Translations under genes and position numbers: made by a program
Shown here: piece by piece, positions 1-39,641 of the stretch
Numbering within the stretch: position 1 is the first letter of the stretch
Layout: the number at the start of each line of letters is the position of its first letter
The notes under the pieces: generated by a model
Seen by the model: only the letters and a program-made list of their open reading frames with translations
What the model was told of the DNA's origin: nothing
Database searches by the model: none
Source of the DNA: Microthyrium microscopicum
Lineage: Eukaryota
Assembly (NCBI GenBank): GCA_010405405.1
Contig: MU004231.1
Location: 3,597,486 to 3,637,126, forward strand
DNA: 39,641 bases
Reading direction: 5' to 3'

Positions 1-510
1 ACTACTAGTTAGTTAAATTAGTAATAAGGTTAGTTTTATTTTTATCTAATATAATACAATCTAATATTAGAACTTATTAGAAGATCTTAGCTAATAGAAT
101 ACTAAGAATAGTTCTTTATTTTAGTAATATATAATATAGAGATTTTAACTTACTCTCTTATAGAGTTTACTATAGAATATTAACTTAACTAAAGTAAGAC
201 TACCTAATAATAACTAGAATAAGTATAAGTAGGTATAAGCTAGTAGATAATTTAATACGTATAATATTAAAGATTCTATTATAATTATTTTATATATAGC
301 TATCTAAGGCTTAGAGTTAGTAAAAAATAATAAAGTAATAAGAAAAATCTTAACTTATAGTTAAAGCATTAGAGCTATTCTTTAATTTATACCTAACTTA
401 TTATTATATTAGAAAAGAATATATTATTAAGCTAGTACTAGATATAGATATATATCTTATAGCTATATATTCTTCCTTAGGTTTTAGTTTTAGGCTTATT
501 TATATAAGCT
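1..510 (+). pseudogene. Possible 3' end of a RIP-degraded ORF, unknown product
   Basis: One plus frame reads as plausible protein when TAA/TAG are read as Q/W (e.g. ...AVKALELFFD...). No family motif recognised. Confidence 0.25.
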
Positions 511-659
511 AAATAAGTTATAAATACTTATATATTACTTAGTCATTATAATATTTAGGTCTACTATACTTCTAGTTTATTAATCTTATCCTAGTAATTA
601 ATTATTATATAATTAGCGTAGCTTATTAAGATAATTAAAACTAATGTTTAATATACTAG

Positions 660-1390
660 CTTTAGTAGTTAAATATTACGTAGCTTATAAAGTTAGTATA
701 CTTAGCTAAGCTAGAAATAGTTTACTCTAAGCCTATTATTCTTACCCTAGTAGTAAAAAGCTACATAGCTAGTAAAGCTACTATAGTTAGGTAGATAGCT
801 AGCATAATAGTAATAGTTTATTCTAAGCCTATTACTCTTACTCTAGTAATTAATTTACTATATTATTAGCGAAGCTATTATAGTTAGCTAGGTAGCTACT
901 ATAATAGCTATAGTTTATTCTAAGCCTATTACTCTTACTCTAGTAGTTAAATATTACGTTGCTAGTAAAGCCTTAATAAATAGCTATTATATTAAAGCAT
1001 TATAGCTATAGTTTATTCTAAGCCTATTACTCTTATTCTAATAGTTAAATATTATATTATTAGTAAAGCCTTAATAAATAACTATTACGTTAAAGCACTA
1101 TAGCTATAGTTATTTTAGGTCTATCTATTAAGGCTTTAATAGTTAAACGTTACGTTACTAGTAAAGCCTTAATAAATAGCTATTGCGTCAAAGCACTATA
1201 GCTATAGTTATTTTAGGTCTATCTATTAAGGCTCTAGTAGTTAAATATTATGTTGCTAGCAAAGCCTTAATAGATAACTATTATATTAAAGTATTATAAC
1301 TATAATTATTTTAGGTCTATTTATTAAGGCTCTAGTAATTAAACGTTACGTTACTAGCAAAGCCTTAATAGATAGTTATTACGTTAAAGC
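660..1390. repeat. Tandem array of ~7 units of 96-98 bp; later units carry an internal inverted repeat
   Basis: aaagccttaata recurs at 967, 1065, 1163, 1261, 1359 (98-bp period). taagcctatt recurs at 728, 824, 921, 1019. Stem ctatctattaaggcttt (1121-1137) pairs with aaagccttaataaatag (1163-1179). Confidence 0.9.
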
Positions 1391-1499
1391 GTATTACAAA
1401 GCTATTAGAAAAAGTAAATATAATAAGTTTATACTAGTTATTAATTAGTAAGAATATATTAACTATTATTATACTATTAGAAATAAAGGCTTAGTATAT

Positions 1500-3000
1500 T
1501 ATTAGTTATAAACTAAGATAGTTAGCTAAGAAGGTACTACTTATATAAAGACTTCTAACTACTTAAAGCCTATAGTTAGATAAATTATAGTAGAGCTAGA
1601 AGTAATATAAAATTAGTATCTTTCTCTTATAGAGAAAGGTTAGAACTTTAATATTAAAAGTAACGTCTAGAGTAGTCTATAAGAGTTATTTTATATAATA
1701 ACCCTTAAGTTTAAAAGTATCCTATTAGTTTATATCTTTAAATATCTTTTAATATCTTATTAGAATATAAAAGATTTATAATTAAATAGTAATAACTTCT
1801 TTAAACTATACTTTTCTAACTTCTTAACGTAAGTTAAATATACTAATCTCTACTACTCTAACTATTAGCGCCTTATCTAAATATAGCATACTATATCTAA
1901 GTAGCTCTAAGTCTCTTATTTAGACCTTAATTATTATAGTAGATTAAGGCATTAAAACTAGAGTCTACTAAATTATATTAAGTAGATATAACTTTAATTA
2001 GTCTATATACTACTATTACTTTTAGTAGAGATATAGCTATATCTAAGTAGAGATTAAGATATTTCTTAATAAAGTAGTAAATAATATATTTAAACTTTTA
2101 AGGTTTAAAAGGCTAAACTATTAGAAGCAATATTAAAGCCTAGCCTAACTCTATATTTAATAGAAAGAAGCTAACAAATTATATATATTTAACTACTTAG
2201 TCTTTTTAATATTTAACTTCTTCTACTTCTTCTTTTTTAATATACGTCTATATAGAATATTAGTAGAAGAGTTAATAAATAACTAATATACTTTACTAAA
2301 TACTTCTATATTACAAAATAAGTTATTTTTATATCTTTTAGCCTTAATATTAAGCTTTATACCCTCTTTAACCTATTATAATAAGTTTAAAAATATACTA
2401 GAGAATAGTATATTAACTTATTATAATAATCTAGTATAGAGTATATATATATACTAAGCAATTTATTTAAGTAGTATTTAGGCTTTAGTACTTCCTTTAA
2501 GTACTATAAGAAACTCCTTAGAACTTAATTATAGTATAGTCCTTCTATAAAAGCTCTTACTAGGTCTTAGAACAAGATCTATTAATAAGCTTAAAAGGTT
2601 ATTAATAAAAGCTATAAGCTTATTAGAAATTTAACTAAGTATTAATATAGCAATTAGATTTAATAAGCTCATAAGAGAATATTAATACAAGCTACCTATT
2701 ATTTTATCTTATAAATACTAAGAGTAGTCTCTATTAATTATATTATTTTAGTATTAGAACTAAGGACTTATAGAATATCCTAAGAATATCTCTATACCTT
2801 AATCTACGTATAGGCACTATAAATAGTATTACGTTCTAGACGTTATAATCTTAAGACTCTATCTATATATAAAGTACTTACTATATTATAATATTATTAG
2901 CTATAGTTTTAAGAATAGCTACGCTAAAAGGGCTAGTGTCTAAAAACTAATTCTATAATAGATTATAGAACTTCTTCCTATAAACTAATAATAATAAATA
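1500..3000 (-). pseudogene. RIP-degraded ORF, ~500 codons, unknown product
   Basis: One minus frame reads continuously when RIP stops are reverted (e.g. ...RVVEISVFNLRQEVGEAWFEEVIAIRL...). No family recognised. Confidence 0.5.
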
Positions 3001-3114
3001 TATCTTTAATTATTATTAGCTAAGTTAAGAGATATACTATAGTATATATATATTGTAAAAAAATTATTATATATTGCAAATTAGACTACGTATTATACTA
3101 GAAAAGTTATATTT

Positions 3115-3506
3115 AACTTATTATAAAGATATTAGATACATATAAGATAACTACGTACTTTATTAGAAATATTTTAAAAGTATTTAAAATATTTTAAACT
3201 TATTAAGTATATTATAGTTATTTTAAACTTATTATAAAAATATTAGATACGTATAAGATAATATATACTTTATTAGAAATATTATAAAACTATTTAAAAT
3301 ATTTTAAACTTATTAGATATATTATAGTTATTTAAAACTTATTATAAGGATATTAGATACGTATAAGATAATATATACTTTATTAGAAATATTATAAAAC
3401 TATTTAAAATATTTTAAACTTATTAAATATATCGTAGTTATTTAAAACTTATTATAAAAACATTAAATATATATAAAATAATATATACTTTATTAGAAAT
3501 ATTATA
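3115..3506. repeat. ~110-bp tandem repeat (at least 3.5 copies, runs into gap)
   Basis: tattagatac at 3130, 3241, 3351 and a degenerate copy at 3461. Confidence 0.9.
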
Positions 3507-4153
3507 NNNNNNNNNNNNNNNNNNNNNNNNNNNNNNNNNNNNNNNNNNNNNNNNNNNNNNNNNNNNNNNNNNNNNNNNNNNNNNNNNNNNNNNNNNNNNN
3601 NNNNNNNNNNNNNNNNNNNNNNNNNNNNNNNNNNNNNNNNNNNNNNNNNNNNNNNNNNNNNNNNNNNNNNNNNNNNNNNNNNNNNNNNNNNNNNNNNNNN
3701 NNNNNNNNNNNNNNNNNNNNNNNNNNNNNNNNNNNNNNNNNNNNNNNNNNNNNNNNNNNNNNNNNNNNNNNNNNNNNNNNNNNNNNNNNNNNNNNNNNNN
3801 NNNNNNNNNNNNNNNNNNNNNNNNNNNNNNNNNNNNNNNNNNNNNNNNNNNNNNNNNNNNNNNNNNNNNNNNNNNNNNNNNNNNNNNNNNNNNNNNNNNN
3901 NNNNNNNNNNNNNNNNNNNNNNNNNNNNNNNNNNNNNNNNNNNNNNNNNNNNNNNNNNNNNNNNNNNNNNNNNNNNNNNNNNNNNNNNNNNNNNNNNNNN
4001 NNNNNNNNNNNNNNNNNNNNNNNNNNNNNNNNNNNNNNNNNNNNNNNNNNNNNNNNNNNNNNNNNNNNNNNNNNNNNNNNNNNNNNNNNNNNNNNNNNNN
4101 NNNNNNNNNNNNNNNNNNNNNNNNNNNNNNNNNNNNNNNNNNNNNNNNNNNNN
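3507..4153. other. Assembly gap (N)
   Basis: Run of N flanked by repeats. Confidence 1.
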
Positions 4154-7100
4154 TAAAAACTACCTTAAGCTTTATTTATAGATAGGTAGATTAAATACTT
4201 AAAATAATAATAGTTATTTAGGGGTTATTACTACATATAGAAATATTACTTACTAGTAACCTTTATTATATCTAAATATATCTAGTACCTAGATAAAGTA
4301 GTAATAATATTAAGAGTAAGTAAGATAAGATAAGATAATAGTATCTTTAATAGTATATTAGTTAACTATAATAATAAAAGTAATAGTAAGTAGTATATAA
4401 ATTAAGCTAAGTCTACGTATAACGCTCCTTATTATCATAAAACACTATTATATTTACTTTTATTCTACTAGTCTCTAGAACATAGATTATAATAGTAACT
4501 ATCGCCTTAGTATTATTATTAATTACAATATTACTAACGTCTATACTTAAAACTTCTATCTCTAATTCTACTCTACGCTTTAAGATACTACTTATTTTAT
4601 ATACTATATAATCCTTTATAATAAGGTCCTACGTATTTACTATGCTAAGAATAAGATATTACTCTTACTAGGCTATAAATAGCCTAGTTATTATTTTAAT
4701 TATATAGTGCTACTTACCCCTTTACATAATTAGTAAAGTTAAAGATTTATCTACTATTCCTAGTTTAATAGAGATTAATATTAAAGACTAGTTATAGTAT
4801 ATTAAAAAAGTCTTTTCTATTCTATACTACTTAAAGAATATTATTAACTTCTTTCTTTCTTAAATTATCTTTCCTATAGGAATAAGAGAGTTTTCTTTAA
4901 AAATTTCTATATCTAGTACTATTATATAACTATTAAATTAAGTAAGGATACTTAAGTAATATAGTAGAGGAAGAACTACCTTAAGCTCTATCTATAAGTA
5001 GATAGATTAAATACTTAGAGTAATAATTAGCACTTATAGTAGTAAATCTATTTAGTATATCTAATTATATTTATAGTATATTCTAAAAATTTTATATAAA
5101 GCCTTATAACCCTTAATACTATATATTATTTAAGGGTTATTACTACGTATAGGAACGTTACTTATTAGTAACCTTTATTATATTTAGATATATTTAGTAC
5201 CTAAATAAAGTAGTAATAATATTAAGAGTAAGTAAGATAATAGTACCTTTAATAATATATTAGTTAATTATAATAATAAGAGTAATAATAAGTAGTATAT
5301 AAATTAAGCTAGAAGTAGCCTAGTTATTATTTTAATTATATAGTACTACTTACCCTTTTACATAACTAGTAGAGTTAAAAATTTATTTACTATTCTTAAT
5401 TTAATAGAGATTAATATTAAAGATTAGTTATAGTATACTAAAAAAGTTTTTTTTGCTCTATACTACTTAAAGAGTACTATTAACTTTTTTTTTTCTTAAA
5501 TTATCTTTCCTATAGAAATAAGAGAGTTTTCTTTAAAAATTTCTATATCTAGTACTATTATATAGTCTATTAAGCTAAACTTAAGAAGCTTCTAGTAGCA
5601 TTTCTAACTCTAGTAGTTTATATATATATTAGATTTAAAGTCTAAAGAATTTACTAAGTAGAATATATTTCTAGTACAATCCTACTTAATAATAAGAAAA
5701 AATATTTAATATACTATAAGCCTTTATAAATGCCTTTAATAAGCTATTAAACTAAGTAAGGATACTTAAGTAATATAGTAAAAAAAAGACTACCTTAAGT
5801 TCTATCTATAAGTAAGTAGATTAAATACTTAGAGTAATAATAGTTATTTAAGAGTTATTACTACGTATAAGAACGTTACTTATTAGTAACCTCTATTATA
5901 TCTAGATATATCTAGTACCTAGATAAAATAGTAATAATATTAAGAGTAGATAAAGTAATAGCACCTTTAGTAGTATATTAATTAACTATAATAATAAGAG
6001 TAATAATAAATAGTATATAAATTAAGCTAAAAGTAGCCTAGTTATTATTTTAATTATATAGTACTACTTACTTCTTTACGTAACTAGTAAAGTTAGAGAT
6101 TTATCTACTATTCTTAGTCTAATAGAGATACTATTATATAGCTATTAAACTAAATAAAAATACTTAAGTAATATAGTAAAAGTATTAAGTAGGTAAATAT
6201 TTCCTTAATTATTTTAGTAGCGTTCTATATAAGCTCTTCTTCTAAGATAATAAAAGAGATTTCCTTATAATAGATATAGTTAAAGAACGTTATACGAAGC
6301 TAGGATTATATTTAAGAACTTAGTAGTTATTAAAATAATTACTAAGGAGTAATAACCTTTCCTTTCTAGTTAAGATAATACTATTCTTATATCTTACGCT
6401 TTATTAAGTAAGTAGTATATTACCTTTATAGTTAAATTAAGTAATTATATTAATAAATATATCTATACTCTTAACTAGTTAAAGAAGTAGCTAAAAACTA
6501 CCTTAAGCTTTATCTATAAGTAAATAGATTAAATACTTAGAGTAATAATAGTTATTTAAGAGTTATTACTATATATAGAAACGTTACTTACTAGTAACTT
6601 TTATTATATCTAGATATATTTAGTACCTAAATAAAGTAGTAACGATATTAAGAATAGGTAAGGTAATAGTATCTTTAGTAGTATATTAGTTAACTATAAT
6701 AATAAGAGTAATAGTAAATAGACTAGATTTTTTTAAATATTTCCTTAGATATTTTAGTAGCATCTTATATAAGCTCTTCCTTTAGGATAAAAAAAAGAGT
6801 TCTCTTATAATAGATATAGTTAAAGAACGCTATATAAAGCTAGGGTTAAAGATTTAGTATCTTTATAATTCTTATATTAGTAAGGACTTAGTAATCTAAT
6901 AAATATTATTAAGAAAAGTAGCTATCCTTAAGTTAATAGAAGTATACTAATTATTAAGGTAGAAAAGCCTATATTATAGTAGTAAGTATTTTCCTAGTCT
7001 AAAGCTAATAAATAAATTAGATAATAGAGAAGCTTCTATAAAGAAGAGTAGAATATCTAATAATATTAGAGTTATTAATTTACTAATATACTAAAAGTAG

Positions 7101-7520
7101 TTTAATTATAATACTATAAAGAATTCTTATAAGCTAAGTACTAGTTTTAGTAATAAAGTAATTAGAGAATTTTAAGACTCTAAAGCATCTATTAGTAAGT
7201 AATGCTTCTAGAATATATATTAGCTAATTATTAATAAATCTTATATATTTATAGGTTATACCTTCTAAGTTAAAAACTATAAAGGTTAGTTTATTAACTA
7301 GAGTAGTTAAAGAGTCTATATATTCTATACTCTTTATTACTAAGTCTATCTTTTATTAACTTTACTTTCCTTTTAAGTATTTAGCGTACGCTTTTATAAA
7401 GTTAAAGTATAAAACTAAGTAATTATATTAATAAATACGTCTATACTCTTAACTTATTAAAGAAGTAGCTAAAAACTACTTTAACTTTATTTATAAGTAG
7501 ATAGATTAGATACTTAGAGT
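4154..7520. repeat. Mosaic array of shuffled 60-280 bp modules
   Basis: Module A (taccttaag...gtatataaattaagct) starts at 4161, 4977, 5791, 6499 and partially at 7477. Module B (agcctagttattattttaattatatag) is at 4681, 5317, 6035. Module C is at ~6195 and ~6734; module D at ~6439 and ~7417. Confidence 0.9.
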
Positions 7521-7900
7521 AGTTATTTATAGTAATAATAATTACGTTTACCTTAACTCTAATATAATTAAGATTATTTAGGTATTAGACTTATTTTTAG
7601 TATTATTACTTAAAGCTTTAATAGTAAGATTATAGCCTTTAAATATTTCTATAGTAAGCATAGTAATTAGTATTTTAGAAGCTTAAGTAAGTAATAGTAA
7701 AGAATAACTTAGTAATTAGATAGTTTCTTAACGTTCTTAGCCTAGCTAGCTTTTATAAGCGTATAAAGAAATTATAGCTATTAAGTATATTCTTAAGAGT
7801 AAAAAAATAGGCTCTTACTAAAATATTTAAGCTCTTATTATAAATATAGTAAAGCTAGAATAGCTAGTTATTAATAAATTACTAAATAAAAATAATAATC

Positions 7901-8625
7901 TATAGATAATAGATAGTTATAGCTTATACTAAATATAGAAACTTTATATTAGTTCTTTAAGTATAAGATTAAAATAAAGTAGTAACTTCTTATTAAAGGA
8001 GTAGCTATTATTAATATTAGCTAAGCTATATATACTCTTTACTTATATAACTACCTAGCTAGCTTTATTCTTTTACTCTTTTAGATAAATTAGTTTTATA
8101 TAAATATAAAATAAGAACTAAGCTAATTTATATATATTAGTAGTACTATAATTACCTTAATAGAATATTATAAGCTTAGGTAATAGCCTACTAAGATAGA
8201 AAGCTACCTTACTAATATTAATATTAACTAATATATAGGAAGTTATAAGTTAAGTACTAGTATAGATAGTAAATAGTTATAGCTTATACTAAATATAGAA
8301 ACTTTATATTAGTTCCTTAAGTATAAAATTAAGGTTAGGTAGTAACTTCTTATTAAAGAAATAGCTATTATTAATATTAGCTAAGCTATATATACTCTTT
8401 ACTTATATAACTACTTAGCTAGCTTTATTCTTTTACTTTTTTAGATAGGTTAATTTTACATAAATATAAAATAAGAACTAAGCTAATCTATATATATTAG
8501 TAATACTATAATTACCCTAATAGGATATTATAAGCTTAGGTAGTAGTCTATTAAAGTAGAAAGCTATCTTACTAATATTAATATTAATTAATATATAGGA
8601 AGTTATAAGTTAAGTATTAGTATAG
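7901..8625. repeat. Two tandem copies of a 360-bp (120-codon) unit
   Basis: 7901-8260 aligns with 8261-8620 at exactly 360-bp offset; differences are mostly transitions. Confidence 0.92.
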
Positions 8626-8806
8626 TATCCTTAGAGAGCTAATAAGCTACTATTAAGATAAAGCTATTATAGATTAGCTCTAATAAATAGAAAGACTTTT
8701 TATAGTCTAATTATAGCTATGTTTACGTTAGATTAGTAAAAATAGTTAAAAAATATATTAAGAGGTTAAAAAAGAGTTAGCTAATTATTATAGCTAGTAT
8801 TAGATA

Positions 8807-9277
8807 NNNNNNNNNNNNNNNNNNNNNNNNNNNNNNNNNNNNNNNNNNNNNNNNNNNNNNNNNNNNNNNNNNNNNNNNNNNNNNNNNNNNNNNNNNNNNN
8901 NNNNNNNNNNNNNNNNNNNNNNNNNNNNNNNNNNNNNNNNNNNNNNNNNNNNNNNNNNNNNNNNNNNNNNNNNNNNNNNNNNNNNNNNNNNNNNNNNNNN
9001 NNNNNNNNNNNNNNNNNNNNNNNNNNNNNNNNNNNNNNNNNNNNNNNNNNNNNNNNNNNNNNNNNNNNNNNNNNNNNNNNNNNNNNNNNNNNNNNNNNNN
9101 NNNNNNNNNNNNNNNNNNNNNNNNNNNNNNNNNNNNNNNNNNNNNNNNNNNNNNNNNNNNNNNNNNNNNNNNNNNNNNNNNNNNNNNNNNNNNNNNNNNN
9201 NNNNNNNNNNNNNNNNNNNNNNNNNNNNNNNNNNNNNNNNNNNNNNNNNNNNNNNNNNNNNNNNNNNNNNNNNNNNA
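8807..9277. other. Assembly gap (N)
   Basis: Run of N. Confidence 1.
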
Positions 9278-9909
9278 AATATATATAGTCTATTATTAAT
9301 TTAAGAAAGTAAGAGTTACCTAGAATCTTATCTATTATATTTATTATAAAGAAAGAAATTATAAAGTAGATATATATTTTACGTAATTAATTTAAAAGAA
9401 CTAAGTAAGTATAGAAAGTAGAATAAAGAAAGAAAATAAGCTATTTATACTTAGCTATTAATCTTTCTTATTTTCTATATAAAGAGTATCTATAATATAA
9501 AAAAATAAAGTTTCTTTTACTTTATATATAAGGTTTAAAGTCTTAAGTAGTTATAAAGAAATATACTTTTTTAAGTATAGTAGTACTTTAGTATTATACT
9601 ATATAAAAGTTATTAAAATAACTTTAATAAGCGCTTTCTTTATATTTAAGCTAAGTAAAAAGTAAAATAAAAAAAAAGAGAGAAGGTTAAATTAAGTTAA
9701 AGCTAAAGGAAAGATTTAGAAAGAGTACTATTTTAACTAAGAAGAAAAGGTTATTATATCTTAGTAACTACTTTAATAATTACTAAATCTTTAAATACTT
9801 ACTATTCTAATATAGTTAAAAATAATCTTTACTTAGAGTTTATCTCCTTACTATTTTAACTTTTATATTCTCTAACTTAATAAGCCCTTTATATTTTACT
9901 ATAATAATT

Positions 9910-10170
9910 ATAGTAGCTATAGAGGTAAATTTTATAATAGTTAAAGTAGAGGTAGGTTTAATAAAAAAGGAAGTAGTAATTATAAAGGTAAATTTTATAG
10001 TAATTAAAGTAAAGGTAAGTTTAATAAAGAAGGAGATAATAGTTATAAAGGTAAATTTTATAGTAATTAAAGTAAAGATAAGTTTAATAAAGAAGGAAGT
10101 AGTAGCTATAAAGGTAAATTTTATAGTAGTTAATATAAAAGTAAGTTTAATAAAGAAGGAGGTAATAATT
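9910..10170 (-). repeat. 63-bp (21-codon) tandem repeat x4, Ser/Thr-rich on minus strand
   Basis: ggtaaatttta at 9924, 9987, 10050, 10113. De-RIP reading ~TTSSSVEPTSTSTTAESTSAA. Related degenerate copies at ~10350-10500. Confidence 0.85.
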
Positions 10171-11218
10171 ATTATTATTATTAATTATACTTCTTCTAGT
10201 ATTTACTTAGTAGTTCTAATAATAGCCTAGCTATATCTTTTATCTTTATCTTCTTCCTTTTTATTACTTTTAAACTTTAATATAATCCTACTACTTTATT
10301 TATAAAGCTAACTAAAATATTAGAAGCCTTAAGATATATAGAATATATAGTAAAAATAAATTCTATAGTAGTTAAGGTAATAATAGAGAAGAAGGTAGTA
10401 GTAGTAAAGATAAGTTTTATAGTAGTTAAGGTAAAGATATAAAAAAGCTAAGGTAGTAGCTATAGAGATAACTTTTATAGTAATAAAGATAAAGTAGTAT
10501 ATTAAGTATTACTATAATATCTTTAACTTTTCTTTATATAAAGTAGACCTTATAGAGAATAAAGGGTACTAAGTAGTAAATACTTAAAATACTTTTTTAG
10601 ACGTTCCTAGATTTTTAAGGTACTTTAGAAGTATAAGTAAGAAAAGGTAATATAGCTATATATAGTAGTAATAGCCTTTAGATATAGTATTCTTTAAGAA
10701 AGCTAGGTAGTAATAGCTTTCTTTTATAGTAATATATATTAAGTTAAAAGTATTACTTTTATACTAGATATAGCTCTTATACTAATAAAGAAGTTTAATA
10801 ATTTAATATTACTATAATTATTATTTTAAATAGATTAGTTAGAATATAGGTAGTAAAGCTAATTAAAGCTAGTTATAAAGCCTTACTTAAGTATCTTAAA
10901 GAGTAATAGTATTACTATTAACTTTATAAACTCTAACTTTATATTTTAGTAATATAGATCTATTATAGAATAATATAAGCTAAATAAATAGAGTAAGCGC
11001 GTAATTATTTTAGTTAAGGATACTCTTTAGTAATATATTAATTATTTATAATAATAAGAGTAATAGTAAGGAACTAGTTTTTAAGCAATAGGTTTAAGAT
11101 AAAGGTAATTTATTTAGAAATAACTAAGACTAATAAGTACGTAAGTAATAGTATAAGTAATAATAAATATTAAGGTAGAGTATAATAGGCGTTAAGTTAA
11201 TCTTTATTACTATTAAGA

Positions 11219-11920
11219 NNNNNNNNNNNNNNNNNNNNNNNNNNNNNNNNNNNNNNNNNNNNNNNNNNNNNNNNNNNNNNNNNNNNNNNNNNNNNNNNNN
11301 NNNNNNNNNNNNNNNNNNNNNNNNNNNNNNNNNNNNNNNNNNNNNNNNNNNNNNNNNNNNNNNNNNNNNNNNNNNNNNNNNNNNNNNNNNNNNNNNNNNN
11401 NNNNNNNNNNNNNNNNNNNNNNNNNNNNNNNNNNNNNNNNNNNNNNNNNNNNNNNNNNNNNNNNNNNNNNNNNNNNNNNNNNNNNNNNNNNNNNNNNNNN
11501 NNNNNNNNNNNNNNNNNNNNNNNNNNNNNNNNNNNNNNNNNNNNNNNNNNNNNNNNNNNNNNNNNNNNNNNNNNNNNNNNNNNNNNNNNNNNNNNNNNNN
11601 NNNNNNNNNNNNNNNNNNNNNNNNNNNNNNNNNNNNNNNNNNNNNNNNNNNNNNNNNNNNNNNNNNNNNNNNNNNNNNNNNNNNNNNNNNNNNNNNNNNN
11701 NNNNNNNNNNNNNNNNNNNNNNNNNNNNNNNNNNNNNNNNNNNNNNNNNNNNNNNNNNNNNNNNNNNNNNNNNNNNNNNNNNNNNNNNNNNNNNNNNNNN
11801 NNNNNNNNNNNNNNNNNNNNNNNNNNNNNNNNNNNNNNNNNNNNNNNNNNNNNNNNNNNNNNNNNNNNNNNNNNNNNNNNNNNNNNNNNNNNNNNNNNNN
11901 NNNNNNNNNNNNNNNNNNNN
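11219..11920. other. Assembly gap (N)
   Basis: Run of N. Confidence 1.
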
Positions 11921-11998
11921 NTATATAAATTACTATTATTATTAATAAGTCTTTTACTTCTTATTTAATATGCTGTTTCTCTTTTATAAGATCTTATT

Positions 11999-12406
11999 AA
12001 GGAAAATATTACGTTAATACTATTTTATTATTAATATAATACTACCTTAAGTATTATAAGTTATTACTTAAACTTATTTATAGAGAAGAAGGAATCTATA
12101 CCCTAGTAGTATACTGCTATACATTATTATTATTATTATTATATAATTAGTATATACTTATAGTATAATATTTATAAGAATACTATTAAGATAATATAGT
12201 AATATTTATCTTAGTACTAACGTTATAATTACTTTTCTATAATACTACTCTAAGGCTATTCTACCTTTATAGTAGCTATATATTAACTCTTTAAGAAATA
12301 ATATTACGTTAATACTATTTTATTATTAATATAATACTACCTTAAGTTCTATAAGTTATTACTTAAACTTATTTAAAGATAAAGAGAAGCCTATATCCTA
12401 GTAGTA
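11999..12406. repeat. ~110-bp direct repeat, two copies 295 bp apart
   Basis: atattacgttaatactattttattattaatataatactaccttaag at 12006 and 12301. Confidence 0.85.
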
Positions 12407-12779
12407 AGAAATTAAGAGAATTAGAAAGAGGGTCTAGCTTTAGTACTTTAGCACTCTAATATAGTATTAATAGATATAAGCTAGAGTATATTAAATAAGA
12501 TATTAATAAGTCTAAAAATCTTAATAATCTTCTACTTTAATATATAGTTTAGCTTAATTTTAGTTATAGGTTTATTACATATTATAGCTACTATAAATAG
12601 CTACTTATTTAATTTAAATAATAGTAATAGATACCTAAATATACTATAAGATATAATAGCTATAGATATAAGTAAGAAGAAGTATAGTAGAGTATAAGGG
12701 ATATATTAAGAATATTAATAGAAAATAAAGTACGTAAGAGTTAAGTTTAGTTTAATAATAGTAATATTTTAGTAAGTTT

Positions 12780-14660
12780 TAGTTTAGTTATAACTTTAGA
12801 GATATTTAGCCCTAAACCTATTAATAGTATTATCTAATATTCTTCTTTATTTAGTTACTAAAAGCTTTTATAATATTATTATTAAGCTATTAAAGAATAA
12901 TAACTTCTAAATCTTCTAAAAAAGCTCTTCTTATTAGCTATTAAAGATAAAAACTACTTTCCTCTACATTACTATTAATAAAAAGTTATAATTAAGCTTA
13001 TTACGCTAGTTCTATTACTTAAAGAATTAAACGCTTTCTAGTTAGTAGCTATTAAGTTTATTACTAAGAACTAGCTTTATTATAATAAATTAGGCTATAA
13101 AAAATTCTTTACTCTACTTATAGCTTTAGGTCTTAATATTATAATATATAATAAATACTTCTATTAAATATATATTTAGTATAAGAAAGCTAAATATACT
13201 AAGTAAGGTGCTTAGTTATTATATCTTTTTAATAATATAATATAAAAAGATACTTAAACTTTTAGAGTCTCTTATCTTTATTAATAGCTCTTATATCTTA
13301 TTTTAGGATTATTCTAAATAATAAATATTATCTCTTTAACGCGTATTAGAATATTACGATTCTAGACTAATAAGGTATAGTAACTATCTTAAAGATAAGG
13401 TTTTATAAGTTATACTTATACTAGCTATAAAGATAAATTAGTAGTATTATAATACTTATAAATTAATAATTAAACTAAATACTAGCTACTACTATATATA
13501 GTAAGCTATACTTTTTAAGTTTCTATCTTATACTAATATATTAGAAAATTAGTTATAAATATAGTTAATTAGTTCTATTATATCTATAGTATTAAGTAGA
13601 AGAAGTATTACTATCTATAATAGGATAAGAATTAATTAGTTACTAAAGTTAATATAATTATTAATTAAGAGCTAGCTAAAAAATAATAAGTAGTATTAGT
13701 AAAGTAGATTTAACGTATAAAAGAAGTAAGATAGGAGCTAATTAACTAATATTAATATACTTATTTATAATAACTTAAGAAGATTAGGTATTAATATTTA
13801 GAACGTACTATACTAAAAGAAACCTAGCTTTATACCTACTAGGACGTAAAGAATAGATTTAAAAGTTTTAACTATAAAGTTCTATTTACTTAAAGATAAA
13901 GAAATTAAAGATATTCTAATAAGACTATAAATTCTATTAAGTCTATATTAAACTCTTATCTCTACTTTTCTTAAATAGCGTATTATTTATACTTATATCT
14001 TATTCTTTCTTTCTATCTATTTAAAAAAAGATACCTTATATCTTTATATAATAACTATCTCCTTATTATAAGCTTTACTATTTATAGCTAAGAAGAGAAG
14101 ATTTCTACTATACTCTAACTAGACTATAATATAGTATATATTATATAGATAGCTATAGATTTAGTACTTTATAAATATTTTAATATATATTAAAATACTA
14201 CGTCTATACCTCTTTCTTTATTATTAGTATTAGTATTAATAGCCTAATTACTTTTAAAAGGACGCTAAAGCTTTACTTAAAGATCTAGTTTTTATATACT
14301 TATATAGTAATAACTTACTTATTTACTTTTAGGACTATGTTTTACTAAGAAAAGTCTAGTAATATAATATTTATAAGTTAGCTAGTAGTCTATTTAGTAG
14401 AACTAAGATTTTACTAATAAGTAGTATAAGAGTCTAAGTAGACTTTATACTTAAGTTTAGTTTAATTAGTTTCTAAGAAAGATTCTATATCTAAGTTTAA
14501 AATATTATTATTATTCTCTTCTAGCTTAAGGGTTAATTTAACTAGTATAATAGCTTTAAAGAGTTAAAGAGTAGTCTAGAATTCTAGGTATTTATAATTT
14601 ATATTTTTTAAATAGGAGTATACTTTAAATAAAGATATTAGGAGAGTTAAGTATAGTTTT
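12780..14660 (+). pseudogene. RIP-degraded ORF of unknown function, convergent with the transposase, possibly with intron(s)
   Basis: Plus frame reads as protein at 12841-13320 and 13561-13980 (e.g. ...ETWLYTYWDVKNGFEGFD...). Intron-like ctaat...tag near 13367-13380. Confidence 0.4.
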
Positions 14661-15149
14661 TAGTTATCTTAAAGACTATAGTATATAGTTTATAATAGAA
14701 TTAAATAAAAGATATAATAGTATTATAATAAGTAGTAGTAAAGCTATTAATTAACTAAGTAAGTTATTATAAATAAAGAAGGTTATTAGAAACTAAGATA
14801 ATAAAAATATATAATAAAGGTAAATAGTTACTATTTTAATTATTACTATAAGTAGTAGATAATTATTAAGTAATATTTAAGTCTAGTAACTAGATAAGCT
14901 CTTTATAAAAGCTTAAGATAAAGTATAGAGAAGATATATATATTAGAAGTAAGGTAAAGAAGTAAAATAAGTTTAGATTACTATAAGTACTAAAGAAAAA
15001 AGATTTAAAATTAATAGCTTATTATTTTATTTAAAGAATTATAAATTAAAAACTATTAAAAAGAATAGATAATTTTACTTCTTATATATATATTATTCTA
15101 TATAAATATATATTCCTAAAGTTTCTAAGTTAATTTATTTTATTATATT

Positions 15150-18100
15150 CTATATTATACTAACTATTATATTTAAGTCTATAATTAATACTAATAAAAT
15201 TAAATTACTTAGGAAATAATATTATAATAATAATAATAATACTTAGTAGTTTATAAAATATATAACTCTTAGGTAATAAAATATTTATTAGACCTTTATT
15301 TTACTATATATCTTTATTATTATTACTACTATCTTCTTTATTATTATTACTAGTCTTTTCTTTACTATTTTTACTAGTCTTTTATTTACCTTCTTTACTA
15401 CTATCTAGTTTATCTTCTTTATTTTCTACTTCTTTTCTATTATTACGTTTCGTTCTCTTTACCTTATTAGTAAGCTTCTTAAAATAAACTTTAATCTAAG
15501 CTTTATAAAGCTTTTTATTCTTTCTCTTTAGAGCCTTATATCTTACTATAGTTTTAGCCTTAGCTACCTTAATTCCTTATTTACTAAAGGTAACTAAGTT
15601 ATATATTCTAGTATAATTATTATAATTAAGGTATAGATTTAACTAATAGTAATTAAGATACTTTAAGTCTCTATAAAGAACTATATATATAATAGTTAAT
15701 AGTTTATTTAGTTTATATACTTTTAACTTTATAGCTAACTTAAATAATATAAGACTTAATAGCTTATTAAATATAAGTTTTATAGCTTTTTCTAAGATTA
15801 GTATATACTTTTAAATTAAAGCTATAAAAAATCTAGTATATCTATACTATAATTTAAAATTTCTTATTATTTAATCTATATTATATACTATATAAATAAT
15901 AAGTAGTTATATAGGAAGTTAACTTAAAAGACTAAAATTATTATTAAGCTCTTTCTTAAATATAGAATAGGCCTAAGCCTATATAAAGTCGCGTTACTAA
16001 TAGTTCTTAGTTAAGACTTTACTATACTATTAACTATTATCTTTACTTTTCTACTATTCCTATTTATAGTAAGTTATAAAGAGTTATATATTATTTTTAT
16101 TATTATCTATTATATAGGTTATGCTACTATATAGTATTATAATAAAGTAACTTAGCTAAAGAGTATTAAAATATAATACTTTATTAGAGTATATAAAGTC
16201 TAATCTATTATTAATAAGATTTTTATCTAAGTATATTTCTTTATTTTATATATGTAATAGTATTAGCTTTAAAAAAGACTAGCGCTTTTTAAGGTCTTTT
16301 TTATAATAATTAATTAACTAGCTATATAAATAACTCTTAAGGTTATTAAGCTTAGCCTATTTATTAACGTTCTTAGTAAAAAGTATACTAGATTTATAAA
16401 TGCCTTTATTATATAGCTTATCTATATAATATAATTAGAGTTATAAACTATATTTAGGTATACTTAATAGAATAATTATAGGATAAGTTTCTTTAAATAT
16501 AATCTTCTTCTTAGTAATATTATAAACTTAATAGTTATAGTTATTATTATTATTCTAAATTATATTCTTAATATAATTAGTAAGATAGTAGATTATTTAA
16601 ACGTACTAACTAGATTAAAAGTTAGTTTATTTTATTACTAGTATAGTATACTCTTAATATAACTTTTCTATAATACTAGAACTAGTTCTATTTATAGTGC
16701 TAAATATATAAATAGATAGTATAAGATAAATTAGGTTATAGAACTTAGGGAAATTAAGTCCTTTAAACCTAGTTTAAGAAGTCTTACGCTTATATATTAC
16801 TATTTTAGTATATTCTATAATTTATAAATAGACTTATATATATTTAAGTATATTCTTATTATATAACTTATAGCTAGAAAGTATAATAATATCTATTAAA
16901 GCTTTAATAAATTTTATTATAATTAGGTTCTTTAGAATTAAGAGTAGAGCTAAGGTAGCTATAAGTTACTTTAAAAGTGCTTATAATTCTAAGCTAGTCT
17001 TCTATTAAATATTATAGTAGCTTTAGACTATTCTTAGAAAGCTTAGATAAATAGGATACTATAGAAACCTATAGTTAATTATAAACTTTACTTTTGCGCT
17101 AAATATAGACTTCTTCTTTTTTCTTTCTTACTTAGTCTTTAGTATATTACTATTCTTTCTCTTAGTCTTTAGCATTTTATAGGTATAGGTCTTTTATATA
17201 GCTTTATTATTCTTTATTTTAGCTACTAGTACTATAGATATTATTAGTACTCTCTTTTTTAAAATAATTTAGGTTATCTAGTTTATTACTTACTTAACTA
17301 GTTTATTTAAAAAGAATATATATAGTAAATTAAAAATAATTACTATATAAATATTTAATAAAGAATAATTCTAAGTAAAATTATAAATTTTATAGATATA
17401 GTCTTTATTTTTAGTATTATTAATAGTAATAAGCTACTTAATATACTCTCTTTTTTAATTAGTATAATAAAGTACTTTCTACTTTAATATATTCTTTTAT
17501 AAAGTTATATAAGTCTAATAGGCCTATTTGCTAGTAAGGTCTTACTAATATAGTTATAGTACTAAGTAAATAAAATAGTAATATTTAGACTAAATACTTA
17601 TAATTATAATAAGCTTTTTATAATCTATATTTATATAAATAAGAATTAAAAGACACTTTTAAAACTAGTTATTAATAGTTACTATAACGTAACTACTTTT
17701 AAGGACTATTCTAAGTTCTATATTTTATTAGTAAATAGCTCTATAATACTTAAATACGTAGTATTAAATTTTTAAATATAATATTTATAGCGTTATAAAA
17801 TATCTTAAGTTTATTATTAATATCTATACCTTTTAGCCTAGGAAGTACTATAATAAAGAGAAATCCTAGTCTTTTTATAGCTTTTCTAATACTTCCTAAT
17901 AGATTAAAAATAGTTATATAGTAAGCCTATATATAGTTATTACTACGTTATTTAGATATTATAGTCTTATCTAACTCTTAGTAAATAAAAATAAGCATAA
18001 TACCTAAATTAACCTTATTTTATAATTCTTACTATCTTTTTACTAATTAAGTATTAGTATAGATATACTTACTATCTTTATCTTTTTATATTATAGACTT

Positions 18101-19277
18101 AAAGTAGAGGTTTTTAATAAAAGGCCTATAGAAGATAAAGAATTTAATAACCTCTAAAATACTTTAAAAGTATATCTTAACTTTGCTACCTAGAAGATTT
18201 TTAATACCTTTTATCTTATTATATAGTAGCTTTTTAAGTATTACTTTCTATTAGCTAGGTATAAAGCCTTTAAGGTTATTAATGTTTTCTATTAGCAATT
18301 TATAATTCTTTATTTTTTAACTAAGTAAGTTACGTATTTTACTTTTAAAAGCTATTTCTTAGAATAACTTATTTATCTTATTCTTTAATATATTACTAGA
18401 AACTACTTAATTAGTAAACTTTAGTTCTTTTTTTAGTTAACTCTATAGCTTTACTCTTTTATAAAGCTTTTCTCTTCCTAAATAATAATATTAGTATTCT
18501 ATCTTAATAGTATCTTAGAGTAGTAGCTTATACTTATTAATTTAGTTATAGCTTTTATTAGTTCTATAGGCTAGTATAAATATACTTATTAAATGTTCTA
18601 GATTTTATTATAAGTATATAATAACTTTATTAATTATATATTATATACTACTCTTAGACTTTTAAGACTTATTAGCCTTATCTATCTTATTTTATAAATT
18701 ATATTTATACTATATTAGAGTAGTAACTCTTTTTATAGCTTTAAGGGTAGCTAAAGATAAAAATATAGTAAAAGGCGTAATTATTTTATCTTCTATTATA
18801 AGCATTTTAGACGTAGTATAGTTATAACTAAAATAAGTAGTAAATCTTATACTAATAGAAGAACTATTTATAGAGAGTTCTTTTACTAGAGTTTTTATTA
18901 CTAGTATTAATTTTTATACTTAATTAAAAGGCTTTTAGAAGTAATTATAAGGGTTTATAGTAAAGAGGAACTATATACTATTTAGAAGACTTAATATATC
19001 TATATTTAAAAAGATTAGTCTATAAGAATAGTAATATAACTTATTTAGGTTAAATATATACTAAGAGACTAAAACGTATAAGTTAAATATATCTATATTT
19101 AATTACCTCTTTTTATTATTATACGTAATACTAGAAAGGTTACGTTAGTATATTAATTTCTATACCTATTTCGTTTTTATTAATTTTTAAAGATATAGGT
19201 ATATCTTTAGTATATAAGTAGTAAATCTAGTATTAAATTTATACTAGTAATAACTAACGTTTAATTTTACTTAGTAT
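15150..19277 (-). pseudogene. Plavaka-family DDE transposase (PF18759-like), RIP-inactivated
   Basis: Ordered de-RIP motifs: MYFRSILEVIKFFIFHRPF; KDEDGKRIYTD; MLIPIYxGSDKT (D at 17971-17969); AWAYYMTIxNL; CLPILIYTNADYEEL (D at 17625-17623); CPICLVP; NIHAAIIFDLLH; NFPKFHNLTHL..SIRMFGTADGTSSGITEKLH (E at 16668-16666); KRTN. A 40-nt GT..CTAAT..TAG intron (17718-17757) restores the frame. C-terminal tail is charged and Q/R-rich. Confidence 0.88.
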
Positions 19278-19354
19278 TTTAAGGCTTAAGTAGTAGAGTT
19301 AACTCTTAAGAATATTACCTAATAATATTTTATTATATATATAATATATCTTTA

Positions 19355-19400
19355 CTTATTAAATATTTCTAGACGTACTAGATATTTCTAGATATTCTAA
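19355..19400. promoter_or_regulatory. Cluster of TCTAGA-like motifs upstream of the transposase start
   Basis: tttctagacgtactagatatttctagatattctaaat, ~80-120 bp upstream of inferred start 19277; similar clusters precede other ORFs. Confidence 0.35.
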
Positions 19401-21889
19401 ATAGCTAGTATTAAGACTAAGTAGAGGTACTAGCTAATCTTATATAACTAATAAGTTATAATATTATATTAGAAATACGTTACGTAACTTTATATTATTA
19501 ATTACTAGCTTAGTAAGTTAACTTTTCTAGTAATAGTACTATTTTATTTATTTTTCTAGTCTAACCTCCTTATATATCCTTTTTTATTAAATTTTTCTAC
19601 TTATATAACTTCTTTATTCTAAACCCTTTTTCTATTTAATACTAACTATTATATTATCTAAGTTAGTTAATTAATTAGCTAAATAAACCTTACTTTAAAC
19701 TTAAACCTTCTCGCTATTCTTTTCTTTATTATTATTCCTTATTACTAATCTTTACTAACTTTACTTTCTTTATTAGCTTTATTAGCTTTAAATTTTTTAT
19801 TCTTAGGTTTAAAACTATAAAGTAAGGTTAGTCTTATAAAATCTCTAATTACCTTTAATTCTTTAAGTATAATAGTTTTAATCTCTTTGCGTATATTTAG
19901 CTCTTTTTTATAATAAGAAACTACTTTATTAAAGTTAGGAATATTAAGTTTCTTTAGATTCTAATAGAAGTAATTATTAGTAAATAGTATATACTATATA
20001 TAGCTATTATTAATAAAATGCTTTAATAATTTATTAAGTATAGATTATTTAAACTCCTTCTATTTCTTAGCACTAGGGGCTATTATAGTACTATAAAGCT
20101 TTAAGTTATTAAAGAATAAAGATAAGCGGCCCTAAGATGCTATAGTATTTATTTATAGGTTTTCTATAAGGAAACTAGTGTAATCTTTTTAAACGAAATT
20201 AATAAAATTTTAATTACGCTTAATATTAGAGCTATTATTATAGGTAGTTATTAGAACCTAGCTAAATTATAAAGATATATCTTAATAGTCTTATTAGGTA
20301 TATATATAATTATTCTAAATATATATAGTAACCTATTTAAGTAGCTAACCTTTAGTTTTAGTATAAAGGCTAGTTTATATAAGGTAAAGAGTAATAATTA
20401 TAGTATTAACGCCTTTTAATTATATTTATAGTAGAAGTTTAATCTATATAAAGGCTATAATATAAGCGTTATAAGTATTAGAACTTAAACTAGTAATATC
20501 CTTTTTAACTTTATTATCTCTAATATTTATAAATATTATAAATAGCGTGTCTTTTCTACGTTCTAAGGATAAAAAGAGCTAGTTTATAATATATTATAGT
20601 TAGTTAAATTTAGGATTATTATTATTAGTATATTTAAGAATTTTATAGCCTATATTATTAAGGAGATTATAGTATAATAAATTAAATCTAAATACTTATT
20701 TTAGTATAGTTTAGCTAAAGCTATTTACTATAGCGTTATATATTAATAGTATTTAAGAACTATTATAAAATATAGCTTTTTTATATTTAAGATTATAGAT
20801 AGGTCTAGGCTAGAATAAATCTCTAGTTTATATAATTATTTAAGGTCTATATAAAGATATAATAGCTATTATCTATAGTTTATATAATACTGCTACTTTA
20901 TTATAAATCTATAAGTTAATATTTATAAAATTTACTTAGAAAAGCTCTTATAAAGCGTTATAGTTTATAAAACTAAGAAGAGTAATTATTAATTATAAAT
21001 AATATTACTTTATATCTAGTAGTAGTTTACTATAATTAGCGCTCTCTAACTTTAAAAGCTTCTTCTTACTATAATACTTTTTATTAAGAATTTAGAAGTT
21101 AAAAGTATAATTAAGTAACTTTTTAGTAGCTATATTTATATTATATTCTTACTTTCTTATTACTAAGTTAATTACGTTAATTATTCTACTAGCTTAACTT
21201 ATAAATTCCTTAAATAAGTATTTAAGACGTTTAATATAATAGTTATAGATATTTTTAAAGTCTTAATATTTAGTATTTACGCAAAGTTGTTATAAGTAGT
21301 AAGTACTATGCTATTTAGTAAGTAATACTATTTTAGTATTTAGAATATTAGTATTATAGTTATCTATATTATTTATATTTTACTATTACGTACTAGGACC
21401 TTAATTTTAGTAGACTTAGGTTTATACCTCTTTTAATTTCTTTAAGATAATAGATTTCTTTATCTTAATTAAGTATTCTTAGATAGTAAAAAATTACAAA
21501 AGGTTTATAGGATTAACTTCTATATAGACATTTATATACTTAGTAATAAGGTTATCTAATTATATATTTATAGTATATATAGCTAAAATCTTTATCTTAA
21601 AATTAGGATAGAATATTATAAAAGTAATTAATATTACTATTATAGCTTTTATAGTTTTAGTTTTATTATATTCTAGCTTAGTATAGTAGATATTAAGTCT
21701 ACCCTTATTACCTTTTAAGAGAATAATATTAATAAACTCTTTTTAATCCTTATAAAGAGCCTTTATAATACTAATCTGTTCTACCTTTTTTATAAAATTT
21801 TAAATTTCTTTTAAAGTAATTCTAAAGTTAGTCTTTAGTAATTATGCGGAAGTAGCTATGCCTAGTCTTATAAAAGTGCTTAGTGACTA

Positions 21890-21928
21890 GTACTAATTAT
21901 TATTAATATTAGTATTATTAATATTAGT

Positions 21929-21959
<31 letters not shown>

Positions 21960-22059
21960 GTATTACTATTATTAGTATTATTAGTATTTTTTATAGACGT
22001 AATCTCGTTATCTAACTATTTATTAGAATTAGAAATATCTTTAGGTATGTCTTTATAGA

Positions 22060-22094
<35 letters not shown>

Positions 22095-22095
22095 G
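21890..22095. repeat. (TTA)n/(TAG)-type trinucleotide low-complexity tract (poly-Asn/Asp codons on minus strand)
   Basis: Long tta runs at ~21895-21985 and 22060-22093, within the large ORF. Confidence 0.8.
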
Positions 22096-22109
22096 CGTCG
22101 TTAGCTATA

Positions 22110-22205
22110 TTTAATTACTAACCTTATTCGTTATTAGCCGCTTTTAATTACTAACTCTATTCGTTATTAGCTACTTTTAATTACTAACCTTATTTACTAT
22201 TAGCT
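22110..22205 (-). repeat. 33-bp (11-codon) tandem repeat x3
   Basis: ttaattacta at 22111, 22144, 22177. Confidence 0.85.
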
Positions 22206-22259
22206 TTAGTAACCTTTAGCTTAGTCTATTAATCTTAAGCTTAAGACTTTATAGAGGAG

Positions 22260-22565
22260 AAGGTACTGTCGTTAGTAGAATAAAGGAGCGTTACTATAGT
22301 AGTATCTAAGGATTCTATATTAACATTATCTTAGACGAAGGGGAAGAAAGAATAAAAAATACTATTATTATTAAGATAAAGAGGCGCTACTATAGTAGTA
22401 TCTAGGGATTCTATATTAACGTTATCTTAGATAAAGGAGTAAAGAGGCTAAGAGGTATTATTATTAGTAGAATAAAGAGGCACTACTATAGTAGTATCTA
22501 GGGATTTTATATTAATATTATCTTAGACGGAAGAGAAGGAAGAATAAGAGGTACTATTATTATTA
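22260..22565 (-). repeat. 96-bp (32-codon) tandem repeat x3
   Basis: tactatagtagtatc at 22292, 22388, 22484. De-RIP reading ~NDSTSHSSFSSVQDNVDVESLDTTTAAPLHST. Confidence 0.88.
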
Positions 22566-25184
22566 GCTTTAAATTCCTATTTAAACTAAGATTTAGTTAT
22601 ATAGTTAGATAAATCTAGATTAAGTAGCTTATTAATTAGCTTTTATAAAGTAGAACTACTACTTATTTCCTTTAAAGTTTCTTTAGTCTAACTAGTTAAA
22701 GGTTTTAATATATTATTTTTAATATTACTAGAGGATAAGCTACCTAATAAAGTATTCTTTTATATCTTATTAACCTTTATAGTTAACTCTTTTAACGCGT
22801 TAGTATTTATTAATACTTCTTTAGTATATTTTAATATAATACTAAACTCTATCTTTCTAAGGAGTAAAAGTAAAGTATAAATAGTAAAAATCTTCTTTAA
22901 TAAAGGCTAACGTTCTAAAGAGTCTAAATATAAGCTAAGTACTATAGTAAAGTAGTAATTTAGGTTATATTTTTTTTATCTTAACTATACCTAGTTAAGA
23001 TTATTTATTTAGTATATAATAAGCTTATCTAAATTATATATATATATCTTAACCTTTAGCCTTTTTAGTTTAAGGAAGGCCTTATATAGGTTCTTAATTA
23101 ATTAGTTATAGTTTAGAGGAATAATAACTTCTTTAGGGATTTAAAATAAAGAGAATTAAGTATTATTAGTATATCTATTATTAAGTATAATAGAAGGATA
23201 ATATATAATTATAAGTACGTTATAGGTAGCTTAAATATTATAGTTCTAGTTAATAACTTTAGTAGTAAATTAAGAACCTTTAAGTCTAGCTCCTAGCTTA
23301 AGTTAGATTATATAGACGTTATTTTCTTAAAAATAAGGATATTCGTATTTATTTACTATAATATAGAAATTAAGGCTTATTAAGAATTTATAGTCTTTAC
23401 TTCTTAGTATTCTAGTAGTATATAATATAGTATTATAGGAAGCCTTATTCTACTTATATGCCTAATAAAGCTATTTTGCTAAATCTATACTCTAGGCTAT
23501 AAATAGATATAGGACTAAAGAATAAACTATATATAATAAACTTATAATTTTATTATTTTTTATTTTTATAAGATTATTATAATTATCTAGGAGGGTAATA
23601 TAACTCTTCTATAAGCTAAAGACGCTATTTATAAATAGATAATTAATATTAATAAAAATAATATCTAGATTAGTTTATATATCTTAAGAAATTAGTTAAG
23701 GAAGATTCTTTTTTATAAATATAGCTAGGTTAGTATTAACCTTAAAGAACTAGAAGACTATAGGGTACTAATTCTAAATAGTATATTAAAAATAATAAAG
23801 AAGTAAGTTAAATTTAGTATCTTTATTACTAACTATTAAATTACTAGTTATAGTAGAGTAGACTTAAAAAGGATTATTAAATAGATTAGGGTATATCTTA
23901 ATAGTAAGTATAATTATATAGCCTATAGCTAGTATGCTTCTATAGTATTTAACGTCTTAATTAATCTTATAAGCTAACTAGATAAGTTATTTCTTTAGGA
24001 TAACTATAGGAAACTTAGTAACTATCTAGTCTATCTTTTTCTTCTTTATAATTAGATTATTTAGTAAGAAGTAGATAGTTTTAATTATTAAAGTTATAAT
24101 ATTTTTCTATATATTATTTTTATTCTTATTAACTTTAAAAGTATTTCTCTTATCTTTAAGATATAGGTAGATAGTTAAGATTAATATAAACTAAGTAACT
24201 TATTTATTATTCTTTATTATAAAGAATTACGCTTTAATATTAAAAACTATAGCTTATTAATACTTCTTTTTTAATCTATATATATATTTAGGCTTACTAG
24301 TAGTACTATTTTAATTAACTTTATTATTAATACTATTACCTAAGTATTAATTTACTTTATTAACTAGATTATCTTTACTAAGAGCTACCTTTAGACCTTT
24401 TTTTAATATATCTTCTAGATAAGGTTTACCTAAATATACTTATAAGCTATAAATTTACTAGATTAAGGGCTTACTATTAGATAGATTTACTATAAGATTA
24501 TAGATAGTATATTAAGAATTCTTAAAATCTATTTAAGGTATTAGTATAAGGGTATATTTAGAGGTTTCTAGACTATTCTAAATTTTTACTTTATTTTTAT
24601 TTTTAGTCTTAGAATTTTATTTACTTAAGTTTAGAAATATAGGTAAAGAATTCTTTTTAGCTAGGTAGGTAAAGATAGCTATAGAATCTAGTCTATATAA
24701 GTAATTAGCTAAGAATAAGAAAATAAATTTCTTTAAACTTATATTTTAATAGCCTTAGAATTATTTAGCTTACTATTCTTATAAGGAGTATAAGTTTTAT
24801 ACTAATTAAAAAGAAGTTTTAAGATTATAATAACTAAATAGCTAGAGATCTTAATAAGAATTTTATCTTTACCTATATCTTAGCTATAGATTTAGCTATT
24901 ATAATTATATACTAATCGCTAAGTATATAAAGTATTATAAGTAGCTATACTTATAATAGATAAAGTAAGAGCTAAGGAAGAGATAAAAGATATAAAGGAT
25001 TTAGGTAGTATTTTCTTTAAGGAAGAAGAAGTATTAAGAAGAGAAGATAAATAATAGTAATAAAAGTAGTAACTTACTTATTATATTAAAATCTAAAGGC
25101 GTAATTACTAAAAGTTAGCTATTTAACCTAAACTTTAGATTATTAAGTTATACTATCTATAAAAGGATAAACTTAAGGAATTAT

Positions 25185-25838
25185 TTAAAAGAACTTATTT
25201 AATTTTTATAATTATAAAGGGTAGTAAGAAAGAGAAATAGTAATAAAAGAGAGGTTATAGAAATAAAGTAAAGAATTGCTCTCTTTACTAAAAACGTAAC
25301 TAGAAGTTTATTTATTAATAAAGTTATTATAAAGCTACGCTATTCTATATATAATAACTAAGTATAAGATAAATTTAAAAGAACTTATTTAATCTAGTAA
25401 TTATAGAATAGTAGTAAAAGAATAGTAATAAAAAAGATTTAATAATAAGAAAATAAAAATATTTTCTCTTTTAGTATAGAATCTTTTAGTTAAATAGGTA
25501 GAAACCTTACTAGAGTTTATATATAATAACTATATAGCTCTTAAGGTTAAGAGAGACTACTTCTTCTTTCTTAAATATTAAGTATAAGTATAGATATTAA
25601 TTATAGTTTCTTATTTTATTATAATTACTACTAAACCTTATATTATAACTACTAAGTTAGAAACTTAACTAATCTTATATAGGCTAAGACTTCCTTTTAA
25701 GTTTAAGCTTATATTAGCTAAGTTCTACTTTACTACTTTAAAATATTCTTTCTTTAAGCCTTTAATACTTCTTCTTTTACTATTATATCTCTACTTTACT
25801 ACTTCTTTATAATTACTAGATTAAATAAGTTCTTTTAA
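25185..25838. repeat. ~45-bp motif in two direct copies and one inverted copy
   Basis: ttaaaagaacttatttaat(c/t)t... at 25185 and 25375; reverse complement ...taattactagattaaataagttcttttaa at ~25794-25838. Confidence 0.8.
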
Positions 25839-27380
25839 TCTATTTATTTTTTAGCTATTAGTATTTTATATACTTAGTAATTACTTTAGTTTAGCTCTAT
25901 AGGCATTAAATCCTTTTCTTTAAGTTAGAGATATAAATTAGTATTCTTAATTCTATAGCTTAAGGTTTTTATATACCTAATTATTCTTTTAATAAAGCCT
26001 TTAAGTATAATTCCCTTTTATAAATTAATTATAATATTAGATAAGTTATTCTCTTAGTACCTTTATTTTAGAAGGTTTTAGTATTTTATATATAGACCTC
26101 TAAAATTAGCTCTTCTTTAGTATAAACCTTACTTTTAGTTAGTAATAGCCTATAGGTATAATATTTTATAATAACTAATTTTAAAAGTATAGTATAATAC
26201 TACTTAGAGGTACTAAATAAATATTTTAGCTAACTTAACTTACTAGCTTTAATATATTCTTACTAAATACTCTTTACTTCTAATTTACTACTAATTTATT
26301 ATATTTAATAAATTTTTCTCTTTTAGTATTATTAACTTTATTAACGAATCTATACTAAACCTTATAAACAACATAGTAAAGATAATTTATAGAGTAAACT
26401 CTAAATATAATTAGGAAGATTATAAGTAGGCTAAGTAAATAGTTAGAGCTAAGAATAATATAATTAAGGTAAACCTTTATATGAAATTAGGCTATTATAC
26501 TAACAAAATAGTCTTTAATATTATCTCTATTATAAAAAAGGATATTCTTAATTAATTTAGCGCGATTAGATAGTCTACTAATATTATTAGTTATAATCTT
26601 AAATATATTAAAGTTATTAAACATAATTTATAATTCTTCTAAGCTATTATCTTATTAGTATTTAATATCCTCTCTTATAAAGCTCTAGACTAGATTATAC
26701 TTTTATATACATAATATCTTATTAGTAATAAATAAGCTTATTAAGAACGACATAAGTAGTAAAAGTAGCTCTATAATTTATATAATTATTTTACTTTAAA
26801 GCTAGATATAATCCTAATTATTTTATAAATAATCTAAGCGTTTATAATATTTAATAATAAAGACACGTATAGTAATTCTACTTTTAGAGGATATTAGCTA
26901 TACTATTCCTAGCTTCCTAACTAGCCTTATAGAACTATAAATAAACTATAAGGAAATTATACTTACTATCTAAACCTTATTAATAATATATTACTAAATA
27001 TGCTATAACTATAGAGTAATAGTCTAAGTTTAGCTACGTCTTATTCTTTATTTAATTAATATAGATATTAAGGCTATATAATACTACTACTAAGCTTTTA
27101 GAATAGTAATATCTATTATTAACTATAGTAGTAGCCTAGCTATTATAAAATATAACTTTTATTATCTATATAGTATAACTTAACTTAGTACAACTTTATA
27201 ATATTTAGATTTAGAGATATAATTTTGCCTTAGCTAGGTCTTAATAGCTATAGCCTATATTAAACTCTATAGTAATTTAATATTAATAAGAATATAGCGC
27301 TAAGCTATACTAATAAAGGTAATAATAACTTCTTTTAAGGTATCTTAAAAGGTTATTATAGTAATACGCTATAGTATAGC

Positions 27381-27550
27381 TAATCTTATATATATATCTC
27401 TAATAATAGCTATATACTATCTAGATTTACTTAGCTATCTTTTTTAGCTCTACTAAACTCTTCTTAATCTTATATATATATTTCTAGTAATAACTATATA
27501 CTACCTAGATTTATTTAGCTACCTTCTTTAATTTTACTAAACTCTTTTAT
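27381..27550 (+). repeat. 84-bp (28-codon) duplication in SNF2 N-terminal region
   Basis: taatcttatatatata at 27381 and 27465. Confidence 0.8.
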
Positions 27551-28699
27551 ATATATATAATTAAAAAAGAAAAAGCCTATTTTAAAAAAATACTATAAAA
27601 CCTAATAGTTCTTATTTACTTTTTAAGAAACTAACGCTTAGAATAGTAAAGACCTTAATATAATTATATTAGTATTTACTAAGGACTCCTTATAAAAATA
27701 GGTTATACTAGACCTAAAAGATATATATAAATTAAGCCTCTTTAACTTATTTAAGATAAATATAAATATTTATAAATATATAGTTAAGATTAGTATAGAG
27801 TACTTTAAAAATATAATAAGCTTAAAGTTAGACCTATTTAAAAGTCTAAATATAATTTATAGTATAAGTTAAGTATAAGATAATTAAACTATTTTAATAA
27901 GTTTAAATATATACAATTTTGTTAAAGTTACTTATAATAATCTCTATAAGCTAAGAAAGATTACTTTTAAAGTTACTTAGGTTAAATCTCTTTTAAAGAA
28001 AACTTATACTAGTAAATAAAAATATAAGGCCTTAGTTACTTTTACTCTAAGCTCTTCTCTTTTACTTTAAAATAAATATAATAAGAAATCTTATACTTAA
28101 CCTTATATAAATCCCTAGCTAACTACTTAACCTATCTCTACTACTAAATTATTAATGTATAAACGTAATATATATAAAGATCTTATTTTTAATTAATTTA
28201 ATAAAGATAGTAAGGTTACTAAAGATAATAAAGATAGTAAGGTTACTAAAGATAATAAAGATAGCTTAGATAAGAATTTTAAAAATAGCTTAGTTAAGAA
28301 TTCTAAAATAGAGTTAAATAGTAATCTAAATAATTCTAAAGAGAAAGACTTAGAATTTCTACTAGTATCGCCTAGTAGAATAAAGTAAAAGTATAATAAT
28401 AATAAAAATAATATAAAAGGAGTTAGTAGTAGCTATAATCTTTTAGTATTTATAAATAAAAAGAAATTTAAGAATAAATCTAGTTCTTATAATTATAAAA
28501 AATAATAGACTTTAGTATAAATAAGCCTATTTAGTAAGAAAAATAAAAGTAAATCTAAATATAAAGAGGTAAAGGTAAAATTAACTTTAATCTTAGAAGT
28601 AATTAATAAGAATAGTAGCTAAGAATATTATACTTCTCTAAGCTTACTAGTCTAAATATTATAGCCTTAGAATGTTATTACTAATATAGAGATAAGGAA

Positions 28700-29290
28700 C
28701 GTATAATAAGATTAAGTATTACTTCTAAATAGCGTTAAACTTATAAATACTATTATTATATCTTCTTAAGGACTTAAAGAGCGTATTATTAAGTTAGAAA
28801 TAGAGAGTATATAATAAAATTAAGCACTACTTCTAGATAGCATTAGATTTATAGATACTACTACTATATCTTCTTAAGGACTTAAAAAGCTTATTATTAA
28901 GCTAAAGATAAAGAGCGTATAATAAGATTAAGTACTACTTTTAGATAGTACTAGACCTATAGATACTACTATTATATCTTCTTAAAAACTTAAAGAGCGC
29001 GTTATTAAGCTAGAGATAGAAAGCATATAATAAGATTAAGTACTACTTTTAGATAGTACTAGACCTATAAATACTATTACTATATTTTCTTAAGAACTTA
29101 AAGAGTATATTATTAAGCTAGAGATAAGAAGTATATAATAAGATTAAGTACTACTTCTAGATAGTACTAGATCTATAGATACTACTACTATATTTTCTTA
29201 AGAACTTAAAGAGCGTATTATTAAGCTAGAGATAGAGAATATATAATAAGATTAAGTATTGCCTCTAAATAGTAATAGACTTATATAGTC
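28700..29290 (+). repeat. 108-bp (36-codon) tandem repeat, ~5.5 copies, in frame within the SNF2 ORF
   Basis: taagattaag-like motif at 28707, 28815, 28923, 29031, 29139, 29247. De-RIP reading ~QQDQAPLPDSTGPADTTTASSQGPEERVVEPETESV. Confidence 0.92.
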
Positions 29291-32200
29291 TTAAAGCCTT
29301 AAGCCTTTTACTAATAATATATAGATAGGAGATAGTAAAGTATAAGCGCTAATTTCTATAAATATTAATTATCTATTTAAAATATATTATTTATAGAGAC
29401 CTAATTCTACTACTCTAGATTATATTATATTACTCTTTACCTTATAAAAATTAAGTTATCTAATAATAGCTAAATTTCCTTTTAATTACTTAAGAAAATA
29501 CTATAGCTTTCTAAGTATACTAGCTTCTTTAACTATATTATTTTCTTAAAATAAGCTATTTTCTTTTAGCTATACTAAACCTTTAAGTTTCTCTAAGTAC
29601 GTTATTAATTTTATTAACGTTATAGATATTATTAATCTTACTATTAATAACTTAGAATTATTACTATTTATAGTAAATATTTTTATAAATATTAAAAACT
29701 TAACTAAGGAAGATATTACTATACTAGATAACTCTATAGCTATTAAAGTAATTAATTTAACTATAGAAAAGATTACTACGCTATCTAAACTTTAATTACT
29801 AGACTTACTATTTTTTTTATAGAATAAAGTAAATATATTATATAGTATAGAAGTAAAATACTTTTAAGAGTTATAACCTTATAAAAATAAGTAATAATAT
29901 AACTATAATAATAAGGATAGTAATATAAGAATTAATATATAGTAAGCTTATAAGAAATAGATTAAACTTTATTTATCTAATATATATAAACTAATACTTA
30001 ATATTATTAGCTTTTATATATTAAAGACTTTTAAAAATAAATATATCTAAGAATAAACTAGTTTCTTTATTAACTACTTTAACTATACTAAATATAGATC
30101 TATTATACTTAAGTCTTTTATAATAAGTAAAGCTTTATATACTAAAACTTTATAAGCTAAACTATTTTATAATATATATATAGAATATAGAGAGTCTAAA
30201 ATAGTTAAAGATAAGGATTTAAAAGCTTTCTTTATTATAAGCTTCTATATAGAACTATTATAGAGTAAAACTTATAAGTACTTAATACTTAAAGACTAGA
30301 GAGAGATATATATATTCTTTAACTATAAAGATAAGAATAATATATTAGATTTTATTATTTCTAGATTTAAAGTTAATATTTAAATTTATTAAGCTATTAG
30401 AGTAATAATTATATATAAGTATATTATCTTTATATAAAGCCTCTATATTATAAACGTTCTAAGCTTAGAGAAGACTATTTAGATATTAATTACTATTTAA
30501 ATAAATAGTTAATAGACTAAAAGTATAGTAATATATATAAAAAAGTAACACCTTATAGAAGAAAAGAAACCTAAGCTTTTTAAGAAATATTTATTAAACG
30601 TTTAGGTCCTTAGTTATTAAGGCCCTAAGAATAAAAAAAAAGGTCCTTATACGTAGTTAAGAAGTCTTAACTAATCTATAATATACTATTACTCTAAGAA
30701 ATTATTAGCATAGTTAAAATCTACTATAACTTATATTAACTCTAAAAACTATTAGTATAATACTCTTACTATTAGTATAAACTATATATAAATAATTATA
30801 TCTATAATCTTAGTTTAATTAGATAAATAGAAAAAGGTAATTAATACCTTAAAATATAAAAGTAAGCCTAACTAGGTATTTATCCTCTATGTTAACTATT
30901 TAAGTATAAAACCTAAATTTATATTCCTAAATAAAGTTTTCTATATACGTAGACTTTTTATTAATTTTAAAACTAATTTTAGAATACTTAAGTAGACTAG
31001 TATTATTATATTAATAATATTAGGTTTATATATATTCTAAGTCTTATAACTAATTATAAAACTCTTATGAGCATAGTTAAAAGAATAGAAAACTAGATAT
31101 TATAAAACTCTAGAATTTAAGAACTATTTTTATATTAATATAGAATTAGTAGTAAATAGAGGTAAATACTTACGTAATTAAAAATACTTTATAATTAGAG
31201 TCTTAGTCTTAGATAAGTTTTATAAATATTAAATATTAAATAACTTAACTTATTCTAATATTAATAAAGAAACCTATATACCTAGTTATATACTATTAGA
31301 GTACTATTATAGTATATAGTCTAGAGCTACTATATTAAGTTAATCTAGGATATATTATAATACTATAGTAAGCTAACTAAACCTAATTACTTACTTAGTA
31401 AATATATAATATATTTACTTCTCTAATACTAATAAAAACATTAGAGAGTTTCTTAAATAGGAATTAAAAAAAGATTAGGTAATCTTTACTAATAATTATA
31501 TATTATTTACTCCTCTATTACTTAATACTATTTCTAGTTAAATTACTATACTTATTATGAAAGATATAAGATTACATAAGTATTCTAATAAAAGAAAAGA
31601 GAAATAGCTTATAAGAGAATAAGCCTAAGTAAGCACTATTTTAGCTAGTATATATATCTTATTTAAACTCTACTATATAATAAATATAGAGCTTTTTAGT
31701 TAAAAGTATATTATACTACCTTTAAATAAAATAAGGCTTATTATTATTAATATAATAAACCTAGAAGTAATATAGCTTATAGATAAGCTTAATAAATATA
31801 TAGTAGCGTAAATAAATAAACTAAGAATAACTACTATTAATAACTTTAGTACTTAGTGTAAAAGTAAACTATATTAAGCTAAATAGATATAAGCTAGGCT
31901 AGCTAACTATATAGTTTACTAAACCTCTATTAAGATTATATATTATAGATTTATTATTAAGGTGCCCTATCTATTAATATTAAAATAGGTAAAGAAAATT
32001 AAAGAATAGGCTAAAGATAATCTCTATTATATATTAGTAGGAATTAATAGTAGCCTATTTCTAAAGCCTAACTCTAAGAAACTAGCTAAGCCTAAGAATA
32101 ATCTCTTTATTAAAGAAGCTTCTTAGTTTTTAAAGATAAGTGCTTAAATATAATACGTAGTAGAGGTTATTAAAAAGATCTATATTAATCTAGAAACGTA

Positions 32201-34208
32201 CTTTTTTAATAGAGAATAAAAAGAATAAGGCTTATAATAAGGTAAAGTCTTAATTATTATAAAGTATTTTACTTCTACTAGTATAATTATAGTAGCGTTT
32301 TAATATATAATTAAGAAATTTAATCTCTAAGTACTTTATTTTACTAAAACTAGTATATTAAGTAAAAAGTTATTTTTAATTAAAGTAGGCTATTTAAGAA
32401 CTAGCTCGTCCTTATGTAATAAAGCTAATATTTATTACTTCTTTTAAAATATTCTAAAGTCTATTATAAGTAGTTAAACGCTATTAAGAGTAGGTAAATA
32501 CTTCTTTAATAAGAATATCTAGGTTCTAGTTAGAACGTATAGTAGCTATAGTATTAGAAGTAATTAGTAGTAAGTAAAGTATCTAATTATAATATCTATT
32601 CTAATATTACTAAGCAATTAGACTTAGAGTATTAGAAAAGTTCTTTAAGTAAGTAATATAGTAAAGTATATCTTAATTAACGTATTATACTTAGATAATA
32701 ATTTAATTAATATACTATTATAGAATATTAATAAGCTTTAGTTAAATACTATAGATTTTATAAAGGCTTATTTTAAAGGTTAAGTAGTATAACTAATAAG
32801 ACTTAAAGATTTATAAATATATCTTAAATTAGGACTAACCTAGCCTAAGTTAACTAAACTAGTATCTTAATCTAAGGAAGCCTTAGCTTCTCTATTTATA
32901 AAAGAGATATAGAAATACTTAAAGAATATTAAAAATAATATATACTAGAATATTAAAGAGAGTTTAGTTACGATTAAGACGAAGCTTAGAAATAATAAAT
33001 TTAATAAATAACTTTATATATAATTAGTTTAGTTTATAGTAAGGGTTAAAGTACTACTATTAAATTATTAATAATATAGGATATTAGAAAATATACTTAA
33101 AGTTAATATTATTATTATTAATATACAAAATATATCTTTATAATAAATCTAAATATCTTAACTAGACTAATAGATATATCTAGTAGCTAAAAGAATCTAG
33201 AGAGAGATAGAAGAATAATAAAGATAAATAATAATGCTTTATAGTCTATAGAGTATTTATTTAACTAAATATCTTTTAGCGTATATTTATAAAATATAAC
33301 TTAGCTATATCTATTTATAAACGCTATTCTATTTATATCTCTTTTCTTTAGTAATATTAACTTATAAAGTAAATAATGTAGTACTATTAGTTTTTATAGC
33401 TCCTACTAGGATTTTAGGTAAAGAGCTTAGAAAGAATTATAGAGCTATATTATTTATATTATTAAGTAATTAATAATCTAAGCTAACATTCTAATAGGGT
33501 ATTCTATTAATCTTCCTTTTATTTATTTATAATATTAGAACTCTTTTAAAAATAAAAATTAGTAGTTTAATTCTTTAACTTTAGCTTTTCTATAAGTAAA
33601 TCTATTATTTTTACTAATAAAAGGTTAGTAAATTATACTATATTATAATATTAGCGTTATTAATATACTTAGATAAATTAAAGAAGATTTAGCTATATAA
33701 TTACCCTCTTTGCTAGGATTAATTCTATTATCTACTTTATTTATATTTAAAGGCTAAGAAAAAGGTAATAAAGAGGAGAGAGATAGAAAAAGATAGGGAT
33801 AAGGAACTAAAAGTTAAGAAGGCTTAAACTTAAGGTATTAAGTTCTATTTAATTAGATAGGAAAGGCTGTATCCTTTTGTAACTTTAATAATAAACTACT
33901 AGTCTAAGTAACTTTACTATCTAAATCTAGGACTTACTTATAATAACTATTACTAGTTTTAATTCTTAGCTTACTTATTTAACTCTATTTTTATGCTTAA
34001 TATCTTTATCTATCTTAGTATTACGTCTATTACTAATAATTATAAATATTATATTATTTCTTATATTAAGATAATTTATAAACTTAGTTAAGCTTTTATA
34101 AACCTAATAGGCTTATATAAATATATAAACCTTAAGAAACCTAATATAATATCTAGATTTAAATAGCGTTTAATTTTAATATATTAACTATAATTATACT
34201 TCTTTATA

Positions 34209-34720
34209 ATAGGCTTTATTTAGATATATACTTTAATATATATCTATTCTAGTTATAGTAACCTATTTCTTTTATATCTCTTATTAAGATTTACTTAGGT
34301 AAGTACTACTATGCTTTAATTAGACCTACTTAGAGTACTCTAGGCTAATTTTTAAGGAGTCTAAGAAAAAATAAAGTAATACTTAAGATATAAATAAAAT
34401 TAAGAGTAAGAACTATAATTCTTTAGAATAATTAAGTATAGACTAATTATTCTATAAATATAGAGTTATAGCTACGTAATTATCTACTTTATTAAAAGTA
34501 GATTTATTATATTTTATATCTTTACTTAAAGACTAAGAATGTAAAGAAATTAGAGAACGTAAAGAAGGTAAAGAAGTACGTAAAGAAGGCTATAAAGAAG
34601 GCTATAAAGAAGGCTTAGTTAAAGGAGAAGGCTAAGGTAGAAAAAGTTACTAACTTATTAGAGAAGACTATACTTAAAAATAAGGTTAAGGTAATAGCTA
34701 AAGAGGCTAAGAAGGCCTAA
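34209..34720 (+). pseudogene. Small 3-exon gene (~130 aa): putative CxxC..CxxC knuckle plus Lys/Ala-rich basic tail
   Basis: Introns 34299-34356 (gtaagt..gctaat..aag) and 34406-34463 (gtaaga..actaat..tag) splice in frame to ...KNVKKSENVKKVEKYAKKAAKKAAKKA... The Cys residues are inferred from tat<tgt. Confidence 0.6.
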
Positions 34721-35339
34721 AGTTTAAGATATAAAATACTCTTTATTAAGTAGAAACTAAAAGTTATTATATAGAACCTATAGTTACTATATTAAAGTTA
34801 ATTAATAATATTAGCTCTAAAAGCTTAAATAATTTTCTTTATCTATACTTTCTTACTTTAAAGGTTCTAGTCTCTATATTAGGGAGCTCTTTAATATAAT
34901 TTTAGACGTTCTAAATATACTTATTTATAAAAGATATATAGTAAATAATAGGATAAGTTATAAAAGAGATAGTAATTAGAAGTAGTAATTAAGAAAAATA
35001 AAATCTTAAGCTATAAGTATATTTAATAAGAGAGATTACTCTACTACTCTTAAAATCTAAAAATCTAATTAATTATTAAAAAAGTTACGTAAAGTTTTAG
35101 ACTTAAAATTACTATTAAGCTTTAAGGCTTTTTATCCTTTTTTTTGCTACTTATTTTTTCTTATTTATAATAACTATACCTTTATATTAAACGTATATTA
35201 GTTAGTATAAAGATTAAGATATTATCCTTAAGGAGAAAAGAGTAGAGTCTATTAAAATAAGATAAGTCTTAACTATAAAACTATTTACTATATTAAGATT
35301 ATTATTACTACTTTCTTTATTTATACCTTAGAGTAGTAA

Positions 35340-35470
35340 ATAAGAAGAAAGAGAAAAAAGAAAAGATTATAAGTAAAAAGAATAAAGAATAAAAAGAGAA
35401 GAGAGAAGAGAAAAAAAAATAAGTAGAATAGAAAGTAAAAGAAAAAGAGATATAGTAAATAGATATAAAA
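35340..35470. repeat. Purine-rich (A/G) low-complexity tract
   Basis: aagaagaaagagaaaaaagaaaag... over ~130 bp. Confidence 0.7.
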
Positions 35471-35579
35471 GATAACTAGACTATTATAATTAGCTATAAA
35501 ACTAAGCTAATATAATAATTTAGGGGTAATAAAAGTCTAAATTATTACTATTAATTATATTTAGGCTAGAAATTAAAAT

Positions 35580-36800
35580 AGAAAAGGTTAGTACTTTAAG
35601 TAGAAAACTAAATAGTAATTATTACTATTTAGTTCTATTAGTATACTTTATAAATTAATTAGCGTAACTTAGTCTACGTTATAAAATATTATTATTTATT
35701 AAAAATAGAAGAGCTTTTAATTCCTACTAAGGAGATATAATATTAACTAGAGTTATTAAATCTAAAATATTTAAGTATATTATATTTTCTCTTTATATTA
35801 TTCCTATTTATCTCTAGGTAAGTATACCTCTTATTTACCTTAGTAGAAATAACTTAAAAAATATTAAAGATTATATATACTTAGGTACTTATCTTTAGTA
35901 TTTTATAAATAAAGTACTTAATAGAATTATATTTATAGGAGGCTATAGGGTTTATAATAGATTATATAATATAGGATTTAGAACGTAATGTAGCGTCTTA
36001 GGTAATATATTAAGGCTTTTAACTATTATAGTAGAGAAAAGACATAATCTTATTATAAGTCTACTTTATATAAAATAGTTATTAGACTTCTATTTTATTT
36101 ATACTACCTCTTATTATTTAATTAATACTAATTATAGATAAACTAGCTATATTAAAGCCTATAATAATACTTATTTAAGATAAACTTATTATATAGTAGT
36201 AACTATATATAAATAGCTATAGATAGTTTTTAAGCTTTATAGCGTACTCTTAATTTACTTACCTTGCTTTTAAATAAGAATAAAATAATAATAATAATTA
36301 CTAACTCCTTTATTAATTCGTTAGAGTTACTAAACCTAAAGCTATTATTATAAATTTACTCTTAGAAGTAGAAGATTATAACTAGAGGCTTTATTACTAT
36401 AATATATCTTTTAGTATTAATATTCCTTAACTTAATAAAGATAAGGATAATAATTCTATAAGTAAAATTATATAGCTATTAACTATTTTAAATATAGAGA
36501 GCTAATAATAAATAAGCTAGAACGTCTAAACTACTACCTATATAACTCTCTTTATCTTAGTAAGTATAGTCTATTCTATAAATATATAATTCCTTAAATT
36601 ATAAAACTAGTAAGTAAGTTATTATTAGAAACCTTATATTAATAATAAAAACTTATAAAATATTAATATATAGGAGGCTAGTTACTAGAAAAGGTTAGGA
36701 ATAATCTGCTATTTAGACTTTTATTATAATAGGGTATAGAATACCTTAACTATATCTAAAATAAATATTACTCCTTAAAATTTATATACTAGACTTAGTT
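35580..36800 (-). pseudogene. ORF (~400 codons) with S/Q-rich N-terminus and tentative BAH-like C-terminal domain
   Basis: Continuous minus frame. De-RIP: ...PFVHGCYYAMS...SVISIDRMMRGGTNEMEVRQLFHTEWT...DATLRSESHIVQSVVDPAASC... Confidence 0.5.
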
Positions 36801-37039
36801 ACTATCTAAGTATAGTAAATATACTAAATAATAAGTTATAAAGTAAAATTATAATAACATAAAGGTTATAACTTTATAATATTAGAATAATTATAACTAT
36901 TAGCTAACTTATTATACTAAAGAACAAAATCTATAGTACTATATATTATAATATAAAAAATATAAAGATAATAATTTTAAGCTATAAATATATTTATAAA
37001 GTAACTTTTTTTAAAAGTATATAAGTCTTAAATAATAGT

Positions 37040-37095
37040 ATATCTAGAAAAGTCTAAAAAGTCTAGATAAGTCTAGAAATTTTTAGAAATATTTT
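37040..37095. promoter_or_regulatory. Cluster of TCTAGA-like motifs between two divergent ORFs
   Basis: tatctagaaaagtctaaaaagtctagataagtctagaaatttttagaaat: five copies at ~10-bp spacing. Confidence 0.4.
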
Positions 37096-37185
37096 ATATA
37101 ACTTTAAAGAATATTTACTTTATTATACTATTAATATTAAATATTACTACTTACTTTATATTTTATATATAAATATAACCTAACT

Positions 37186-38300
37186 ATAGCTACTAATCTA
37201 AATATAAGTCTATAAGTCTTCTTTTAGTAATATAAAGATATCTATAGGCTTAATATATAGGTTCTTAGAACTAATAAATTTAGTTATAAATAGTACGTAG
37301 TCCTAAGTAATAATATGTTTCTAACTATTTAAGTACTACTATAGTATATTTTCCTTATATTCTCTTTTCTACGTTATAATAAATTTATAACTTCTAATTC
37401 TTATAATATACTTATTATTAATCTTTAGTATATTCTTTCTATTCTAACTTTAATCTTATACTATCCTCCTTACCTAATAACTTCTCTATATTATAGTTAG
37501 ACTTTTAGAAGATAATATAGCTAAATAGTAAGATAGCTTAAAAAAGTATCTAAATATAACTAAGAAGGAGCTAATATAATAACTTAATATAAACTTAAAT
37601 AAATATACTTAATTAGCTATAGCTATAAAGAAGCGATTTTAAGACTTATATTATAGTCTTAATAACTATAATACGTATAAGAAAAAGTAAGAGATAATTA
37701 CTAATATTATATAATATCTAAGTATATAACTATTAGCTAAATAAGGCTATCTATATATTAGAAAATTACATTAGCTAAGTATAAAGTATAATAAAGCTAT
37801 ATATAAGGATAAATAATAAAAATTACTTTTTATATTAGTTTATTATTACTAACAAAATATACGTTAATAAAAATAAACGAAAGCCTAAACTTAGAATATA
37901 TATAAGTAAACTTCTATTCTAACTTTAACTATCTATTAATAATAGATAGGGTCTATTACTAATAAAACTTCATTAGTATCTTCTTAGAGCTTAAGACTAA
38001 GAGAATTAAAATAATTCTAGAATTATAATAATACGTAACCTAAGGTATAGCTATATATACTTCTAGACTTTAACTCCTTCTTAGTAGTTATAAATATATA
38101 AATATATATTTATAAAATAGTAAGTAACTATATTTATACTTTAAACTATAAAAAGTTTATAAATAGTAGCTATAATAGTTTTAAGAAAAATACTAATACT
38201 TTAAATTATAATATTATAATTAAGTTCCTTAAAGAGTTCTTTAAGTATAAGTAATATAAAGAGCTCTTACTTTTTTATAAATTTAATTAAATAAAGAGAA
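37186..38300 (+). pseudogene. RIP-degraded ORF, unknown product, possibly one intron near 37810-37860
   Basis: De-RIP MATDPNASPQVFFQQYEDIYGLDVQVLGTDEFGYEQYAVP... continues in frame for ~200 codons; ctaac branch-like site at ~37849. Confidence 0.5.
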
Positions 38301-38436
38301 CTTCTATTAATAATAAGGTCTTATTTTATAGAGCAATTAATAGTACTATATTAATTAAGTAATAGACTATTAAATTTAAAGTAATAAAATAAATTAAGAG
38401 ATAAAATACGATCTATTACTATATAATTCTTAGACT

Positions 38437-39641
38437 ATTATAGGTTCCCCTTCCTTTTTTAACTTAGGAAATATACTAATAATTAGAACGAAGCATAATA
38501 TTAATTATTATAAGTAAGATACTAAGGTATACTAAAATGCCTAATTTCTAGGTTAAAACCTAGCTTTATAACCTTATAGTTAACAAAGTAAACGTTCTTT
38601 AAGTAAAATAAATTAGTATTAAATCTTAATAGTTTAGTAGAATAAGTTAGCCTTAGATATTAAATCCTTATATATATTAGTCTAAACCTTAGCTTTAGTT
38701 TAAGTACTTTTTTATCTTTTAAAGTATATTACTTATCTTACTACTCTTATATAGTAAACTAGTTACTTTCTTAATACGTCTATATATATTTATTAAGTTA
38801 ATAATATTTAGAGTCTATTAGCTACTTAGTATAGATAATAAATAGTACTATAGATTAATTAGGTATAAGTTTATTAAATACTTAAGAGTTAAGCTATATT
38901 TTAGTTCCTAATATAGTAGTATCTATTCTAGCTTTAAAAAATACCTTAAGCTTAGTATTAAAAAGTAGCTCTATATTAGGCTTAATAAGAGCTTTTAGTA
39001 AAATTTAAGAGCTAGCCTCTATCTTAAGTTAAAGAAACAATTATAACTTAGTTTTAATAAAATGCTCTAGAGCTTATTTAATAAGGTTCTTAAGCTTTAT
39101 AATAGAAGTAGCCTATAACTCTAGGCCTAAAGCTTATTTAATAAGAGCCTTAAGCTTTATAATAAAAGAAGCCTATAACTCTAAGTCTAGAGCTTATTTA
39201 ATAAGAATCTTAAGCTTTATAAGGAAAGAAGCCTATAACTCTAGGTCTAGAGCTTATTTAATAAGGGCCTTAAGCTTTATAATAGATAAAGCTTATAACT
39301 CTAGTTCTAGAGGTTATTTAATAGAGGTTATAAAATAAGGTATTTACTATAACTCTTAGTTTAGTAATTATTTAATAGAAGCCTTAAGCTTTATAATAGA
39401 AGGAGCTTATAACTCTAACTCTAAAGTAGTATTTAGTAAGTTAGAGTTAATAACTATTAGTAATTCTAATACTAAGAAAGTATCTTAATTAGACTTTTAG
39501 TATATATTAGCTAGGTCTAGTAGTCCTATTTAATAAAACTAGAAAGTATTACCTATTCTTTATATACTAGTAGGATTTAACTAAAAAATAGTATTTTATA
39601 GTACTATAAATATTAGGTTCTATTTAATAGTACTAATTAGC
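38437..39641 (-). pseudogene. 3' part of a RIP-degraded ORF with Pro/Glu-rich repeats and an unrecognised globular C-terminus
   Basis: Continuous minus frame ending ...DLFYLENVYFVDYEVMKLGFDPEIRHFGVP...RKRKGNPQ*; 5' end outside window. Confidence 0.55.
39060..39430 (-). repeat. 60-bp (20-codon) tandem repeat, ~5-6 copies
   Basis: agcttatttaataag repeats every 60 bp (39070-39330). De-RIP reading ~EPQASLPTEPEAPVEQAPDP. Confidence 0.9.

Follow-up and report, generated by a model that had tools for sequence, protein, structure and literature searches.

A dead, RIP-mutated Plavaka transposase and two neighbouring long reading-frame fossils in AT-rich DNA of Microthyrium microscopicum

Plavaka transposons are EnSpm/CACTA-like cut-and-paste elements of the 'CMCT' clade, mobilized by a DDE transposase. 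Giant Plavaka elements were described from the red algae Bostrychia and Chondrus; as given in the account of bioRxiv 10.1101/2025.02.11.637652, they measure 17.4-19.1 kb, have inverted-repeat arrays adjoining an accessory gene, and carry the accessory genes PAG1-3, with PAG2 combining an N6-adenine methylase with SET, and PAG3 a ParB-like part with a 2OG oxygenase. For fungi, the descriptions in PMC12730594 include PlavakaA (2-bp target-site duplication, termini TGT..ACA), PlavakaB (2-3 bp duplication, termini CATCA..TGATG) and some elements that carry TET/JBP, e.g. Plavaka-11_AB with a consensus of 9895 nt. Starships, in turn, are presented in PMC9156397 as giant elements of Pezizomycotina that carry cargo and have a tyrosine recombinase of the DUF3435 type.

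We analysed a stretch of 39,641 nucleotides of M. microscopicum DNA, referred to as the window, which a first-pass annotation had read in its entirety as a giant non-Starship cargo transposon. Giant Plavaka elements with accessory genes are already published, both from red algae and as fungal TET carriers, and the novelty of the locus is lower than that reading claimed. The window is AT-rich fungal DNA hosting a dead, RIP-mutated copy of a Plavaka-type transposon, and the supposed 39-kb giant element becomes a confirmed Plavaka fossil, two neighbouring fossils without an assigned family, and ordinary RIPed repeats.

RIP state, reading frames and the Plavaka transposase

GC content is about 0.20 over the whole window (range 0.12-0.22), and 89 CpA and 77 TpG dinucleotides stand beside 8640 TpA, so that TpA/ApT equals 1.65 and (CpA+TpG)/(ApC+GpT) equals 0.054. 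RIP saturation is as even as the first-pass annotation had stated, with a RIP substrate index of 0.01-0.13 in 20 of 20 two-kb windows. An argument from equal RIP load to co-mobility is nevertheless not supported, because any repeated DNA in an AT-rich island becomes saturated.

Reading frames were assessed by a chi2 test of base by codon phase with tandem repeats masked, the boundaries of the tested segments being taken from a self-trained codon model. Codon periodicity was found in three blocks only: 15133-17751 on the minus strand (p = 1e-8), 17752-24687 on the minus strand (p = 1e-23) and 26296-33006 on the plus strand (p = 1e-15). Six other segments, 21.7 kb in total, gave no frame signal (p = 0.11-0.95) and had even stop densities. 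The roughly ten unrelated, tightly packed ORFs reported earlier are thus replaced by three frame-bearing blocks, and no ORF of at least 150 aa exists anywhere in the window. The second block joins the N-terminal half of the transposase to an upstream ORF fossil, A0, and the third is called B. The features are as follows.

1..15132, no strand: left flank, RIP-saturated, no frame signal (p = 0.20-0.95 in four segments)
about 19.0->15.1 kb, minus strand: Plavaka transposase fossil, whole (PF18759 homology and codon phase)
15133..17751, minus strand: C-terminal part of the transposase fossil, codon first base at pos%3==0 (RIP-aware profiles, phase, motifs)
17747..18436, minus strand: N-terminal half of the DDE domain, codon first base at pos%3==1 (Pfam, phmmer, RIP-aware profiles)
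19800..24687, minus strand: block A0, an ORF fossil or several in one frame (phase, codon log-likelihood profile)
24688..26295, no strand: spacer between the divergent blocks, no frame signal (p = 0.54)
26296..33006, plus strand: block B, an ORF fossil reading away from the transposase (phase, codon model)
33007..39641, no strand: right flank, RIP-saturated, no frame signal (p = 0.11)

The presence of a Plavaka transposase, as first proposed, was confirmed. The raw translation matches PF18759 at E = 0.0032 (17.2 bits, under the 26.3-bit cut-off), and phmmer against 1.84 billion representative proteins returned 18 matches at E <= 1e-3 (best 3.5e-10), all of which align to 18448->17750 and are themselves PF18759 (E = 1e-24 to 1e-47). 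RIP-aware profiles gave up to 69 bits for the N-terminal half, and 70.8 bits against L007; for the C-terminal part they gave 49.9 bits (E = 2.4e-16) between 17079->16585 and aa 537-703 of P0025, 6 bits between 17679->17254 and aa 385-517 of the same protein, and 57.6 bits against an ORF at L005:1697-3682, with reversed-sequence controls at or below 1.2 bits in one search and 7.9 in the other. Across all 18 frame-chunks these profiles detected a single Plavaka copy in the window.

The ordered Plavaka motifs listed in the first-pass annotation stand as RIP-compatible readings but not literally. None occurs in literal form, and full CPxCxVP was not found even when TpA was allowed to revert to CpA/TpG. 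With this reversion, the order along the transposase is SDKT at 17974 (observed LDKT) in the N-terminal half, and then, in the C-terminal part, ADY at 17628, CPxC at 17058 (observed YPIY), PKxH at 16749, ExLH at 16668 and DxLH at 16422; HxxxH-type patterns occur so often in the reverted sets that they cannot be placed. Comparison with relatives suggests that the protein started near 18.9-19.0 kb. The sole frame switch is located at about 17.75 kb, where ORF pairs in the five closest intact relatives (L001, L003, L005, L007 and L010) break too, and it is probably a conserved short intron.

Neighbouring blocks, flanks and copies

A0 lies upstream of the transposase in the same strand and frame, and it carries in-frame tandem arrays at 21896-22565. 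B, which bears a 108-nt (36-codon) tandem array at 28702-29285, scores positive with a codon model trained solely on 17701-24301. Neither block could be assigned to a family: Pfam gave none in 9 of 9 pieces of 400 aa of A0, nor in 9 of 9 pieces and the whole frames of B, phmmer against PDB gave 0 matches at E <= 10 for either, and a word-based search found no relative among 8000 candidates for A0 and 7994 for B. The +-10 kb flanks of 80 other Plavaka loci contain 5190 ORFs, and RIP-aware profiles with filters off detected no relative of A0 or B in this set; forward scores peaked at 4.4 and 3.5 bits, and those of reversed sequences at 4.3 and 2.7.

The SNF2 ORF mentioned in the first-pass annotation was not recovered by any of three approaches. 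A RIP-aware motif scan of the frame-bearing blocks did not find the ordered series of motifs I, II, III and VI (LGKT at 22861 and TGTP at 23416 are in the wrong order for SNF2, and DExH and QxxxRxxRxGQ are absent), profiles of the window had no match to the SNF2-like ORFs of the L076/L018 metagenome contigs, and the PDB search with A0 and B yielded none.

The spacer contains an inverted repeat in which two direct copies, 25185-25263 and 25352-25419, face one copy at 25760-25860 (87.7 bits in RIP-collapsed self-BLAST versus a shuffled-control maximum of 65.9). The left flank holds three N runs and tandem and dispersed repeats (717-1440, 3115-3506, 4154-7540, 7901-8625 and 9911-10494), with one chance Pfam match, ArgoL1, at E = 0.043; the right flank has tandem arrays at 35339-35472 and 39066-39423 and 0 Pfam families in 6 frames. 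The Pfam scans covered the window apart from the N runs (1820 nt) and 11922-12000. No finding links either 1-15 kb or 33-39.6 kb with the transposase, and these surrounding 21.7 kb are best read as other RIP-saturated, non-coding-like repeat DNA of the AT-rich island.

Contigs of the source sample were then placed on the central part of the window. In run X1, 3320 contigs with at least 80% likeness covered all 30 depth bins of 13000-32999. Of these contigs, 748 were at least 99% alike, 923 were 95-99%, 1178 were 90-95% and 471 were below 90%; these contig counts are not copy numbers, and the four runs come from one sample of one study, probably the source of the assembly, and are not independent. 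Differences amounted to transitions at 697-901 places per class and transversions at no more than 8. The interval 13-33 kb is multicopy, and its copies have diverged almost solely by transitions, which bears out the earlier claim of multicopy DNA with RIP-type changes around the transposase. At the sites listed, between 13.7 and 32.4 kb, the alternative letter is present in 2-13 contigs, and the numbers are similar across blocks: 9-10 in the transposase (18.1 kb), 3-9 in A0 and 4-13 in B. Diverged contigs bridge two junctions, one where the 5' end of A0 meets the spacer (24225-25404) and one where the spacer meets the start of B (25810-26832), and therefore the duplicated unit is larger than a single ORF. 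None of the placed contigs spans the transposase-to-A0 interval or the entire spacer.

One element or several

We regard it as an even call that the locus derives from a single Plavaka element, about 18 kb long and killed by RIP, whose accessory genes were two large orphans. According to this scenario, 15.1-33.0 kb would be one dead copy of a large multicopy Plavaka-lineage DNA transposon, which would have encoded the transposase on the minus strand, a second minus-strand frame of about 4.9 kb upstream of it and, beyond a 1.6-kb spacer with inverted repeats, an opposite reading frame of about 6.7 kb. The element may have amplified to about ten copies, and RIP, acting on them in each sexual cycle, would have turned CpA into TpA on either strand to the point that all frames were closed. 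Point mutations would have dominated this decay and indels would have been few, so that the frames could stay in phase over 7 kb. The three blocks would move together as one unit of about 18 kb, a best reading for which the chances are balanced: similar variant-contig counts, border-crossing contigs, codon usage common to the blocks and precedent speak for it, while the failure to find a TIR or target-site duplication, the absence of detectable A0 and B relatives near 80 loci and the shorter relatives count against it. As to the ends, no TIR or target-site duplication was found around 15-33 kb, where RIP-collapsed self-BLAST gave no inverted pair above the shuffled control of 65.9 bits. Short Plavaka termini would be unrecognisable here because the DNA is 80% A+T, and termini and duplications become unreadable because TGT..ACA would read TAT..ATA after RIP. 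The more specific description, a fungal giant Plavaka of about 18-20 kb in some ten copies, with orphan accessory genes of about 1,600 and 2,200 codons diverging around an inverted-repeat spacer, is put forward tentatively, its chances falling a little short of even.

The main alternative, though one we would rather not bet on, is a mosaic in which a small Plavaka of about 4-7 kb, occupying roughly 15.1-19.8 kb, neighbours the unrelated repeat families A0 and B. The blocks would then have been amplified separately, and RIP would have brought all of them to one end-state, given that an AT-rich repeat island consists of duplicated DNA throughout. On one hand, among relatives whose inverted subterminal arrays can be recognised, the nearest (L004, L008 and L010) measure only 6.9-7.5 kb, no A0 or B homologue was detected near the 80 Plavaka loci, the codon signal between the transposase and A0 dips (about 18.9-19.8 kb), two abutting element ends could account for the inverted repeat at 25.2-25.9 kb, and equal RIP saturation is uninformative on linkage. 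On the other hand, variant-contig numbers are alike over the three blocks, diverged contigs cross the borders of the spacer with A0 and with B, and a model trained on the minus strand picks out B, in line with a codon usage common to the blocks. In addition, raw translations gave no second transposase and no Pfam match to the RT, RNase H or integrase of LTR retrotransposons, RIP-aware comparison of 18 frame-chunks with 5 RT/IN ORFs from the loci gave nothing above the reversed control, and direct repeats more than 1.5 kb apart, as expected of LTRs, include no long ones above control outside the short repeats at 4.1-7.5 kb and 11.0 kb.

It is improbable that the region is cargo, or a hitch-hiking transposon, in a Starship that RIP has degraded and whose DUF3435 captain is either beyond the window or unrecognisable. 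In agreement with the first-pass annotation, six-frame raw translations of 1-11218 and 12001-39641 gave no DUF3435 match in a search of low sensitivity, and neither a PF11917-like nor any other recombinase match appeared in the scanned frames; about ten diverged copies also suit an ordinary high-copy transposon better. Still, the real Plavaka domain itself reached only 17 bits in such raw searches, so a degraded captain could escape them, and transposons riding on Starships are on record in the account of bioRxiv 10.1101/2025.06.18.660325. The non-Starship nature of the region, as first proposed, stays a candidate reading.

Finally, the original version, which makes the entire window, at least 39.6 kb, a single giant Plavaka-driven cargo transposon carrying about ten genes, is very improbable: a uniform RIP load, multicopy DNA at 13-33 kb and an unseen captain gene are compatible with it, but frame-bearing DNA is confined to three blocks within 15.1-33.0 kb (17.9 kb), and the 21.7 kb of flanks, made up of tandem and dispersed short repeats, have no codon periodicity, even stop densities and no Pfam family.

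Comparison with known systems

Starships, as described, resemble this locus in being large, in residing in filamentous fungi and in having extra genes, and differ in that a DDE transposase is present here and no tyrosine recombinase was detected. A high copy number would also be unlike typical Starships. Closer in layout are metagenome contigs of the L076/L018 type, a colinear, multicopy Plavaka family of at least 10.7 kb in which a large SNF2-like gene lies divergent and upstream of the transposase. That transposase is, however, a distant relative (26-28% identity to the query set), and in RIP-aware profiles with filters off no window frame resembles the SNF2-like ORF, with Plavaka matches alone exceeding the reversed control. 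Fungal Plavaka families, in their published descriptions, have in common with the locus the transposase family, the fungal host, extra genes and a C(2)C-type motif after the second D, which is RIP-compatible here; in contrast to the TET carriers among them, the candidate unit is about twice as long and has no TET/JBP match.

If the three blocks form one unit, large accessory-gene DDE transposons would extend beyond red algae and basidiomycetes, having also invaded RIP-active fungi and been wiped out there by RIP, and such fossils may form much of the AT-rich isochores. New transposon accessory proteins, a group whose known members usually target chromatin or DNA modification, could be represented by the two long orphan frames, which are readable only through a deRIP consensus of other copies.

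Within what is described of the red-algal giant Plavaka, the likeness covers the Plavaka-type DDE transposase, the size class, with a frame-bearing core of 17.9 kb here, several additional and very long frames, tandem and inverted arrays by an accessory gene, and a high copy number with mostly degenerate copies. The differences are that our host is a RIP-active fungus, in which decay is by RIP, and that ends were not found; raw translations, in a Pfam search of low sensitivity, showed no N6-methylase, SET, ParB or 2OG-oxygenase family. Should the one-unit reading be true, an element of about 18-20 kb would be the fungal counterpart of the red-algal giant Plavaka, and would mean that fungi can form large mobile units through a DDE transposase, without Starships.

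RIP damage and extent of the coding signal

GC content is 0.12-0.22 in every 2-kb slice of the 39,641-nt window, which holds 89 CpA, 77 TpG and as many as 8640 TpA dinucleotides (TpA/ApT = 1.65; (CpA+TpG)/(ApC+GpT) = 0.054). With a RIP substrate index of 0.01-0.13 in 20 of 20 two-kb windows, CpA-type RIP is saturated from end to end, just as the first-pass annotation had stated. No frame contains an ORF of at least 150 aa under the standard code, and thus 'ORFs' in the window can mean only fossils read through stops; tRNA genes and Rfam families are likewise absent from the window. Three N runs (3507-4153, 8807-9276 and 11219-11921; 1820 nt in total) are unreadable and lie outside every statement on window content. 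Two of them adjoin tandem arrays.

Stop-codon counts by themselves separated the frames poorly. Codon-phase composition was used alongside a codon model trained solely on 17701-24301, and together they flagged two more stretches, 15.3-17.5 kb on the minus strand and 26.1-32.4 kb on the plus strand, the latter being recovered out of sample by the codon model. A seven-state segmentation gave three blocks, which were assessed by a model-free base-by-phase chi-square with tandem repeats masked:

15133-17751, minus strand: frame-bearing block, phase chi-square p = 1e-8
17752-24687, minus strand: frame-bearing block, phase chi-square p = 1e-23
26296-33006, plus strand: frame-bearing block, phase chi-square p = 1e-15

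The window thus has three frame-bearing blocks, 16.3 kb in total. No frame signal was detected in 1-3506, 4154-8806, 9277-11218, 11922-15132, 24688-26295 or 33007-39641 (p = 0.11-0.95), and stop density is flat across these six segments, at about 12% in all frames. The proposal of about ten ORFs packed over 39.6 kb is accordingly not supported. Phase is kept over as much as 7 kb within the blocks, consistent with transition-driven decay and few indels.

The Plavaka transposase fossil

Raw six-frame translations with stops as X were scanned against Pfam over 1-11218, 12001-26997 and 25501-39641. Apart from an ArgoL1 row in 1-11218 (E = 0.043, 13.9 bits, below the cut-off), taken as chance, the single family found in 1-11218 and 12001-39641 was PF18759 (E = 0.0032; 17.2 bits, under the curated cut-off of 26.3 bits); the six frames of 25501-39641 gave no family at all. 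A read-through translation of 19999->16400 (1200 aa) was then compared by phmmer with 1.84 billion representatives. It returned 18 matches at E <= 1e-3 (best E = 3.5e-10, 55 bits), all covering window 18448->17750, and all 18 matched proteins are themselves Plavaka (E = 1e-24 to 1e-47).

For comparison with 43 full-length relatives (740-1402 aa) we built a RIP-aware profile of three rows per frame: the sequence as it stands, a version with all TpA restored to CpA, and one with all TpA restored to TpG. Control searches with reversed proteins reached 1.2 bits at most. The N-terminal DDE half rose to 69 bits, and the C-terminal half, in another frame, aligned to P0025, one of the full-length relatives, at aa 385-517 (17679->17254) and at aa 537-703 (17079->16585; 49.9 bits, E = 2.4e-16). 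Judged by this homology, the Plavaka transposase claimed earlier is real. The motifs listed for it do not exist as literal residues; RIP-compatible readings of them occur in order, CPxCxVP only as CPxC.

The transposase changes frame at about 17.75 kb, and five metagenome loci encoding its closest relatives (L001, L003, L005, L007 and L010) are split into two ORFs at the same place. All 18 short database matches also end near Plavaka profile position ~193-195. On the strength of this shared break and of these match ends, the frame switch probably reflects a short intron conserved in this lineage of Plavaka, not a frameshift acquired during decay.

The RIP-aware profiles detected no further Plavaka fragments in any of the 18 frame-chunks of the window. 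Matches of 14636->14499 to the very C-terminal ends of several Plavaka proteins from Lactarius are doubtful (E = 2-17): their placement is consistent, but 1.3 kb farther out than expected and non-significant. An apparent Plavaka match at 11577-11152 is an artefact which passes through an N run.

Neighbouring blocks and copies of the core

Two large fossils accompany the transposase in the core (about 15.1-33.0 kb): A0 (about 19.8-24.7 kb, minus strand), upstream of it, and B (26296-33006, plus strand), with a spacer (24688-26295) between them. Neither could be matched to a known protein family. Pfam gave nothing for whole frames or for any of 18 pieces of 400 aa (E <= 5), and phmmer against the PDB gave no match at E <= 10. 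Word-indexed protein searches found none at E <= 0.01 for B among 7994 candidates of 1155-3675 aa, and none for the N-terminal 717 aa of A0 among 8000 candidates of 394-1255 aa. Both blocks contain in-frame tandem arrays; in the proteins these would have given repeated peptide modules and a low-complexity tract rich in Asn/Asp:

21896-22565, minus strand: tandem arrays in A0, periods 6/9/15, 33 and 96 nt
28702-29285, plus strand: tandem array in B, period 108 nt

Relatives of the blocks were also sought near other Plavaka genes. Of 599 matched metagenome stretches, 570 were confirmed, and the best 80 loci encoding Plavaka relatives (840 kb in total) supplied 5190 ORFs of at least 60 aa, searched together with reversed copies. 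The transposase blocks scored 70.8 and 57.6 bits against these ORFs; A0 and B, with filters off, found no relative among them (4.4 and 3.5 bits vs 4.3 and 2.7 reversed).

The first-pass annotation had also suggested looking for a conserved set of Plavaka, SNF2 and neighbouring ORFs. A Pfam survey of the 58 longest non-matching ORFs of the loci revealed SNF2-related ORFs in L076 and L018, upstream of Plavaka and reading divergently, and RT/integrase ORFs in five loci. RIP-aware profiles of all window frames showed no likeness to these SNF2-like, RT or IN ORFs (a tandem repeat gave the best reversed score, 13.5 bits), and SNF2 motifs did not occur as an ordered set in a RIP-aware scan of the window. 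SNF2 in the window is thus unsupported; absence of SNF2 and of A0 and B relatives is weak evidence, given the sensitivity of single-sequence searches on badly damaged DNA.

The copy state of the core was assessed on contigs from the only four runs found to contain the stretch, placed on 13000-32999 at >=80% likeness; the runs belong to a single sample and study, from which the assembly probably derives. The runs placed 3320, 3562, 3546 and 463 contigs, and all 30 depth bins were covered. In run X1, 748 contigs were >=99% alike, 923 at 95-99%, 1178 at 90-95% and 471 below 90%. Differences between copies are almost purely transitions (in X1, A>G at 839 places, T>C 901, C>T 727, G>A 697; at most 8 places in each transversion class), and at the listed sites, from 13.7 to 32.4 kb, the alternative letter occurs on 2-13 distinct contigs. 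The core is thus a repeat family whose RIP-diverged copies we estimate at roughly ten; depth does not equal copy number. Contig joints (such as 31757->13739 with TT between, and 13156->30146) were rejected, as in this AT-rich sequence their sides match over no more than ~20-22 nt, at 80% likeness. Loose contig ends at 13501 and 13554 into GC-normal sequence look like a chance 50-nt match and were set aside.

Boundaries of a possible element and comparison with known Plavaka elements

The reading which we rank as most likely, at about even chances, is that the core represents a single copy, killed by RIP, of a transposon of about 18 kb that belonged to the Plavaka lineage and carried two large orphan genes as accessories. 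Its main rival, appreciably less probable, is a mosaic in which a small Plavaka adjoins two other repeat families. Diverged contigs bridge the A0/spacer border (24225-25404) and the spacer/B border (25810-26832); none of the placed contigs bridges a larger distance. Transposase relatives with recognisable ends lie in elements of ~6.9-7.5 kb, which have short subterminal repeats in inverted arrays at both ends:

L010: 3855-3947 / 11176-11341, inverted subterminal arrays
L004: 6076-6143 / 12892-12978, inverted subterminal arrays
L008: 1731-1798 / 8617-8693, inverted subterminal arrays

Ends of the candidate element were sought by self-BLAST in the RIP-collapsed (purine/pyrimidine) alphabet, in which shuffled controls reached 65.9 bits at most. 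No inverted pair flanking 15-33 kb exceeded this value; a pyrimidine-rich array at 15.30-15.47 kb and a purine-rich one at 35.34-35.47 kb, considered as inverted subterminal repeats, gave 56 bits and were rejected. Two inverted repeats were found elsewhere:

25185-25263 and 25352-25419 vs 25760-25860: inverted repeat in the spacer, 87.7 bits
6308-6395 / 9711-9798: strongest inverted repeat of the window, 88 nt, 96.6% alike RIP-collapsed, 151 bits

The latter encloses 3.3 kb, in which an N run and a tandem duplication of 360 nt lie, and the pair may mark the two termini of a distinct non-autonomous element. A dispersed repeat of ~50-260 nt also recurs directly at least five times in the left flank (4154-7540 and 11024-11082), with pairs up to 96% alike in the collapsed alphabet, and this flank looks satellite-like rather than genic. 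A Starship context for the region is improbable, and a single element of >39 kb, as first proposed, is the most remote of these readings.

SNF2-carrying accessory-gene Plavaka elements do exist in other fungi, as the SNF2-like region of the L076 family is covered by 10 of the 79 other loci. L076:2864-13599 and L018:2678-13788 belong to this multicopy family, colinear over ~10.7 kb at 80-90% identity, in which a divergent 619-aa SNF2-like ORF (GLGKT, DESH, QRQAFAR..LGQ) lies ~3 kb upstream of the transposase; a search of the family for terminal inverted repeats yielded no clear candidates. Plavaka elements are described as EnSpm-like with 2-3 bp TSDs, and TET/JBP can be carried by fungal ones, for which a consensus of 9895 nt is given (PMC12730594); the TGT start of PlavakaA termini (PMC12730594) is also seen in the L010 arrays. 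Red-algal 'Giant Plavaka' families measure 17.4-19.1 kb and have three accessory genes, one of which lies beside inverted-repeat arrays (bioRxiv 10.1101/2025.02.11.637652). Among the papers listed in a literature search on Plavaka, no title or abstract describes such a Plavaka element in a RIP-active ascomycete. With fungal accessory-gene Plavaka and red-algal giant Plavaka both in print, the candidate element is far from categorically new.

Follow-up and report, generated by a model that had tools for sequence, protein, structure and literature searches.

A RIP-killed two-exon transposase in a giant Plavaka DNA transposon with captured host DNA in Microthyrium microscopicum

What kind of element carried the stop-riddled, transposase-like gene on the minus strand of a 39,641-nt stretch of Microthyrium microscopicum DNA (GCA_010405405.1, contig MU004231.1, positions 3,597,486-3,637,126 of the forward strand; hereafter the window)? 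The gene is the dead transposase of a 43- to 45-kb Plavaka cut-and-paste DNA transposon. It is very probable that the gene had two exons and belonged to a giant PlavakaB-like element of the CMCT clade, which captured host DNA before a burst of copying and was killed by RIP in a RIP-competent ascomycete. A transposase relic by itself is ordinary; the importance of the locus lies in its being part of a precisely bounded, non-Starship cargo DNA transposon in a filamentous ascomycete.

The proposed assignment to Plavaka was borne out. Exon 1 (17770..19276, minus strand) matched PF18759 in 7/7 copies, with a best score of 37.3 bits (E 2.5e-9) in the C7 copy, which lies above the gathering cut-off of 26.3 bits; the other six fell below it. 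In the window copy, searched in six frames with stops as X, PF18759 was the sole Pfam match (E 3e-4, 20.6 bits), and the scores of this copy alone (20.6 to 22.4 bits) are under the Pfam cut-off. Exon 2 (15301..17717, minus strand) gave no Plavaka Pfam match in any of the seven copies, and a profile-profile comparison matched it to intact Plavakas (93.9%, E 1.6e-7). A genome-wide PF18759 search returned no match and is uninformative, as its controls were silent too.

The candidate D-D-E codons are present on the minus strand as claimed (gat 17971, gat 17625 and gaa 16668). Their counterparts in an intact Parastagonospora nodorum Plavaka protein are D310, D408 and E675, the first being aligned by way of exon-1 homologs. 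Counting rows with a residue, intact homologs have D in 48/48, D in 31/32 and E in 34/34 at these columns. Among eight copies of the element, D is retained in five at the first column (SDKT; 17969..17971) and in four at the second (ADY; 17623..17625), and E in seven at the third (ERLH/EAHH; 16666..16668). The alignment thus supports the triad as the probable catalytic residues. An RNase H fold had been expected, and a structural model of the intact P. nodorum homolog (pLDDT 83.8) found RAG1 (E 7.6e-10), RAGL and Transib as its best Foldseek matches.

Other family features may have been altered by mutation. In exon 2, C(2)C and H(3)H positions align to invariant C and H columns of the homologs; the second Cys of C(2)C is seen in one of eight copies, while the other Cys, and both His of H(3)H in all copies, read Tyr, the expected product of RIP at Cys and His positions. 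The N-terminal CxxC suggested by the sequence-only reading, part of a putative zinc finger near 19250, is compatible with RIP and has a counterpart (CxxC..H) in 10 of the 13 homologs checked, but both of its Cys codons (the second at 19243) read Tyr in all eight copies. The C-terminal tail, described previously as a Q/R coiled coil, is in fact rich in K, R and E and then acidic.

The gat and gaa codons fall in two frames, so a +1 intron is needed. A 40-nt intron (17718-17757) had been proposed, which bridges the frame and is bordered by GT..AG in the window copy. Of the eight copies, however, five have GC at 17757, two have GT and one has AT. A 52-nt phase 1 intron (17718..17769, minus strand) has GT at its donor in 7/8 copies (the window copy being the mutated one), a CTAA-type branch site and an AG acceptor in 7/8 copies. 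This model outscored the 40-nt one against the profile in all eight copies. It leaves a spacing of 42 residues, as do 13 of the 15 homologs that could be measured; the shorter intron would leave 46 (four residues too many), a value found in none. In addition, the homologs break off where 17769 aligns. The true donor is 17769, the GT at 17757 was created by RIP, and it is most improbable that the 40-nt intron is genuine.

The limits and the condition of the gene also needed revision. Its 3' end had been put at 15150, but the frame most likely closes with the double stop at 15306-15301, and the stretch 15135-15294 was captured from the host. It had also been held that a full-length protein could be recovered by de-RIP. 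Exon 1 contains 37 in-frame stops and exon 2 contains 60; among copies with sequence there, 36/37 and 56/60, respectively, are present in every copy. With 92/97 stops fixed across copies, de-RIP from the M. microscopicum genome cannot reopen the gene, and the frames stayed closed in a reconstruction pooled from eight copies.

Comparison of the eight copies over the RIP-saturated region revealed that 10,060 of 10,282 variable columns are C/T or A/G, with transversions in only 40 of 29,991 columns. This scarcity of transversions points to a recent burst. RIP killed every copy found, and no active copy was found in this genome; it would have struck each copy after the burst, mostly independently. 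Sites mutated in all copies (16/251 CpC and 16/312 CpT) exceed a uniform independent model, and there may have been an early shared round of RIP before the spread. Amplification of an element already killed by RIP is an unnecessary assumption, since few CpC and CpT sites are mutated in every copy.

The element is sharply bounded. In the window it starts with a 20-bp terminal inverted repeat (3051..3070, plus strand; CATCG...CGATG in the least mutated copies) preceded by a 2-bp target site duplication (TSD; TA, 3049..3050), and subterminal tandem repeats with a 110-bp unit follow at 3115..3506. It runs beyond the end of the window to a right end at G000:C2:3643257, after which the right TSD lies, giving 42,722 bp for this copy and 43 to 45 kb across copies. 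The left end is common to all eight copies fetched and the right end to those read there. The terminal pattern had 44 matches genome-wide, and a reversed control had none. At least eight two-ended giants were found, together with seven 0.87-kb non-autonomous mini-derivatives with the same ends. The 2-bp TSD is exact in 14 of these 15 two-ended elements (7/8 giants, plus one RIP-compatible pair, and 7/7 minis), where the chance of a match is 0.126 per element; 3-bp flanks were unequal in 5/5 minis checked. A RAG1/Transib-like DDE enzyme would, to judge from the family, have bound the element at its 20-bp ends, cut it out and integrated it with a 2-bp stagger, and the same enzyme may have mobilised the minis.

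Large size and host-like genes within might equally describe a segmental duplication or an endogenous gene cluster hit by RIP, as the P. nodorum block X3X3R8 was interpreted in 2010. Such a reading is scarcely credible here, given identical ends on several contigs, the inverted termini, the exact TSDs and the minis sharing those ends. The sequence-only reading, which was confined to the gene, overlooked its place in a bounded 43- to 45-kb element with captured host genes.

The 2-bp TSD fits what has been described for PlavakaB, and the termini come close. In the account of Kojima (2025, PMC12730594), the PF18759 transposase of PlavakaB carries D-D-E, C(2)C and H(3-4)H, and the elements end in CAT..ATG and make a 2-bp TSD; their termini are given as CATCA..TGATG with TSDs of 2 to 3 bp, and those of PlavakaA as TGT..ACA (PMC12730594). 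The ends found here are unlike those of PlavakaA and share four of five bases with PlavakaB, the fifth being G and not A. PlavakaB was described from Agaricomycotina, with TET/JBP cargo and one family of about 9.9 kb (PMC12730594). The M. microscopicum element differs in its 43- to 45-kb size, its ascomycete host, its fifth terminal base, its helicase-type ORFs and its captured host pieces, and no TET/JBP was recognised in it.

Membership of a fungal EnSpm/CACTA or other CMCT lineage with a Plavaka-like transposase was considered, as rust EnSpm families with such transposases have been reported (PMC12730594). In a quick tree (50 rows, without A- or B-labelled sequences and leaving out P0129 and P0130), 17 basidiomycete Plavaka proteins formed a clade that excluded the element, whose own branch is long and composition-biased. 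EnSpm ends are nevertheless CAC..GTG with a 3-bp TSD (PMC12730594), as opposed to CAT..ATG with 2 bp here. PF18759 is the only Pfam match of exon 1, and the four exon-1 and unnamed homologs scanned score 87 to 244 bits on it. An EnSpm/CACTA or other CMCT origin is therefore very unlikely. The quick tree also lends no support to a recent transfer from a basidiomycete.

Starships have a tyrosine-recombinase captain and asymmetric ends. The M. microscopicum element differs in having symmetric inverted repeats with 2-bp TSDs, and no captain was seen in the subset of frames scanned. The view of a Plavaka as notable in a RIP genome carries little weight. Other ascomycetes were already recorded as having them: P. 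nodorum and Ciborinia have annotated PF18759 proteins, and Plavakas have been published from Tuber, where 2-bp TSDs and CAT-type ends (CATAC in Tuber) recall those found here (PMC12581995). RIP in Tuber is described as moderately low (PMC12730594).

Besides the transposase, the element carries further long, dead reading frames. The C-terminal half of a frame of about 1,650 codons (19748..24670, minus strand) is a probable Upf1-like SF1 helicase, judged by its motifs. Five of six SF1 motifs (a set picked after the ORF was seen) are chained in one frame, where 60 shuffled rounds gave two at best. The ORF had no match in Pfam or PDB, and a protein-database search with the helicase alignment likewise gave none. 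A second long ORF (27564..33014, plus strand) shows a coding signal. Its identity as a SNF2 ATPase gained no support, there being no motif chain above shuffles and no Pfam or PDB match in tests that are weak on RIP-saturated DNA. PDB sequence searches with the two long ORFs gave one chance match to a ribosomal protein only, and no un-RIPed host source was found for either. A coding-like segment with 60-bp repeats lies at 38693..39457 (minus strand). Pfam searches of seven cargo segments of the C7 copy gave no matches.

About 7.4 kb of the element comes from seven intact host loci. Next to the 3' end of the transposase gene lies a mosaic: part of an IBR-domain (RBR ligase-like) gene (12915..13814, plus; donor G000:C15:608081-608975), contiguous across the host's exon gap; DNA from an unnamed ORF beside a MIF4G-like gene (13800..14107, minus; donor G000:C6:855329-855681); DNA from beside the 3' end of a chitin synthase gene (14172..15134, plus; donor G000:C14:501849-502836); and a second G000:C15 piece (609125-609283) at 15135..15294 (plus), outside the transposase. 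At 33121..35776 (plus) lies a captured stretch of short Cys-rich ORFs that form a tandem array in the host (donor G000:C6:1998732-2001393). Donor loci have a GC content of 41 to 61%, and the differences are polarised from host to element (for example, 126 RIP-type, none reverse and four transversions in 482 bp). As a control, 70 kb of GC-normal DNA gave no matches. The donor search was word-based, with 13 to 45 candidates per query, and hence partial. The locus at C3:2896385 was discarded as a donor because it is RIP-type repeat DNA, and those on C12 at 1.33 and 1.37 Mb because they are element fragments; weak matches occur at C4:1950004 and C17:44081.

The left arm contains pieces of RNA-silencing genes, comprising five QDE-2-like Argonaute stretches and two RdRP stretches. 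A sense Argonaute piece with the Piwi domain (4412..4677, plus) is young, with two to three non-RIP differences in 266 bp, and the Piwi match within the C7 copy is above the Pfam cut-off (34.2 bits). A piece around linker 1 (7966..8806, minus, thus antisense on the plus strand; donor G000:C5:1867171-1867655) is tandemly duplicated with a 360-bp period and also young (four to five non-RIP differences in 485 bp). The Argonaute 5' end, with start codon and RGG-rich exon (9891..10172, plus), forms a 63-bp tandem array and is older (8 to 13 non-RIP differences in 126 bp). Two further older pieces were seen in other copies, where the window copy has N gaps. The stretches thus form two divergence classes (about 1% and 7 to 10% non-RIP differences) in both orientations, two being tandemly amplified, and one 41-bp host stretch was captured twice. 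The RdRP contributed a 5' coding piece (6934..7412, minus, antisense on plus; donor G000:C10:676912-677392) and a 73-bp piece of its 3' part (6456..6528, minus; host gene on C10), which was amplified in the arm and has three copies in the C7 element. An Argonaute stretch with ancestral C/G states was also found in runs of two other organisms. In runs X5 and X6 the arm matches were Argonaute pieces plus a few of less than 45 bp, and these runs are uninformative on absence.

Capture would have taken place at the DNA level in a Pack-type manner before the burst, with silencing-gene pieces entering the left arm repeatedly. Gene capture is well known in CACTA-like elements and Helitrons. One explanation, to which we give about an even chance, is that capture was neutral: gap repair after excision would copy whatever DNA is accessible, and RNAi genes would recur because they were induced or nearby during activity. 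The abutting of unrelated donors (C15, C6, C14, C15) and the mostly short, out-of-context pieces are as expected from this. Neutral capture nonetheless requires an added bias to account for the repeated use of one Argonaute, an RdRP from another contig and amplification in the arm.

Alternatively, the captured Argonaute and RdRP pieces may have weakened RNA silencing as a host defence, having been selected as anti-silencing decoys whose transcripts or siRNAs would turn host RNAi on its own qde-2-like and RdRP mRNAs. By analogy with Drosophila we regard this as a real possibility, though one somewhat short of an even chance. It would account for Argonaute capture that is repeated, of two ages, in both orientations and partly amplified. 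The donor Argonaute is the QDE-2-like paralog (best PDB match QDE-2, E 2.5e-95), rather than the C9 paralog, which is not QDE-2-like. Core RNAi genes number eight in the genome (three Ago, three RdRP and two Dicer-like) and are over-represented among the donors (2/7; chance about 2e-5, a post-hoc estimate and no formal test). Partial loci of the two other Argonautes, two other RdRPs, two Dicer-like and two RNase III genes had no match in the element.

A precedent exists in Drosophila telomeric retrotransposons, which carry nxf2, piwi and aub fragments and likewise show repeated capture of the Argonaute family and amplification inside the element (PMC13534243). That case concerns animal retrotransposons and has piRNA evidence, whereas the fungal one concerns a dead DNA transposon, includes RdRP as well and is known from DNA alone. 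Almost no targeting was reported there at 79 to 82% identity (PMC13534243), and the pieces described here, after RIP, are 63 to 83% identical to the host, around or below that level. Selection as decoys is also opposed by five of the seven donor loci, which have no known RNAi link, and by RIP having killed all copies found regardless of captures. A further point on the other side is that the host genes from which pieces were taken are free of RIP damage (for Argonaute, CpA+TpG o/e 1.10 in captured versus 1.17 in uncaptured parts). Some other explanation of the RNAi-gene captures is unlikely. If the captures were selected, a fungal transposon would here have directed RNAi at RNAi's own genes; no case of a fungal transposon turning RNAi on host silencing genes was among the matches listed from Creative Commons PMC and bioRxiv.

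Large Plavakas with accessory genes have been described outside the fungi, in the red alga Bostrychia (10.1101/2025.02.11.637652) and as Plavaka-flanked repeats in Amoebidium (10.1101/2024.01.08.574619). These measure 17 to 19 kb, with clusters of up to 50 kb, making the M. microscopicum element roughly double the length of the bounded giants in those accounts. Their cargo differs (methylase/SET, 2OG-oxygenase and tyrosine recombinases), and the accessible text of the two sources does not mention silencing-gene fragments.

A fungal parallel is X3X3R8 of P. nodorum, a RIP-hit, multi-copy block of 26 kb with SNF2-like helicases (Hane and Oliver 2010, PMC3017866). Unlike the present element, it was interpreted by its authors as a cluster of endogenous genes and carries a ubiquitin-conjugating enzyme (PMC3017866). 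SNOG_09186 and SNOG_01370, its top listed hits, agree letter for letter with the C-terminal half of a full-length Plavaka transposase across 480 residues, and X3X3R8 is, on this identity, probably a giant Plavaka with open transposase frames. More tentatively, a fungal cut-and-paste transposon may have gained a counter-defence against quelling through qde-2-like and RdRP captures, converging on Drosophila TART/aub, within a lineage of giant ascomycete Plavakas that carry helicases, share a conserved intron and have been overlooked; X3X3R8, which retains open transposase frames, would belong to it. With X3X3R8 re-read as a giant Plavaka, its open transposase frames make the family testable.

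The window is RIP-saturated fungal DNA throughout, with a GC content of about 19% and CpA plus TpG nearly absent. When its six frames were scanned against Pfam with stops read as X, the sole match, in one frame, was to PF18759 (E = 3e-4), at 20.6 bits against a cut-off of 26.3. The core of exon 1 (17770-19276, minus strand) matched this family in 7 of 7 genomic copies, with 37.3 bits in the copy on contig C7. Exon 2 (15301-17717, minus strand) matched PF18759 in none of the seven; profile-profile comparison with intact Plavakas gave 93.9% (E = 1.6e-7). Spliced copies scored 20.7 to 69.4 bits on a profile built from 29 intact homologs, which matched neither of two wrong frames and none of 20 codon shuffles. 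The relic is a transposase of a known kind, and the Plavaka assignment made in the sequence-only reading holds.

The three codons picked out in that reading as a D-D-E triad (17971, 17625 and 16668) are present, and they align with invariant or nearly invariant columns of intact homologs. An exon 1 profile, run against 1.84 billion proteins, returned 26 matches at E ≤ 1e-3, and D17971 falls on the invariant SDKT aspartate of these homologs. In full-length proteins, D17625 corresponds to the ADY aspartate and E16668 to the ERLH/EAHH glutamate. Among the rows of a 56-row alignment having a residue, the first column is D in all 48, the second is D in 31 of 32 and the third is E in all 34. The fold was checked on an intact P. 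nodorum homolog, whose AlphaFold model (pLDDT 83.8) has the first residue at a strand end, the second following a later strand and the third in a helix; its top structural matches were RAG1 (E = 7.6e-10), RAGL and Transib. D17971, D17625 and E16668 are thus aligned as candidate catalytic residues. Across eight copies they are retained in five, four and seven, respectively, and survival of the whole triad in the window copy is luck.

An intron of 40 nt (17718-17757) had been proposed, but GT at 17757 reads GC in five of eight copies and so was created by RIP. A 52-nt intron (17718-17769) outscored it in all eight copies, and its donor position is GT in seven. The longer intron puts 42 residues between the FH motif and the second D, a distance shared by 13 of 15 measurable homologs; the other two have 43 and 45, and none has the 46 that the 40-nt intron would give. 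Termination ≤ 10 residues from the end of the exon 1 profile was seen in 24 of 26 homologs (a partly circular count, as nine of them built the profile), and similarity breaks off at the exon 1 junction in the 10 homologs aligned by eye. We infer that a phase-1 intron is conserved throughout the lineage of the element's homologs. The gene had been extended to 15150, but its reading frame most likely ends at 15306-15301, and 15135-15294 is captured host DNA. Recovery of a full-length gene by de-RIP is impossible from this genome, since 92 of the 97 stops recur in every copy that covers them.

The transposase region has six other long matches (> 5 kb, 90 to 92% identity) as well as fragments. All eight examined copies begin at the site equivalent to window 3051, and every copy readable at the right ends at the site equivalent to host genome (G000) C2:3643257; the right end of the C2a copy is not readable. 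The element is bordered by inverted repeats of 20 bp that read CATCG..CGATG in the copies least affected by mutation, and the terminal pattern has 44 matches genome-wide (reversed control, 0). Two-ended giants comprise seven copies of 42.7 to 45.0 kb and one of 49.4 kb, while seven end pairs enclose non-autonomous minis of 872 to 874 bp (C2:2669742, C2:3458426, C3:13040, C3:2842057, C5:11262, C7:713711 and C14:53128). Target site duplications (2 bp) are TA in five giants, GA in two and an AC/GC pair, explicable by RIP, in one; those of minis are TA in five, TT and AA. Duplications are exact in 14 of 15 two-ended elements (chance 0.126 each). Judging from the CMCT family, the DDE enzyme would excise the element and insert it with a 2-bp stagger, and would mobilise the minis in trans. 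Mini interiors are only about 70 to 83% like the giant's ends, so a related family may be their source, and RIP damage is lighter in some of them.

Copies differ by transversions in 40 of 29,991 columns, and 97.8% of variable columns are transitions, indicating a recent burst followed by RIP. Where the ancestral state is known, mutated sites amount to 95% for CpA and 81% for CpG. No active copy was found. Broken or one-ended copies also lie on C13, C16, C6, C11, C4 (1.70 Mb), C12 (1.44 Mb), C30, C42 and C44, several at contig ends, so the true copy number exceeds eight. The insertion target is another RIP-hit repeat, of 97-98 bp tandem units (window 600-1440 and C2 past the right end), which also adjoins the C2a copy.

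Parts of the element correspond, at 63 to 77% identity, to seven host loci of normal GC content, almost all differences being host C/G to element T/A. In the C7 copy (45 kb), captured DNA adds up to about 7.4 kb. The donors are genes for an Argonaute (domains ArgoN, L1, L2, Mid and Piwi), an RdRP and an IBR-domain protein, DNA adjoining a MIF4G-like gene, separate DNA adjoining a chitin synthase gene, a tandem array of short Cys-rich ORFs (C6:1997400-2003000) and an intact ORF without Pfam match (C10:1291915-1292244), whose captured piece falls in an arm segment represented by an N gap in the window. The captured host genes show no RIP damage. The IBR piece aligns contiguously over a host exon gap, suggesting that DNA and not mRNA was captured. 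The Cys-rich array has at least seven ORFs with a WPRxCPLCQDRxCxxLCPYL-type motif and then a K/E-rich tail; three units were captured, and the three ORFs scanned had no Pfam match over cut-off.

In a RIP-aware scan, five stretches of the element came from the Argonaute gene (1,686 bp including internal copies) and two from the RdRP gene (698 bp); partial loci of other silencing genes and 70 kb of control DNA yielded no match to the element. Both orientations occur among the Argonaute stretches, two of which have been amplified in tandem; beyond RIP, two differ by about 1% and three by 7 to 10%. Of the two paralogs compared, their donor is the one closest to Neurospora QDE-2 (E = 2.5e-95), unlike the C9 paralog. 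Sequencing runs from two other organisms contain Argonaute sequence with the ancestral states, consistent with the host having been the source. The contig from one run (X5) is 95 nt shorter than the host gene between two anchors (L140, the host locus, 2158-7335), as would be expected of a spliced transcript.

The genome has eight core RNAi genes and two of the seven donors are among them (chance about 2e-5, our post-hoc estimate). This, with repeated capture and amplification, would suit selection of the pieces for anti-silencing, as in Drosophila telomeric elements, where PMC13534243 reports piRNA genes in eight of nine capture events, targeted by element piRNAs, and captured pieces likewise repeated and amplified. 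However, five donors are unrelated, the donors come from a word-based search with 13-45 candidates per query, and the copies were killed by RIP anyway. Anti-silencing is the somewhat less likely explanation; biased neutral capture has about an even chance of being correct. The left arm consists of direct repeats of 100 to 900 bp in shuffled order, and an 88-bp unit is also present inverted (4154-7521 and 9711-9798), so that a long transcript could form double-stranded RNA there.

A codon model gave two long coding segments, 19748-24670 (minus) and 27564-33014 (plus); no un-RIPed source for either was found in this genome. The first chains five of six SF1 (Upf1-like) motifs, against at best two in 60 shuffled rounds. 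These motifs were picked after the ORF had been viewed, and Pfam, PDB and protein-database searches with it were blank, so it is only a probable Upf1-like SF1 helicase. The second gave no chain of SNF2 motifs above the shuffled rounds and had no Pfam or PDB match; such tests are weak on RIP-saturated DNA.

A Plavaka in a RIP genome had been considered notable, but PF18759 is carried by P. nodorum and Ciborinia proteins and Tuber families are described in PMC12581995; ascomycete Plavakas as such are not new. The new aspect is that this element has defined ends, measures 43-45 kb and has captured qde-2-like and RdRP fragments repeatedly. In a quick tree, 17 basidiomycete proteins stood apart (SH-aLRT 99), and the element fell among unnamed and ascomycete proteins on a long biased branch. 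Its duplications agree with PlavakaB as given in PMC12730594, and its motifs may fit as well; its ends resemble those of PlavakaB in four of the five terminal bases and differ at the fifth. Giant Plavakas in red algae (10.1101/2025.02.11.637652) and Amoebidium (10.1101/2024.01.08.574619) carry other cargo.

The 26-kb P. nodorum repeat X3X3R8 appears, in the literature searched, only in Hane and Oliver (PMC3017866). The top protein matches listed for it correspond to a Plavaka transposase, specifically its C-terminal half, which makes X3X3R8 a probable giant Plavaka with helicase cargo. In P. nodorum, dozens of gene models annotated as hypothetical (entries among P0054-P0128) represent copies, partly eroded by RIP, of a single Plavaka transposase, beside a seemingly intact form of 1,015 aa.

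Follow-up and report, generated by a model that had tools for sequence, protein, structure and literature searches.

An ancient, intronless coding frame, ORF-C, lies in RIP-mutated fungal repeat DNA, and we interpret it with moderate confidence as a dead, multi-copy, transposon-associated long gene whose C-terminal part encoded a helicase-type ATPase remotely similar to SNF2 proteins. The frame occupies the right-hand part of the window, i.e., the whole 39.6-kb stretch of DNA that was analyzed:

27564..33006, plus strand: ORF-C, ancient intronless coding frame of 1815 codons (purine/pyrimidine, R/Y, maximal-scoring segment, 63.8 bits)
26847..27563, plus strand: leading part of the span proposed in an earlier note on this DNA, with no coding signal (R/Y tests)

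The window is RIP-mutated throughout. Its GC content is uniformly ~20% over the whole length (0.197 in ORF-C), TpA/ApT is 1.65, (CpA+TpG)/(ApC+GpT) is 0.054, CpT makes up 82% of C, and no intact ORF of at least 150 aa is found anywhere in it. RIP-degraded relics in the AT-rich blocks of Pezizomycotina share extreme CpA/TpG depletion, transition-only divergence among copies and the lack of intact ORFs, and in this aspect the window is ordinary. In three runs (X1, X2 and X3), 3605, 3645 and 3338 contigs, respectively, aligned to a 19.9-kb stretch that includes ORF-C, and all 30 bins of this stretch were covered; all of these contigs come from a single sample and study, which probably also gave rise to the assembly. 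The X1 contigs display 2,934 transition places and 32 transversion places. A single place of the repeat stretch has up to 11-13 variant contigs. Since ~3,300-3,650 contigs align per run and their differences are almost all transitions, the stretch is multi-copy and its copies were RIPped independently. The ORF-C region is part of a multi-copy repeat of at least 20 kb, with CpA/TpG depletion and transition-only divergence among copies. These counts agree with the earlier view in rejecting a single-copy housekeeping orthologue. A conserved host SNF2 gene, present in one copy and damaged by RIP leaking from neighboring repeats, has only the motif resemblance described below in its favor, and is very improbable given the multi-copy stretch with copies diverging by transitions only, the uniformly low GC and missing ORFs of the window, and the lack of similarity to eukaryotic remodelers (0 of 121 references).

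RIP produces only transitions, and R/Y tests therefore see through it. By these tests, ORF-C is a real ancient coding frame, on the strand and in the frame originally suggested. By purine periodicity, each 1.2-kb window of 27.6-33.0 kb has its codon position 1 at coord%3==0 (p 2e-6 to 2e-3). The codon R/Y-class log-likelihood over 27600-33035 is +77.7 bits for this frame, against -59 to -275 for the other five, and its stop/W/Q/R class frequency (0.079) equals the coding expectation. Among 120-codon windows covering 27567-32607, 14 of 15 favor the ORF-C frame and none favors another, so that no frameshift or intron is visible; a single long reading frame, as first described, is thereby upheld. 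The R/Y signal, 0.043 bits/codon, is about that of intact coding sequence, and hence the damage is essentially limited to transitions. With 141 in-frame stops in 1814 codons (93 TAA, 47 TAG and 1 TGA), this copy is dead, inactivated by RIP, and does nothing now. The originally claimed extent (26847-33235, ~2100 aa) has to be shortened to 27564-33006. All six frames are negative in R/Y log-likelihood over 26847-27599 (-17.1 bits in the ORF-C frame), both 120-codon windows starting at 26847 and 27207 are negative, and an 84-bp x2 tandem repeat was placed at 27381-27546 by Tandem Repeats Finder. Because the claimed span is not coding-like over its initial 717 bases, the product would have measured ~1800 aa.

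The N-terminal ~935 codons of ORF-C show little recognizable structure and contain in-frame tandem repeats (Tandem Repeats Finder):

28199..28308, plus strand: short in-frame tandem repeats, 27 bp x2.4 (at 28199-28264) and 24 bp x2.2
28702..29285, plus strand: 108-bp (36-codon) in-frame tandem repeat, 5.4 copies, 86% matches

A disordered or repetitive N-terminus had been proposed; the repeats are present, but the N-terminal part exceeds the C-terminal part only slightly in polarity (disorder-promoting residues under the RIP model, 0.64 vs 0.59).

ORF-C adjoins a Plavaka transposase relic, which lies in a second ancient frame oriented head-to-head with it:

17770..24661, minus strand: ORF-B, ancient coding frame of 2298 codons (R/Y segment score 58.5)
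17765..18214, minus strand: Plavaka transposase domain relic, Pfam PF18759 (38 bits, E 1.5e-9)
24662..27563, no strand: 2.9-kb spacer between the divergent ORF-B and ORF-C, multi-copy as well (R/Y segments, contig cover)
15111..17259, minus strand: ORF-A, ancient coding frame of 717 codons in another phase, downstream of ORF-B (R/Y score 33.2)

The ORF-B frame has a log-likelihood of +63.3 over 19800-24600. The PF18759 match spans only profile positions 33-195 of 325, with a curated cut-off of 26.3, and it scored 33.4 bits (E 3.6e-8) in another Pfam scan. ORF-A matched no Pfam family. In the parts of PMC12730594 considered here, Plavaka families are characterized in Agaricomycotina, accessory genes such as TET/JBP are reported as cargo of Plavaka-type elements, and the termini are given as TGT..ACA or CATCA..TGATG with TSDs of 2-3 bp; in the same parts of the text, 'SNF2' and 'ATPase' have 0 occurrences and the single 'helicase' refers to Helitron. 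No TET/JBP domain was found in the parts of the window scanned with Pfam, and a search for TIRs or LTRs in R/Y space over 12-39 kb, where RIP has altered C and G, detected no repeat, inverted or direct, whose length exceeded chance. The relic 2.9 kb away from ORF-C, its divergent orientation and the multi-copy state of the stretch support the element-borne origin put forward earlier and are in line with an association with Plavaka / EnSpm-CACTA-like (CMCT clade) DNA transposons of fungi. Adjacency and shared multi-copy cover suggest that ORF-C and the transposase formed one mobile element, which would comprise a long intronless gene in a multi-copy repeat of at least 20 kb with a divergent Plavaka (EnSpm/CACTA-like) transposase gene alongside.

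A 511-column SNF2 core profile was matched without gaps against a RIP-aware reading of ORF-C. The three best matches are collinear, and they are listed here together with the motif II proposed in the earlier note (codons numbered from 26847):

30369..30500, plus strand: Q-motif-to-motif I match, profile 12-55 vs codons 1175-1218, 20.9 bits (profile HSP)
31212..31223, plus strand: proposed motif II 'DEFH', GAT AAG TTT TAT, codons 1456-1459 (permitted reading, chance level)
31938..32042, plus strand: motif Ia-like segment, codons 1698-1732 vs profile 63-97, 22.8 bits (profile HSP)
32550..32654, plus strand: V-end to motif VI-like segment, codons 1902-1936 vs profile 409-443, 21.1 bits (profile HSP)

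The motif I site stands beyond chance. A P-loop at 30462-30482 (AGC TTA GAG AAG ACT ATT TAG) permits G-L-G-K-T-(I/V)-Q, in agreement with the GLGKT(I/L/V)Q P-loop that follows the Q-motif in SNF2 proteins, and the extended reading ADxxGLGKT(I/V)Q, typical of SNF2, is permitted too. As a block, motif I scores 16.1 bits, and none of the other positions among the 79,170 in the six frames of the window scores as high; such a match is expected 0.011 times per ORF, and none of 300 shuffles attains the score, which is below the 5th percentile (22.2) of 121 genuine SNF2 cores. The best motif I-region HSP among 17 non-SNF2 E. coli helicases is 14.7, compared with 20.9 in ORF-C. The motif Ia-like segment permits V-P-x6-W-x2-(E/K)-x3-W, with the spacing within the motif exactly as in the SNF2 family, and its block score of 15.2 bits was reached at 0 of 166,306 null positions. 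It lies 500 codons after motif I, versus ~25 in the family, with ~480 codons separating the two, and we know of no SNF2 protein with motifs I and Ia 500 codons apart. Since this strongest Ia match is situated downstream of the claimed motif II, it contradicts the assignment of motifs I and II ~250 codons apart. DEFH itself scores 7.6 bits as a block, a level expected 0.43 times per ORF by chance and reached by 33% of shuffles (genuine minimum, 15.4), and it does not match the DE(A/G/S)H..KN pattern of Walker B; F at position 3 cannot be derived from A or G by RIP. For motif III (TGTP.QN), the best score anywhere in ORF-C is 3.1 bits, with 4.3 expected by chance; genuine SNF2 cores have a 5th percentile of 17.9 and a minimum of 6.6. 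The V-VI segment permits Q-x-(I/V)-(G/R)-(K/R)-V-x-(R/Q)-x-(G/S) and overlaps the motifs V and VI named earlier, whose exact sites score 2.3 (V) and 6.1 (VI) bits as blocks. The fixed blocks in ORF-C, 9.6 for V and 6.8 for VI, compare with minima of 13.2 and 13.6 in the 121 genuine cores. No significant match to profile columns 100-390, which hold the SNF2-specific helical inter-lobe region, was found, and the Ia-to-V distance is ~170 codons in ORF-C, versus ~310 profile columns in the family.

These matches could be the chance product of a RIP-degenerate reading in the protein-like frame of an unrelated protein from a family not known. Under RIP a codon may have as many as 8 ancestors, multiple testing applies to the six blocks examined, and II, III, V and VI among them score no better than chance. 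An insertion-tolerant chain scores 61.0, within its nulls (shuffles, 51.1 +/- 5.0, n=40, max 66.5; tiles, 50.4 +/- 6.1, n=40, with 2 tiles at 61 or above), as is the hhalign score given below. Among 40 control tiles of the window, one attains 62.7 for the sum of its three best matches, compared with 64.8 for ORF-C. ORF-C also has no homologue in Pfam, PDB, 1.84 billion proteins, 121 SNF2 references or 17 E. coli SF2 helicases. This explanation is nevertheless unlikely. The top three HSPs, which are independent of one another, coincide with the three helicase segments of strongest conservation and follow their order. In 150 codon shuffles, neither a third-best match of at least 20 nor an equal top-three sum occurred, none of 91 unrelated RIP-simulated protein chunks reached 64.8 (maximum 55.4), and the best block I position of the window is in the one truly coding frame. 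The motif-level helicase signal appears to be real, but its margin is modest and its size is also attained by ordinary non-SNF2 helicases; the matches probably reflect a true ATPase. The motifs of ORF-C can be seen solely by reading its codons as RIP-degenerate, and such a reading readily produces DExH and other short motifs by chance.

At the level of whole domains, all SNF2 tests of ORF-C failed. Pfam searches of the whole frame and of four ~600-aa pieces identified no SNF2_N, Helicase_C, ResIII or DEAD family at E<=10; the search for PF00176 and PF00271 that the earlier note had recommended thus returned neither. RIP-aware hhalign of ORF-C against SNF2 yields 26.1, while the window's own null reaches 29.0 (1 of 32 control tile-frames) and six of six genuine SNF2 genes with simulated RIP of equal severity, including RapA and a lone Snf2/Brm type kept out of the template, score 165-574. 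Naive translations of RIP-simulated SNF2 genes were found in 20 of 20 cases by a comparable family HMM (E 1e-19 to 1e-106), and that of ORF-C is absent at E<=1000 with the same SNF2 family HMM. De-RIP HMMs of the simulated controls match 76-94 of 121 SNF2 references, and the ORF-C profile matches none (best E 0.023); nor does it match any of the 17 SF2 helicases from E. coli (at best -4.7 bits, with shuffles reaching +0.1). Overall, ORF-C resembles the SNF2 profile no more closely than DEAD-box or RecQ helicases do, and its identification as an SNF2 ATPase finds no domain-level support.

An element-specific, fast-evolving but genuine SNF2-family ATPase, with large insertions and with motifs II, III and IV beyond profile recognition, is possible though doubtful. 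ORF-C resembles SNF2 ATPases (PF00176 SNF2-rel_dom plus PF00271 Helicase_C) in the readings permitted at its Q/I, Ia and VI segments, the last as Q.IGRV.R.G, in the collinearity of these segments, which are its top HSPs, and in the length of the protein. The SNF2 profile derives mainly from CHD, Mi-2, Snf2 and prokaryotic SNF2 proteins, and a closer subfamily may have been missed because the reference set lacks the Rad5/16, SHPRH, Rad54, Ino80, Swr1, Mot1, ATRX and SMARCAL1 types. Against this stand the overwhelming recovery of every genuine SNF2 tested after equal simulated RIP, blocks II, III, V and VI below every genuine member, and the absence of relevant Pfam families at E<=10, yet the equally RIPped Plavaka domain 10 kb away was recognized.

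We therefore retain the more cautious reading of a remotely SNF2-like, helicase-type ATPase. The C-terminal ~880 codons would most likely encode a P-loop, superfamily 2 ATPase distantly related to SNF2 proteins, which may keep an SNF2-style Q/motif I, motif Ia and a recognizable V-VI region, with non-canonical spacing and with no detectable motif III or SNF2-specific inter-lobe region. If functional, it would most likely have served the transposon as an accessory DNA-dependent ATPase or translocase; a role in countering silencing or aiding transposition is speculation. Helicase-encoding DNA transposons include Helitron (Rep/Pif1) and AcademH, whose helicases are SF1 Pif1-like or belong to other lineages and occur in or beside different transposases. 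A transposon family with its own large helicase-type ATPase would follow the same general idea. If the helicase-like reading is true, the EnSpm/CACTA-like Plavaka elements would be counted, along with Helitrons and a few further DNA transposons, among those that possess a motor ATPase, and would extend to a fungus with very active RIP. In its boldest form, which we consider a long shot, the hypothesis describes a giant Plavaka-type family (at least 20 kb) in a RIP-active fungus with its own ~1800-aa SNF2-like translocase, a ~480-codon domain inserted between motifs I and Ia and a compact core lacking the SNF2 inter-lobe region. Such a protein would have an unprecedented architecture and would represent a new class of DNA-dependent ATPases encoded by transposons, possibly for chromatin access or anti-silencing.

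As this copy is dead and its protein matched no known family in the searches, its biological value is limited. The methodological lesson is that mental de-RIP motif-spotting yields plausible SNF2 motifs that mostly fail calibrated controls. RIP-proof tests, i.e., codon classes by purine and pyrimidine and the comparison of profiles with the posterior of ancestral codons, do better and, combined with simulated-RIP positive controls, can tell true ancient frames and domains apart from chance matches.

The entire 39,641-base window has a GC content of about 20%, offers no ORF of at least 150 aa in any frame and displays an extreme signature of RIP, the C>T and G>A mutation of repeats, with a TpA/ApT ratio of 1.65, a (CpA+TpG)/(ApC+GpT) ratio of 0.054 and 2,936 of 3,584 C residues in CpT context. 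CA and TG dinucleotides are nearly missing, which leaves Met, His, Gln, Cys and Trp codons nearly missing as well; the same depletion rules out reassigned stop codons of a ciliate-like code. The frame previously proposed to encode an intronless SNF2 ATPase (26847-33235) carries 183 stops in 2129 codons, so any statement about its protein depends on reading through RIP damage. Since the transitions C>T and G>A are all that RIP introduces, the ancestral pattern of purines and pyrimidines (R/Y) is kept exactly, and three ancient coding frames were delimited by a log-likelihood over eight R/Y codon classes in six frames:

27564-33006, plus strand: ORF-C, 1815 codons, the maximal-scoring R/Y segment
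24661 to 17770, minus strand: ORF-B, 2298 codons
17259 to 15111, minus strand: ORF-A, 717 codons

Over 27600-33035, the proposed frame scores +77.7 bits, whereas the other five range from -59 to -275. The frequency of its stop/W/Q/R class (0.079) equals the coding expectation exactly, and the signal of 0.043 bits per codon is about the level of intact coding sequence, which indicates that transversions have scarcely touched ORF-C. Codon position 1 is purine-rich from 27.6 to 33.0 kb (0.59-0.66 vs 0.46-0.55), with purine periodicity found in each of the overlapping windows of 1.2 kb (p 2e-6 to 2e-3), and 14 of 15 windows of 120 codons favor the ORF-C frame while none favors another. Likelihood, periodicity and window tests thus agree with the earlier note on one long frame without introns. 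Its length of about 2100 codons and its start at 26847 were wrong: the coding signal covers about 1800 codons, and the first 717 bases are not coding-like, either in the R/Y test of 26847-27599 or in the 120-codon windows. Only two in-frame ATG codons occur in the 1814 codons of the ORF-C frame. In-frame tandem repeats (36 aa x 5.4, plus 9-aa units) occupy part of the N-terminal ~935 codons, and in polarity this region exceeds the C part only a little under the RIP model (0.64 vs 0.59). At 34342-36040 on the plus strand, the R/Y classes give a weaker coding-like signal (30 bits, phase 1); this stretch is purine-rich, with all three plus phases positive, and the signal is probably one of composition, not of a gene.

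The original description of KDZ/Plavaka is reportedly that of Iyer et al. in 2014. The C-terminal end of ORF-B matches the Plavaka transposase family of Pfam (PF18759) with 33.4 bits, and a shorter piece reaches 38 bits (E 1.5e-9; cut-off 26.3). This match, of window 18214 to 17765 with positions 33-195 of the 325-position profile, is confined to the last ~150 codons; the ~2150 codons upstream show no family match, the domain's second half is absent downstream in all frames of 16800-17765, and a homologous-protein search with the Plavaka region gave 823 candidates, none at E<=1. ORF-A, located downstream of ORF-B in another phase, matched no Pfam family and could continue the transposase gene, as a further exon or after a frameshift, or be a cargo gene of its own. 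Profile comparison found the three frames mutually unrelated (scores of at most 24.0), and neither ORF-A nor ORF-B matched an SNF2 profile. One study places Plavaka, an EnSpm-like lineage reconstructed from Agaricomycotina, in the CMCT clade, and reports that it at times carries a TET/JBP gene and has TGT..ACA or CATCA..TGATG termini (PMC12730594); the words 'SNF2' and 'ATPase' do not occur in its text. A literature search on Plavaka together with SNF2 returned a red-alga genome paper.

Contigs of four DNA runs (X1-X4) were aligned to 14500-34400 at a likeness of at least 80%. The numbers aligned were 3605, 3645, 3338 and 464, with 30 of 30 bins covered; all four runs represent one sample of one study, probably the source of the assembly itself, and are not independent of it. 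In X1, 824 contigs showed at least 99% identity, 1010 95-99%, 1289 90-95% and 482 less than 90%. The comparison yielded tens of variants of the stretch and ~3,700 variant positions, with up to 11-13 distinct contigs carrying a variant letter at a single position, and the X1 differences comprise 700 A>G, 701 C>T, 733 G>A and 800 T>C vs 32 transversion places. Such near-pure transition differences among many contigs identify the whole stretch as multi-copy, a family in which RIP struck the copies independently. A single-copy housekeeping orthologue is thereby excluded, and the suggestion that the gene is element-borne gains support, also from the Plavaka relic, which is divergent from ORF-C at a distance of 2.9 kb. 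Adjacency and even contig cover suggest joint movement of ORF-C and the transposase. Around the two genes, neither self-BLAST nor R/Y-space BLAST revealed an LTR or TIR pair, the matches being local tandem arrays and chance-length ones only, which makes an intact LTR retrotransposon unlikely. Contigs of run X4 differ from the window more often by A>G (786 places) and T>C (779) than by C>T (453) and G>A (440), so less-mutated family copies seem to exist in the same sample.

The SNF2 identity of ORF-C was examined at the level of the whole domain. Pfam reported no family at E<=10 for the read-through translation of the whole frame and none for two pieces carrying all the claimed motifs; other pieces gave merely junk (DUF2251, E 0.027; Lpp-LpqN, E 1.7-1.9). 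A phmmer search of the PDB returned three irrelevant matches (E 0.2-0.3), and an exhaustive one against 1.84e9 representative proteins returned none. We also used a RIP-aware posterior, in which each T may be a former C and each A a former G, giving probable ancestral amino acids per codon with context-dependent probabilities taken from the window's own dinucleotide depletion. The 121 references comprised 120 long SNF2 proteins (prokaryotic, CHD1, Mi-2 and one Snf2/Brm type) and RapA, without Rad5/16, SHPRH, Rad54, Ino80, Swr1, Mot1, ATRX and SMARCAL1 types, and provided an ATPase-core profile of 511 columns. A posterior-sample HMM of the target matched none of the 121 at E<1e-3 (best E 0.023), and de-RIP HMMs of simulated SNF2 genes matched 94, 76 and 90. 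In hhalign, the target profile scored 26.1, 23.3, 21.6 and 15.5 against the SNF2 family, within the range of 32 control tile-frames of the window (top scores 29.0, 24.1, 24.1, 23.9 and 22.1; median ~18). Six genuine SNF2 genes, brought by simulated RIP to a GC content of 0.16-0.21 and 71-209 stops and each compared with a template lacking the gene in question, scored 165, 410, 422, 574, 406 and 492, always as a single collinear alignment across the whole core with a second-best background of 15-20; simulation and posterior have one model in common here, and the controls use uniform codon usage. Naive translations of the simulations were found by the leave-out family HMM in 20 of 20 cases (E 1e-19 to 1e-106), while the target and ORF-C went unreported even at E<=1000. 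Pfam also recognizes the equally RIPped Plavaka domain 10 kb away. With the controls recovered and the target inside the null, a conventional SNF2 domain in ORF-C can be excluded with good confidence.

Single motifs were scored as blocks, with two nulls: codon shuffles, and 166,306 RIP-simulated positions of real but unrelated protein drawn from the references outside their cores. The motif I block (16.1 bits) falls exactly on the P-loop named in the earlier note and outscores every other position in six frames (79,170 in total). Here AGC TTA GAG AAG ACT ATT TAG permits GLGKT(I/V)Q, with (I/V)-A-D ahead of it. With 0.011 such blocks expected per ORF and none of 300 shuffles reaching the score, the site is P-loop-like beyond chance. 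The motif Ia block (15.2 bits; codons 1705-1730, 500 codons downstream of motif I) permits V-P-x6-W-x2-(E/K)-x3-W and was reached by none of the 166,306 null positions and by 1% of shuffles. Compared with genuine cores, block I lies under the 5th percentile (22.2) and block Ia about at it (14.8). The remaining four blocks, those for the claimed motifs II (DEFH) and V among them, score no better than chance: II reaches 7.6 bits, at the DEFH (0.43 such blocks expected per ORF), III 3.1 (4.3 expected), V 9.6 (0.18) and VI 6.8 (0.88). All four also remain under the minima of the 121 genuine RIP-simulated cores (15.4, 6.6, 13.2 and 13.6), which argues against ORF-C being a genuine, highly aberrant SNF2 protein, a reading we consider rather unlikely.

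A map of all ungapped diagonals between the posterior and the SNF2 core profile shows three collinear top matches, namely Q/I at codons 1175-1218 with 20.9 bits, Ia at 1698-1732 with 22.8 bits and V-end to VI at 1902-1936 with 21.1 bits; the fourth scores 15.3. Their sum of 64.8 was equaled in none of 150 shuffles, none of which had a third-best match of at least 20, and in none of 91 unrelated RIP-simulated protein chunks (maximum 55.4); among window control tiles, 1 of 40 reaches 62.7. This speaks against a different protein of no recognized family whose motifs are pure chance; the chance-level blocks II, III, V and VI fit such a protein, as does the insertion-tolerant chain score of 61.0, which is inside its nulls (shuffles 51.1 +/- 5.0, maximum 66.5; tiles 50.4 +/- 6.1, 2 of 40 at 61 or more), and overall we hold it to be improbable.

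Seventeen non-SNF2 SF2 helicases of E. coli, RIP-simulated, reached sums of 38-73 when compared with the SNF2 profile (60-73 for DEAD-box, 62 for RecQ), and their motif I-region match never exceeded 14.7; compared directly, the ORF-C profile matched none of the 17. As the sum of ORF-C falls within this range, its similarity fits in magnitude a distant relative among helicases rather than a member of the SNF2 family, and its SNF2 flavor lies in which motifs match. Two layouts, both non-canonical, seem possible from the motif positions. The first, Q(1175)-I(1201)-[~480 codons]-Ia(1701)-II?(1748)-IV?(1796)-V(1888-1915)-VI(1921), gives a compact core that lacks both motif III and the SNF2 inter-lobe region; the second, that of the earlier note, runs I(1201)-II(1448)-...-V-VI and places the strongest Ia match out of order. 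An internal rearrangement of this dead copy is a possible alternative. With moderate confidence, we regard ORF-C as a dead gene, associated with a transposon, whose product would have been a helicase-type ATPase with just a remote likeness to SNF2. The long frame, P-loop-like site and repeats of the original observation stand, its boundaries are wrong, and its motifs II and V do not exceed chance; as to interpretation, multiple copies and transposase linkage are supported and the SNF2 remodeler is not.

Some X1 and X4 contigs match the window from position 30168 on, or as far as 30515, and then continue into sequence that contains CA/TG dinucleotides and is thus not RIP-like. A short fragment with the Q/motif I region may abut unmutated DNA elsewhere in the genome; the joints rest on single contigs from a repeat family, with sides of just 20-68 letters. 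The window is interrupted by three N runs, at 3507-4153, 8807-9276 and 11219-11921, and among them lie satellite-like arrays at 3000-8700 and 9900-10500. The repeats in these arrays, and one array at the other end, are placed as follows:

4155-6721: recurring units of ~700 bp
7901-8625: 360-bp tandem, 92% identity
9910-10172: repeats of ~125 bp
39066-39440, at the right window end: ~120-bp tandem array, 75-81% identity
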